Shown here: piece by piece, positions 1 to 64,000 of the stretch
Layout: each line of letters begins with the position of its first letter
Numbering within the stretch: the first letter of the stretch is position 1
From: Amphiscolops sp. MND2022
Taxonomy: Eukaryota
Direction: 5' to 3'
NCBI GenBank assembly: GCA_964187785.1
Contig: OZ076409.1
Span: forward strand, 73,038,001-73,102,000
Length of the DNA: 64,000 nucleotides
The notes under the pieces: generated by a model
Databases searched by the model: none
What the model was told of the DNA's origin: nothing
The model's input: the letters and a program-made list of their open reading frames with translations, nothing else
Translations under genes and position numbers: made by a program

Positions 1-926
1 GCTGTTGGGGAGGGTCCCGGGCGCGCTCAGGTGTTTGTGGTTTTCCAACTTTGGAATCAGCACCCGCTGGGAACGATCTCGAGAACTATCCATACGATTT
101 GGCTGAAATTTTGCATGTGGCTCCCAATGGACATTGTAAGAACAAATCCCTACTGGCGTTTTGCTGGGAAAAATCAAAATGTTGGTCAAAAATGCGATTT
201 TCCGACGAAATTTTTGACTTTTTTTACTTTGACAGTCAAAATCTCGCCACAGGGTTACGCTAGCTACCCTAAACCTCCCCAATTATAATTTGCAAACTGT
301 CTCAGGAATGCGGTGTGAAATTTTCAGGTCAATCGGACTTAAACTCAGCGACTTAGAGCGATTTTTTAGGTGCATTTTTTGACATTTTTTGCAATTGCCG
401 ATTTATCTCTGCCGTTTTTTGCCCAGATTTTTTTTGAGACCCTCTCCTAAAGACCTCCCCTGGCCGGTTTACTTCCCAGCAAAACCATTTGGCCCTAAAT
501 ACGAAGTTTCAGCGTTCTAGCAATCCCGGGCGAAAAGTTATGGGACTTAGAAAATTTTTTCGAAAACGCAAAATGTGTAAAGTCAACTTCAGGCCTTCCA
601 AAGTCAAGGAACTTCCACACAACTAGTATTGCAAGTGAATGCATGTGGAAAGTACTCGAATAGACGAGGAAAATGAGCTATAGAATGTCTCTGTATCTTA
701 ACTTGACGTTGACTTATGGTGTTTTGAATGTGGGCTTCCTGAGGGGTCTGAAAAGCAAAAATTAAAAATGGAAACTAAGTCTTATTGAAAACTCACTAGA
801 TTCCGTGCAATCGACCCCAGAACGTGCTCAATTGTAGTTTCCTAATCTATCAACGCCATTCAAGGTCTTCTGACTAATGTTGAAAAAATTGATACCGTAT
901 TATTCATCCGAGAGCACGAAACAGTT

Positions 927-969
927 GAGTACATTCCATCTCCCTTTCGGGGGAGATGAGAATGTACTC
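927..969 (+). other. Long hairpin HP1 about 300 bp upstream of the junction in main-family units (representative)
   Basis: GAGTACATTC-CATCTCCC-loop-GGGAGATG-A-GAATGTACTC, 43 nt with one bulged A, preceded by GAAACAGTT. The arms are conserved and the loop varies across main-family units. Confidence 0.92.
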
Positions 970-1132
970 GCTAAAGTCCAGGTACTACAGCCCATATTTG
1001 TTTTTATGCGGCGCTCTTTAAACTAGTGTGTAGACGTATTAATCTTTTAACTGAATTTTCTTTTGTCTACACTTTGAGTTTGACTTGACATACACTGAAC
1101 GTTTTGTCCTTACAACATACACATTACTAACG

Positions 1133-1237
1133 TCAACGCCCCATCCTTGCATCAACGCCCACCGTCCGTGGGCATGCCGAGGCATGCCCTTCGACGACGT
1201 ATACCAAGATATACATAAGCGCGGTAGCCGCTAGGTG
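1133..1237 (+). other. Conserved junction element (representative copy; 47 copies plus one degenerate copy)
   Basis: TCAACGCC (1133) and TCAACGCCC (1152) direct repeats, ACCGTCCGT, hairpin 1170-1189, TTCGACGACGT, a variable segment, then CTAGGTG at 1231-1237. It ends every unit whatever the subfamily. Confidence 0.95.
1170..1189 (+). other. Junction hairpin HP2, GGGCATGCC-GA-GGCATGCCC (representative)
   Basis: Perfect 9-bp inverted repeat, almost invariant. The outer G-C pair is replaced by A-T at 26076-26095 and 36050-36069. Confidence 0.93.
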
Positions 1238-1265
1238 CCGGGATTTCTATTCGATAAAGTATGTG

Positions 1266-1294
1266 GCGCGCCTTGGGTAGGGTCCCTTGCGCGC
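1266..1294 (+). other. Stem-loop HP3 carrying GGG(T/G)AGGG(T/C/G)CC about 40 bp downstream of the junction (representative)
   Basis: GCGCG...GGGTAGGGTCCC...CGCGC in this copy. The same core motif sits inside different closing stems in other subfamilies. Confidence 0.85.
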
Positions 1295-1702
1295 TCTTGG
1301 GTATGGTGTTCACCAGCTAGGAAACAGGGGTCGATTTTTCGGGATCTCCTAAACTAGCCACACGATTTGGCTGAAATTTGGCACACGTACCCCCCTCGGC
1401 ACGGTGAAGATGATTCCCTACTGACGTTTTGCTCGCTAAACATTTTTTGTTGACCAAAATAACGGTTTTTGGGGTAAAATTTTCAACTTTTTTTAAATTT
1501 CATCTTATATCTCGCCACGGGTTTACGCTAGCGCTTCCAAATCTTGCTGACGAAACCTTGCAAACTGTCTCAGGAATGCGGTGTGAAATTTTCAGCTCAA
1601 TCGGACTTAAACTCAGGGAGATATAGCGTTTTTCCGGAGCGGGGGGGTTTCATTTTTCTAACGGTCCAGCTTATCTTAGCCATTTTTTCGAAAATGTACT
1701 CG

Positions 1703-1811
1703 CCTAAAGACCTCCCCTGGCCGGTTTTATTCCCAGCAAAACCATTTGGCCCTAAATACGGAGTTTCAGCGTTCCAGCATTCCCGGGCGAAAAGTTGTGG
1801 GACTTAGAAAA
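1703..1811 (+). repeat. Most conserved internal block of main-family units (representative)
   Basis: CCTAAAG(A/G)CCTCCCCTGGCC...CCATTTGGCCCTAAATACGGAGTTTCAGCGTTC(C/T)AGCATTCCCGGGCGAAAAGTTGTGGGACTTAGAAAA is shared by subfamilies whose flanks differ strongly (for example near 446, 15848, 17112, 26666 and 44401). Confidence 0.9.
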
Positions 1812-2517
1812 TTTCAAAAATTTTCAAAATTTTTTTTTTCGGTTTTCCGCCCTCCCCCCCGAGGGGAAAAGACCCCCCAACCAGTAATTTGAGTGAATTC
1901 ATGTGGAAAGGCCATGTTTAGAGGAGAAAAATCCCGTTTAAATCGTCTTTTTATCTTTATTCAACGTTGACTTATGACGTTTTGAAGGTGATGTTTGGAG
2001 GTGTGAAGCACGTGAAAAGTAAACGTTATGAGTATTTATCTGATCTGAAAGCCATTGAGATGAACCTGTTTTGCTCAAAACGTAATTCATATCAGTCTGG
2101 TAGTCAATCAACACCCTTTGTTGTCATTTGACATCTTTTTTTGTTGATATAAGAAAAAATTTCGTGTATTTATTCATTTTTTTCTCATCAAATAACTTGA
2201 AACAGTTGAGTACATTCCATCCCCCCTTCACGGGGGAGATGAGAATGTACTCGCAGAAAGCCCCGAACTACGGCCCTTACCTTCCTGAGCTACGCAGTAT
2301 AAAGATTGCATATTGGTTCCGACATTTTGATAGAGTTATATCTTGGTAATCTGTCTGGGTATGCAGAAAAACCAGCACGTGCTTTTTTATACCAAGTTGC
2401 TCACAACGACATTTATTTTATATCAACGCCCCCATATTTATCAACGCCCCCCGTCCGTGGGCATGCCGAGGCATGCCCTTCGACGACGTATACCAAGATA
2501 TGTTCGAGCGCGTTAGC

Positions 2518-3789
2518 CTAGGTGCCGGGATTTTCTATTCGACAAGTTTGCGCGCCTTGGGGAGGGTCCCTTTGCGCGCTTTAAGATCCAGGTGTTTCCA
2601 ACTCCTAAACGGGCATGTGATTTCGACGATCTCCTAAACTAGCCATACGATTTGGCTGAAATTTGGCACACGTACCACCCTCGGCACGGTGAAGATGATT
2701 TCCTACTGACGTTTTTCCCGCTAAACATTTTTTGTTGTCCAAAATAACGGTTTTTGGTGGAAAATTTTTGATTTTTTTTAAATTTCATCTTATATCTCGC
2801 CACGGGTTTACGCTAGCGCTTCAAAACCTTGCTGACGAAAGTTTGCAAACTGTCTCAGGAATGCGGTGTGAAATTTTCAGCTCAATCGGACTCAAACTCG
2901 AGGAGATATAGCGTTTTTCCGGAGCGGGGGGGTTTCATTTTTCTAACGGTCCAGCTTATCTTTGCCATTTTTTCGAAAATGCACTCGCCTAAAGGCCTCC
3001 CCTGGCCGGTTTTATTCCCAGCAAAACCATTTGGCCCTAAATACGGAGTTTCAGCGTTCCAGCATTCCCGGGCGAAAAGTTGTGGGACTTAGAAAATTTC
3101 AAAAATTTTCAAAAAAAATTTTTTCCGTTATTTGGGCCCCCAAAGTGGGGGAAAAGACCCCCCAACCAGTAAAGCAAGTGAATGCATGTGGAAAGCCCTT
3201 AGTTAGATGAGAAAAATGGCGTTTAGAACGTCTTTTTATCTTGGCTCAACGTTGTCTTATGACGTTTTGAAGGTGACCGTTAGATACGGAAAATTGATGT
3301 TTTGAGTCTTTATCCCATCTGAAAGCCACTGAGATACAACATGTTTTGCTCAAAACGTATTTCATTGCAGTTTCGCTGTCCATTAACACCCTTTGGTGTC
3401 TTTTGACGTATTTTTCTTTTCTATAATAACATTTTTTCTGTGTATTTATTCATTTGTTTTTCATCAAATAACTTGAAACAGTTGAGTACATTCCATCTCC
3501 CTTCCCGGGGGAGATGAGAATGTACTCGCTAAAGGCCGCGAACTACGGTCTATATCTTCCCCAACACAAAAGAGATTGAAAATTGTTTCATTTTGTGGAA
3601 AAAATTCTTCTTTTTGTACACTGTGACTCGACAAAGTGAACGTTTCTTACCTATTTTGAAACTTCCCTCACCAAAAACCATCTCTAACGTCAGCGCCCCC
3701 CTACTTGCATCAACGCCCCCCGTCCGTGGGCATGCCGAGGCATGCCCTTCGACGACGTATACCAAGATATACCTGGAGCGCGGTAGCCG
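2518..3789 (+). mobile_element. Putative cassette, head type H2 (near-identical unit at 38694-39964; same head at 14070 and 51572)
   Basis: Head CCGGGATTTTCTATTCGACAAGTTTGCGCG...TTAAGATCCAGG; tail CTAAAGGCCGCGAACTACGGTC...CCTGGAGCGCGGTAGCCG. Confidence 0.6.
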
Positions 3790-5062
3790 CTAGGTGCCGG
3801 GATTTCCATTCGATAAGGAATTCTGCGCGTGTGGGTAGTGCCCCTGGCGCGCTCCTGTGTTTTCGGTTTTCCTACTCCTAAATAGACCCCCTGAATTCCG
3901 GGATCTCCTAAACTATCCATACGATTTGGCTGAAATTTGGCACACGTACCCCCCTCGGCACGGTGAAGATGATTTCCTACTGACGTTTTTCCCGCTAAAC
4001 ATTTTTTGTTGACCAAAATAACGGTTTTTGGGGTAAAATTTTGAACTTTTTTTAAATTTCATCTTATATCTCGCCACGGGTACACGCTAGCGCTTCCAAA
4101 CCTTGCTGACGAAAGTTTGCAAACTGTCTCAGGAATGCTGTGTGAAATTTTCAGCTCAATCGGACTTAAACTCGAGGAGATATAGCGTTTTCCCGGAGCG
4201 GGGGGGTTTCAATTTTCTAACGGTCCAGCTTATCTTTGCCATTTTTTCGAAAATGCACTCGCCTAAAGGCCTCCCCTGGCCGGTTTTATTCCCAACAAAA
4301 CCATTTGGCCCTAAATACGGAGTTTCAGCGTTCCAGCATTCCCGGGCGAAAAGTTGTGGGACTTAGAAAAGTTCAAAAATTTTCAAAAAAAATTTTTTCC
4401 GTTATTTGGGCCCTCAAAGTGGGGGAAAAGACCCCCCAACCAGTAAAGCAAGTGAATGCATGTGGAAAGCCCTTTTTTAGACGAGAAAAATGCCGTCTAG
4501 AACGTCTTTTTATCTTAACTTGACATTGACTTTTGTCGTTTTGAAGGTGACCGTTAGATACGGAAAATTGATGTTTTGAGTATTTATCCCATCTGAAAGC
4601 CATTGAGATACAACATGTTTTGCTCAAAACGTGTTTCATTGCAGTTTCGCTGTCCATTATCACCCTTTGGTGTCTTTTCACGTAATTTTCGTTTCTATAA
4701 TAACAATTTTTTTGTGTATTTATTCATTTTATTCTCATCAAATAACTTGAAACAGTTGAGTACATTCCATCTCCCTTCCCGGGGGAGATGAGAATGTACT
4801 CGCTAAAGGTCAGGAACTACGGTCTATATCTTCCACAACACAAATGGGATTGCAAATGGTTTCAGTTTGTCGCAGAAAACTTCTTTTTGCCCTCTGTGAC
4901 TCGACAAAATGAACGTTTCTTACTTACTTTGAAACTCAGCATACCACAACTCATCTCTAACGTCAGCGCCCCCCTACTTGCATCAACGCCCACCGTCCGT
5001 GGGCATGCCGAGGCATGCCCTTCGACGACGTATACCAAGATATACCTGGAGCGCGGTAGCCG
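3790..5062 (+). mobile_element. Putative cassette, head type H3 (head also at 6352, 12804, 19202, 37406)
   Basis: Head CCGGGATTTCCATTCGATAAGGAATTCTGCG. The tail is shared with unit 41252, which has a different head. Confidence 0.55.
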
Positions 5063-8000
5063 CTAGGTGCCGGTGTTTTTTTACACAATGGGGGAAGTTG
5101 CGCGGTTGGGGAGGGTCCCTGACGCGCTTCCGTGGTATCGGGTCTTTCAACCGATGAAAACGCGACAGAAAATCGGGATCTCGTAAACTAGCCATACGAT
5201 TTGGCTGAAATTTGGCACACGTACCCCCCTCGGCACGGTGAAGATGATTCCCTACTGACGTTTTTCCCGCTAAACATTTTTTGTTGACCAAAATAACGGT
5301 TTTTGGGGTAAAATTTTCAACTTTTTTTAAATTTCATCTTATATCTCGCCACGGGTGCACGCTAGCGCTTCCAAACCTTGCTGACGAAAGTTTGCAAACT
5401 GTCTCAGGAATGCTGTGTGAAATTTTCAGCTCAATCGGACTCGAACTCGAGGAGATATAGCGTTTTTCCGGAGCGGGGGGGTTTCATTTTTCTAACGGTC
5501 CAGCTTATCTTTGCCATTTTTTCGAAAATGCACTCGCCTAAAGGCCTCCCCTGGCCGGTTTTATTCCCAGCAAAACCATTTGGCCCTAAATACGGAGTTT
5601 CAGCGTTCCAGCATTCCCGGGCAAAAAGTTGTGGGACTTAGAAAATTTCAAAAATTTTCAAAAAAATTTTTTTCCGTTATTTGGGCCCCCAAAGTGGGGG
5701 AAAAGACCCCCCAACCAGTAAAGCAAGTGAATGCATGTGCAAAGCCCTTGTTTAGAGGAGAAAAATGCCGTTTAGAACGTCTTTTTATCTTGGCTCAACG
5801 TTGACTTATGACGTTTTGAAGGTGATGTTTGGAGGTGTAAAGCACGTGAATAGTAAACGTTATGAGTATTTATCTGATCTGAAAGCCATTGAGATGCAAT
5901 ATGGTTTGCTCAAAACGTAATTCTTGGCAGTTTGGCAATCAATCAACACCCTTTGTTGTCGTTTGACATACTTTTTTGTTGTTATAATAAAAAATTTTGT
6001 GTATTTATTCATTTTTTTCTCATCAAATAACTTGAAACAGTTGAGTACATTCCATCCCCCCTTCCGGGGGAGATGAGAATGTACTCGCAAAAAGCACCGA
6101 ACTACGGCCCTTACCTTCCCGAGCTACGCAGTTTAAGGATTACATATTGGTTCCGACATTTTCATAGAGTTAAATCTTGGTAATCTGTCTGGATATGCAG
6201 AAAAATCAGCACGTGCCTTTTAATACCAAGTTGCTCACAACGACAATTATTTTATATCAACGCCCCCATATTTATCAACGCCCCCCGTCCGTGGGCATGC
6301 CGAGGCATGCCCTTCGACGACGTGCACCAAGATATGCTATAACGCGTTAGCCTAGGTGCCGGGATTTCCATTCGATAAGGAATTCTGCGCGTGTGGGTAG
6401 GGCCCCTGGCGCGCTCCTGTGTTTTCGGTTTTCCTACTCCAAATTCACACCCCAGTTATCTCCGATCTCGTAAACTATCCATACGATTTGGCTGAAATTT
6501 GGCACACGTACCCCCCTCGGCACGGTGAAGATGATTTCCTACTGACGTTTTTCCCGCTAAACATTTTTTGTTGACCAAAATAACGGTTTTTGGGGTAAAA
6601 TTTTCAACTTTTTTTAAATTTTATCTTATATCTCGCCACGGGTACACGCTAGCGCTTCCAAACCTTGCTGACGAAAGTTTGCAAACTGTCTCAGGAATGC
6701 TGTGTGAAATTTTCAGCTCAATCGGACTTAAACTCGAGGAGATATAGCGTTTTTCCGGAGCGGGGGGGTTTCATTTTTCTAACGGTCCAGCTTATCTTTG
6801 CCATTTTTTCGAAAATGCACTCGCCTAAAGGCCTCCCCTGGCCGGTTTTATTCCCAGCAAAACCATTTGGCCCTAAATACGGAGTTTCAGCGTTCCAGCA
6901 TTCCCGGGCGAAAAGTTGTGGGACTTAGAAAATTTCAAAAATTTTCAAAAATTTTTTTTCCGTTATTTGGGCCCCCAAAGTGGGGGAAAAGACCCCCCAA
7001 CCAGTAAAGCAAGTGAATGCATGTGCAAAGCCCTTGTTTAGAGGAGAAAAATGCCGTTTAGAACGTCTTTTTATCTTGGCTCAACGTTGACTTATGACGT
7101 TTTGAAGGTGATGTTTGGAGGTGTAAATCACGTGAATAGTAAACGTGAATAGAAAGAGTATTTATCTGATCTGAAAGCCATTGAGATGCAATATGGTTTG
7201 CTCAAAACGTAATTCATGGCAGTTTGGCAATCAATCAACACCCTTTGTTGTCGTTTGACATACTTTTTTGTTGTTATAATAAAAATTTTGTGTATTTGTT
7301 CATTTTTTTCTCATCAAATAACTTGAAACAGTTGAGTACATTCCATCCCCCCTTCCGGGGGAGATGAGAATGTACTCGCAAAAAGCAGCGAATTACGGCC
7401 CTTACCTTCCCGAGCTACGCAGTATAAGGATTACATATTGGTTCCGACATTTTCATAGAGTTAAATCTTGGTAATCTGTCTGGATATGCAGAAAAATCAG
7501 CACGTGCCTTTTAATACCAAGTTGCTCACAACGACAATTATTTTATATCAACGCCCCCATATTTATCAACGCCCCCCGTCCGTGGGCATGCCGAGGCATG
7601 CCCTTCGACGACGTATACCAAGATATACATCGAGCGCGTTAGCCTAGGTGCCGGGATTTCTATTCGATAAAGTATGTGGCGCGCCTTGGGTAGGGTCCCT
7701 TGCGCGCTCTTGGGTATGGTGTTCACCAGCTAGGAAACAGGGGTCGATTTTTCGGGATCTCCTAAACTAGCCACACGATTTGGCTGAAATTTGGCACACG
7801 TACTCCCCTCGGCATGGTGAAGATGATTCCCTACTAGCGTTTTGCTCGCAAAATTTTTTTTGTTGTCCAAAATAACGGTTTTTGGGGGAAAATTTTGAAC
7901 TTTTTTTAAATTTCATCTTATATCTCGCCACGGGTTTACGCTAGCGCTTCAAAACCCTGCTAAAGAAAGCTTGCAAACTGTCTCAGGAATGCGGTGTGAA

Positions 8001-8932
8001 ATTTTCAGCTCAATCGGACTTAAACTCAGGGAGATATAGCGTTTTTCCGGAGCGGGGGGGTTTCATTTTTCTAACGGTCCAGCTTATCTTAGCCATTTTT
8101 TCGAAAATGTACTCGCCTAAAGACCTCCCCTGGCCGGTTTTATTCCCAGCAAAACCATTTGGCCCTAAATACGGAGTTTCAGCGTTCCAGCATTCCCGGG
8201 CGAAAAGTTGTGGGACTTAGAAAATTTCAAAAATTTTCAAAAATTTTTTTTTCGGTTTTCCGCCCTCCCCCCCGAGGGGAAAAGACCCCCCAACCAGTAA
8301 TTTGAGTGAATTCATGTGGAAAGGCCATGTTTAGAGGAGAAAAATGCCGTTTAGAACGTCTTTTTATCTTGGCTCAACGTTGACTTATGACGTTTTGAAG
8401 GTGATGTTTGGAGGTGTGAAGCACGTGAAAAGTAAACGTTATGAGTATTTATCTGATCTGAAAGCCATTGAGATGAAACCTGTTTTGCTCAAAACGTAAT
8501 TCATATCAGTTTGGTAGTCAATCAACACCCTTTGTTGTCATTTGACATCTTTTTTTTGTTGATATAAGAAAAAATTTCGTGTATTTATTCATTTTTTTCC
8601 CATCAAATAACTTGAAACAGTTGAGTACATTCCATCCCCCCTTCACGGGGGAGATGAGAATGTACTCGCAAAAAGCCCCAAACTACGGCCCTTACCTTCC
8701 TGAGCTACGCAGTATAAAGATTGCATATTGGTTCCGACATTTTGATAGAGTTATATCTTGGTAATCTGTCTGGGTATGCAGAAAAACCAGCACGTGCTTT
8801 TTTATACCAAGTTGCTCACAACGACATTTATTTTATATCAACGCCCCCATATTTATCAACGCCCCCCGTCCGTGGGCATGCCGAGGCATGCCCTTCGACG
8901 ACGTATACCAAGATATGTTCGAGCGCGTTAGC

Positions 8933-10225
8933 CTAGGTGCCGGTGTTTTTTTACACAATGGGGAAAGTTGCGCGGTTGGGGAGGGTCCCTGACGCGCTCC
9001 CGGGATTTCGGATTTTTTAACCTTTACGTACCCATCAAAAATTTTGGGATCTCGAAAACTAGCCGTACGATTTGGCTGAAATTTGGCACACGTACCCCCC
9101 TCGGCACGGTGAAGATGATTTCCTACTGACGTTTTTCCCGCTAAACATTTTTTGTTGACCAAAATAACGGTTTTTGGGGTAAAATTTTCAACTTTTTTTA
9201 AATTTCATCTTATATCTCGCCACGGGTACACGCTAGCGCTTCCAAACCTTGCTGACGAAAGTTTGCAAACTGTCTCAGGAATGCTGTGTGAAATTTTTAG
9301 CTCAATCGGACTTAAACTCGAGGAGATATAGCGTTTTTCCGGAGCGGGGGGGTTTCATTTTTCTAACGGTCCAGCTTATCTTTGCCATTTTTTCGAAAAT
9401 GCACTCGCCTAAAGGCCTCCCCTGGCCGGTTTTATTCCCAGCAAAACCATTTGGCCCTAAATACGGAGTTTCAGCGTTCCAGCATTCCCGGGCGAAAAGT
9501 TGTGGGACTTAGAAAATTTCAAAAATTTTCAAAAAAATTTTTTTCCGTTATTTGGGCCCCCAAAGTGGGGGAAAAGACCCCCCAACCAGTAAAGCAAGTG
9601 AATGCATGTGCAAAGCCCTTGTCTGAACGAGAAAAATGCCGTTTAGAACGTCTTTTTATCTTGGCTCAACGTTGACTTATGACGTTTTGAAGGTGATGTT
9701 TGGAGGTGTAAAGCACGTGAATAGTAAACGTTATGAGTATTTATCTGATCTGAAAGCCATTGAGATACAATATGGTTTGCTCAAAACGTATTTCATTGCA
9801 GTTTGGCAATCAATACAACACCCTTTGTTGTCGTTTGACATACTTTTTTGTTGTTCTAATAAAAAATTTTGTGTATTTATTCATTTTTTTCTCATCAAAT
9901 AACTTGGAACAGTTGAGTACATTCCATCCCCCCTTCCGGGGGAGATGAGAATGTACTCGCAAAAAGCACCGAACTACGGCCCTTACCTTCCCGAGCTACG
10001 CAGTATAAGGATTACATATTGGTTCCGACATTTTCATAGAGTTATATCTTGATAATCTGTCTGGATATGCCGAAAAATCAGCACGTGCCTTTTAATACCA
10101 AGTTGCTCACAACGACAATTATTTTATATCAACGCCCCCATATTTATCAACGCCCCCCGTCCGTGGGCATGCCGAGGCATGCCCTTCGACGACTCGCACC
10201 AAAATATGCGTTAGCGCGGTAGCCG
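8933..10225 (+). mobile_element. Putative cassette, head type H4 (near-identical unit at 59277-60570; related heads at 5063, 10226, 21780, 29601, 54143, 55435, 57987)
   Basis: Head CCGGTGTTTTTTTACACAATGGGG. Private variants (GAAATTTTTAGCTC, CTTGTCTGAACGAG, CAATACAACACCC, GACTCGCACCAAAATATGCGTTAGC) are shared with the copy 50 kb away. Confidence 0.65.
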
Positions 10226-13200
10226 CTAGGTGCCGGTGTTTTTTTACACAATGGGGGAAGTTGCGCGTGTGGGGAGGGTCCCTGACGCGCTCCCGGGATT
10301 TCGGATTTTTTAACCTTTACGTACCCATCAAAAATTTTGGGATCTCGAAAACTAGCCGTACGATTTGGCTGAAATTTGGCACACGTACCCCCCTCGGCAC
10401 GGTGAAGATGATTCCCTACTGACGTTTTTCCCGCTAAACATTTTTTGTTGACCAAAATAACGGTTTTTGGGGTAAAATTTTCAACTTTTTTTAAATTTCA
10501 TCTTATATCTCGCCACGGGTGCACGCTAGCGCTTCCAAACCTTGCTGACGAAAGTTTGCAAACTGTCTCAGGAATGCTGTGTGAAATTTTCAGCTCAATC
10601 GGACTTAAACTCGAGGAGATATAGCGTTTTTCCGGAGCGGGGGGGTTTCATTTTTCTAACGGTCCAGCTTATCTTTGCCATTTTTTCGGAAATGCACTCG
10701 CCTAAAGGCCTCCCCTGGCCGGTTTTATTCCCAGCAAAACCATTTGGCCCTAAATACGGAGTTTCAGCGTTCCAGCATTCCCGGGCGAAAAGTTGTGGGA
10801 CTTAGAAAAGTTCAAAAATTTTCAAAAAAATTTTTTTCCGTTATTTGGGCCCCCAAAGTGGGGGAAAAGACCCCCCAACCAGTAAAGCAAGTGAATGCAT
10901 GTGCAAAGCCCTTGTTTAGAGGAGAAAAATGCCGTTTAGAACGTCTTTTTATCTTGGCTCAACGTTGACTTATGACGTTTTGAAGGTGATGTTTGGAGGT
11001 GTAAAGCACGTGAATAGTAAACGTTATGAGTATTTATCTGATCTGAAAGCCATTGAGATGCAATATGGTTTGCTCAAAACGTAATTCATGGCAGTTTGGC
11101 AATCAATCAACACCCTTTGTTGTCGTTTGACATACTTTTTTGTGGTTATAATAAAAAATTTTGTGTATTTATTCATTTTTTTCTCATCGAATAACTTGAA
11201 ACAGTTGAGTACATTCCATCCCCCCTTCCGGGGGAGATGAGAATGTACTCGCAAAAAGCACCGAACTACAGCCCTTACCTTCCCGAGCTACGCAGTATAA
11301 GGATTACATATTGGTTCCGACATTTTCATAGAGTTAAATCTTGGTAATCTGTCTGGATATGCAGAAAAACCAGCACGTGCTTTTTTATACCAAGTTGCTC
11401 ACAACGACAATTATTTTATATCAACGCCCCCATATTTATCAACGCCCCCCGTCCGTGGGCATGCCGAGGCATGCCCTTCGACGACGTATACCAAGATATG
11501 TTCGAGCGCGTTAGCCTAGGTGCCCGGATTTCTATTCGATAAAGTATGTGGCGCGTGTGGGTAGGGTCCCTGGCGCGCTCTTGGGTATGGTGTTCACCAG
11601 CTAGGAAATAGGGGTCGATTTTTCGGGATCTCCTAAACTAGCCACACGATTTGGCTGAAATTTGGCACACGTACCCCCCTCGGCACGGTGAAGATGATTT
11701 CCTACTGACGTTTTTCCCGCAAAATTTTTTTTGTTGTCCAAAATAACGGTTTTTGGGGTAAAATTTTGAATTTTTTTTTAAATTTCATCTTATATCTCGC
11801 CACGGGTTTACGCTAGCGCTTCAAAACCCTGCTAAAGAAAGCTTGCAAACTGTCTCAGGAATGCGGTGTGAAATTTTCAGCTCCATCGGACTCAAACTCA
11901 GGGAGATATAGCGTTTTTCCGGAGCGGGGGGGTTTCATTTTTCTAACGGTCCAGCTTATCTTAGTCATTTTTTCGAAAATGTAATCGCCTAAAGGCCTCC
12001 CCTGGCCGGTTTTATTCCCAGCAAAACCATTTGGCCCTAAATACGGAGTTTCAGCGTTCTAGCATTCCCGGGCGAAAAGTTGTGGGACTTAGAAAATTTC
12101 AAAAATTTTCAAAAAATTTTTTTTCCGTTTTCCGCCCTCCCCCCCTAGGGGAAAAGACCCCCCAACCAGTAATTTGAGTGAATTCATGTGGAAAGGCCAT
12201 GTTTAGAGGAGAAAAATTTCGTTTAAATCGTCTTTTTATCTTTATTCAACGTTGACTTATGACGTTTTGAAGGTGATGTTTGGAGGTGTGAAGCACGTGA
12301 AAAGTAAACGTTATGAGTATTTATCTGATCTGAAAGCCATTGAGATGCAACCTGTTTTGCTCAAAACGTAATTCATATCAGTTTGGTAGTCAATCAACAC
12401 CCTTTGTTGTCATTTGACATCTTTTTTTGTTGATATAAGAAAAAATTTCGTGTATTTATTCATTTTTTTCTCATCAAATAACTTGAAACAGTTGAGTACA
12501 TTCCATCCCCCCTTCACGGGGGAGATGAGAATGTACTCGCAAAAAGCTCCGAACTACGGCCCTTACCTTCCTGAGCTACGCAGTATAAAGATTGCATATT
12601 GGTTCCGACATTTTGATAGAGTTATATCTTGGTAATCTGTCTGGGTATGCAGAAAAACCAGCACGTGCTTTTTTATACCAAGTTGCTCACAACGACATTT
12701 ATTTTATATCAACGCCCCCATATTTATCAACGCCCCCCGTCCGTGGGCATGCCGAGGCATGCCCTTCGACGACGTATACCAAAATATGTTCGAGCGCGTT
12801 AGCCTAGGTGCCGGGATTTCCATTCGATAAGGAATTCTGCGCGTGTGGGTAGGGCCCCTGGCGCGCTCCTGTGTTTTGGGTTTTCCTACTCTAAATTCAC
12901 ACATCAGTTATCTCGGATCTCGAAAACTAGCCACACGATTTGGCTGAAATTTGGCACACAGCTCCGTTGGAACATTGTAAGAACAAATCCCTACTGACGT
13001 TTTGCCCGCTAAACATTTTTTGTTGGTCAAAAATGCGATTTTCCGACAAAATTTTTGACTTTTTTTTCTTTTTCAACTCATATCTCGTCACAGGGTCACG
13101 CTAGCGCTTCGCAACCTATGATCCTTTTTTGTAGGGCATTGCATGTAGAACACGTATGCCAAATTTGGTGGCGATCGGACTTAAACTCAGGGAGATATAA

Positions 13201-15356
13201 CGATTTCTTAGGTGCATTTTTTGACATTTTTTGCATTTGCTGATTTATCTTTGCCGTTTTTTGCCCAGTTTTTTTTGAGACACTCTCCTAAAGACCTCCC
13301 CTGGCCAGTTTACCTCCCAGCAAAACCATTTGGCCCTAAATACGAAGTTTCAGCGTTCTAGCATTCCCGGGCGAAAAGTTGTGGTACTTAGAAGAATTTT
13401 TTGGAAACGCAAAATGTGTGAAGTCAACTTCAGGCCTCCCAAAGTCAGGGAACTTCCACACAACTAGGATTGCAAGTGGATGCATGTGGAAAGTACTGGG
13501 ATAGACGAGAAAAATGAGCTATAGAACGACTCTGTAGCTTAACTTGACGTTGACTTATGATGTTTTGAATGTGTGCTTGCTAAGGGGTCCGAAATTGAAA
13601 ATTTTTAAAGAAAATTAATATCGTCAAAAATTCATCGGAATGCCTGCAATATACAGTAGAGCGTGTTCAATTGTAGTTGACTAACGCATCAACGCCGTTC
13701 AAGGCCTTTTTACTCAGTTTCAATTTTTTTTACACTGTATTATCCATCCGAGAGATCGAAACAGTTGAGTACATTCCATCTCCCTTTCGGGGGAGATGAG
13801 AATGTACTCGCTAAAGAACATGTACTACAGCCAATTTTTGTTTTTATGCGAGGTCATTCTATGCTATTGCACACGAACACTTTAGTTTTGACAAACATAT
13901 GTCTTTACATGCTGAATCTTACCTTACCTTTACTTTACGTTTTTGTACATACTACTACAACAACTCACCCCTAACGTCAACGTCCCATACTTTAAATCAA
14001 CGCCCACCGTCCGTGGGCATGCCGAGGCATGCCCTTCGACGACGTATGCCCTCTCAAACGCGGTAGCCGCTAGGTGCCGGGATTTTCTATTCGACAAGTT
14101 TGCGCGCCTTGGGGAGGGTCCCTTTGCGCGCTTTAAGATCCAGGTGTTTCCAACTCCTAAACGGGCATGTGATTTCGACGATCTCCTAAACTAGCCATAC
14201 GATTTGGCTGAAATTTGGCACACGTACCCCCCTCGGCACGGTGAAGATGATTCCCTACTGACGTTTTTCCCGCTAAACATTTTTTGTTGACCAAAATAAC
14301 GGTTTTTGGGGTAAAATTTTCAACTTTTTTTTAAATTTCTTCTTATATCTCGCCATGGGTTTACGCTAGCGCTTCCAAATCTTGCTGACGAAACCTTGCA
14401 AACTGTCTCAGGAATGCGGTGTGAAATTTTCAGCTCAATCGGACTCAAACTCGGGGAGATATAGCGTTTTTCCGGAGCGGGGGGGTTTCAATTTTCTAAC
14501 GGTCCAGCTTATCTTTGCCATTTTTTCGAAAATGCACTCGCCTAAAGGCCTCCCCTGGCCGGTTTTATTCCCAGCAAAACCATTTGGCCCTAAATACGGA
14601 GTTTCAGCGTTCCAGCATTCCCGGGCGAAAAGTTGTGGGACTTAGAAAATTTCAAAAATTTTCAAAAATTTTTTTTCCGTTATTTGGGCCCCCAAAGTGG
14701 GGGAAAAGACCCCCCAACCAGTAAAGCAAGTGAATGCATGTGCAAAGCCCTTGTTTAGAGGAGAAAATGCCGTTTAGAACGTCTTTTTATCTTGGCTCAA
14801 CGTTGACTTATGACGTTTTGAAGGTGATGTTTGGAGGTGTAAAGCACGTGAATAGTAAACGTTATGAGTATTTATCTGATCTGAAAGCCATTGAGATGCA
14901 ATATGGTTTGCTCAAAACGTAATTCATTGCAGTTTGGCAATCAATCAACACCCTTTGTTGTCGTTTGACATACTTTTTTGTTGTTATAATAAAAAATTTT
15001 GTGTATTTATTCATTTTTTTCTCATCAAATAGCTTGAAACACTTGAGTACATTCCATCCCCCCCTTCCGGGGGAGATGAGAATGTACTCGCAAAAAGCAC
15101 CGAACTACGGCCCTTACCTTCCCGAGCTACGCAGTATAAGGATTACATATTGGTTCCGACATTTTCATAGAGTTAAATCTTGGTAATCTGTCTGGATATG
15201 CAGAAAAATCAGCACGTGCCTTTCAATACCAAGTTGCTTACAACGACAATTATTTTATATCAACGCCCCCATATTTATCAACGCCCCCCGTCCGTGGGCA
15301 TGCCGAGGCATGCCCTTCGACGACGTATACCAAGATATACATAAGCGCGGTAGCCG

Positions 15357-16644
15357 CTAGGTGGCCGGAAATTTTTTTTTTCATCAAAATCTTTGCCATT
15401 GGGGGAGGGGCCCCGGATGGCCAGTAGTACGGCATAGCTCCCTACAGAATCCAGGCGGAAAAAACGTGATTTCGGAAACTAGCCGTCAGAATTTGCTCAA
15501 ATTTTGCATACGGCTTCCTATGACAATCCTAAGAACTAATCCCTACTGGCATTTTGCCCAAAAAACGCAAAAAGTTGGTCAAAATCTTAGTTTTTTGGTC
15601 AAAAAATGGCGTTTTTTCGAAAAAAAAATTTTTCAGAGACAATTACTCGTAAATGGTTCACCCAGCGCAAAAACGCCTAGCTGATTTATTGTTGGGCACT
15701 TCATGAGGAGTGCGTATACAAATTTTCGTCCAGATCGGAAAAAAAATGACTAAGTATTAGCCGGAATTCGGACGCATTTTTTCGCAAATTTTTGAAAACC
15801 TAGTCTATCTCTGCCGTTTTTTGCCCAGATTTTTTTCCAGGTCCTCTCCTAAAGGCCTCCCCTGGCCGGTTTACTTCCCAGAAAAACCAATTGGCCCTAA
15901 ATACGGAGTTTCAGCGTTCTAGCATTCCCAGGCGAAAAGATGTGGGACTTAGAAAAAATTCAAAATTTTTCAAAAAAAATTTTTTTCGTTTTCCGGCCCC
16001 CCAATGAAGGGGAACGACCCCCCAACGAGGATTTTTGGTGAATTCACGTGGAAAGGCCTTGTTTTGTGGAGCAAATTGCCGTTTAGAGCAATTTTTTATC
16101 TTAACTTGACGTTGACCTCTGTCGTTTTGAATTTGATATTAGTATGTGTTGAGCATGTGAAAAGTTGATGATTTCAGTTGTTCTCTCGTGTTCAAGCCAT
16201 TGAGATACAAGCGGTAGTGATCAAAATGTGATTTATCGCAATTTGATGGTGCTTTTGGTGTATTTTGATTCTTTTAAATAAAAAGTTGTTCTTTATATAT
16301 TTGGTGTATTGATTCAAATGAACAAGAAACAGTTGAGTACATTTCATCTCCCCCCTTGTGGGGGAGATGAGGATGTACCCGCTAAATGACACGCACAATG
16401 GCCTAATTTTATTTTTATGCGACATTTTCTAGGCTTTTGCGCAAGCCCACTAAAATTTAGACTGGTTTCCTTTTCTTTTACTCCAAAATTTTCCGTACTA
16501 ACCACCTTACGCACCACCAGCTCAACGTAACATCTGTAACGTCAACGCCACACACTCTCACTAACGCCCACCGTCCGTGGGCATGCCGAGGCATGCCCTT
16601 CGACGACGTATGCCAAATAGCGCCACAGGGCGCAAACTTGTCCG
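15357..16644 (+). mobile_element. Putative cassette, head type H6 (near-identical units at 17914, 32271, 46459; same head at 43910, 45182, 47746, 49029)
   Basis: Head GCCGGAAATTTTTTTTT...GCCATTGGGGGAGGGGCCCCGGATGGC; tail AATGACACGCACAATGGCC...GCGCCACAGGGCGC. Confidence 0.6.
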
Positions 16645-17913
16645 CTAGGTGGCCGTGTCTTTTCGACGTGCTTTTGCATTGAGGAGTGGGTAGGGCCCCG
16701 CGACGACCTAGAAGAATTGGATGCTCACCGAAACGTGCAGAATTCTACGAGATCTCATAGTTTGAGCCATACGATTTTTCTGAAATTTGGCATGTGGCCT
16801 GGAATTGGTGAGTAGGTAAAACGTGTAGGAGGTGATTTTTCCCAAATTCCACTGTGAGACGAGATATGGGCAAATAACGGTCCCAAAAATGGCAAAAATG
16901 CACTTTTTTCAACTTTGTCAGCCCATATCTCGTTCCCAGGTGCCCGGAGCGGGACGCGTTAAGCTGATTATAAACTCTAGGGTGTTGAGGCTGTACGGGG
17001 AAGTCAGGCCCGTTCCGATCGGACTTGTAGTCTTGGAGAAATAACGGTATTTTTGGGGAACCTTTTCTAACGGTCCAGCTTATCTTTGCCATTTTTTCGA
17101 AAATGTACTCGCCTAAAGGCCTCCCCCTGGCCGAATTTACTCCCAGCAAAACCATTTGGCCCTAAATACGGAGTTTCAGCGTTCCAGCATTCCCGGGCGA
17201 AAAGTTGTGGGACTTGGAAAATTTTCAAAAATTTTCAAAAAATTTTTTTTTCGTTTTCCGGGCCCCCAATGAAGGGGAAACGACCCCCCAAGCAGTATTT
17301 TGAGTGAATTCATGTGGAAAGCCCTTGTTTTGACGAGAAAAGTACCGTTTAGAACATCTTTTTATCTTGACTCAACGTTGACTTATGACGTTTTGAATGT
17401 GATGTAAGGATGTAGGAGGCATGTGATAAGTTGATGTTTTGAGTCTTCATCTCATATGAAAGCGGTTGAGATGCAAGCTGTCCTGCTCAAAACGTCTTTC
17501 GTTGTAATTTTCCAGTGCACCAATACCCTTTGGTGTCATATAAACATACTTTTCGTCGATATATTAACAATTTTAATGTATTTATTCCAATTTTTATTAT
17601 CTTCTAACTCAAAACAGTTGAGTACATTTCATCTCCCTTTCGGGGGAGATGAGAATGTACTCGCTAAAGACCTAGCGCCATGACCAAAAGTTTGAAACCC
17701 TTGTTTTTTATCTTCTTACAGACTTGTTTTTGTATTTTTCCGGAATTTTTTAAAAATTAATATACTTGAAATACATTACTTGACTTTACTACTACAATCC
17801 ACCTCCAACGTCAACGCCCCCTTGCTTGCATCAACGCCCACCGTCCGTGGGCATGCCGAGGCATGCCCTTCGACGACGTATGCCAAATGCCCAGTGCCAC
17901 GCAGTCATTTTCG
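16645..17913 (+). mobile_element. Putative cassette, head type H7 (near-identical 1269-bp unit at 50303-51571; same head at 33558 and 34841)
   Basis: Head GCCGTGTCTTTTCGACGTGCTTTTGCAT; tail AGACCTAGCGCCATGACC...GCCCAGTGCCACGCAGTC. Confidence 0.6.
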
Positions 17914-20490
17914 CTAGGTGGCCGGAAATTTTTTTTTTCATCAAAATCTTTGCCATTGGGGGAGGGGCCCCGGATGGCCAGTAGTACGGCATAGCTCCCT
18001 ACGGAATCCAGGCAGAAAAAACGTGATTTTGGAAACTAGCCGTCAGAATTTGCTCAAATTTTGCATACGGCTTCCTATAACAATCCTAAGAACTAATCCC
18101 TACTGGCATTTTGCCCAAAAAACGCAAAAAGTTGGTCAAAATCTTAGTTTTTTGGTCAAAAAATGGCGTTTTTTCGAAAAAAAATTTTTTCAGAGACAAT
18201 TACTCGTAACTGGTTCACCCAGCGCAAAAACGCCTAGCTGATTTATTGTTGGGCACTTCATGAGGAGTGCGTATACAAATTTTCGTCCAGATCGGAAAAA
18301 AATTGACTAAGTATTAGCCGGAATTCGGACGCATTTTTTCGCAAATTTTTGAAAACCTAGTCTATCTCTGCCGTTTTTTGCCCAGATTTTTTTCCAGGTC
18401 CTCTCCTAAAGGCCTCCCCTGGCCGGTTTACTTCCCAGAAAAACCATTTGGCCCTAAATACGGAGTTTCAGCGTTCTAGCATTCCCGGGCGAAAAGATGT
18501 GGGACTTAGAAAAAATTCAAAATTTTTCAAAAATTTTTTTTTTCGTTTTCCGGCCCCCCAATGAAGGGGAACGACCCCCCAACGAGGATTTTTGTTGAAT
18601 TCACGTGGAAAGGCCTTGTTTTGTGGAGCAAATTGCCGTTTAGAGCGACTTTTTATCTTAACTTGACGTTGACCTCTGTCGTTTTGAATTTGATATTAGT
18701 ATGTGTTGAGCATGTGAAAAGTTGATGATTTCAGTTGTTCTCTCGTGTTCAAGCCATTGAGATACAAGCGGTAGTGATCAAAATGTGATTTATCGCAATT
18801 TGGTGGTGCTTTTGGTGTATTTTGATTCTTTTAAATAAAAAGTTGTTCTTTATATATTTGGTGTATTGATTCAAATGAACAAGAAACAGTTGAGTACATT
18901 TCATCTCCCCCCTTGTGGGGGAGATGAGGATGTACCCGCTAAATGACACGCACAATGGCCCAATTTTATTTTTATGCGACGTTCTCTAGGCTTTTGCGCA
19001 AGCCCACTAAAAATTAGACTGGTTTCCTTTTCTTTTACTCCAAAATTTTCCGTACTAACCACCTTACGCACCACCAGCTCAACGTAACATCTGTAACGTC
19101 AACGCCACACACTCTCACTAACGCCCACCGTCCGTGGGCATGCCGAGGCATGCCCTTCGACGACGTATGCCAAATAGCGCCACAGGGCGCAAACTTGTCC
19201 GCTAGGTGCCGGGATTTCCATTCGATAAGGAATTCTGCGCGTGTGGGTAGGGCCCCTGGCGCGCTCCTGTGTTTTCGGTTTTCCTACTCCAAATTCACAC
19301 CCCAGTTATCTCCGATCTCGTAAACTATCCATACGATTTGGCTGAAATTTGGCACACGTACCCCCCTCGGCACGGTGAAGATGATTTCCTACTGACGTTT
19401 TTCCCGCTAAACATTTTTTGTTGACCAAAATAACGGTTTTTGGTGGAAAATTTTCAACTTTTTTTAAATTTCCTCTTATATCTCGCCCCAGGTTTACGCT
19501 AGCGCTTCAAAACCTTGCTGACGAAAGTTTGCAAACTGTCTCAGGAATGCGGTGTGAAATTTTCAGCTCAATCGGACTCAAACTCGAGGAGATATAGCGT
19601 TTTTCCGGAGCGGGGGGGTTTCATTTTTCTAACGGTCCAGCGTATCTTTGCCATTTTTTCGAAAATGCACTCGCCTAAAGGCCTCCCCTGGCCGGTTTTA
19701 CTCCCAAAAAAACCATTTGGCCTTAAATACGGGGTTTCAGCGTTCTAGCATTTTCGGGCGAAAAGTTGTGGGACTTAGAAAATTTCAAAAATTTTCAAAA
19801 ATTTTTTTTCCGTTATTTGGGCCCCCAATGTGGGGGAAAGGACCCCCCAACCAGTATTTTGAGTGAATGCATGTGCAAAGCGCTTGTTTAGAGGAGAAAA
19901 ATGTCGTTTAGAACGTCTTTTTATCTTTACTCAACGTTGACTTATGACGTTTTGAAGGTGATGTAAAGAGGTGTGAAGCACGTGAAAAGTAAACGTTATG
20001 AGTATTTATTTGATCTGAAAGCCATTCAGATGCAATCTGATTTGCCCAAAACGTAATTCATTTCAGTTTGGCAGTCAATCAACACCCTTTGTTGTCGTTT
20101 GACATTTTTTTTTGTTGATATAATAAAAAATTTTGTGTAATTATTTATTTTTTTCTCATCAAATAACTTGAAACAGTTGAGTACATTCCATCTCCCTTCC
20201 CGGGGGAGATGAGAATGTACTCGCAAAAAGCCTCGAACTATGGCCCTTACCTTCCCGAGCTACGCAGTATAAAGATTGCATATTGGTTTCGACATTTTGA
20301 TAGAGTTATATCTTGGTAATCTGTCTGGATATGCAGAAAAATCAGCACGTGCCTTTTTATACCAAGTTGCTCACAACGACAATTATTTTATATCAACGCC
20401 CCCATATTTATCAACGCCCCCCGTCCGTGGGCATGCCGAGGCATGCCCTTCGACGACGTGCACCAAGATATACCCCAAGCGCGGTAGCCG

Positions 20491-21779
20491 CTAGGTGCCG
20501 GGATTTCTATTCGTTCGAGTATGTGGCGCGTGTGGGTAGGGCCCCTGGCGCGCTCTTGTGTTTGGGGGTTTCCTACTTCTAAATCACGTTCAGATTTCCG
20601 GGATCTCGTAAACTATCCATACGATTTGGCTGAAATTTGGCACACGTACCCCCCTCGGCACGGTGAAGATGATTTCCTACTGACGTTTTTCCCGCTAAAC
20701 ATTTTTTGTTGACCAAAATAACGGTTTTTGGTGGAAAATTTTTGATTTTTTTCAAATTTTATCTTATATCTCGCCACGGGTCCACGCTAGCGCTTCCAAA
20801 CCTTGCTGACGAAACCTCGCAAACTGTCTCAGGAATGCTGTGTGAAATTTTCAGCTCAATCGGACTTAAACTCGGGGAGATATAGCGTTTTTCCGGAGCG
20901 GGGGGGTTTCATTTTTCTAACGGTCCAGCTTATCTTTGCCATTTTTTCGAAAATGCACTCGCCTAAAGGCCTCCCCTGGCCGGTTTTACTCCCAAAAAAA
21001 CCATTTGGCCCTAAATACGGAGTTTCAGCGTTCTAGCATTCCGGGGCGAAAAGTTGTGGTACTTAGTAAATTTCAAAAATTTTCAAAAATTTTTTTTTCG
21101 TTATTTGGGCCCCCAAAGTGGGGGAAAAGACCCCCCAACCAGTAATTTGAGTGAATTCATGTGGAAAGGCCATGTTTAGCGGCGAAAAATGCTTTTTAGA
21201 TCGTCTTTTTATTTTAACCTGTTGTTGACTTATGTTGTTTTGAAGGTGATGTTTGGATGTCTGAAGCATGTGAAAAGGTAATTTTTTGTGTCTTTATCTC
21301 TTCTAAAAGCCATTGAGATGCAATCTGTTTTGCTCAAAACGTAATTCAATGCAATTTGGCAGTCAATGAACACAATTTGGTGTCTTTTGTTATATTTTTC
21401 TGTTGATATAATAAAAAATTTTGTGTCTTTATTAATTTTTTTTAAATAAAATAACTTGAAACAGTTGAGTACATTCCATCCCCCCTTCCGGGGGAGATGG
21501 AAATGTACTCGCTAAAAGCCGCGAACAAGAGCCCATACCTTCCTGCGCTACGCAGTATAAAGATTGCATGTTGGTTCCGACTTTTTGGTAGTGTTATATC
21601 TTGGTAATTTGACTGAATATGGAGAAAAATCTGCAAGTGCTCTTTTATAGCAAATTGCTGACAACGACAATTTTTTTATATCAACGCCCCCATATTTATC
21701 AACGCCCCCCGTCCGTGGGCATGCCGAGGCATGCCCTTCGACGACGTATACCAAGATATACTCCCGAGCGCGGTAGCCG
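20491..21779 (+). mobile_element. Putative cassette, head type H5 (head also at 41252 and 56719, each with a different tail)
   Basis: Head CCGGGATT(T/A)CTATTCGTTCGAGTATGTGGCGCG. Confidence 0.55.
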
Positions 21780-23068
21780 CTAGGTGCCGGTGTATTTTTA
21801 CACAATGGGGGATGTTGCGCGTGTGGGGAGGGTCCCTGACGCGCTTCCGTGGTTTCGGGTCTTCTAACCTATGATAGCGTGACACCTGACTTCGATCTCG
21901 TAAACTAGCCGTACGATTTGGCTGAAATTTGGCACACGTACCCCCCTCGGCACGGTGAAGATGATTTCCTACTGACGTTTTTCCCGCTAAACATTTTTTG
22001 TTGACCAAAATAACGGTTTTTGGGGTAAAATTTTGAATTTTTTTTATATTTCATCTTATATCTCGCCTCGGATACACGCTAGCGCTTCCAAACCTTGCTG
22101 ACGAAAGCTTGCAAACTGTCTCAGGAATGCTGTGTGAAATTTTCAGCTCAATCGGACTTAAACTCGGGGAGATATAGCGTTTTTTCGGAGCGGGGGGTTT
22201 CATTTTTCTAACGGTCCAGCTTATCTTTGCCATTTTTTCGAAAATGCACTCGCCTAAAGGCCTCCCCTGGCCGGTTTTATTCCCAACAAAACCATTTGGC
22301 CCTAAATACGGAGTTTCAGCGTTCCAGCATTCCCGGGCGAAAAGATGTGGGACTTAGAAAAGTTCAAAAATTTTCAAAAAAAATTTTTTCCGTTATTTGG
22401 GCCCTCAAAGTGGGGGAAAAGACCCCCCAACCAGTAAAGCAAGTGAATGCATGTGCAAAGCCCTTGTTTAGAGGAGAAAAATGCCGTTTAGAACGTCTTT
22501 TTATCTTGGCTCAACGTTGACTTATGACGTTTTGAAGGTGATGTTTGGAGGTGTAAAGCACGTGAATAGTAAACGTTATGAGTATTTATCTGATCTGAAA
22601 GCCATTGAGATGCAATATGGTTTGCTCAAAACGTAATTCATGGCAGTTTGGCAATCAATCAAGACCCTTTGTTGTCCTTTGACATACTTTTTTGTTGTTA
22701 TAATAAAAAATTTTGTGTATTTATTCATTTTTTTCTCATCAAATAACTTGAAACAGTTGAGTACATTCCATCCCCCCCTTCCGGGGGAGATGAGAATGTA
22801 CTCGCAAAAAGCACCGAACTACGGCCCTTACCTTCCCGAGCTACGCAGTATAAAGATTGCATATTGGTTCCGACATTTTCATAGAGTTAAATCTTGGTAA
22901 TCTGTCTGGGTATGCAGAAAAACCAGCACGTGCTTTTTTATACCAAGTTGCTTACAACGACATTTATTTTATATCAACGCCCCCATATTTATCAACGCCC
23001 CCCGTCCGTGGGCATGCCGAGGCATGCCCTTCGACGACGTGCACCAAGATATATTCGAGCGCGTTAGC

Positions 23069-26000
23069 CTAGGTGGTCAGTGCTGTTGCGTTCATTTTTT
23101 TCCGGCCGTGGGGGAGGGCCCCTCTGAGGCCGGTCATTTTTCAGGTAACAGCTTTCTTATACAAAAAAGCGGGAAAAAACCTCAGTGCTCAAATCCCTAC
23201 CGTCAGAATGAGCTGAAATTTGGCATGTAGCTAGTGCATTGCAAATGATTAGGATTGGTTATAACGCTATGTTTGGCAAAATTGGTTTTGTTGCGTTTTT
23301 TTTGTCATATAGGGCTAAAAATGGCCTTTTTGCGTATTTTTTGCTTGACAAGCTAAAAACTCGCGTTGGGTTGATACTAGCGATACGGGTGTGGTGTATG
23401 GAATTGTAAGATTACCAAGTACCTTGCTGATCACGTTATTTGATTTCCGCTCACATCACCCCCCACGCCGGAAATGCCCAATTTGTCACTTCCGGTCGCT
23501 ATATTTGACTTTTTTGGATGAAGTCAAAGCCCATTTCCGATGTGAAGGAGTGGGTTGAGCGCTCTGACCACGATATACTAAAAGTAGGTTTAGACAAAGT
23601 CCTTTCAAGAAAAAAGTAATGTGAGCCCGTAACTATCACCCCCTCACCGGAAATAGGGGTCACGCCTCCTTTTTCTGTGCTGCAAAAGTGACATGTGTAC
23701 ATTTGTCCAACTCCGAAGCCCCGGAGCACCGTGGGACCCTTAGACTTTCTAAACACCAATCCCACACGCTACCGGAAGTGACCGGAAGTTTCACCGGAAA
23801 TGACCTCCTTGGACCGGAAATGGTCAAAAAAGGACTTTTTCAATAAAAAATAGACACTTTTGGTGCAATTTTTAGGCAAAAAGCATAATTCGTGATACGC
23901 TTGTTGCAGTTGAAAGGGCCATTGTTCAGCAAGAATGCATACAGCATTACGTAGCACATCAAGTGGTTGATAATTTTTTGTCCATAATATCCATAGGACC
24001 GGAAATGGCCATTTTTGAATCGGAAATTTCTTCAGCTTAATTTTTAACAAGTTTTTCCACAATATTACTGTAGGAATTGCTCGTCGGATGCTTTAGGTCT
24101 ATTTTAAAACTAGCTGACTGCTTCTTAGAAATGTATTTCAGAAATCCCAACCAATTCCAGATTACCGGAAATGGGAGTAATTGCCTCCTTTATGACCTTT
24201 GAATGATAAATTGTTAAAATCCGCAAATTATTTTATTCCACAACTGTTGCTCAGTTTATATCTAAGCAATAACATCTGCTTGTTTTGAAGTGCTGTATTG
24301 TGGGAGATACAAATATTGCTTTTTAATAGTAATACATACGTGATATTCGCCGCAATAAAGATTTTTCAAATCAACCATTTTGAAGTCCCACTGGTGTTCC
24401 GCGCACCCGAAATAATTTAGGTTTCTAGTTTCGATTTTCAGGCTTCCGCGACTATTGAGTTGAGATGATAGTTTTCACGTTCTCTGCAAAACGGGCATTT
24501 CATTGTGTATGTGACATTTATTGGGTTGTTTCAAATGGTAATTCAAAACTAATTGATCATACAATTTAGAACAATTGAAAATTTTCAATTGAACAATAAA
24601 TGTTTTAATAATTTCTCTTTCGTTAAAGATACTCTTTTGTGGCCATTAGAACAGGTTGAATTGGTTGAATAAGTAACCAGTGCGATACATCGTTTAATAC
24701 ATAGCGTTTGACATCGTTTTCTTGCGAACAAAGACAAGCATGATTTGTTGGAAGTTTTTACCATATCGCTTCAAATCGGTCGTGACAAACAATGAATTTC
24801 TCGTTTTAATTGCTACTTCGAACGCAGCCTGAAAACGCAAATCGATCTATTGAGTTATGGAGATGCAACTAAGCATTTCAAGTCTGGGTTTCAATTTAAT
24901 TCTATCACTCCGGACTATTTTTATGTCGCAAAAGTGATAAAGGGTGTTAGCAAGGTTAAAAACATCGAACAATTTTAAAAATAATGCTTCCGGAAAGGGA
25001 AGAAAAATGAGTTTTCCTGTCAAAACTATGATAACCACGTACGAAACATCAAGTATTTGTATTGTTCAATAGTCCAAAACATGAATGAAGTTTTTAAATA
25101 TCCAAGAGTTTCTAATCAAGCATGCGTTTCAAATGTCTCACAGGGCAGCATCGTTTTCAAAAAACAGTGCTTTCAATGTGGTTTCATACCAGCAAAACGA
25201 ACGCAGGCACAACCACATTCTCAAAATTCTTGCACAACAACCAATTTCTTTGAAAATCCTATTTGATACCTCAAGGTATATGGTGAGAACCCTGTTGGGT
25301 TCCAAAGTTGATGTGCTGTTTTCTTGGGTTTGCGAGATAAGTTACAACGGAAATCTGAAAGCAGGTCGTCTCAATAAAATACCTGTTGCTCTTTAAACGA
25401 TTGGACTTAAGTAGTCGAAATTTATTCTCACACACTTTCGATCAGAGAATGTTTGAGTCCTAACGTTCGAATCAGGTTGGTTTCAGGTGGCTCGAAGTGC
25501 CAGCTGAACCAACCTTTCAAATAAAGAAAAACCCCACACCTCCCTTCATGCCACGCTACCCCGTATAGCGTTTCAACTTGACAGAAATTGGAACGTTTGA
25601 TTTTGGCGTCACTTGGGATTGACACACCAGTGTTGATACTAAATTTGGCAAAGAGAAATCGCAGAAATGATTGTTTCTGTTTTTCCCTTTGATTTAGTGT
25701 GTCGAGCGTACAAAGCAGTTTGGGAAATTAACTTGCATTTCCACTGAACGAAAAGCAAAAGTAGTAACATTGAAAACTTCCGGAATAAATTTAATCAGGT
25801 TTCCGTATTTGTGAGATCAGCTGCCACTCAGTTATCAGTTACATCTTTCAAATTTTTAAGAACAACTAATCTAATTTTGCTCGACTCTCTTGGATAAGGC
25901 AACAATAGTTTACTAATCTGTACTCGTGGAAAAAAGTCAACTGCCGGGTCAAAAACAATCTGTATGTAACTTTTCTCTCGTGCAAAGTTATTTTTTACCC

Positions 26001-26139
26001 CCTCTGACTCAACTATAGCATGTACGTAATGAAACCAATAACACCTTCAACTGTTAATCAACGCCCACCGTCCGTAGGCATGCCGAGGCATGCCTTTCGA
26101 CGACGCGCGCCAAAAACAATATAACGGCGCCACCCGCTT
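23069..26139 (+). mobile_element. Long divergent cassette (3071 bp) with about 2 kb of AT-rich sequence unique in the window
   Basis: Bounded by junctions. Has HP3 (23102-23133), the GCTGAAATTTGGCATG box and CCGGAA repeats (23772-23819). About 24000-26040 has no counterpart elsewhere in the window. It ends in a variant junction (CTGGGTG). Confidence 0.6.
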
Positions 26140-27411
26140 CTGGGTGGCCGGGAACTTTTTTTCCTGCATTTTTCTGTCCAATTGGGGGAGGGGCCCCAAG
26201 TGGCTGTTATCCGGTTTTACTACCTACCCTAAACACGCTCAAAAAATGACGATCTCGAAAACCACCCCTTAGATTTTCCTGAAACTTTGCATACAGGCTT
26301 AGAATCAAATCCTAAGAACTATTTCCTACTGGCGTTTTTCTGAATTTTTTCAAAAAGTTGGTCAAAAATGCAACAAAAGTTGCAAATGGACATAAAAAAC
26401 GCAACTTTTCGACTTTGAGGGCTCATAACTTTTTCCAGAGTGCCCGGAGCAATTCGCACATTAAGAACAACATTGCTCAGCAATATTGGAGGAGTGCGTG
26501 GACAAATTTGGGGTTGAATTGGATGAAAATTGACTGAGAAATAAACGAAAATTTTGGTGCATTTGTTGCAAATACCAGTTTATCTCTGCCATTTTCGCCC
26601 AAAATTTTTCCCAGAGCCTTTACAGGAGGCAACCCCTGCCCAAATTTCTGCCGAGCAAACCCATTTGGCCCTAAATACGAGGTTTCAGCGTTCTAGCATT
26701 TCCTGGCAAAAAGTTGTGGGACTCAGAAAAATTTCAAAAAACGCAAAAATTGTAAAAATTAACTTCTGGCGTCCCAAAGTCAAAAAACTTTCACACAACT
26801 AGTATTGCAAGTGAATGCATGTGGAAAGTACTTGCATAGACGAGAAAAATGAGCTATAGAACGACTCTGTAGCTTAATCTGACGTTGACTTATGACATTT
26901 GAGTGTGAGCTTCCTATAGGATTTTAATGTCAAAAATGAGATTTTGTAAGTCATGTCTAATCAAAAACTCATCGGAATACGTTCAATCATCCCCATAGCT
27001 GTTCAATTACAGTGGCTCAGTAGAGCAACGCCATTTAATGTCCTTGGACCCATTTTGAAAATTTTCCTTGCCGTCTTATTCGTCCGATATCACGAAACAG
27101 TTGAGTACATTCCATCTCCCCCCTTGTGGGGGAGATGAGAATGTACTCGCCAAAGACCTGATACAGTGGCCCATATTGAGTTTTATTTGACTTTTCTCAC
27201 GATATTGCACACGGATAGCTGTGTTTGGTAAAAGTTTTCCTTTGCACAATGTCTCCAGAAGCTAAACCACTTCTTTAGCTTACACTTCTACTCAAACATC
27301 ACCAACGTCAACGCCACATACTCGCATCAACGCCCACCGTCCGTGGGCATGCCAAGGCATGCCCTTCGACGACGTATGCCAAATAGCGCCACCTGGCGCC
27401 CCCAATTTCCG

Positions 27412-29600
27412 CTAGGTGGAGGTTATTTTATAATAATTAAAGTGTTTTTTTCCGGAGTTTGTGGCTTTGGAAAAAACAAAAGGCGAGAAATTGGGCACTC
27501 CGGGCTGAACCGTATACACTCAAAATTCGCCCAATATTTATACGATCTCGAAACCCAGCCGTACGATTTGGCTGAAAATTTGCATGCGGCTAAAAAATCA
27601 GATTCTAAGAACTATTTCCTGCTGACATTTTTTTGAAATTTTTGTGTACGTTTCCCCCCCGCCCCCTAAAGGGGTCAATTTTCCCCAATTTTGCACTTAT
27701 GAGTCAAATTCTCAAAACTGGTGGATCTGAGCGTATTCCCAGCGGAGACAACTTTTAACGAGCGCTCTTCAGTAGACCTTTTTGACTTTTTACTTTGGTG
27801 GTAGGTTCACCCCCCAAGGAGGAAATGGCTTTTTTGTGACTTCCGGTCGAGACTTTTTTCACCCAAAAAATAGAAATAAGCCAGTTTTGAGCAGGAAGGA
27901 GTGGATTTGAAGTGTCTGTACCCTTCTAAAAATTTGTTGGGCTTGTAGCGATATATCTCATACCAAGTCTGGTTTTCACCCCCAAACCCCCCTTGGGACC
28001 AAAATTCACCCAAACTTTTTTACCTCTGTTTGTAGTTTTTTTGCAAATTGTCGTCATTTCCATGGGTAAAGAGTTGAATTAGGGGCTCCTAATAGGGTAC
28101 CAATATTCAAGTACACTTGCAGTGCAACTGAGTGACCCTTGTTGGGCCTCTCGTGTGCTCGGCAAGGACCGGAAGTGGTGTAAACCCCCCTTTTTTGACG
28201 TTTGTTGACCTTGAGTCTCGCGCTTAGATGACGTTTATGTCGCGCAAGTCCTACAAACCAGTATTCGGATGACACGCTAGCCAACTAGAGAGCAATACGG
28301 GAAACCATAACATACCGGAAGTAACCCTCCGTGACCGGAAGTTGTCATTTTTGGCCGGAAATGGTCCAAAACCTAGCGTAAAAGCAGTTTTTCTTTGCTT
28401 TTAAAGTCAACTTATTACAATTTTCAATCTGCGCGAGCTTGTCCTAAGGTTCGTTCTGTTGCCAGTGCACACTTTAACAAATATACATCTGTAAAATTTT
28501 CGCTATAATATCGTCGGAGAGAGAAATAACGGGTTTATGGGACTTTTTTCAAAAACGATAGTCTGTATCTGTCTTTTTTACCCAACGTTTTTCAACAGTA
28601 GAACCACAGGGGTTAGTCTCTGCCCAAATATATGCCTAACAAAACCAGTTCACCCATTGGTTGCAATTTGAGCGTTCTAGCTTTGCCAGGTCACAAGTTA
28701 TGAGACTTGAAAAGTTTCCAAATTTTTTTCCGAAAATTTGTTTCTAAACTTCATGTCTCCCAAAGTTAAGAATCTTCCGCACAACTAGGATTGCAAGTGA
28801 ATGCATGTGGTAGAACCTTTAAATGGAGAGAAAATATCCGTATAGAACGTCTCTTTATCGTATTTTGACGTCGAGAGATGTTGCTTTGAATGCCAGCTTG
28901 ATAAGACGTCGAGTAGTAACAGTGTGTAAATGGAACATATGTCTCAACAAATACTCATCGGAATACATGCGATGAAACCCAATTACCCTCAATTTCAGTT
29001 GCCTAGTACAACAACGTCTTCCAAGGAACTTTTAATCTTTTTGAGAAGTGTTGAAGTCATCATTAAATTCAGTTAGCAAGAAACAATTGAGTACATTCTC
29101 ATCTCTCCCCATCGGGTGAGATGAGAATGTTCTTGCTAAAAGCCAGGTACTACTGCCCAATTTTGTTTTATTGCGACGCATTCGGTGCTTTAGCACATAG
29201 ATACTTTTATTCCGTCTCACGTTTTGTATACACTCTGATTTGTTGTTATAAATTTCTCGTCATTACTTTACATAAACTAACTACAATCGTGAACTTCAAC
29301 GTCATAGCCAAATTCATTTAGACGCCCACCTTTCCGTGGGTATGCCGAGGTATGCCTTTCGAAGACGTATGTCAAAACGCAAATGCGATAAAAAAGGTGC
29401 TGATATTCGGAAACAGTGACAAACAAATTGACTATTTGATATTTGGTAGGTTTTTATATGGAACTTACACATCACTGACATTTCAAAACATTCCAGCTGA
29501 CGGCCACATACGAACATCAACGCCCACCGTCCGTGGGCATGCCGAGGCATGCCCTTCGACGACGTATGGCAAATACCTTCATCGACGCCTCCACATTCCC
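27412..29600 (+). mobile_element. Composite 2189-bp unit: divergent-family 5' half, decayed main-family 3' half, degenerate junction, then a 208-bp segment
   Basis: CCGGAA triplet at 28315-28360; main-family-like blocks at about 28670-28870; HP1 variant at about 29089-29133; degenerate junction at 29321-29399; intact junction at about 29516-29607. Confidence 0.65.
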
Positions 29601-30873
29601 CTAGGTGCCGGTGTCTTTTTACACAATGGGGGAAGTTGCGCGGTTGGGGAGGGTCCCTGACGCGCTTCCGTGAGATCAGGTTTTTCAACTAGTGAAATCG
29701 ACAAAGAAAATTGAGATCTCGTAAACTAGCCATACGATTTGGCTGAAATTTGGCACAGAGCTCCGTTGGAACATTGTAAGAACAAATCCCTACTGACGTT
29801 TTGCCCGCTAAACATTTTTTATTGGTCAAAAATGCGATTTTCCGACAAAATTTTTGACTTTTTTTTCTTTGACAGTCTTTATCTCGCCACAGGGTTACGC
29901 TAGCGACCCAAAACCTCACTTATTATAATTTGCAAACTGTCTCAGGAATACGGTGTGAAATTTTCAGGTCAATCGGACTTAAACTCAGCGACTTAGAGCG
30001 ATTTTTTAGGTGCATTTTTTGACATTTTTTGCATTTGCTGATTTATCTTTGCCGTTTTTTGCCCAGATTTTTTTCTAGACCCTCTCCTAAAGGCCTCCCC
30101 TGGCCGGTTTACCTCCCAGAAAAACCATTTGGGCCTAAATACGGAGTTTCAGCGTTCTAGCATTCCCGGGCGAAAAGTTGTGGGACTTAGAATAATTTTT
30201 TTGGAAACGCAAAATGTGTAAAGTCAACTTCAGGCCTCCCAAAGTCAAGGAACTTCCACACAACTAGGATTGCAAGTGAATGCATGTGGAAAGTACTCGA
30301 CCAGACGAGAAAAATGAGCTATAGAACGACTCTGTAGCTTAACTTGACGTTGACTTATGACATTTTGAATGTGAGCTTGCTGAGTATTCTGAAAGTTAAA
30401 AATTGAAAATGGTAACTAAGTCTCATTGAAAACTCACCGGAATCCGTGCAATGGACCCCAGAGCGTGCTCAAATTTAGTTTTCTAATCTATCAACACCAT
30501 TCAAGGTCTTTTGACTAATGTTGAAAAAATTGATACCGTATTATTCATCCGAGAGCACGAAACAGTTGAGTACATTCCATCTCCCCTCCGTGGGAGATGA
30601 GAATGTACTCGCTAACGTCCAGGTACTACAGCCCATATTTGTTTTAATGCGACGCTCTTTATGCTAGTGCGTACACGTAATAATCTTTTAACTGAACTTT
30701 CTATTGTCTGCACTTTGAGTTTGACTTGACATATTCTGATTGTTTTTGTCCTTACAACATACACATGACTAACGTCAACGCCCCATCCTTCAATCAACGC
30801 CCACCGTCCGTGGGCATGCCGAGGCATGCCCTTCGACGACGTATAGCTAAGATATTCCCAAGCGCGGTAGCCG

Positions 30874-32270
30874 CTAGGTGGTCGGGTATTTTTTTTACTC
30901 GTATATGACGTTTGCGAGGCTTTGGGGAGGGCCCCGTGCCGAGCCTGTACCGAAATTTACCACATACCAGAAGTGTCCGATTTAATCGAGATCTCCAAAA
31001 CTAACCGTTAGAATTCTCTGAAATTTTGCATGTGGCCCCTAATCAATGAGTAATGAAAAAGTGTAGGAGTGACGGTTGCTGAAAAACTTGTCTTTGTTGC
31101 ACTTTTTGCGCAATTTGTGTCGCATTGTTGCGTTTTTTATGTCATTTTCGACTTTTCAAGCAAAAAAGTCATAGATGCTTTGTTCCTAGCGTATCAAGTG
31201 TGGAGCACGAAAAGTTGCAGCATCTTCAATAACGTATGCTGAGAAAATTTGGTTGCCCTCGGCTTACCCCCCACAGAGATACAGAGGTGCTTCCGGTTAT
31301 TTTTGACCCCTAAATTTGGGAAAATGCTAATTATCGTAATAAAGCCGTAGAGTTAGCGTGTGCACACCCTGCTGGAGATTTGTTAGGCATTTTGAGATAG
31401 ATCCGATGACATGCGTTCAGTTCACCCCCATCACCCCCTGGACCGGAAATGAACTTTTTTGTGTCCTTTCAGACCGGAAGTCTCCATTTTCAACGGTAAG
31501 GAGTCCTTGTACGAACAACTCGCAGGGCATCAAAATTGAAGTACAATGTGGGGTGAGCCTAGTTACCACGTGTTGTCCAGTCATGGGTACCGCCATGACC
31601 GGAAACGGGGTCAAAACCCCCCCTATTGGTTGTTTTTTTATCAGTTTGACTAGTGTTTGGTCCACATTCAAGTCGCATAAGCACATTAAACCAGTGTGAG
31701 CATAGACTGCATGTTCACTGCGTAGACGTAACTGACGCTGCCATATACCGGAAGTAACCCCCTCTGACCGGAAGGGGTCAATTTTGACCGGAAATGGTCC
31801 AAAAAGTAGCGTAAATGCAGTTTTTCTTTGCTTTTTAAGGTCAAGTTACTACTTTCTTTTCAATTTGAATGCTATTTTCCACGCAAAAAGCTAACATCGT
31901 TGCATGTTTTGCTGAAGATCTGAAAAGTGCCCACCTTTATCACCCCCGATAGCCTTTCAAGTTGACCTTGGGTCAATCTTGAAGGCTATCTGTACTTAAA
32001 ACGAAAAATAGAGTTAATTAGATTTCTCCTTTACGTTGACATTTTTCCTTCACATTAATTTGTTATGAAAAGAGTTTTTCCCAACTGAAAGATCTTAAAA
32101 TTGGTCAAAAGGTGCCACCCTGACAAAGATTATTTGCAATTGAAGTAAACTGAGAAAGAAGGTAGTGTTAGTCGACATCACACAAACTTACCAACGCCCA
32201 CCGTCTGTGGGCATGCCGAGGCATGCCCTTCGACGACGTATGCCCAATATACGCGTTAGCGCGGTAGCTG
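30874..32270 (+). mobile_element. Divergent-family cassette (1397 bp)
   Basis: Lacks the main-family core block and HP1. Has a CCGGAA triplet at 31748/31768/31788 and an alternative 43-nt hairpin at 31948-31990, with standard junctions at both ends. Confidence 0.65.
31948..31990 (+). other. Alternative long hairpin HP1' (second copy at 43563-43605)
   Basis: GATAGCCTTTCAAGTTGACC-TTG-GGTCAATCTTGAAGGCTATC, 43 nt. Both copies are preceded by TATCACCCCC. Confidence 0.88.
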
Positions 32271-35200
32271 CTAGGTGGCCGGAAATTTTTTTTTTCATCA
32301 AAATCTTTGCCATTGGGGGAGGGGCCCCGGATGGCCAGTAGTACGGCATAGCTCCCTACGGAATCCAGGCAGAAAAAACGTGATTTTGGAAACTAGCCGT
32401 CAGAATTTGCTCAAATTTTGCATACGGCTTCCTATAACAATCCTAAGAACTAATCCCTACTGGCATTTTGCCCAAAAAACGCAAAAAGTTGGTCAAAATC
32501 TTAGTTTTTTGGTCAAAAAATGGCAATTTTTCGAAAAAAAAATTTTTCAGAGACAATTACTCGTAACTGGTTCACCCAGCGCAAAAACGCCTAGCTGATT
32601 TATTGTTGCGCACTTCATGAGGAGTGCGTGTACAAATTTTCGTCCAGATCGGAAAAAAAATGACTAAGTATTAGCCGGAATTCGGACGCATTTTTTCGCA
32701 AATTTTTGAAAACCTAGTCTATCTCTGCCGTTTTTTGCCCAGATTTTTTTCCAGGTCCTCTCCTAAAGGCCTCCCCTGGCCGGTTTACTTCCCAGAAAAA
32801 CCATTTGGCCCTAAATACGGAGTTTCAGCGTTCTAGCATTCCCGGGCGAAAAGATGTGGGACTTAGAAAAAATTCAAAATTTTTCAAAAATTTTTTTTTT
32901 CGTTTTCCGGCCCCCCAATGAAGGGGAACGACCCCCCAACGAGGATTTTTGGTGAATTCACGTGGAAAGGCCTTGTTTTGTGGAGAAAATTGCCCTTTAG
33001 AGCGACTTTTTATCTTAACTTGACGTTGACCTCTGTCGTTTTGAATTTGATATTAGTATGTGTTGAGCATGTGAAAAGTTGATGATTTCAGTTGTTCTCT
33101 CGTGTTCAAGCCATTGAGATACAAGCGGTAGTGATCAAAATGTGATTTATCGCAATTTGATGGTGCTTTTGGTGTATTTTGATTCTTTTGAATAATAAGT
33201 TGTTCTTTATATATTTGGTGTATTGATTCAAATGAACAAGAAACAGTTGAGTACATTTCATCTCCCCCCTTGTGGGGGAGATGAGTATGTACCCGCTAAA
33301 TGACACGCACAATGGCCCAATTTTACTTTTATGCGACGTTTACTAGGATTTTGCGCAAGCCCACTAATGTTTAGACTGGTTTCCTTTTCTTTTACTCCAA
33401 AATTTTCCGTACTAACCACCTTACACACCACCAGCTCAACGTTACTTCTGTAACGTCAACGCCACATACTCGCATCAACGCCCACCGTCCGTGGGCATGC
33501 CGAGGCATGCCCTTCGACGACGTATGCCAAATAGCGCCACAGGGCGCCCAATTTTGTCTAGGTGGCCGTGTCTTTTCGACGTGCTTTTGCATTGAGGAGT
33601 GGGTAGGGCCCCGCGACGACCTAGAAGAATTGGATGCTCACCGAAACGTGCAGAATTCTACGAGATCTCATAGTTTGAGCCATACGATTTTTCTGAAATT
33701 TGGCATGTGGCCTGGAATTGGTGAGTAGGTAAAACGTGTAGAAGGTAATTTTTCCCAAATTCCACTGTGAGAGGAGATATGGGCAAATAACGGACCCAAA
33801 AATGGCAAAAATGCACATTTTTCAACTTTGTCAGCCAATATCTCTTTTCCAGGTGCCCGTAGCGTTCCGCACGTGGACATCAATATTGCTCAGCGCTGTT
33901 GGAGGAGTGCGTGGACAAATTTTGGTTTGAATCGGACTTACACTTGACGAGAAATTAACGGTTTTTTGGGCGTTTCCGGGGTAAATTTTTTAACGGTCCA
34001 GCTTATCTTTGCCATTTTTTCGAAAATGTACATGCCTAAAGGCCTCCCCCTGGCCGAATTTACTCCCAGCAAACCCATTTGGCACTAAATACGGAGTTTC
34101 AGCGTTCCAGCATTCCGGGGCGGAAAGTTGTGGGACTTAGAAAAATTTCAAAATTTTTTCAAAAATTTTTTTTTCCCGTTTTCCGGGCCCCCAATGAAGG
34201 GGAACGACCACCCAACCAGTATTTTGAGTGAATTCATGTGGAACGCCCATGTTTGGAGGAGAAAAATGCCGTTTAGCACATCTTTTTATCTTAACTTGAC
34301 ATTGACTTATGACGTTTTGAATGTGATGTTAGGATATATGAAGCATGTTAAAAGTTGAAGTTTTGAGTCTTTATCTCATCGGAAAACCATTGAGATACAA
34401 GCAGTTTTGCTAAAAACGATTTTCATTGTAGGTTAGCAGAGTATTAGTACACTTTGATGTCATTTGAGTATTTTTTTCTTCTATATAATAACTGTTTTTA
34501 TGTATTTATTCCAATTTATCTCATCTTTTAACATCAAGCAGTTGAGTACATTTCATCTCCCTTTCGGGGGAGATGAGAATGTACTCGCTAAAAACCTAAT
34601 GCTATGGCGCCAATGTTTGGATGGGAAGTTTTCTATGCTTTGAGAAAAGTTATTTTTAATTACTTGATTTTTTAAAACAATAATTAACATGAAGTACATT
34701 ACTTGCTCCTACTACTACCACCATACATCTCTAACGTCAACGCCCCCTGCTTGCATCAACGCCCCATCGTCCGTGGGCATGCCGAGGCATGCCCTTCGAC
34801 GACGTATGCCAAATGCCCAGTGCCACGCAGTCTTTCCCCGCTAGGTGGCCGTGTCTTTTCGACGTGCTTTTGCATCGAGGAGTGGGTAGGGCCCCGCGAC
34901 GACCTAGAAGAATTGGATGCTCACCGAAACGTGCAGAATTCTACGAGATCTCATAGTTTGAGCCATACGATTTTTCTGAAATTTGGCATGTGGCCTGGAA
35001 TTGGTGAGTAGGTAAAACGTGTAGGAGGTAATTTTTCCCAAATTCCATTGTGAGAGGAGATATGGGCAAATAACGGACCCAAAAATAGGGAAAATGCACT
35101 TTTTTCAAGTTTGTCAGCCAATATCTCATTTCCAGGTGCCCGTAGCGTTCCGCACGTGGACGTCAATATTGCTCAGCGCTGTTAGAAGAGTGCGTGGACA

Positions 35201-38200
35201 AATTTTGGTTCAAATCGGACTGAAACTTGGCGAGAAATTAACGGTTTTTTGGGCGTTTCCGGGGTAAATTTTTTAACGGTCCAGCTTATCTTTGCCATTT
35301 TTTCGAAAATGTACATGCCTAAAGGCCTCCCCCTGGCCGAATTTCCTCCCAGCAAAACCATTTGGCCCTAAATACGGAGTTTCAGCTGTCCAGCATTTCC
35401 GGGCGAAAAGTTGTGGGACTTGGAAAAATTTCAAAATTTTTTCAAAAATTTTTTTCCCGTTTTCCGGGCCCCCAATGAAGGGGAACGACCCCCCAACCAG
35501 TATTTTGAGTAAATTCATGAGGAAAGCCCATGTTTAGAGGAGAAAAATGCCGTTTAGAACGTCTTTTTATCTTAACTTGATGTTGACTTATGATCTTTTG
35601 AGTAGCGTATAACACGTGATCACAGTAGTGAAAACCCTAATTTTCAAAAATTTTCAAACCATAACGCATGAAAAGAACCTGGAAAAGGTTCCGATGGGTC
35701 AGTTGGGATGTCTGAAGCATGTGTACATTCCCGTAGTGTATAGCGGATGTATTTGGGACTTATTAGAAATTGTGATATGTTTTATACAAGTCTTTGTTTC
35801 TCTTAGAATCTTATGCAGTTGAGTACATTCCATCTCACTCTCAGGGGAGATGTGAATGTACGTTTGCCAAATGCCTTGTATATTTCACATCTTTGATGGA
35901 TTCAAATAACTAAACAAGTGTGATTTGCGTTTGCCGAACCACTGCGACAAAATATCCTAAATCTATAGCGAGTTTGTATGGTTTTTGTCTTTAGTGTTTC
36001 GTCTTGTGTAGCCGACTTCCACATCCAAATATCAACGCCCGCCGTCCGTAGGCATGCCGAGGCATGCCTTTCGACGACGTATGCCAAATACCCAATGCCA
36101 CGCTGTCATTATCGCTAGGTGCCCGGATTTCTATTCATTAAAGTATGTTGCGCGTGTGGGTAGGGCCCCGTGGCGCGCTCTTGTGTCCCTGTTCTAAAAT
36201 CTGTAATTTCCGGCAGCATTCTGAGCGATTTTCTAAACTATCCATACGATTCGGCTGAAATTTGGCACACGTACCCCCCTCGGCACGGTGAAGATGATTT
36301 CCTACTGACGTTTTTCCCGCAAAATTTTTTTTGTTGTCCAAAATAACGGTTTTTGGGGTAAAATTTTGAATTTTTTTAAATTTTATCTTATATCTCGCCA
36401 CGGGTTTACGCTAGCGCTTCAAAACCCTGCTAAAGAAAGCTTGCAAACTGTCTCAGGAATGCGGTGTGAAATTTTCAGCTCAATCGGACTCAAACTCAGG
36501 GAGATATAGCGTTTTTCCGGAGCGGGGGGGTTTCATTTTTCTAACGGTCCAGCTTATCTTAGCCATTTTTTCGAAAATGTACTCGCCTAAAGACCTCCCC
36601 TGGCCGGTTACATTCCCAGCAAATTCATTTGGCCCTAAATACGGAGTTTCAGCGTTCCAGCATTCCCGGGCGAAAAGTTGTGGGACTTAGAAAATTTCAA
36701 AAATTTTCAAAAATTTTTTTTTTGGTTTTCCACCCTCCCCCCCGAGGGGAAAAGACCCCCCAACCAGTAATTTGAGTGAATTCATGTGGAAAGGCCATGT
36801 TTAGAGGAGAAAAATCCCGTTTAAATTGTCTTTTTATCTTTATTCAACGTTGACTTATGACGTTTTGAAGGTGATGTTTGGAGGTGAGAAGCACGTGAAA
36901 AGTAAACGTTATGAGTATTTATCTGATCTGAAAGCCATTGAGATGCAACCTGTTTTGCTCAAAACGTAATTCATATCAGTTTGGTAGTCAATCAACACCC
37001 TTTGTTGTCATTTGACATCTTTTTTTGTTGATATAAGAAAAAATTTCGTGTATTTATTCATTTTTTTCTCATCAAATAACTTGAAACAGTTGAGTACATT
37101 CCATCCCCCCTTCACGGGGGAGATGAGAATGTACTCGCAAAAAGCCCCGAACTACGGCCCTTACCTTCCTGAGCTACGCAGTATAAAGATTGCATATTGG
37201 TTCCGACATTTTGATAGAGTTATTTCTTGGTAATCTGTCTGGGTATGCAGAAAAACCAGCACGTGCTTTTTTATACCAAGTTGCTCACAACGACATTTAT
37301 TTTATATCAACGCCCCCATATTTATCAACGCCCACCGTCCGTGGGCATGCCGAGGCATGCCCTTCGACGACGTATACCAAGATATACTCCCGAGCGCGGT
37401 AGCCGCTAGGTGCCGGGATTTCCATTCGATAAGGAATTCTGCGCGTGTGGGTAGGGCCCCTGGCGCGCTCCTGTGTTTTCGGTTTTCCTACTCCAAATTC
37501 ACACCCCAGTTATCTCCGATCTCGTAAACTATCCATACGATTTGGCTGAAATTTGGCACACGTACCCCCCTCGGCACGCTGAAGATGATTCCCTACTGAC
37601 GTTTTGCTCGCTAAACATTTTTTGTTGACCAAAATAACGGTTTTTGGGGTAAAATTTTCAACTTTTTTTAAATTTCATCTTATATCTCGCCACGGGTACA
37701 CGCTAGCGCTTCCAAAACTTGCTGACGAAAGCTTGCAAACTGTCTCAGGAATGCGGTGTGAAATTTTCAGCTCAATCGGACTTAAACTCGGGGAGATATA
37801 GCGTTTTTCCGGAGCGGGGGGGTTTCATTTTTCTAACGGTCCAGCTTATCTTAGCCATTTTTTCGAAAATGTAATCGCCTAAAGGCCTCCCCTGGCCGGT
37901 TTTACTCCCAGCAAAACCATTTGGCCCTAAATACGGAGTTTCAGCGTTCCAGCATTCCCGGGCGAAAAGTTGTGGGACTTAGAAAATTTCAAAAATTTTC
38001 AAAATTTTTTTTTTCCGTTATTTGGGCCCCCAAAGTGGGGGAAAAGACCCCCCAACCAGTAAAGCAAGTGAATGCATGTGCAAAGCCCTTGTTTGGACGA
38101 GAAAAATGCCGTTTAGAACGTCTTTTTATCTTGGCTCAACGTTGACTTATGACGTTTTGAAGGTGATGTTTGGAGGTGTAAAGCACGTGAATAGTAAACG

Positions 38201-41200
38201 TTATGAGTATTTATCTGATCTGAAAGCCATTGAGATGCAATATGGTTTGCTCAAAACGTAATTCATTGCAGTTTGGCAATCAATCAACACCCTTTGTTGT
38301 CGTTTGACATATTTTTTTGTTGTTATAATAAAAAATTTTGTGTATTTATTCATTTTTTTCTCATCAAATAACTTGAAAGAGTTGAGTACATTCCATCCCC
38401 CCCTTCCGGGGGAGATGAGAATGTACTCGCAAAAAGCACCGAACTACGGCCCTTACCTTCCCGAGCTACGCAGTATAAGGATTACATATTGGTTCCGACT
38501 TTTTCATAGAGTTATATCTTGGTAATCTGTCTGGATATGCCGAAAAATCAGCACGTGCCTTTTAATACCAAGTTGCTCACAACAACAATTCTTTTATATC
38601 AACGCCCCCATATTTATCAACGCCCCCCGTCCGTGGGCATGCCGAGGCATGCCCTTCGACGACGTATACCAAGATATGCCATAACGCGTTAGCCTAGGTG
38701 CCGGGATTTTCTATTCGACAAGTTTGCGCGCCTTGGGGAGGGTCCCTTTGCGCGCTTTAAGATCCAGGTGTTTCCAACTCCTAAACGGGCATGTGATTTC
38801 GACGATCTCCTAAACTAGCCATACGATTTGGCTGAAATTTGGCACACGTACCCCCCTCGGCACGGTGAAGATGATTTCCTACTGACGTTTTTCCCGCTAA
38901 ACATTTTTTGTTGACCAAAATAACGGTTTTTGGGGTAAAATTTTCAACTTTTTTTAAATTTCATCTTATATCTCGCCACGGGTACACGCTAGCGCTTCCA
39001 AACCTTGCTGACGAAAGTTTGCAAACTGTCCCAGGAATGCTGTGTGAAATTTACAGCTCAATCGGACTTAAACTCGAGGAGATATAGCGTTTTTCCGGAG
39101 CGGGGGGGTTTCATTTTTCTAACGGTCCAGCTTATCTTTGCCATTTTTTCGAAAATGTACTCGCCTAAAGGCCTCCCCTGGCCGGTTTTATTCCCAGCAA
39201 AACCATTTGGCCCTAAATACGGAGTTTCAGCGTTCCAGCATTCCCGGGCGAAAAGTTGTGGGACTTAGAAAATTTCAAAAATTTTCAAAAATTTTTTTTC
39301 CGTTATTTGGGCCCCCAAAGTGGGGGAAAAGACCCCGCAACCAGTAAAGCAAGTGAATGCATGTGGAAAGCCCTTAGTTAGATGAGAAAAATGGCGTTTA
39401 GAACGTCTTTTTATCTTGGCTCAACGTTGTCTTATGACGTTTTGAAGGTGACCGTTAGATACGGAAAATTGATGTTTTGAGTCTTTATCCCATCTGAAAG
39501 CCACTGAGATACAACATGTTTTGCTCAAAACGTATTTCATTGCAGTTTCGCTGTCCATTAACACCCTTTGGTGTCTTTTGACGTATTTTTCTTTTCTATA
39601 ATAACATTTTTTCTGTGTATTTATTCATTTGTTTTTCATCAAATAACTTGAAACAGTTGAGTACATTCCATCTCCCTTCCCGGGGGAGATGAGAATGTAC
39701 TCGCTAAAGGCCGCGAACTACGGTCTATATCTTCCCCAAAACAAAAGAGATTGAAAATTGTTTCATTTTGTGGAAAAAGTTCTTCTTTTTGTACACTGTG
39801 ACTCGACAAAGTGAACGTTTCTTACCTATTTTGAAACTTCCCTCACCAAAAACCATCTCTAACGTCAGCGCCCCCCTACTTGCATCAACGCCCCCCGTCC
39901 GTGGGCATGCCGAGGCATGCCCTTCGACGACGTATACCAAGATATACCTGGAGCGCGGTAGCCGCTAGGTGCCGGGATTTCTATTCGATAAAGTATGTGG
40001 CGCGTGTGGGTAGGGTCCCTGGCGCGCTCTTGGGTATGGTGTTCACCAGCTAGGAAACAGGGGTCGATTTTTCGGGATCTCCTAAACTAGCCACACGATT
40101 TGGCTGAAATTTGGCACACGTACCCCCCTCGGCACGGTGAAGATGATTTCCTACTGACGTTTTTCCCGCAAAATTTTTTTTGTTGACCAAAATAACGGTT
40201 TTTGGGGTAAAATTTTGAATTTTTTTTAAATTTTATCTTATATCTCGCCACGGGTTTACGCTAGCGCTTCAAAACCCTGCTAAAGAAAGCTTGCAAACTG
40301 TCTCAGGAACGCGGTGTGAAATTTTCAGCTCAATCGGACTCAAACTCAGGGAGATATAGCGTTTTTCCGGAGCGGGGGGGTTTCATTTTTCTAACGGTCC
40401 AGCTTATCTTTGCCATTTTTTCGAAAATGTACTCGCCTAAAGACCTCCCCTGGCCGGTTTTATTCCCAGCAAAACCATTTGGCCCTAAATACGGAGTTTC
40501 AGCGTTCCAGCATTCCCGGGCGAAAAGTTGTGGGACTTAGAAAAGTTCAAAAATTTTCAAAAAAATTTTTTTCCGTTTTCCGCCCTCCCCCCCTAGGGGA
40601 AAAGACCCCCCAACCAGTAATTTGAGTGAATTCATGTGGAAAGGCCATGTTTAGAGGAGAAAAATCCCGTTTAAATCGTCTTTTTATCTTTATTCAACGT
40701 TGACTTATGACGTTTTGAAGGTGATGTTTGGAGGTGTGAAGCACGTGAAAAGTAAACGTTATGAGTATTTATCTGATCTGAAAGCCATTGAGATGCAACC
40801 TGTTTTGCTCAAAACGTAATTCATATCAGTTTGGTAGTCAATCAACAACCTTTGTTGTCATTTGACATCTTTTTTTGTTGATATAAGAAAAAATTTCGTG
40901 TATTTATTCATTTTTTTCTCATCAAATAACTTGAAACAGTTGAGTACATTCCATCCCCCCTTCACGGGGGAGATGAGAATGTACTCGCAAAAAGCCCCGA
41001 ACAACGGTCCTTACCTTCCTGAGCTACGCAGTATAAAGATTGCATATTGGTTCCGACATTTTGATAGAGTTATATCTTGGTAATCTGTCTGGGTATGCAG
41101 AAAAACCAGCACGTGCTTTTTTATACCAAGTTGCTCACAACGACAATTATTTTATATCAACGCCCCCATATTTATCAACGCCCCCCGTCCGTGGGCATGC

Positions 41201-42520
41201 CGAGGCATGCCCTTCGACGACGTATACCAAGATATGTTCGAGCGCGTTAGCCTAGGTGCCGGGATTACTATTCGTTCGAGTATGTGGCGCGTGTGGGTAG
41301 GGCCCCTGGCGCGCTCTTTTATTTCGGGTACACCTACTCCAAATTCACGATGTGATTTCGACGATCTCGTAAACTAGCCACACGATTTGGCTGAAATTTG
41401 GCACACGTACCCCCCTCGGCACGGTGAAGATGATTCCCTACTGACGTTTTGCCCGCTAAACATTTTTTGTTGACCAAAATAACGGTTTTTGGGGGAAAAT
41501 TTTGAACTTTTTTTAAATTTCGTCTTATATCTCGCCACGGGTTTACGCTAGCGCTTCAAAACCTTGCTAACGAAAGTTTGCAAACTGTCTCAGGAATGCG
41601 GTGTGAAAATTTCAGCCCAATCGGACTTAAACTCGAGGAGATATAGCGTTTTTCCGGAGCGGGGGGGTTTCATTTTTCTAACGGTCCAGCTTATCTTTGC
41701 CATTTTTTCGAAAATGCACTCGCCTAAAGGCCTCCCCTGGCCGGTTTTATTCCCAGCAAAACCATTTGGCCCTAAATACGGAGTTTCAGCGTTCCAGCAT
41801 TCCCGGGCGAAAAGTTGTGGGACTTAGAAAATTTCAAAAATTTTCAAAAAAATTTTTTCCGTTATTTGGGCCCCCAAAGTGGGGCAAAAGACCCCCCAAC
41901 CAGTAAAGCAAGTGAATGCATGTGGAAAGCCCTTGTTTAGACGAGAAAAATGGCGTTTAGAACGTTTTTTTATCGTAACTTGACATTGACTTTTGTCGTT
42001 TTGAAGGTGACCGTTAGATACGGAAAATTGATGTTTTGAGTGTTTATCCCATCTGAAAGCCATTGAGATACAACATGTTTTGCTCAAAACGTGTTTCATT
42101 GGAGTTTCGCTGTCCATTAACACCCTTTGGTGTCTTTTGACGTAATTTTCGTTTCTATAATAACAATTTCTTTGTGTATTTATTCATTTTTTTCTCATCA
42201 AATAACTTGAAACAGTTGAGTACATTCCATCTCCCTTCCCGGGGGAGATGAGAATGTACTCGCTAAAGGTCAGGAACTACGGTCTATATCTTCCACAACA
42301 CAAAAGAGATTGCAAATTGTTTCAGTTTGTCGCAGAAAACTTCTTTTTGCACTCTGTGACTCGACAAAGTGAACGTTTCTTACTTACTTTGAATCTCACC
42401 ATACCACAACTCATCTCTAACGTCAACGCCCCCCACACACATCAACGCCCCCCGTCCGTGGGCATGCCGAGGCATGCCCTTCGACGACGTATAGCAAAAT
42501 ATATTCGAACGCGGTAGCCG

Positions 42521-43909
42521 CTAGGTGGTCGGGGCGGTCCCCAGAACGCACAAGGAGGCGCGGGGAGGGTCCTGCGCCGACGTAGAATAATTTCATATAA
42601 TACTAGTATCCTACATGGGTGTTTTAGAAGCGATTTTGGAAACTAACCGTAGGATTTGGATAATTTTTTGCATGCGGCCTTAACTCGAAATTCTAAGACC
42701 TTTTTCCTACTGTCATTTTCCCCTCAAATTGTTTTGTGTTGACTTATGGCCGAAAAACCGGAAATAACGTCCTTTTTAGACGTTATATCCGAAGTGTCGT
42801 CATAACTTTTTTCCAGGGCATGCTAGCGTTCTTGTTCACTTTTACACTTAGTTGCAGCATCTCGAAATACAACTGGTGGAAAATTTTGGTTGCATTCGGA
42901 TCACCCCCCACCGAGATAGAAGGGTTTTCCCCTCCAGTTTTACCCCCCAAATTTGCGAAAAAGCTAATTTTGAGCATGAAGCCGAGGATTTAGCGTACCC
43001 GCACCCTCCTGATGTTTTGTTGTAAGTATTGGGGTGAATCTGACCACATGTGTGGTTTTCACCCCCAACCCCCCCTGGGACCGGAAATGACATTTTTTTG
43101 TACTTTTCGGCAGAAATTAGCTTTTTTCATTAGTAGGCAGTCGTTTTAGGGACTCTTAGCAGGATATCGAAATTGAAATACAACCTGATCACAACCCAGA
43201 GACAACATGTTGGCCATTTGGAGGTTCAATCATGACCGGAAGTGGGGTCAACCCCCCTTTTTGTGACCGCTTTTTGACCTCGTGCACCAAAATGCCAACA
43301 ACTTTAGCCCTAATGACGCATTCAAATCTGTACAAAGAAAGAATGTTAGACAACCGAAGTCCCGGAAGATCTTTAGCATATACCGGAAGTTACCCCCCAT
43401 GACCGGAAGTTACCCAATGTGACCGGAAATGGTCCAAAAATTAATGTAAAGTTGAATTTTTCACTATTTCAAGACCACTTCATTGAACATTTTCATTCCC
43501 AAAACTAGCGTACTGGCTTGTTTTTTCTGAAATTATGGAAATTGATGAGCTCTATCACCCCCGATAGCCTTCGAAGTTGACCTTGCGTCAACTTTGGAGG
43601 CTATCGATACTGAAAATGAACATTAAAGTACATTATTGCTCTCGGTTTTTTCCCGTTGTTTTTCCTCAAACATTCTTGAGACATATACATGGCCGTTAAT
43701 TGAAATCAATATTTAGCCCATGTTATAGCTGGAGCAGCGAAGCGTTACACAGGCTAGTGTGGTTTTGAAATTACATTATTTAAATTAACAAATGACCGTC
43801 TTAGTCAACTCCACACATTCATACCAACGCCCACCGTCTGTGGGCATGCCGAGGCATGCCCTTCGACGACGTATGACGAATCCACTCCAACGACGCCCGC
43901 AGTCCTCAG
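42521..43909 (+). mobile_element. Divergent-family cassette (1389 bp)
   Basis: Same architecture as 30874-32270: CCGGAA triplet at 43383/43403/43423, alternative hairpin at 43563-43605, standard junctions. Confidence 0.65.
43383..43428 (+). repeat. Three CCGGAA(G/A) motifs at exact 20-bp spacing (also 28315-28360 and 31748-31793; variant at 23772-23819)
   Basis: Read directly from the sequence. Each triplet ends in CCGGAAATGGTC(C/A)AAAA. Confidence 0.88.
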
Positions 43910-46900
43910 CTAGGTGGCCGGAAATTTTTTTTTTCATCAAAATCTTTGCCATTGGGGGAGGGGCCCCGGATGGCCAGTAGTACGGGATAGCTTCCTACCA
44001 AATCCAGATGGAAAAAACGTGATTTCGGAAACTAGCCGTCAGAATTTGCTCAAATTTTGCATACGGCTTCCTATGACAATCCTAAGAACTAATCCCTACT
44101 GGCATTTTGCCCAAAAAACGCAAAAAGTTGGTCAAAATCTTAGTTTTTTGGTCAAAAAATGGCGTTTTTTCGAAAAAAAAATTTTTCAGAGACAATTACT
44201 CGTAACTGGTTCACCCAGCGCAAAAACGCCTAGCTGATTTATTGTCGGGCACTTCATCAGGAGTACGTATACAAATTTTCGTCCAAATCGGATAAAAATT
44301 GATTGAGAAATAACTGAAAATTTGAGGCATTTTTTTGGAAATTTTCGAAATCCCAGTCTATCTCTGCCGTTTTTTGCCCAGATTTTTTACCAGACACTTT
44401 CCTAAAGACCTCCCCTGGCCGGTTTACCTCCCAGCAAAACCATTTGGCCCTAAATACGGAGTTTCAGCATTCCAGCAAACCCCGGGTAAAAGATAAATGA
44501 CTTAGAATTTTTTCGAAAAATTTTCAAAAATTTTTTTTTTCAAATTCAGGCCTCCCAAAGTCAAGAAACTTCCACACAACTAGGATTGCAAGTGATAGCA
44601 TGTGGAAAGTGCTTGAATAGACGAGAATAATTAGCTATTATACGACTCTGTAGCTTAACCGGACGTTGACTTATGATAATTTTAGTGTGAGCTTCGTATG
44701 TGCTGAAAAAATCAAAAAAACCTAAAAGTCTTTTAAAAGTAATCAGAATACGTCCAATCAACCCCAGAGCTGTTAAATTGCTGTTGTGCAGTGGAGCAAC
44801 ACCATTTAGAGTGTTTTGACCCATTTTGATAAGTTTTGATACCGTCTTGTTCATCCGATAGCACAAAACAGTTGAGTACATTCCATCTCCCTCCTTGTGG
44901 GGGAGATGAGAATGTACTCGCTAAAAGTCAGGCACTATAGCGCCCATTTGTTTTATTCGACGCTAGTGATGCTATTGCACACGAATACAATAGTTTTGTC
45001 AAATCATGTTTGACATGATGAATCTTACTATACCTTTAGTTTACGTTAACCTACTACTACAACATCGCATCCGTAACGTCAACGCCACATACTCGCGTCA
45101 ACGCCCACCGTCCGTGGGCATGCCGAGGCATGCCCTTCGACGACGTATGCCAAATAGCGCCACAGGGCGCAAACTTGTCCGCTAGGTGGCCGGAAATTTT
45201 TTTTTCAGCAAAATCTTTGCCATTGGGGGAGGGGCCCCGGATGGCCAGTAGTTCGGCTTGGCTACCTGCAAAATCAGGTACAAAAAAACACGATCTCAAA
45301 ATTGGCCCGTCAGAAATCGCTCATTTTTTGCATGCGGCCCTAAAATCAATATATAAGAACAAAGTCCTGCTGACGTTTTGCCGAAAAAACATTTTTTGTT
45401 GACCAAAAATAACATTTTTCATGCCAAAATGACCGTTTTTTCACATTTTTCAAATTTGAGAGCTCATATCTCGTTCCCAGGTGCCCGGAGCGGTTCGCAC
45501 GTGAACTGCAATATTGCTCAACGTTGTTAACGGAGTGCGTGGACAAATTTTGGTCCAAATCGGACTTAAACTCGGGGAGATATAAACGGATTTTTGGGGG
45601 TTTCCGGGGTAAATTTTTTAACGGTCCAGCTTATCTTTGCCATTTTTTCGAAAATGTACTCGCCTAAAGGCCTCCCCCTGGCCGAATTTCCTCCCAGCAA
45701 AACCATTTGGCCCTAAATACGGAGTTTCAGCGTTCTAGCATTTCCGGGCGAAAAGTTGTAGGACTTAGAATAAATTCAAAATTTTTCAAAAAATTTTTTT
45801 TCGTTTTCCGGCCCCCCAATGAAGGGGAACGACCCCCCAACTTGGATTTTTGGTGAATCCATGTGAAAGGGTCTTGTTTAGTGAAGAAAAATGCCGTTTA
45901 GAGCGACTTTTTATCTTAACTTGACGTTGACTTATGTCGTTTTGAATTTGATATTAGTATGTGTTGAGCATGTGAAAAGTTGAATATTTCAGTTGTTCTT
46001 TCGTGTTAGCCCTTGAGATACAAGCTGTAGTGATCAAAATGTGATTTTTCGCCGTTTCGTGGTGCTTTTGGTGTAATTTGATTCTTTTGGGTAAAAAGTT
46101 GTTCTTTATATATTGACAATTATGGTGTATTGATTCAAATGAACATGAAACAGTTGAGTACATTTCATCTCCCACTTGGGGGAGATGAGAATGTACTCGC
46201 TAAAGTCCTAGTACTATGGCCCGTTTTTGTTTTTATCAGACGTAGATACTGCCAACGGATACTTTTTGTTGGTGCAACTTTCCTGTGCACAATGTCTTTA
46301 GAAGCTAGAAAACTCTATGCCTCTAGCTTACTTCTACTACAAATTCGTCACCGACGTCAACGCCACACACTCTCACTAACGCCCACCGTCTGTGGGCATG
46401 CCGAGGCATGCCCTTCGACGACGTATGCCAAATAGCGCCACAGGGCGCCCAATTTTGTCTAGGTGGCCGGAAATTTTTTTTTCAGCAAAATCTTTGCCAT
46501 TGGGGGAGGGGCCCCGGATGGCCAGTAGTACGGTATAGCTTCCTACCAAATCCAGATGGAAAAAACGTGATTTTGGAAACTAGCCGTCAGAATTTGCTCA
46601 AATTTTGCATACGGCTTCCTATGACAATCCTAAGAACTAATCCCTACTGGCATTTTGCCCAAGAAACGCAAAAAGTTGGTCAAAATCTTAGTTTTTTGGT
46701 CAAAAAATGGCAATTTTTCGAAAAAAATTTTTTTCAGAGACAATTACTCGTAACTGGTTCACCCAGCGCAAAAACGCCTAGCTGATTTATTGTTGGGCAC
46801 TTCATGAGGAGTGCGTATACAAATTTTCGTCCAGATCGGAAAAAAAATGACTAAGTATTAGCCGGAATTCGGACGCATTTTTTCGCAAATTTTTGAAAAC

Positions 46901-49900
46901 CTAGTCTATCTCTGCCGTTTTTTGCCCAGATTTTTTTCCAGGTCCTCTCCTAAAGGCCTCCCCTGGCCGGTTTACTTCCCAGAAAAACCATTTGGCCCTA
47001 AATACGGAGTTTCAGCGTTCTAGCATTCCCGGGCGAAAAGATGTGGGACTTAGAAAAAATTCAAAATTTTTCAAAAAATTTTTTTTTCGTTTTCCGGCCC
47101 CCCAATGAAGGGGAACGACCCCCCAACGAGGATTTTTGGTGAATTCACGTGGAAAGGCCTTGTTTTGTGGAGAAAATTGCCGTTTAGAGCGACTTTTTAT
47201 CTTAACTTGACGTTGACCTCTGTCGTTTTGAATTTGATATTAGTATGTGTTGAGCATGTGAAAAGTTGATGATTTCAGTTGTTCTCTCGTGTTCAAGCCA
47301 TTGAGATACAAGCGGTAGTGATCAAAATGTGATTTATTGCAATTTGGTGGTGCTTTTGGTGTATTTTGATTCTTTTAAATAAAAAGTTGTTCTTTATATA
47401 TTTGGTGTATTGATTCAAATGAACAAGAAACAGTTGAGTACATTTCATCTCCCCCCTTGTGGGGGAGATGAGGATGTACCCGCTAAATGACACGCACAAT
47501 GGCCCAATTTTATTTTTTTGCGACGTTCTCTAGGCTTTTGCGCAAGCCCACTAAAATTTAGACTGGTTTCCTTTTCTTTTACTCCAAAATTTTCCGTACT
47601 AACCACCTTACGCACCACCAGCTCAACGTAACATCTGTAACGTCAACGCCACACACTCTCACTAACGCCCACCGTCCGTGGGCATGCCGAGGCATGCCCT
47701 TCGACGACGTATGCCAAATAGCGCCACAGGGCGCAAACTTGTCCGCTAGGTGGCCGGAAATTTTTTTTTTCAGCAAAATCTTTGCCATTGGGGGAGGGGC
47801 CCCGGATGGCCAGTAGTACGGGATAGCTTCCTACCAAATCCAGGCGGAAAAAACGTGATTTTGGAAACTAGCCGTCAGAATTTGCTCAAATTTTGCATAC
47901 GGCTTCCTATAACAATCCTAAGAACTAATCCCTACTGGCATTTTGCCCAAAAAACGCAAAAAGTTGGTCAAAATCTTAGTTTTTTGGTCAAAAAATGGCG
48001 TTTTTTCGAAAAAATTTTTTTTCAGAGACAATTACTCGTAACTGGTTCACCCAGCGCAAAAACGCCTAGCTGATTTATTGTTGGGCACTTCATGAGGAGT
48101 GCGTATCCAAATTTTCGTCCAAATCGGATGAAAGTTGATTGAGAAATAACAGAAAATTTGAGGCATTTTTTTGGAAATTTGTGAAATCCCAGTCTATCTC
48201 TGCCGTTTTTTGCCCAGATTTTTTTCCAGACACTCTCCTAAAGACCTCCCCTGGCCGGTTTACCTCCCAGCAAAACCATTTGGCCCTAAATACGGAGTTT
48301 CAGCGTTCTAGCATTCCCGGGCGAAAAGTTGTGGGACTTAGAAAAAATTTTTGGAAACGCAAAATGTGTAAAGTCAACTTCAGGCCTCCCAAAGTCAAGA
48401 AACTTCCACACAACTAGTATTGCAAGTGAATGCATGTAGAAAGTACGTGAATAGACAAGGAAAATGGGCTATAGAACGACTCTGTAGCTTAACTTGACGT
48501 TGACTTATGACATTTTGAGTGTGAGCGTCCTATAGGATTTTAATGTCAAAAATGAGATTTTGTAAGTCATGAGTCATCAAAAACTCATCGGAATACGTTC
48601 AATCATCCCCATAGCTGTTCAATCACCGATGTTTAGTAGAGCAACGCCATTATATGTCTTTGGACCCATTTTAAAAATTTTCCTTACCGTCTTATTCGTC
48701 CGATATCACGAAACAGTTGAGTACATTCCATCTTCCCCCTTGTGGGGGAGATGAGAATGTACTCGCCAAAGACCTGATACAATGACCCATATTGGTTTTT
48801 ATTTGACTTTTCTCACAATATTGCACACGGATAGCTGTGTTTGGTAAAAGTTTTCCTTTGCACCATGTCTCCAGAAGCAAAACCACTTCTTTAGCTTACT
48901 ACTTCTACTCAAACATCACTAACGTCAACGCCACATACTCGCATCAACGCCCACCGTCCGTGGGCATGCCGAGGCATGCCCTTCGACGACGTATGCCAAA
49001 TAGCGCCGCAGGGCGCCCCCAATTTCCGCTAGGTGGCCGGAAATTTTTTTTTTCATCAAAATCTTTGCCATTGGGGGAGGGGCCCCGGATGGCCAGTAGT
49101 ACGGCATAGCTCCCTACGGAATCCAGGCGGAAAAAACGTGATTTTGGAAACTAGCCGTCAGAATTTGCTCAAATTTTGCATACGGCTTCCTATAACAATC
49201 CTAAGAACTAATCCCTACTGGCATTTTGCCCGAAAAGCGCAAAAAGTTGGTCAAAATCTTAGTTTTTTGGTCAAAAAATGGCGTTTTTTCGAAAAATTTT
49301 TTTTTCAGAGACAATTACTCGTAACTGGTTCACCCAGCGCTAAAACGCCTAGCTGATTTATTGTCGGGCACTTCATGAGGAATGCGTTTACAAATTTTCG
49401 TCCAAATCGGATAAAAGTTGATTGAGAAATAACTGAAAATTTGAGGCATTTTTTTGGAAATTTTTGAAATCCCAGTCTATCTCTGCCGTTTTTTGCCCAG
49501 ATTTTTTTCCAGACACTCTCCTAAAGACCTCCCCTGGCCGGTTTACCTCCCAGCAAAACCATTTGGCCCTAAATACGGAGTTTCAGCATTCCAGCAAACC
49601 CCGGGTAAAAGATAAATGACTTAGAATTTTTTCGAAAAATTTTTCAAAATTTTTTTTTTTCAAATTCAGGCCTCCTAAAGTAAAGAAAGTTCCACACAAC
49701 TAGGATTGCAAGTGATAGCATGTGGAAAGTGCTTGAATAGACGAGAAAAATGAGCTATTATACGACTCTATAGCTTAACCTAACGTTGACTTATGCCAAT
49801 TTTAGTGTGAGCTTCGTATGTGCTTGAAAAATCAAAAAAACCTAAAAGTCTTTTTAAGGTAATCAGGATACGTCCAATCAACCGCAGAGCTGTTATATTG

Positions 49901-52900
49901 CCGTTGTGTAGTAGAGCAACACCATTTAGAGTGTTTTGACCCATTTTGACAAGTTTTGATACAGTCTTGTTCATCCAATAGCACAAAACAGTTGAGTACA
50001 TTCCATCTCCCCCCTTGTGGAGGAGATGAGAATGTACTCGCTAAAAGTCAGGTACTATAGCGCCCATTTTGTTTTATTCGACGCTAGTGATGCTATTGCA
50101 CACGAATACAATAATTTTGTCAAATCATGTTTGACATGATGAATCTTACTATACATTTAGTGAACGTTTACCTACTACTACAACATCGCATCCCTGACGT
50201 CAACGCCACATACTCGCATCAACGCCCACCGTCCGTGGGCATGCCGAGGCATGCCCTTCGACGACGTATGCCAAATAGCGCCACAGGGCGCAAACTTGTC
50301 CGCTAGGTGGCCGTGTCTTTTCGACGTGCTTTTGCATCGAGGAGTGGGTAGGGCCCCGCGACGACCTAGAAGAATTGGATGCTCACCGAAACGTGCAGAA
50401 TTCTACGAGATCTCATAGTTTGAGCCATACGATTTTTCTGAAATTTGGCATGTGGCCTGGAATTGGTGAGTAGGTAAAACGTGTAGGAGGTGATTTTTCC
50501 CAAATTCCACTGTGAGACGAGATATGGGCAAATAACGGTCCCAAAAATGGCAAAAATGCACTTTTTTCAAGTTTGTCAGCCCATATCTCGTCCCCAGGTG
50601 CCCGGAGCGGGACGCGTTAAGCTGATTATAAACTCTAGGGTGTTGAAGCTGTACGGTGAACTTGGGCCCGTTCCGATCCGACTTGTAGTCTTGGAGAAAT
50701 AACGGTAATTTTGGGGAACCTTTTCTAACGGTCCAGCTTATCTTTGCCATTTTTTCGAAAATGTACTCGCCTAAAGGCCTCCCCCTGGCCGAATTTACTC
50801 CCAGCAAAACCATTTGGCCCTAAATACGGAGTTTCAGCGTTCCAGCATTCCCGGGCGAAAAGTTGTGGGACTTGGAAAATTTTCAAAAATTTTCAAAAAA
50901 TTTTTTTTTCGTTTTCCGGGCCCCCAATGAAGGGGAAACGACCCCCCAACCAGTATTTTGAGTGAATTCATGTGGAAAGCCCTTGTTTTGACGAGAAAAA
51001 TACCGTTTAGAACATCTTTTTATCTTGACTCAACGTTGACTTATGACGTTTTGAATGTGATGTAAGGATGTAGGAGGCATGTGATAAGTTGATGTTTTGA
51101 GTCTTTATCTCATATGAAAGCGGTTGAGATGCAAGCTGTCCTGCTCAAAACGTCTTTCGTTGTAATTTTCCAGTGCACCAATACCCTTTGGTGTCATATA
51201 AACATACTTTTTGTCGATATATTAACAATTTTAATGTATTTATTCCAATTTTTATTATCTTATAACTCAAAACAGTTGAGTACATTTCATCTCCCTTTCG
51301 GGGGAGATGAGAATGTACTCGCTAAAGACCTAGCGCCATGACCAAAAGTTTGAAACCCACGTTTTTTATCTTCTTACAGACTTGTTTTTGTATTTTTTCG
51401 GAATTTTTTAAAAATTAATATACTTGAAATACATTACTTGACTTTACTACTACAACCCACCTCCAACGACAACGCCCCCCTGCTTGCATCAACGCCCACC
51501 GTCCGTGGGCATGCCGAGGCATGCCCTTCGACGACGTATGCCAAATGCCCAGTGCCACGCAGTCATTATCGCTAGGTGCCGGGATTTTCTATTCGACAAG
51601 TTTGCGCGCCTTGGGGAGGGTCCCTTTGCGCGCTTTAAGATCCAGGTGTTTCCAACTCCTAAACGGGCATGTGATTTCGACGATCTCCTAAACTAGCCAT
51701 ACGATTTGGCTGAAATTTGGCACACGTACCCCCCTCGGCACGGTGAAGATGATTCCCTACTGACGTTTTGCTCGCTAAACATTTTTTGTTGACCAAAATA
51801 ACGGTTTTTGGGGTAAAATTTTCAACTTTTTTTAAATTTCATCTTATATCTCGCCACGGGTTTACGCTAGCGCTTCCAAAACTTGCTGACGAAACCTTGC
51901 AAACTGTCTCAGGAATGCGGTGTGAAATTTTCAGCTCAATCGGACTTAAACTCGAGGAGATATAGCGTTTTTCCGGAGCGGGGGGGTTTCATTTTTCTAA
52001 CGGTCCAGCTTATCTTTGCCATTTTTTCGAAAATGCACTCGCCTAAAGGCCTCCCCTGGCCGGTTTTATTCCTAGCAAAACCATTTGGCCCTAAATACGG
52101 AGTTTCAGCGTTCCAGCATTCCCGGGCGAAAAATTGTGGGACTTAGAAAATTTCAAAAATTTTCAAGAATTTTTTTTTCCGTTATTTGGGCCCCCAAAGT
52201 GGGGGAAAAGACCCCCCAACCAGTAAAGCAAGTGAATGCATGTGGAAAGCCCTTAGTTAGATGAGAAAAATGGCGTTTAGAACGTCTTTTTATCTTGGCT
52301 CAACGTTGTCTTATGACGTTTTGAAGGTGATCTTTGGAGGTGTAAAGCACGTGAATAGTAAACGTTATGAGTATTTATCTGATCTGAAAGCCATTGAGAT
52401 GCAATATGGTTTGCTCAAAACGTAATTCATATCAGTTTGGTAGTCAATCAACACCCTTTGTTGTCATTTGACATCTTTTTTTGTTGATATAAGAAAAAAT
52501 TTCGTGTATTTATTCATTTTTTTCTCATCAAATAACTTGAAACAGTTGAGTACATTCCATCCCCCCTTCAGGGGGAGATGAGAATGTACTCGCAAAAAGC
52601 CCCGAACTACGTCCCTTACCTCCCCGAGCTACGCAGTATAGGGATTACATATTGGTTCCGACATTTTCATAGAGTTATATCTTGGTAATCTGTCTGGATA
52701 TGCAGAAAAATCAGCACGTGCCTTTTAATACCAAGTTGCTCACAACGACAATTATTTTATATCAACGCCCCCATATCCATCAACGCCCCCCGTCCGTGGG
52801 CATGCCGAGGCATGCCCTTCGACGACGTATACCAAGATATGCGTTAACGCGTTAGCCTAGGTGCCGGGATTTCTATTCGATAAAGTATGTGGCGCGTGTG

Positions 52901-55900
52901 GGTAGGGTCCCTGGCGCGCTCTTGGGTATGGTGTTCACCAGCTAGGAAATAGGGGTCGATTTTTCGGGATCTCCTAAACTAGCCACACGATTTGGCTGAA
53001 ATTTGGCACACGTACTCCCCTCGGCACGGTGAAGATGATTTCCTACTGACGTTTTGCTCGCAAAATTTTTTTTGTTGTCCAAAATAACGGTTTTTGGGGT
53101 AAAATTTTGAATTTTTTTTAAATTTTATCTTATATCTCGCCACGGGTTTACGCTAGCGCTTCAAAACCCTGCTAAAGAAAGCTTGCAAACTGTCTCAGGA
53201 ATGCGGTGTGAAATTTTCAGCTCAATCGGACTCAAACTCGGGGAGATATAGCGTTTTTCCGGAGCGGGGGGGTTTCATTTTTCTAACGGTCCAGCTTATC
53301 TTTGCCATTTTTTCGAAAATGTACTCGCCTAAAGGCCTCCCCTGGCCGGTTTTACTCCCAGCAAAACCATTTGGCCCTAAATACGGAGTTTCAGCGTTCT
53401 AGCATTCCCGGGCGAAAAGTTGTGGGACTTAGAAAAGTTCAAAAATTTTCAAAAATTTTTTTTTCCGTTTTCCGCCCTCCCCCCTAGGGGAAAAGACCCC
53501 CCAACCAGTAATTTGAGTGAATTCATGTGGAAAGGCCATGTTTAGAGGAGAAAAATACCGTTTAGATCGTCTTTTTATTTTAACCTGTCGTTGACTTATG
53601 ACGTTTTGAAGGTGATGTTTGGAGGTGTGAAGCACGTGAAAAGTAAACGTTATGAGTATTTATCTGATCTGAAAGCCATTGAGATGCAACCTGTTTTGCT
53701 CAAAACGTAATTCATATCAGTTTGGTAGTCAATCAACACCCTTTGTTGTCATTTGACATCTTTTTTTGTTGATATAAGAAAAAATTTCGTGTATTTATTC
53801 ATTTTTTTCTCATCAAATAACTTGAAACAGTTGAGTACATTCCATCCCCCCTTCACGGGGGAGATGAGAATGTACTCGCAAAAAGCCCCGAACTACGGCC
53901 CTTACCTTCCTGAGCTACACAGTATAAAGATTGCATATTGGTTCCGACATTTTGATAGAGTTATATCTTGGTAATCTGTCTGGGTATGCAGAAAAACCAG
54001 CACGTGCTTTTTTATACCAAGTTGCTCACAACGACATTTATTTTATATCAACGCCCCCATATTTATCAACGCCCCCCGTCCGTGGGCATGCCGAGGCATG
54101 CCCTTCGACGACGTATACCAAGATATGTTCGAGCGCGTTAGCCTAGGTGCCGGTGTCTTTTTACACAATGGGGGAAGTTGCGCGGTTGGGGAGGGTCCCT
54201 GACGCGCTTCCGTGAGATCAGGTTTTTCAACTAGTGAAATCGACAAAGAAAATTGGGATCTCGTAAACTAGCCATACGATTTGGCTGAAATTTGGCACAC
54301 GTACCCCCCTCGGCACGGTGAAGATGATTCCCTACTGACGTTTTTCCCGCTAAACATTTTTTGTTGACCAAAATAACGGTTTTTGGGGTAAAATTTTCAA
54401 CTTTTTTTAAATTTCATCTTATATCTCGCCACGGGTGCACGCTAGCGCTTCCAAACCTTGCTGACGAAAGTTTGCAAACTGTCTCAGGAATGCTGTGTGA
54501 AAATTTCAGCTCAATCGGACTCAAACTCGGGGAGATATAGCGTTTTTCCGGAGCGGGGGGGTTTCATTTTTCTAACGGTCCAGCTTATCTTTGCCATTTT
54601 TTCGAAAATGCACTCGCCTAAAGGCCTCCCCTGGCCGGTTTTATTCCCAGCAAAACCATTTGGCCCTAAATACGGAGTTTCAGCGTTCCAGCATTTCCGG
54701 GCGAAAAGTTGTGGGACTTAGAAAATTTCAAAAACTTTCAAAAAATTTTTTTTCCGTTATTTGGGCCCCCAAAGTGGGGGAAAAGACCCCCCAGCCAGTA
54801 AAGCAAGTGAATGCATGTGCAAAGCCCTTGTTTGGACGAGAAAAATGCCGTTTAGAACGTCTTTTTATCTTTGCTCAACGTTGACTTATGATGTTTTGAA
54901 GGTGATGTTTGGAGGTGTAAAGCAAGTGAATAGTAAACGTTATGAGTATTTATCTGATCTGAAAGCCATTGAGATGCAATATGGTTTGCTCAAAACGTAA
55001 TTCATTGCAGTTTGGCAATCAATCAACACCCTTTGTTGTCGTTTGACATACTTTTTTGTTGTTATAATAAAAAATTTTGTGTATTTATTCATTTTTATCT
55101 CATCAAATAACTTGGAACAGTTGAGTACATTCCACCCCCCCCTTCCGGGGGAGATGAGAATGTACTCGCAAAAAGCACCGAACTACGGCCCTTACCTTCC
55201 CGAGCTACGCAGTATAAGGATTACATATTGGTTTCGACATTTTCATAGAGTTATATCTTGGTAATCTGTCTGGATATGCCGAAAAATCAGCACGTGCCTT
55301 TTAATACCAAGTTGCTCACAACGACAATTATTTTATATCAACGCCCCCATATTTATCAACGCCCCCCGTCCGTGGGCATGCCGAGGCATGCCCTTCGACG
55401 ACCCGCACCAAAATATGCGTTAGCGCGGTAGCTGCTAGGTGCCGGTGTATTTTTACACAATGGGGGATGTTGCGCGTGTGGGGAGGGTCCCTGACGCGCT
55501 TCCGTGGTTTCGGGTCTTCTAACCTATGATAGCGTGACACCTGACTTCGATCTCGTAAACTAGCCGTACGATTTGGCTGAAATTTGGCACACGTACCCCC
55601 CTCGGCACGGTGAAGATGATTTCCTACTGACGTTTTTCCCGCTAAACATTTTTTGTTGACCAAAATAACGGTTTTTGGGGTAAAATTTTCAACTTTTTTT
55701 AAATTTCATCTTATATCTCGCCACGGGTACACGCTAGCGCTTCCAAACCTTTCTGACGAAAGTTTGCAAACTGTCTCAGGAATGCTGTGTGAAATTTTCA
55801 GCTCAATCGGACTTAAACTCGAGGAGATATAGCGTTTTTCCGGAGCGGGGGGGTTTCATTTTTCTAACGGTCCAGCTTATCTTTGCCATTTTTTCGGAAA

Positions 55901-58900
55901 TGCACTCGCCTAAAGGCCTCCCCTGGCCGGTTTTATTCCCAGCAAAACCATTTGGCCCTAAATACGGAGTTTCAGCGTTCCAGCATTCCTGGGCGAAAAG
56001 TTGTGGGACTTAGAAAAGTTCAAAAAATTTCAAAAATTTTTTTTCCGTTATTTGGGCCCCCAAAGTGGGGGAAAAGACCCCCCAACCAGTAAAGCAAGTG
56101 AATGCATGTGCAAAGCCCTTGTTTAGAGGAGAAAAATGCCGTTTAGAACGTCTTTTTATCTTGGCTCAACGTTGACTTATGACGTTTTGAAGGTGATGTT
56201 TGGATGTGTAAAGCACGTGAATAGTAAACGTTATGAGTATTTATCTGATCTGAAAGCCATTGAGATGCAATATGGTTTGCTCAAAACGTAATTCATGGCA
56301 GTTTGGCAATCAATCAACACCCGTTGTCGTTTGACATACTTTTTTGTTGTTATAAAAAAAATTTTGTGTAATTATTCATTTTTTTCTCATCAAATAACTT
56401 GAAACAGTTGAGTACATTCCATCCCCCCTTCCGGGGGAGATGAGAATGTACTCGCAAAAAGCTCCGAATTACGGCCCTTACCTTCCCGAGCTACGCAGTA
56501 TAAGGATTGCATATTGGTTCCGACATTTTCATAGAGTTAAATCTTGGTAATCTGTCTGGATATGCAGAAAAATCAGCACGTGCCTTTTAATACCAAGTTG
56601 CTTACAACGACAATTATTTTATATCAACGCCCCCATATTTATCAACGCCCCCCGTCCGTGGGCATGCCGAGGCATGCCCTTCGACGACGTATACCAAGAT
56701 ATGCGTTAACGCGTTAGCCTAGGTGCCGGGATTTCTATTCGTTCGAGTATGTGGCGCGTGTGGGTAGGGCCCCTGGCGCGCTCTTGTGTTTCGGGTTTTC
56801 CTACTCCTAAACCGCGTTCAGATTTTCGGGATCTCGTAAACTAGCCATACGATTTGGCTGAAATTTGGCACACGTACCCCCCTCGGCACGGTGAAGATGA
56901 TTCCCTACTGACGTTTTGCCCGCTAAACATTTTTTGTTGACCAAAATAACGGTTTTTGGTGGAAATTTTTCAACTTTTTTTAAAATTCATCTTATATCTC
57001 GCCCCAGGTTTACGCTAGCGCTTCAAAACCTTGCTGACGAAAGTTTGCAAACTGTCTCAGGAATGCGGTGTGAAATTTTCAGCTCAATCGGACTTAAACT
57101 CGAGGAGATATAGCGTTTTTCCGGAGCGGGGGGGTTTCATTTTTCTAACGGTCCAGCGTATCTTTGCCATTTTTTCGAAAATGCACTCGCCTAAAGGCCT
57201 CCCCTGGCCGGTTTTACTCCCAAAAAAACCATTTGGCCCTAAATACGGGGTTTCAGCGTTCTAGCATTTTCGGGCGAAAAGTTGTGGGACTTAGAATATT
57301 TCAAAAATTTTCAAAAAAATTTTTTTCCGTTATTTGGGCCCCCAATGTGGGGGAAAGGACCCCCCAACCAGTATTTTGAGTGAATGCATGTGCAAAGCGC
57401 TTGTTTAGAGGAGAAAAATGTCGTTTAGAACGTCTTTTTATCTTTACTCAACGTTGACTTTTGTCGTTTTGAAGGTGACCGTTAGATATGGAAAATTGAT
57501 GTTTTGAGTATTTATCTCATCTGAAAGCCATTGAGATACAACATGTTTTGCTCAAAACGTGTTTCATTGCAGTATCGCTGTCCATTAACACCCTTTGGTG
57601 ACTTTTGACATATTTTTTTTATATATAATATCACTTTTTTGTGCATTTTTTCGTTTTTTTCTCATCTAATATCTTGAAACAGTTGAGTACATTCCATCTC
57701 CCTTCCCGGGGGAGATGAGAATGTACTCGCTAAAGGCCATGAACTACGGCCTATACCTTCCCGAGCTACGCACTACAATTATTGCATATGCATGCAGACC
57801 TTTTAATACATTTTTATCTTTATAGATTGACTGGACAAACTGAAAACTCTGTCCTGATTATACAAAGTTACCTCACAACGACACATGTTTACGTCAACGC
57901 TCCATACTTTACATCAACGCCCACCGTCCGTGGGCATGCCGAGGCATGCCCTTCGACGACGTATAGCCACTCAAACGCGGTAGCCGCTAGGTGCCGGTGT
58001 TTTTTTACACAATGGGGGAAGTTGCGCGGTTGGGGAGGGTCCCTGACGCGCTTCCGTGGTATCGGGTCTTTCAACCGATGAAAACGACATAAAAAATTGG
58101 GATCTCGTAAACTAGCCATACGATTTGGCTGAAATTTGGCACACGTACCCCCCTCGGCACGGTGAAGATGATTCCCTACTGACGTTTTGCTCGCTAAACA
58201 TTTTTTGTTGACCAAAATAACGGTTTTTGGGGTAAAATTTTCAACTTTTTTTAAATTTCATCTTATATCTCGCCACGGGTACACGCTAGCGCTTCCAAAC
58301 CTTGCTGACGAAAGTTTGCAAACTGTCTCAGGAATGCTGTGTGAAATTTTCAGCTCAATCGGACTCAAACTCGAGGAGATATAGCGTTTTTCCGGAGCGG
58401 GGGGGTTTCATTTTTCTAACGGTCCAGCATATCTTTGCCATTTTTTCGAAAATGTACTCGCCTAAAGGCCTCCCCTGGCCGGTTTTATTCCCAGCAAAAC
58501 CATTTGGCCCTAAATACGGAGTTTCAGCGTTCCAGCATTTCCGGGCGAAAAGTTGTGGGACTTAGAAAATTTCAAAAATTTTCAAAAATTTTTTTTTCGT
58601 CATTTGGGCCCCCAAAGTGGGGGAAAAGACCCCCCAACCAGTAAAGCAAGTGAATGCATGTGCAAAGCCCTTGTTTAGGGGAGAAAAATGCCGTTTAGAA
58701 CGTCTTTTTATCTTGGCTCAACGTTGACTTATGACGTTTTGAAGGTGATGTTTGGAGGTGTGAAGCACGTGAATAGTAAACGTTATGAGTATTTATCTGA
58801 TCCGAAAGCCATTGAGATGCAATATGGTTTGCTCAAAACGTAATTCATTGCAGTTTGGCAATCAATCAACACCCTTTGTTGTCGTTTGACATATTTTTTT

Positions 58901-61900
58901 GTTGTTATAATAAAAAATTTTGTGTATTTATTCATTTTTTTCTCATCAAATAACTTGAAACAGTTGAGTACATTCCATCGCCCCCTTCCGGGGGAGATGA
59001 GAATGTACTCGCAAAAAGCACCGAACTACGGCCCTTACCTTCCCGAGCTACGCAGTATAAGGATTACATATTGGTTCCGACATTTTCATAGAGTTATATC
59101 TTGGTAATCTGTCTGGATATGCAGAAAAATCAGCACGTGCCTTTTAATACCAAGTTGCTTACAACGACAATTATTTTATATCAACGCCCCCATATTTGTC
59201 AACGCCCCCCGTCCGAGGGCATGCCGAGGCATGCCCTTCGACGACGTGTACCAAGATATACCTTGAGCGCGTTAGCCTAGGTGCCGGTGTTTTTTTACAC
59301 AATGGGGAAAGTTGCGCGGTTGGGGAGGGTCCCTGACGCGCTCCCGGGATTTCGGATTTTTTAACCTTTACGTACCCATCAAAAATTTTGGGATCTCGAA
59401 AACTAGCCGTACGATTTGGCTGAAATTTGGCACACGTACCCCCCTCGGCACGGTGAAGATGATTTCCTACTGACGTTTTTCCCGCTAAACATTTTTTGTT
59501 GACCAAAATAACGGTTTTTGGGGTAAAATTTTCAACTTTTTTTAAATTTCATCTTATATCTCGCCACGGGTACACGCTAGCGCTTCCAAACCTTGCTGAC
59601 GAAAGTTTGCAAACTGTCTCAGGAATGCTGTGTGAAATTTTTAGCTCAATCGGACTTAAACTCGAGGAGATATAGCGTTTTTCCGGAGCGGGGGGGTTTC
59701 ATTTTTCTAACGGTCCAGCTTATCTTTGCCATTTTTTCGAAAATGCACTCGCCTAAAGGCCTCCCCTGGCCGGTTTTATTCCCAGCAAAACCATTTGGCC
59801 CTAAATACGGAGTTTCAGCGTTCCAGCATTCCCGGGCGAAAAGTTGTGGGACTTAGAAAATTTCAAAAATTTTCAAAAAAATTTTTTTCCGTTATTTGGG
59901 CCCCCAAAGTGGGGGAAAAGACCCCCCAACCAGTAAAGCAAGTGAATGCATGTGCAAAGCCCTTGTCTGAACGAGAAAAATGCCGTTTAGAACGTCTTTT
60001 TATCTTGGCTCAACGTTGACTTATGACGTTTTGAAGGTGATGTTTGGAGGTGTAAAGCACGTGAATAGTAAACGTTATGAGTATTTATCTGATCTGAAAG
60101 CCATTGAGATACAATATGGTTTGCTCAAAACGTATTTCATTGCAGTTTGGCAATCAATACAACACCCTTTGTTGTCGTTTGACATACTTTTTTGTTGTTC
60201 TAATAAAAAATTTTGTGTATTTATTCATTTTTTTCTCATCAAATAACTTGGAACAGTTGAGTACATTCCATCCCCCCCTTCCGGGGGAGATGAGAATGTA
60301 CTCGCAAAAAGCACCGAACTACGGCCCTTACCTTCCCGAGCTACGCAGTATAAGGATTACATATTGGTTCCGACATTTTCATAGAGTTATATCTTGATAA
60401 TCTGTCTGGATATGCCGAAAAATCAGCACGTGCCTTTTAATACCAAGTTGCTCACAACGACAATTATTTTATATCAACGCCCCCATATTTATCAACGCCC
60501 CCCGTCCGTGGGCATGCCGAGGCATGCCCTTCGACGACTCGCACCAAAATATGCGTTAGCGCGGTAGCCGCTAGGTGCCGGGATTTCTATTCGATAAAGT
60601 ATTTTGCGCGGTTGGGTAGGGCCCCGTGAGCGCGCCAGGGGATTGTGTTAGAACAACCGGAAATTCGGCATACGATTTTGGCGATTTTCTAAACTATCCA
60701 TACGATTTGGCTCAAATTTGGCATACGGGTTCCTGAGACAGATATAAGAACTAATTCCTACTGGCGTTTTGCCCGGAAAATTTTTTTTGTTGCCCAAAAT
60801 TGAAATTTTCGGCAAAAAAATGCGATTTTTTTTGAAAAATTTTTTTTGAGAGGCCATATCTTTTTTCAGGGTGCCCGGAGCGGGACGCGTTAAACTGATT
60901 ATAAACTCTACGGTTCATGGGCTTTACGGAGAACCTAAGCTCGTTTCGCTCGGACAAATAGTCTTGGAGATATAACGGGATTTTTTGGGAATTTTTTGAA
61001 AATTTTTCTAACGGTCCAGCTTATCTTTGCCATTTTTTCAAAAATGCACTCGCCTAAAGGCCTCCCCTGGCCGGTTTTATTCCCAGCAAAACCATTTGGC
61101 CCTAAATACGGAGTTTCAGCGTTCCAGCATTCCCGGGCGAAAAGTTGTGGGACTTAGAAAAATTTCAAAATTTTTCAAAAAATTTTTTTCCGTTTTCCGC
61201 CCTCCCCCCCGAGGGGAAAAGACCCCCCAACCAGTAATTTGAGTGAATTCATGTGGAAAGCCCATGTTTAGAGGAGAAAAATGCCGTTTAGATCGTCTTT
61301 TTATTTTAACCTGTCGTTGACTTATGTTGTTTTGAAGGTGATGTTTGGATGTGTGAAGCATGTGAAAAGGTAATTTATTGTGTCTTTAGCTCTTCTAAAA
61401 GCCATTGAGATACAAGGTGTAGCACTCAGAACGTGTTTAATTCTAAATTAGCAATGCATCAACACTTTTTGTGTCTTTGGACTCTGTTAAAAAATTTTTT
61501 CCGACTAAAATCAAAAATTATTTATAATTATTCACATTTTTTTCTGATCTCATGACTCGAAACAGTTGAGTACATTCCATCTCCCTTCCAGGGGGAGATG
61601 AGAATGTACTCTCTAAAGACCAGGTACTACAGTACTTACCTTACCCGAGCAACGCCCCATAAAAATTGCGTTTTGATTATTCTATTTTGACATAATTCTA
61701 TCTTTGTAATTTGACTGGAAATGAAGAAAATCCGCACGTGCTCTTTTATATCAAGTATCTTAACAACGCCATCTCTTTAACGTCAACGCCCCATAGTTCA
61801 CATCAACGCCCACCGTCCGTGGGCATGCCGAGGCATGCCCTTCGACGACGTATGCCAAAGATATTCCCGAGCGCGTTAGCCTAGGTGCCGGGATTTCTAT

Positions 61901-63167
61901 TCGATAAAGTATGTGGCGCGCCTTGGGTAGGGTCCCTTGCGCGCTCTTGGGTATGGTGTTCACCAGCTAGGAAACAGGGGTCGATTTTTCGGGATCTCCT
62001 AAACTAGCCACACGATTTGGCTGAAATTTGGCACACGTACCCCCCTCGGCACGGTGAAGATGATTTCCTACTGACGTTTTTCCCGCAAAATTTTTTTTGT
62101 TGTCCAAAATAACGGTTTTTGGGGTAAAATTTTGAATTTTTTTTAAATTTTATCTTATATCTCGCCACCGGTTTACGCTAGCGCTTCAAAACCCTGCTAA
62201 AGAAAGCTCGCAAACTGTCTCAGGAATGCGGTGTGAAATTTTCAGCTCAATCGGACTCAAACTCAGGGAGATATAGCGTTTTTCCGGAGCGGGGGGGTTT
62301 CATTTTTCTAACGGTCCAGCTTATCTTAGCCATTTTTTCGAAAATGTACTCGCCTAAAGACCTCCCCTGGCCGGTTTTATTCCCAGCAAAACCATTTGGC
62401 CCTAAATACGGAGTTTCAGCGTTCCAGCATTCCCGGGCGAAAAGTTGTGGGACTTAGAAAATTTCAAAAATTTTCAAAATTTTTTTTTTCCGTTTTCCGC
62501 CCTCCCCCCCTAGGGGAAAAGACCCCCCAACCAGTAATTTGAGTGATTTCATGTGGAAAGGCCATGTTTAGAGGAGAAAATGCCGTTTAGAACGTCTTTT
62601 TATCTTGGCTCAACGTTGACTTATGACGTTTTGAAGGTGATGTTTGGAGGTGTAAAGCACGTGAATAGTAAACGTTATGAGTATTCATCTGATCTGAAAG
62701 CCATTGAGATGCAACCTGTTTTGCTCAAAACGTAATTCATATCCGTTTGGTAGTCAATCAACACCCTTTGTTGTCATTTGACATCTTTTTTTGTTGATAT
62801 AAGAAAAAATTTCGTGTACTTATTCATTTTTTTCTCATCAAATAACTTGAAACAGTTGAGTACATTCCATCCCCCCTTCACGGGGGAGATGAGAATGTAC
62901 TCGCAAAAAGCCCCAAACTACGGCCCTTACCTTCCTGAGCTACGCAGTATAAAGATTGCATATTGGTTCCGACATTTTGATAGAGTTATATCTTGGTAAT
63001 CTGTCTGGGTATGCAGAAAAACCAGCACGTGCTTTTTTATACCAAGTTGCTCACAACGACATTTATTTTATATCAACGCCCCCATATTTATCAACGCCCC
63101 CCGTCCGTGGGCATGCCGAGGCATGCCCTTCGACGACGTATACCAAAATATGTTCGAGCGCGTTAGC

Positions 63168-64000
63168 CTAGGTGCGGGGGGGTAACCCCAACAAATATAT
63201 TGGAGGATTCGGGTAGGGTCCTGAATCCGATTTTAACTCTAATAGCTATCGATAGGAAATCTTGCAAAAATTTCGGGATCTCGTGATCTAACCATAGGAT
63301 TTTAAAGTTGGAGCGGCCCCCACCAGATTTTCCGAAAATTAGCGCCCCCCACCGGGTTCCAGCGTGATTGAAATATTTTGTCGGGGTACACGGGCGACCG
63401 TTAGGGGTCATTTTAGGGGTAAAATTTATAAAAGTTAGCATAACTTTTTTCCTGTTGGTTTAAAACTTTAGGACCCTGCTAAAAGTTTCTTGACCATGTT
63501 GCAGGGGCCCCGGAGGTCCAAACCAAATTTTTCTATCTTGAAGCTATCTCCAAGTACCCCCCCGCTCAAACCGTTATTTTTCCGGAAACGCAGGTTTTTG
63601 ACCCGGAAGGAGTCGTCTGAGCGCGGGGTCGTTAGGTGATGTATTGGGGACGGCCTTGAGACGAAGTGGGGGACAAGTAGTTTGCCAACCTCAATTTACC
63701 CCCCGGACGGGAAATGACCGTTATATGAGCGTGAAAAATGCCCCCCTCCACGTTTTACCGCTATTTCCGGTGTGAAGGAGTGGGAGTAGCGCGTCGGGTG
63801 TTATATAACAAAAGTAGGTTTAGACAAGGACCTATCGGAAACATGTAGTTTGGGACCCCCTGGACCAACCCGTTAGCGGGCAATGGGGCTTCCGCCTCCT
63901 TTTTTTAGTGCTAAAACCGTAAAATGGGCATTGAGGGGTAAATATCTCGTGAACGCGTGGAGCAATCGTGTCCATCACTACTACAAGGTTTCATACCCAT
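63168..64000 (+). mobile_element. 3'-truncated divergent cassette related to the 3071-bp unit
   Basis: 63763-63830 (ATTTCCGGTGTGAAGGAGTGGG...AAAAGTAGGTTTAGACAAGG) matches 23533-23600 (ATTTCCGATGTGAAGGAGTGGG...AAAAGTAGGTTTAGACAAAG). HP3 at 63205-63228. Confidence 0.65.

Follow-up and report, generated by a model that had tools for sequence, protein, structure and literature searches.

A polarised, multi-family array of Helitron-like elements that probably prefer their own ends as insertion targets

How do units of different families come to lie head to tail, in one direction and in shuffled order, joined at one short motif? The question is posed by the window, a 64,000-nt stretch in which CTAGGTG occurs 46 times on the + strand and never on the − strand, spaced 1266–1397 bp apart except for two gaps of 4343 and 2189 bp. 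The first of these 46 CTAG^GTG junctions (1231..1237, +) joins the 3′ end of one element to the 5′ start of the next, the cut position being taken from solo and nested copies. The 4343-bp gap contains one variant junction, CTGG^GTG (26140..26146, +). Between 1235 and 63171 the window holds 46 complete units of 1.27–3.1 kb, and the whole of it (1..64000, +) is part of a one-directional, head-to-tail array of roughly 6 Mb (~C1:70.5–76.5 Mb, G000). The window has no long open reading frame (the longest is 152 aa, stop to stop), no Rfam match and nothing relevant in Tandem Repeats Finder (period limit 500). An earlier note had read the units as integron-like cassettes. We instead propose, with a probability of roughly 0.7, that the units belong, as non-autonomous elements, to a divergent Helitron-like (HUH RepHel) lineage that targets a tetranucleotide much as IS91 does and strongly prefers resident ends.

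Unit anatomy and shuffled order

Elements run 5′-GTG...CTAG-3′, and some families end in CTGG or CTTG rather than CTAG. The type example (1235..2521, +) is 1.28 kb long, and a coding element at C1:71.02 Mb has a head 71% similar to its first 760 nt. A head stem-loop surrounds a GGG(T/G)AGGG-CCC motif (1266..1294, +; 45/46 units); its stems differ by family and its folding is weak one by one (z of −1.4 here, +0.2 to −2.2 across seven heads). A conserved central block (1742..1763, +; 42/46 units) recurs in the 5′ regions of coding elements, and a strong subterminal hairpin (2208..2252, +; z −7.1) is present in 42/46 units. Two TCAACGCC direct repeats (2423..2450, +; 37/46 units) are candidate Rep-binding iterons. 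All 46 units carry the palindrome GGGCATGC-CGAG-GCATGCCC (2459..2478, +), about 43 nt upstream of the 3′ end, which is the terminal CTAG (2518..2521, +). Asymmetric terminal inverted repeats were not found, the longest head–tail inverted match averaging 5.7 nt within a unit and 5.6 nt with other units.

As the earlier note had observed, near-identical units lie far apart with different neighbours: 8937..10229 (+) and 59281..60574 (+) are 99.9% identical, and the pairs starting at 2522 and 38698 and at 16649 and 50307 are each 98.3% identical. One tail, GCGCCACAGGGCGCAAACTTGTCCG, is followed by heads of three kinds (at 16645/50303, at 19202 and at 45182/47746). The junctions that the note named at 30874, 42521 and 23069 for barely aligning units also stand: the divergent 1.39-kb family unit at 30878..32274 (+) and its second copy type at 42525–43913 are only about 42–44% identical to the remaining units, yet use the same junction, as does the 3.07-kb family unit at 23073..26143 (+), which ends in CTGG. 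A 2.19-kb unit (27416..29604, +) has a degenerate duplicate tail near 29320–29375, and the head of a 1.97-kb family unit (63172..64000, +) runs beyond the window end.

To define near-identical pairs, we used 12-mer sharing of at least 0.75. Across 94 kb (the window plus 30 kb of flank), none of 44 such pairs had a flanking pair also reaching 0.75; a higher-order repeat is therefore not seen, as the note had held, and is rejected as the main cause of the order. Head type predicts the unit's own tail type (mutual information 2.65 versus 1.86 ± 0.09 shuffled; 0/5000 shuffles, p < 0.0002), whereas tail type is no predictor of the head that follows (1.96 versus 1.91 ± 0.09, p = 0.29). This linkage within but not across units agrees with the note's view of the units as separate mobile elements meeting at the junction. 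The note saw no homogenising of neighbours, whereas adjacent units are slightly more alike than chance expects (p = 0.013). Its switch point at CTAGGTG needs a similar qualification: the joints are precise, but the variant CTGG|GTG was overlooked and internal mosaics occur. Of 52 standard-length units, 16 have one or more 100-column windows that fit another unit at least 10 points above the unit's overall best match; the unit at 47750..49032 (+), for example, resembles 43914 in its 5′ half and 26144 in its 3′ half. The arrays mix at least 40 tail types and 43 head types with base-exact joints, and 152 junctions comprise 123 distinct tail–head combinations.

Target sites and preference for resident ends

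Solo and nested copies are inserted without a target site duplication (TSD) at CT(A/T/G/C)G^(A/T/G)T, a target that the array junction CTAG^GT itself matches. The boundary is a single point within the motif (CTAG^GTG, or one base to the left), so the shared 7-bp core of the earlier note gives way to a degenerate hexamer cut at one point. The type example carries internal CTTG^GT and CTGG^GT sites (2342..2358, +), and paralogous genomic sites hold clean nested insertions of whole units. At two loci whole units lie inside a resident unit, which continues behind them with nothing lost or duplicated; the reconstructed empty sites agree with the window at 2306 (0 mismatches) and at 22857 (1 mismatch). 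Two further internal CTTG|head sites (L282, L284) speak against the proposal, in that the rest of the resident unit is absent from the fetched stretch. The base at +2 past the terminal CTAG is T in 39/43 ends, C stands at −4 in 31 of 33 heads chosen solely for a preceding TTG, and 9 of 12 heads recognised in unique flank follow CT(T/A/C)G. About 26 of 40 dispersed copies, in a sample picked by tail, lack a recognisable head; 5′-truncated copies are therefore common. The flanks of insertions are not telomeric repeats. The flank of one solo copy looked tRNA-like by eye; ARAGORN found 0 genes in 16 loci, and a tRNA target was rejected.

One nested site carries a tandem pair of units that are 99.4% identical, and T2 tails cluster at C1:73.46–73.88 Mb as a local same-family run. 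Read-through or local copying explains such runs, the slight likeness of adjacent units and the tandem pair as well as end-targeting does.

Arrays of the same Helitron-like elements could also arise by rolling-circle read-through, as concatemers or co-copied multi-unit blocks, followed by scrambling and with no true preference for resident ends. Such an origin has been proposed for tandem Helitrons of plants and bats, and arrays formed by termination bypass are known, according to the passages cited (PMC4067079, PMC5876387); the tandem pair within one nested site and the local one-family runs would fit it. We consider this unlikely, as no near-identical pair in 44 has near-identical neighbours, tail type has no predictive value for the next head and combinations are so many (123 in 152 junctions). 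Crossing-over in the conserved tail block, moreover, is excluded as the chief source of the shuffling, since the variable last 35 nt remain associated with the unit they belong to.

Genome-wide, 4,665 of 4,787 window-type tails (about 97%) directly abut another head, whatever its family, being followed by GTG; 67 are followed by A/C/T, 47 by GT(A/C/T) and 8 by G(A/C/G). A second tail type gives 178 versus 27 by the same tally. The resident junction appears to be the favoured place, as the note had supposed. Matching target hexamers number a rough 3 million in the genome (extrapolated from 31 kb). If the hexamer alone were recognised, the concentration of copies in one block of roughly 6 Mb might reflect attraction to a heterochromatic or centromere-like domain, and junctions would dominate because internally disrupted units are no longer copied on while arrays grow by host recombination. 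Centromeric and subtelomeric Helitron clusters are on record (PMC13404089, PMC11934779), and internal insertions do occur. However, many such hexamers in the window are empty (on the + strand 53 CTTG-DT and 2 internal CTAG-DT, on the − strand 107), and each of the 47 joints falls at an end. End-joining is likewise seen in small arrays of 8–15 units located on other chromosome arms, and strand polarity is near-uniform; we consider this explanation improbable too.

Least probable of all is an assembly artefact in which similar reads were concatenated at a shared motif. The region is highly repetitive and one public run covers it thinly, but the contig is chromosome-scale, the nested insertions are clean with exact empty sites, and solo copies in unique flank follow the same rule. 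In a contig from run X1, a tail adjoins a head that is not its neighbour in the window (a single contig at depth 2, of unknown independence).

Coding members and their affinities

The ~6-Mb array also holds about 30 coding members, 12–14 kb long where both ends are seen, which are joined by the units' junction and encode an HUH Rep-PIF1 helicase and an RPA-like OB-fold protein. One RepHel sits in a unit-bounded element of 13.7 kb. Pfam matches to Helitron_like_N (40.3 bits) and PIF1 (42.8 bits) are both above cut-off. Of 108 Rep matches, 30 lie in C1:70.5–76.5 Mb, all on the window's strand. The ten coding elements fetched, with Rep identities to the query of 32–87%, all have CTAG|GTG and array units downstream as well as HUH and YxxxY motifs, giving an intact Y2 HUH Rep; in one, the helicase half is in a separate frame. 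Many of the Rep-PIF1 proteins end in a C-terminal GIY-YIG nuclease domain, whose PDB matches were weak and to SLX1 only (best E 0.027). A third open reading frame (222 aa) has no Pfam match. Window units have the 5′ 760 nt (71–87%) and the last 60–75 nt in common with the coding element at C1:71.02 Mb. Two coding elements on different chromosomes are 97.5% identical and have different downstream neighbours. Because same-junction coding members lie in the same arrays, we take the units to be non-autonomous and Rep-PIF1 to be their enzyme; RepHel families matched to individual unit types are putative partners. The earlier note had placed the enzyme in longer units elsewhere, with HUH/Rep among the candidates, and a genome search for same-junction units bore this out.

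Its tyrosine-recombinase analogy fared differently. Precise junctions and shuffled order would suit integron- or Crypton-like cassettes that a recombinase of the tyrosine or serine type moves by way of a 7-bp core, but a Phage_integrase search gave four weak matches at loci that share nothing with the units, RepHel genes lie within same-ended units, and solo copies have only CTNG^.T in common with the junction. This reading is largely refuted and very improbable.

HUH Helitrons move by copy-and-paste and are textbook near-random inserters at A^T or T^T. Like canonical Helitrons (HLE1; Helraiser), the lineage combines a Y2 HUH Rep with PIF1, an RPA-like gene downstream, a 3′ CTAG that fits CTRR, a subterminal palindrome, albeit about 43 nt from the end, TSD-free insertion and non-autonomous derivatives with common ends. 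Unlike HLE1, it starts with GTG rather than TC, targets CTNG^DT (D = A/T/G) rather than A^T, carries the GIY-YIG fusion and has a motif 2, EFQxxxxNL(Q/P)HxH, without the RG(S/L)P signature (RGLP/RGLT). Helraiser shows no local hopping in the account cited (PMC4778049), whereas the elements here stack on one another; Helitron circles are described there and elsewhere as carrying CTAG^TC joints (PMC4778049, PMC5876387).

With HLE2 (Helitron2/Helentron, proto-Helentron) the lineage shares a hairpin near the 5′ end, W-x-R residues before motif 2 and, in some homologs, an OTU domain. In the passages cited, Chlamydomonas Helitron2 inserts after the tetranucleotide TTTT (PMC3627910) and one moss HLE2 family has captured GIY-YIG (PMC11417382). 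In contrast to HLE2, the targets are not T^T or TTTT^T, asymmetric terminal inverted repeats are missing, and DUF6570 and APE endonuclease are absent from the query (P0001) and 19/19 homologs. In a quick tree with few outgroups, the Rep forms a branch separate from the genome's three HLE1-like Reps; in the same tree, made without Repbase or HELIANO references, it lies outside 7 of 8 HLE2-like Reps, one long-branch row being a weak sister. The tree comprised 51 ingroup rows selected for their similarity to the query (40 hand-picked out of 126 aligned, 10 array elements and 1 further row from the genome) and 11 outgroup rows from the same genome, labelled by motif. Relatives of the Rep occur in hagfish, a tunicate and metagenomes; none of the 41 metagenome loci resembled the window's units.

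In the bacterial HUH rolling-circle IS91 family, insertion is oriented and TSD-free beside a tetranucleotide mimicking the terminal one (target CTTG, terminus CTCG), as here, whereas the present lineage is eukaryotic, helicase-fused and 12–14 kb long, with a strong resident-end preference and giant arrays that the cited portion of the IS91 account does not report (PMC13181058). Paramecium Helitrons, a third HLE clade compared by description, also lie outside HLE1/HLE2 and insert with orientation and sequence bias; they end in CCAA, which is present in their target, yet that target is the host telomeric repeat rather than an element junction, and GIY-YIG is unmentioned (PMC13085455). Tandem Helitron arrays of plants, bats, Hydractinia and Meloidogyne are likewise head-to-tail or clustered, reaching megabases in Hydractinia subtelomeres, but are described as concatemers or single-subfamily expansions rather than mixed families; unrelated Helitrons are sometimes directly adjacent, according to the passage cited (PMC4067079). 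Replitron Rep, as described in the part cited, has no helicase (PMC10288648), unlike the PIF1 fusion here.

Proposed mechanism and significance

Targeting, circles and excision are all predicted from sequence comparison. Rep would nick the head junction behind its CTAG, the helicase would peel one strand away, and a second nick at the tail CTAG would close a circle with a CTAG^GTG joint. As in IS91, this circle would then undergo strand transfer into a target of the form CTNG^DT. Each resident end would recreate CT(A/T)G^GT beside predicted Rep-binding subterminal sequences, and a resident junction would therefore be much the best place to insert. Members of many families, slotted in one by one as single units or at times as dimers, would thus yield a polarised, shuffled, megabase array. 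Mosaic families may arise by template switching or recombination within conserved blocks. The weakly SLX1-like GIY-YIG domain may, as a guess, process a branched intermediate.

On balance, we favour the wider reading, in which an undescribed, widespread Helitron-like lineage (Rep-PIF1-GIY-YIG together with an RPA-like gene) has a transposase that uses its own end junction as a specific site and works there as a single-strand integrase. Two targets would be rebuilt at every insertion, and dozens of families would share a self-made landing site, building integron-like polarised multi-megabase arrays. In the full-text literature that we searched, we did not find this lineage described. Detection tools that seek TC...CTRR or terminal inverted repeats would miss such ends.

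The findings point to a separate Rep lineage that combines IS91-like tetranucleotide targeting with about 97% end-to-end stacking despite the abundance of genomic hexamers, and to a site-preferring eukaryotic DNA-insertion enzyme. Genome engineers would have an interest in a eukaryotic HUH enzyme whose target is a defined junction: if the reading is true, the intact young copies provide a eukaryotic system, directly open to testing, that inserts cargo of 1–14 kb in one orientation and TSD-free at a defined att-like site, and dozens of intact, nearly identical coding copies make the chemistry testable. End-stacking would also explain the shuffled mixed-family order and show how a transposon can grow into a megabase satellite-like array without need of host recombination; it suggests a safe-haven strategy, with elements using one another as their sole insertion sites.

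Organization of the array and order of its units

The whole window is a single uninterrupted array, in which CTAGGTG occurs 46 times on the forward strand and never on the reverse strand. A variant joint, CTGG^GTG at 26140 (+; ^ marks the cut), brings the complete units to 46. Standard units are 1.27–1.31 kb long and 54–100% alike; the remainder measure 1.39, 2.19, 3.07 and 1.97 kb. An earlier note had described discrete units, precise joints and a shuffled order, and this anatomy was right: the distant unit pairs it called near-identical share 99.9%, 98.3% and 98.3% identity, and no higher-order repeat emerged, with an equally similar neighbour pair in 0 of the 44 near-identical pairs found in the window and 30 kb of flank.

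Head type (the 5′ start, GTG) predicts a unit's own tail (the 3′ end, CTAG), with mutual information of 2.65 versus 1.86 shuffled (0/5000 shuffles), while tail type does not predict the next head in the same kind of test (p = 0.29). What defines the tail class is mostly the final 35 variable nt, and these follow the longest conserved block. As the head–tail linkage reaches past this block, crossing-over within it is ruled out as the main shuffler, and the switch between units therefore falls in the junction. Adjacent units, whose relatedness the earlier note had proposed to check, resemble each other a little more than expected by chance (p = 0.013), which, together with internal mosaics in 16 of 52 units (a crude window test), counts against a purely random picture.

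The 1.07-Gb genome, which is eukaryotic and probably that of an animal, contains 4,057 exact copies of a 32-nt tail motif, spread over many arrays, and most large contigs also carry smaller arrays; we give almost no weight to the array being an artefact. All 11 slices taken between 70.8 and 76.2 Mb of contig C1 matched element DNA on the forward strand, and none of nine taken outside C1:70.4–76.6 Mb contained any, placing the window within a roughly 6-Mb polarised array. A single tail in the opposite orientation, on the minus strand, was seen inside it at C1:72.44 Mb. At G000:C1:38048150-38075620 (G000, the source assembly; stretches L038–L040), two large non-coding array units of about 12.9 and 14.5 kb, in which no ORF exceeds 135 aa, have the ends of the other units; the 6-Mb array often contains similar DNA (4/11 slices). 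At G000:C1:23977196-23979688, the array changes orientation at a scaffold gap of 200 N, where the assembly was probably joined.

Coding elements with the same junction

The array at C1:24.0 Mb includes a 13.7-kb unit with a 2,377-aa frame, in which Helitron_like_N and PIF1 both score above cut-off and a C-terminal GIY-YIG slightly below it (21.1 vs 22.6 bits, E 4e-4). Its Rep region has 108 genome matches, dozens within frames >2,200 aa; C1:70.5–76.5 Mb holds 30 of the 108, all on the forward strand. Ten matches, with Rep identity of 32% to 87%, were examined in detail. All ten elements carry HUH and YxxxY motifs and are followed by CTAG^GTG and then array units, and five show GIY-YIG by simple pattern. 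Heads were within reach in three, with a GTG start after CTAG, CTAG and CTCG. The coding element at C1:71.02 Mb and the window units have in common their first 760 nt (71–87%) and last 60–75 nt, and families with other tails (for example, CACGT-CTAG ends) join by an identical joint.

A second ORF aligned in 9 of 11 elements (these ten and the 13.7-kb unit). Its predicted fold (pLDDT 72.6) best matches RPA/CST OB-fold proteins (E 4e-5, low TM), with POT1/MEIOB/CDC24 as neighbours in the Atlas. Between the RepHel and RPA-like genes of one clade (that of P0001, the RepHel query), a 222-aa ORF (L033:7362-8027, −) has no Pfam match; by eye it may be SGNH-hydrolase-like. More coding-element clusters, of mixed orientation, lie at G000:C2:102.1-103.9 Mb and C3:2.5-3.6 Mb, one of them at the extreme end of a chromosome-scale contig.

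The earlier note had thus correctly pointed to longer same-junction units encoding an enzyme, which in the 13.7-kb unit and 10/10 coding elements is an HUH RepHel. It was mistaken in the class, having drawn an analogy to integrons and Crypton-type tyrosine-recombinase elements: a genome search for tyrosine recombinases gave four weak matches, none linked to units. Although the precise joints and shuffled order would suit recombinase cassettes, we consider it very improbable that these build the arrays. Separately, a 1055-aa frame at G000:C3:2.083 Mb (L052–L054), unrelated to the array, contains three repeated weak tyrosine-recombinase matches ~1 kb apart.

Ends, target site and stacking

Window-type tails ending in CTAG continue with GTG in 4,665 of 4,787 cases, and otherwise with A/C/T (67), GT(A/C/T) (47) or G(A/C/G) (8). 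The second tail type (T2) is followed by GTG in 178 cases and by A/C/T in 27, counting those continuations only. Of the first 30 window-type tails continuing with A/C/T, 25 enter other DNA and 5 are really in-array joints; base +2 after such ends is T in 39/43. Upstream of 40 dispersed ends, 12 heads were recognised in unique flank, preceded by CTTG (5), CTAG (2), CTCG (2) or other bases (3). For about 26 ends, no head could be recognised over 5 kb, and these may be truncated or belong to families absent from the head library; two were array or ambiguous. Among heads selected solely by a preceding TTG (33 of 38 matches sampled), 31/33 have C at −4. Two small arrays begin after CTAG and CTGG.

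At C8:25.69 Mb, two whole units interrupt a resident unit, at an internal CTTG^GT and, 13 nt on, CTGG^GT; at C1:74.37 Mb, two tandem units occupy the same internal site. Both residents resume after the insert, and the empty sites, once rebuilt, differ from the window sequence by 0 and 1 mismatches. The elements are thus GTG...CTAG, inserted without target-site duplication at CT(A/T/G/C)G^(A/T/G)T, the cut lying after CTAG or one base earlier. Of three other nested loci, two show no return to the resident sequence in the stretch examined, and the third is complex. Of many dispersed copies (L135–L174) no more than the last 50–1700 nt remain, ending cleanly at CTAG^(A/T)T; 5′ truncation, decay and tail-initiated copying are candidate origins. 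A Gypsy-like LTR retrotransposon is interrupted in its coding region, at CTTG^GT, by a 1.26-kb unit with a CTTG end (L042, G000:C1:37447615-37448870). To the eye, the flank of a solo 1.98-kb unit (L143) is like a tRNA-derived repeat; ARAGORN detected no tRNA in it.

The insertion target is matched perfectly by the CTAG^GT of the junction itself. In the window, 55 internal forward-strand target hexamers are empty and 47/47 joints fall at ends; genome-wide, such hexamers number roughly 3 million by crude extrapolation from 31 kb. With the parts, ends, target, enzyme and stacking of the elements established, we explain the arrays by end-targeting (probability about 0.7). Circles with a CTAG^GTG joint would be transferred into CTNG^DT, and a transposase that binds subterminal motifs (TCAACGCC repeats, palindrome, hairpins) would make resident ends the preferred target. 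A hot spot within units, about 170 nt from the tail and hit three times, other internal joints 30–90 nt from a head, and the grouping of T2 tails with T2 tails are hints of such a preference. Clustering through chromatin targeting and selection is rather improbable. A tandem pair in one nested site is 99.4% identical, and read-through dimers probably also occur; that read-through plus scrambling builds the arrays is unlikely. Across 152 junctions, 40 tail types and 43 head types form 123 combinations, a diversity that points to many separate joining events.

Relation to known Helitron-like elements

HUH enzymes of the known families are described as nicking with a 5′-phosphotyrosine, and end-joined circles as able to integrate (PMC4778049, PMC5876387). 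Nearest in behaviour are a Paramecium clade with telomeric-repeat targets (PMC13085455) and IS91, reported to insert in an oriented manner at CTTG, similar to its own terminal tetranucleotide CTCG (PMC13181058). Tandem and clustered Helitrons are known (PMC12001565, PMC13404089, PMC11934779, PMC5148889, PMC3627910, PMC10288648, bioRxiv 10.64898/2026.09.17.752431), including unrelated ones in direct contact in bat and maize; the accessible text of these reports contains no sequence-exact self-junction targeting by mixed families.

The array elements are Helitron-like, but their termini and target fit neither established group as defined in the accessible text of PMC11417382 and PMC4067079. Unlike canonical Helitrons (HLE1), they lack the 5′ TC, the A^T target and RG(S/L)P in Rep motif 2; unlike Helitron2/Helentron (HLE2), they lack the T^T target and terminal inverted repeats. 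DUF6570 and the APE domain are absent from 20/20 proteins scanned. A profile-free search gave 429 representatives at E<=0.001, those with species names coming from Myxine glutinosa and Styela clava, and 13/19 long ones scanned carry GIY-YIG. In a quick tree, limited by ingroup selection and a thin outgroup, a 97% SH-aLRT branch parts 51 ingroup rows from 11 HLE1- or HLE2-like Reps of the same genome, in which canonical HLE1-like and several HLE2-like Helitrons were seen as well (L208–L219). In metagenomic relatives (L240–L280), Rep–PIF1–GIY-YIG is surrounded by several additional ORFs, which lie on both strands, and one relative (L244) has a 134-bp inverted repeat whose copies lie directly behind the ORF and at the end of the contig. 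The lineage, of which we found no description in openly readable full text, may match what HELIANO lists as 'unclassified HLEs' (19 genomes).

The earlier note thus stands for its units and joints and falls for its enzyme. The array is a real feature, a self-stacking lineage that is a variant of Helitron-like elements, and we lean slightly towards a junction-specific HUH integrase being a property of the whole clade.

Follow-up and report, generated by a model that had tools for sequence, protein, structure and literature searches.

HP3, a probable left-end hairpin of Helitron-like elements in head-to-tail arrays

Described Helitron-like systems and the array elements

Knowledge of how Helitron transposases choose their ends and targets comes mainly from one reconstructed element. 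According to the passages of PMC4778049 used here, Helraiser (HLE1) requires its left end and forms head-to-tail circles, and 40 terminal bases suffice for its cleavage; the hairpin studied here, HP3, sits at about that edge. For HLE2 (Helitron2/Helentron/proto-Helentron), parts of two reports describe a 5'-end hairpin with compensatory changes (PMC3627910) and a GIY-YIG domain in one Sphagnum family (PMC11417382). The window, the whole stretch of 64,000 nucleotides that was analyzed (C1:73038001-73102000), lies in an array whose matches span 71–76.4 Mb of C1 in a genome of 1.07 Gb. Judged from their sequence, the units of this array are Helitron-like transposons; no description of them was found in the literature that was searched.

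The array elements resemble HLE1 in having a Rep-Pif1 transposase, a CTRR 3' end, non-autonomous derivatives, a 3' subterminal palindrome in many units, and no target duplication. They differ from HLE1 in starting with GTG instead of TC, in inserting at CTTG^DT instead of A^T, in the position of the palindrome (~40 nt from the end instead of 10–12 nt), and in having a left-end hairpin. When the relative P0015 was compared with the PDB, Helraiser was not matched at E<=0.01, whereas a true HLE1 of this genome matched it at 8.6e-193, and the array transposases did not cluster with two HLE1 references.

With HLE2 they share a 5' hairpin and a long multidomain transposase, and proto-Helentrons end in CTAG, as array units can. 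The HLE2 hairpin is terminal, whereas HP3 lies ~40 nt inside and no inverted terminal repeat contributes to it. A search of 79 end pairs for the asymmetric terminal inverted repeats typical of HLE2 (8–15 bp) gave one pair that reached 8 bp, and the mean was 4.96 versus 5.08 for partner-swapped ends. Insertion of the HLE2 type, T^T, was not seen, the target being CTTG^(A/G/T)T. DUF6570 was found in none of seven array-type proteins versus all six of the remaining long Helitron ORFs in the genome. The Rep tree and the concatenated tree placed the array proteins outside five HLE2-like references (HLE2 support 60 and 79), whereas the helicase tree placed them inside (support 89). The transposases appear to form a long-branch clade of their own, and the termini of their elements match neither the HLE1 nor the HLE2 type.

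Three more distant systems share particular features. IS91 also has a 5'-CTTG target next to its origin end, subterminal palindromes and no duplication, and a look-alike tetranucleotide at its other end, CTCG where the array elements have CTRG (IS91 features from portions of bioRxiv 2025.01.24.634351). IS91 is bacterial with a helicase-less TnpA, whereas the array elements are eukaryotic, Pif1-fused, 12–17 kb long and arrayed; we take the resemblance to be one in how the systems work. The telomere-targeted Helitrons of Paramecium likewise form a clade apart from HLE1 and HLE2, with an inferred target specificity and strict orientation, but their proposed target is telomeric repeats instead of element ends; this comparison is by description, and the sections of text on that clade that were used do not contain GIY (bioRxiv 2025.11.06.686955, in part). 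The ends of IS200/IS605 elements and attC sites resemble HP3 as strand-specific folded single-stranded signals near an element end, and cassette-like arrays are a further likeness; their enzymes are a Y1 TnpA and a tyrosine recombinase, whereas the array enzyme is a Y2 Rep-helicase. The earlier note had drawn both analogies. The HUH part of the first holds, because the units encode a Y2-type HUH Rep-helicase, but not the TnpA part, the enzyme being Helitron-like. The attC analogy found no support: PF00589 had four matches genome-wide and none in the array, and on that PF00589 search a tyrosine recombinase (Crypton, integron) was rejected.

Units, ends and target sites

The entire window (1..64000, + strand) is a section of a multi-megabase array of non-autonomous Helitron-like units, all head-to-tail in one orientation; such units number thousands in this genome. 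It contains 46 complete units, most of them 1.27–1.31 kb long, and they are non-coding there, the longest of 48 stop-to-stop frames of at least 100 aa being 152 aa. The 46 units represent 25 families, and adjacent pairs from the same family numbered 3 versus 2.6 after shuffling (P=0.49); because like neighbors are not in excess, a simple satellite or concatemer was rejected for the window. The left-end type of a unit was related to its own body (AMI 0.76) and hardly to the unit upstream (AMI 0.08). On C13, right-end variants were intermixed within long runs of a 3-kb family. A DINE/HINE reading that would place the boundaries at the internal GAGTACATTC hairpin was also rejected, because inheritance of units runs from junction to junction.

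A complete unit, GTG…CTAG, occupies 1235..2521 (+). The preceding junction, CTAG|GTG at 1231..1237 (+), joins the 3' end of one unit to the 5' start of the next and is one of 47 in the window. Elements extend from GTG to CTRG, with edges that stop after CTAG or CTGG, and the cut would fall after CTRG. When the sequence behind right-end palindromes was listed without anchoring, CTRG and then GTG followed 47 of 48, and solo copies read CTTG|GTG. The palindrome itself, GGGCATGCCGAGGCATGCCC at 1170..1189 (+), lies ~40 nt before CTAG and is a candidate terminator hairpin. It is not universal, because 223 of the 282 units examined have it; 19 of 41 right-end types lack it, several types fold weakly, and further units still come after them.

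For the 3-kb family, CTTG ended the 5' flank at all nine non-array edges. An empty internal target, CTTG^GTAATC, is present at 2342..2351 (+), and the homologous site at C1:74374176 is filled by two units that are 99.4% identical, without target duplication. The absence of duplication was seen at this one clean filled site; the host unit could be followed beyond the insertion in one of three nested candidates, and in the other two it did not resume within 30 kb. A pair of such similar units at one clean new site fits read-through concatemers. Genome-wide, 3,920 left ends followed CTAG, an element end, versus 46 that followed CTTG (control, 0). Among 30 of these 46 that were inspected, three lay behind an ordinary right end, six belonged to a family ending in CTTG, and five were inside other units; not all of the 46 are founders. 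The ages of first and last units (14 first, 4 last with one mis-cut, and 4 solo) gave no pattern in the direction of growth.

All ten complete 12–17 kb array units open with the same junction and HP3. Their long ORFs encode an HUH-Rep and a Pif1 helicase (PF14214 and PF05970), most with a C-terminal GIY-YIG domain, and lie downstream of HP3 on the strand of the junction and HP3. All 14 proteins that were aligned retain Rep motif I, HUH, Y-x3-Y and Walker A, and among 150 PF14214 matches listed, the 17 located within C1:71–77 Mb all share the strand of the array. Four transposase lineages with a mutual identity of ~30% share the arrays and HP3. The 12-kb autonomous unit at C1:74.33 Mb encodes a 2350-aa ORF, and the first 800 bp of the non-autonomous unit at 12808..14073 (+) are 95% identical to its left end. 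The 3.07-kb unit at 23073..26143 (+) is young (40 scored copies, 98–100%) and matches the ends of the 14-kb autonomous unit at C1:71.6 Mb (2545-aa ORF), with 97% identity over its first 910 bp and 94% over its last 89 bp.

Position, pairing and fold of HP3

The HP3 motif, GGG(T/G)AGGG(T/C/G)CC, occurred 46 times on the + strand of the window and never on the − strand. To relate it to unit ends, the right-end palindrome served as the anchor for 147 junctions, of which 47 came from the window and 100 from further loci. The motif followed exactly in 141, with at most two mismatches in 145, and was absent in two. As had been proposed, it lies just inside the left end: 135 of 145 start 41–45 nt past the C of CTRG. 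It comes closer to being universal than the right-end palindrome, which occurs in 22 of the 41 right-end types. One family, a 2.2-kb unit at 27416..29604 (+) whose three near-identical copies each follow a different right end, has no HP3 motif, so the motif may be dispensable; its left end carries a CCGGAGT/ACTCCGG inverted repeat at a position similar to that of HP3. A metagenome scan gave four relatives (24–37% identity) with their 5' ends missing and no HP3 in the remaining sequence.

All six stems described in the earlier note were found at the positions given there, all on the + strand. The one at 1266..1294 has 6 bp, GCGCGC/GCGCGC, and comprises this lower stem, an internal loop, a GGG/CCC upper stem and a TAGGGT loop. 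A left end resembling the GCCAT/ATGGC type at 15395..15421 opens an autonomous unit at C5:22.68 Mb, and the CCGGCC/GGCCGG type at 23102..23133 lies in the left end of the 3.07-kb unit. At 30916..30944 the stem reads GCGAGGC/GCCGAGC when a tandem G·A block is allowed; the AGGCT/AGCCT pairing proposed there (30917-30946) does form, now as an alternative register. The hairpins at 42554..42581 (GGAGGCGC/GCGCCGAC) and 63203..63230 (GAGGATTC/GAATCCGA) have contiguous stems closed by tandem G·A.

Watson-Crick stems of at least 5 bp were present in 22 of 29 sequence clusters, compared with a mean of 1.9 and a maximum of 8 in 1000 shuffles of the flanks; permuting partners among the same clusters gave a mean of 5.4 and a maximum of 13 in 2000. 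Pairing persisted in a held-out set of 21 clusters taken from other arrays: 16 scored at least 5 when tandem GA was included and 9 by Watson-Crick pairs alone (shuffle mean 1.7, maximum 5). In 17 ungapped, motif-anchored clusters ending in CCT, all four Watson-Crick types occurred at pair position 2 and three types each at positions 3 and 4. Because the clusters are related to one another, the counts do not represent independent events. The shuffle and permutation controls support the proposed natural covariation of a stem-loop in subterminal position at the cassette's left end.

RNAalifold, applied to 54 clusters, placed a 6-nt KAGGGB loop on an upper stem of GGG/CCY; as the register of the lower stem shifts, just one of its pairs was recovered. 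The loop that presents AGGG probably has six nucleotides instead of four. A tandem G·A/A·G block was found in 14 of 33 clusters (shuffle maximum 2, permutation maximum 6), and neither the mirror TC block nor an AG block in any. Because tandem GA is frequent and the mirror T·C is absent, folding is likely to take place on the + strand, which had the lower folding energy in 27 of the 33 clusters. A bimolecular G-quadruplex of two GGG(T/G)AGGG heads was considered as a possible fold.

Proposed function and competing explanations

HP3 is very probably the left-end hairpin of a Helitron-like element, and the transposase probably recognizes it as the signal for the origin end. The explanation that we favor as a whole, and consider likely, is that HP3 is a + strand stem-loop recognized by the HUH-helicase in head-to-tail Helitron-like arrays. 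HP3 would fold on the displaced + strand and be bound by the element-encoded enzyme; its GGG-KAGGGB-CCY head is invariant, and the stem below it varies and often includes tandem G·A pairs. The enzyme would nick after CTNG and peel the + strand as far as the next CTRG. The peeled strand would close as a circle, whose junction would be that of the array (array and circle junctions are indistinguishable by sequence), and the circle would join a target mimicking the nick site. Existing junctions would be strongly preferred, because each combines a CTNG^GT site with an HP3 on which the enzyme can load, over competing bare genomic sites that we roughly estimate at two million, assuming 40% GC; this preference would yield shuffled multi-family arrays. 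That HP3 guides insertion in this way falls just short of an even chance in our judgment.

A serious competitor, somewhat less than evenly favored, is that HP3 is a signal of the donor origin only, and that arrays grow by targeting of the right end (…CTRG plus hairpins) or by local re-insertion of loaded enzyme. The target CTTG resembles the end CTRG, and the family that lacks HP3 is still found behind right ends; against this, right ends vary much more than HP3 does, with the palindrome missing from 19 of 41 types. Because every internal junction has both, HP3 and the right end are confounded as targets. It is quite improbable that arrays arose mainly from rolling-circle concatemers and unequal crossing-over, with HP3 irrelevant to the placement of copies. 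Tandem plant Helitrons have been attributed to concatemers (as cited in part of PMC11934779), and both the near-identical pair at a single new site and the long 3-kb-family runs on C13 would fit, but 25 families in 46 window units without an excess of like neighbors, mixed right-end variants within the C13 runs, and four lineages at ~30% identity in the arrays argue otherwise.

The reader of HP3 could be a part other than Rep, either the fused GIY-YIG, as a hairpin-specific ssDNA nuclease-like domain, or an accessory OB-fold-like protein, although we think this unlikely. The GIY-YIG domain is fused in most relatives and matches SLX1 weakly, and Ssn GIY-YIG enzymes cleave ssDNA next to hairpin repeats (PMC11893778, in part). 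Its motifs, however, look degenerate in P0019 and P0021, and partly so in the 2545-aa lineage, and an ORF on C5 that groups with P0019/P0021 has no Pfam GIY-YIG match in an element that retains HP3. For the accessory ORF, OB-fold matches in the Atlas scored <=0.89 and are leads only. Least probable, and very unlikely, is that HP3 acts as RNA or as a double-stranded protein site (promoter or insulator). HP3 precedes the ORF on the coding strand, tandem GA pairs form in RNA too, and the junction presumably resembles a CTCF motif. Opposed to this are the fixed distance to the inferred nick, the retention of HP3 in non-coding derivatives, and the covarying stems, which a double-stranded site does not need; Rfam had no matches in the window or in six loci, leaving a structured RNA unsupported.

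Returning to HP3 as the signal read by the HUH-helicase, we raise tentatively, at less than even confidence, the possibility of a third major Helitron-like lineage, with a fused GIY-YIG, IS91-style CTTG targeting, HP3 as a landing pad for ~30%-identical transposases, and communal megabase arrays. These diverged enzymes would all read one single-stranded hairpin head and insert at the ends of one another's elements. Dozens of natural variants here define a left-end signal by its invariant head, its covarying stem, and tandem G·A swapping with G-C, and its recognition is directly testable because intact, young autonomous copies exist. If HP3 guides insertion, this would account for satellite-like megabase arrays of mixed families that spare genes, and the enzyme would be a site-specific integrase moving 12–17 kb. 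Even if the landing-pad reading is false, the elements are a divergent Helitron-like lineage whose unusual termini would be missed by detectors of TC…CTRR or inverted repeats; if it is true, they would supply an HUH integrase that is natural, eukaryotic and site-specific, and whose portable target is <100 bases long.

The left-end hairpin HP3

HP3 is a real left-end hairpin with a covarying stem, and it belongs to a divergent Helitron-like lineage that forms arrays. Direct inspection of the window sequence located all six closing stems that the earlier note had claimed (1266–1294, 15395–15421, 23102–23133, 30917–30946, 42557–42578, and 63205–63228), and the motif occurred 46 times on the + strand and never on the − strand. 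Among 147 junctions located by means of the right-end palindrome, 145 were followed by the motif with two or fewer mismatches, and in 135 of these it lay 41–45 nt past the C of CTRG. A Watson-Crick stem of at least 5 bp was present in 22 of 29 sequence clusters. The shuffled-flank control that the note had called for gave a mean of 1.9 and a maximum of 8 (1000 shuffles), and permuting the stem partners gave a mean of 5.4 and a maximum of 13 (2000 permutations), the latter being high because several clusters have a common self-complementary GCGCG stem. In 21 further clusters drawn from other arrays, this threshold was reached by 16 with tandem GA counted and by nine with Watson-Crick pairing alone (shuffles: mean 1.7, maximum 5); clusters have common ancestry, and all of these counts are of non-independent events.

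RNAalifold analysis of 54 clusters gave a stem-loop with a 6-nt KAGGGB loop in place of the AGGG loop proposed earlier. The upper stem was GGG/CCY, its middle pair G-C in 54/54 clusters and its outer pair G-T in 17/54; the lower stem shifts its register, and a fixed alignment largely lost it. Covariation was counted by pair position in the 17 clusters with a motif ending in CCT, anchored and ungapped, and it was evident at position 2 (GC 6, TA 4, AT 2, CG 1), position 3 (GC 6, CG 4, TA 3), and position 4 (CG 8, GC 5, AT 3).

A feature absent from the earlier note was GA opposite GA, within or closing the lower stem, in 14 of 33 clusters (shuffle maximum 2, permutation maximum 6); neither the mirror block, TC, nor AG was found in any of the 33, and TT was found in three. 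GCGCG-type stems have CGCG at about the position of CGAG in other types. In DNA, sheared G·A pairs in tandem are stable, and the − strand of these stems would show T·C mismatches; thus, folding likely takes place on the + strand. When the stems were folded as DNA, the + strand was favored in 27 of 33 clusters by a small margin, and HP3 is probably strand-specific.

The HP3 head (e.g., 1275–1282, GGGTAGGG) contains two G3 tracts and resembles a telomeric repeat; a bimolecular G-quadruplex might in principle arise from two such heads. In a compensatory variant of the right-end palindrome at 1170–1189, the outer G-C is replaced by A-T; the palindrome's center, CGAG, is the tetranucleotide of the tandem-GA stems.

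The units and the transposase they encode

The window, at C1:73.04–73.10 Mb in a genome of 1.07 Gb, is an array of units joined head to tail at 47 CTRGGTG junctions; related matches are spread over C1 71–76.4 Mb, and other contigs have them too. No long frame was found within the window. A genome search with PF14214 gave at least 150 matches; 17 of those listed were within C1:71–77 Mb, and each of the 17 lay in a long open frame on the same strand as the array units. The PF00589 search gave four matches, none in that interval; unrelated to the array, C3:2083091–2085292 has a single 1055-aa open frame, inside which three weak matches to PF00589 are spaced 993 bases apart.

Each of ten loci examined contained an ORF of 2350–2603 aa; these form four lineages, approximately 30% identical. 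A junction and HP3 start all ten complete autonomous units (12–17 kb), upstream of the ORF. Pfam identified Helitron_like_N and PIF1 domains, with a GIY-YIG at the C-terminus of most. All 14 of the 14 aligned proteins conserve Rep motif I, HUH, Y-x3-Y, and Walker A. Most GIY-YIG motifs look intact; they look degenerate in the relatives' proteins P0019 and P0021, partly degenerate in the 2545-aa lineage, and the shorter P0013 is without the region.

Over 800 bp, window unit 12804 (12808–14073) was 95% identical to one autonomous unit's left end, and unit 23069 (23073–26143) matched another at 97% over 910 bp; the 3.07-kb family of the latter had 40 scored copies at 98–100% among 250 candidates. 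The window's commonest 1.29-kb family matched the autonomous units examined at only 70–76% in its left part, and no direct autonomous partner was found among them.

A highly conserved internal hairpin, GAGTACATTC…GAATGTACTC, lies approximately 270 nt before the right end in most 1.3-kb units (2208–2252 in the window); the matches of the 3.07-kb unit lack it, as do most autonomous units. Accessory ORFs of 217–383 aa lie downstream of the transposase (L040:5894–7000 and similar); four that were scanned had no Pfam match, and one had OB-fold leads (POT1/RPA/MEIOB-like) with Atlas scores below threshold. Long units at L055 (C2:57.82–57.84 Mb) and L043 look composite, left-end-like sequence recurring inside them, which is consistent with read-through or with junction variants outside the search patterns.

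Ends, target site, and stacking

The 3-kb family had 11 left ends with a pyrimidine at the third tetranucleotide position; nine were outside arrays, all nine reading CTTG|GTG, and the other two followed a right end. In a main window family, the C of the preceding CT was missing in one copy genome-wide and the T in none, both being absolute counts. Thirteen right ends without an adjoining left end, two of which look degenerate or deleted, stopped after CTRG and were followed by AT (6), GT (5), or TT (2); one more weak match, followed by GA in a junction-less locus, was left out. At C1:74374176 a host unit is split as CTTG / two units / GTAATCTG with no duplication, and the empty counterpart of this site is at 2342–2351 in the window. 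We therefore conclude that the elements run GTG…CTRG and that the target is CTTG^(A/G/T)T. At odds with this target, the empty analogue of one nested candidate reads CTTG^CA; the continuation of that candidate's host unit was not found. An older dispersed family (L096, L097, L110, L111, L115, and L119) has CTTG instead of CTRG as its own right end and HP3 stems of the GAGGGAT/ATCCCGA type.

The exact junction plus HP3 pattern, searched after CTAG and CTTG, occurred genome-wide 3,920 times after CTAG (positions obtained for the first 100) and 46 times after CTTG (control, 0). About half of 30 CTTG left ends inspected were founders in unrelated DNA; bare genomic targets would number roughly two million, an estimate assuming 40% GC. 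The window's 46 units belong to 25 families, with three same-family neighbors observed vs. 2.6 expected, and left-end type tracks the unit's own body (AMI 0.76), not the upstream unit (0.08). Repeated single insertions at junctions fit these data best. Against this, the sole clean new site, C1:74374176, has a 99.4%-identical pair, and contig C13 has long one-family runs, albeit with mixed right-end variants. The ages of 14 first, four last (one of them mis-cut), and four solo units showed no pattern pointing to array growth at the HP3 side or at the right-end side. Two oppositely oriented arrays abut tail to tail on C1 at approximately 23.98 Mb (L141–L143, 23.96–23.99 Mb).

Affinities of the lineage and proposed role of HP3

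Judged by diagnostic features from the available portions of PMC11417382, PMC3627910, and PMC5148889, the array elements have the CTRR end of HLE1 and the 5' hairpin of HLE2. They have neither the 5'-TC start of HLE1, the A^T (HLE1) or T^T (HLE2) insertion, nor the terminal inverted repeats of HLE2, and DUF6570 was found in 0/7 array-type proteins vs. 6/6 controls. In a 37-row Rep tree, from which five near-duplicates had been dropped, the 27 array-type rows formed one side of a branch with support of 100/99–100, its length of 2.3 carrying a long-branch warning. Three 19-row trees gave an array-type clade at 100 that included two metagenomic relatives; the Rep and concatenated trees placed it outside HLE2 (with support for HLE2 of 60 and 79), and the helicase tree placed it inside (89). 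Because the references were this genome's own Helitrons only, the clade may be a long-branch offshoot of HLE2. The target logic matches that of IS91, in which CTTG adjoins the origin end and CTCG is at the other end (bioRxiv 2025.01.24.634351, in part); Replitrons differ in having no helicase (PMC10288648, in part).

A Rep-region search with one lineage yielded 24 proteins out of 5,693 candidates, the first of them identical to the query, and 15 of the 24 had a precomputed GIY-YIG. Relatives from different clusters sit on equal-sized contigs, a hint, short of proof, that other assemblies have mixed arrays as well. Scanning of metagenomes gave four relatives at 24–37% identity, their sequences without 5' ends, and the Atlas contains unnamed PIF1 plus GIY-YIG clusters. 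Downstream of a distant RepHel-GIY relative, a 66-nt repeat occurs three times (L093:4881–4946, 6533–6598, and 8674–8739); we take it to look like a twister ribozyme, and it had no Rfam match at the gathering threshold.

No description of this combination of features was found among the papers that full-text literature searches listed. Tandem plant Helitrons were reportedly described by Xiong et al. in 2016, and the HELIANO supplements may bear on classification of this lineage. The nearest systems, as described in the available parts of their sources, are one Sphagnum HLE2 family with GIY-YIG plus unclassified clusters (PMC11417382), a Paramecium clade (bioRxiv 2025.11.06.686955), Helitron-like subtelomeric arrays of cnidarians (PMC11934779), small arrays in Xenopus (PMC12001565), and the hairpin-specific Ssn nucleases (PMC11893778); the accessible part of a centromere atlas preprint (10.64898/2026.09.17.752431) held nothing specific to these arrays.

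One family without the HP3 motif (window 27416–29604, L132, and L166) has three copies behind three different right ends, and the motif may thus be dispensable. At an HP3-like position in this family, two inverted 7-bp arms flank a 38-nt spacer; in the window copy, moreover, a degenerate second copy of the right-end palindrome lies 197 nt upstream of the true palindrome.

The transposase of Helraiser, a reconstructed HLE1, cleaves only ssDNA, and the top strand is nicked at the left end, which is required; circles form head-to-tail (PMC4778049, in part). By analogy, HP3 would be located at the origin end, on the strand that is peeled off. HP3 also varies less than the right-end palindrome, which 223/282 units and 22/41 right-end types have and several autonomous units lack. 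Given this position and constancy, HP3 is likely a recognition element for the transposase, and the preference for junctions would probably be a consequence of that recognition.
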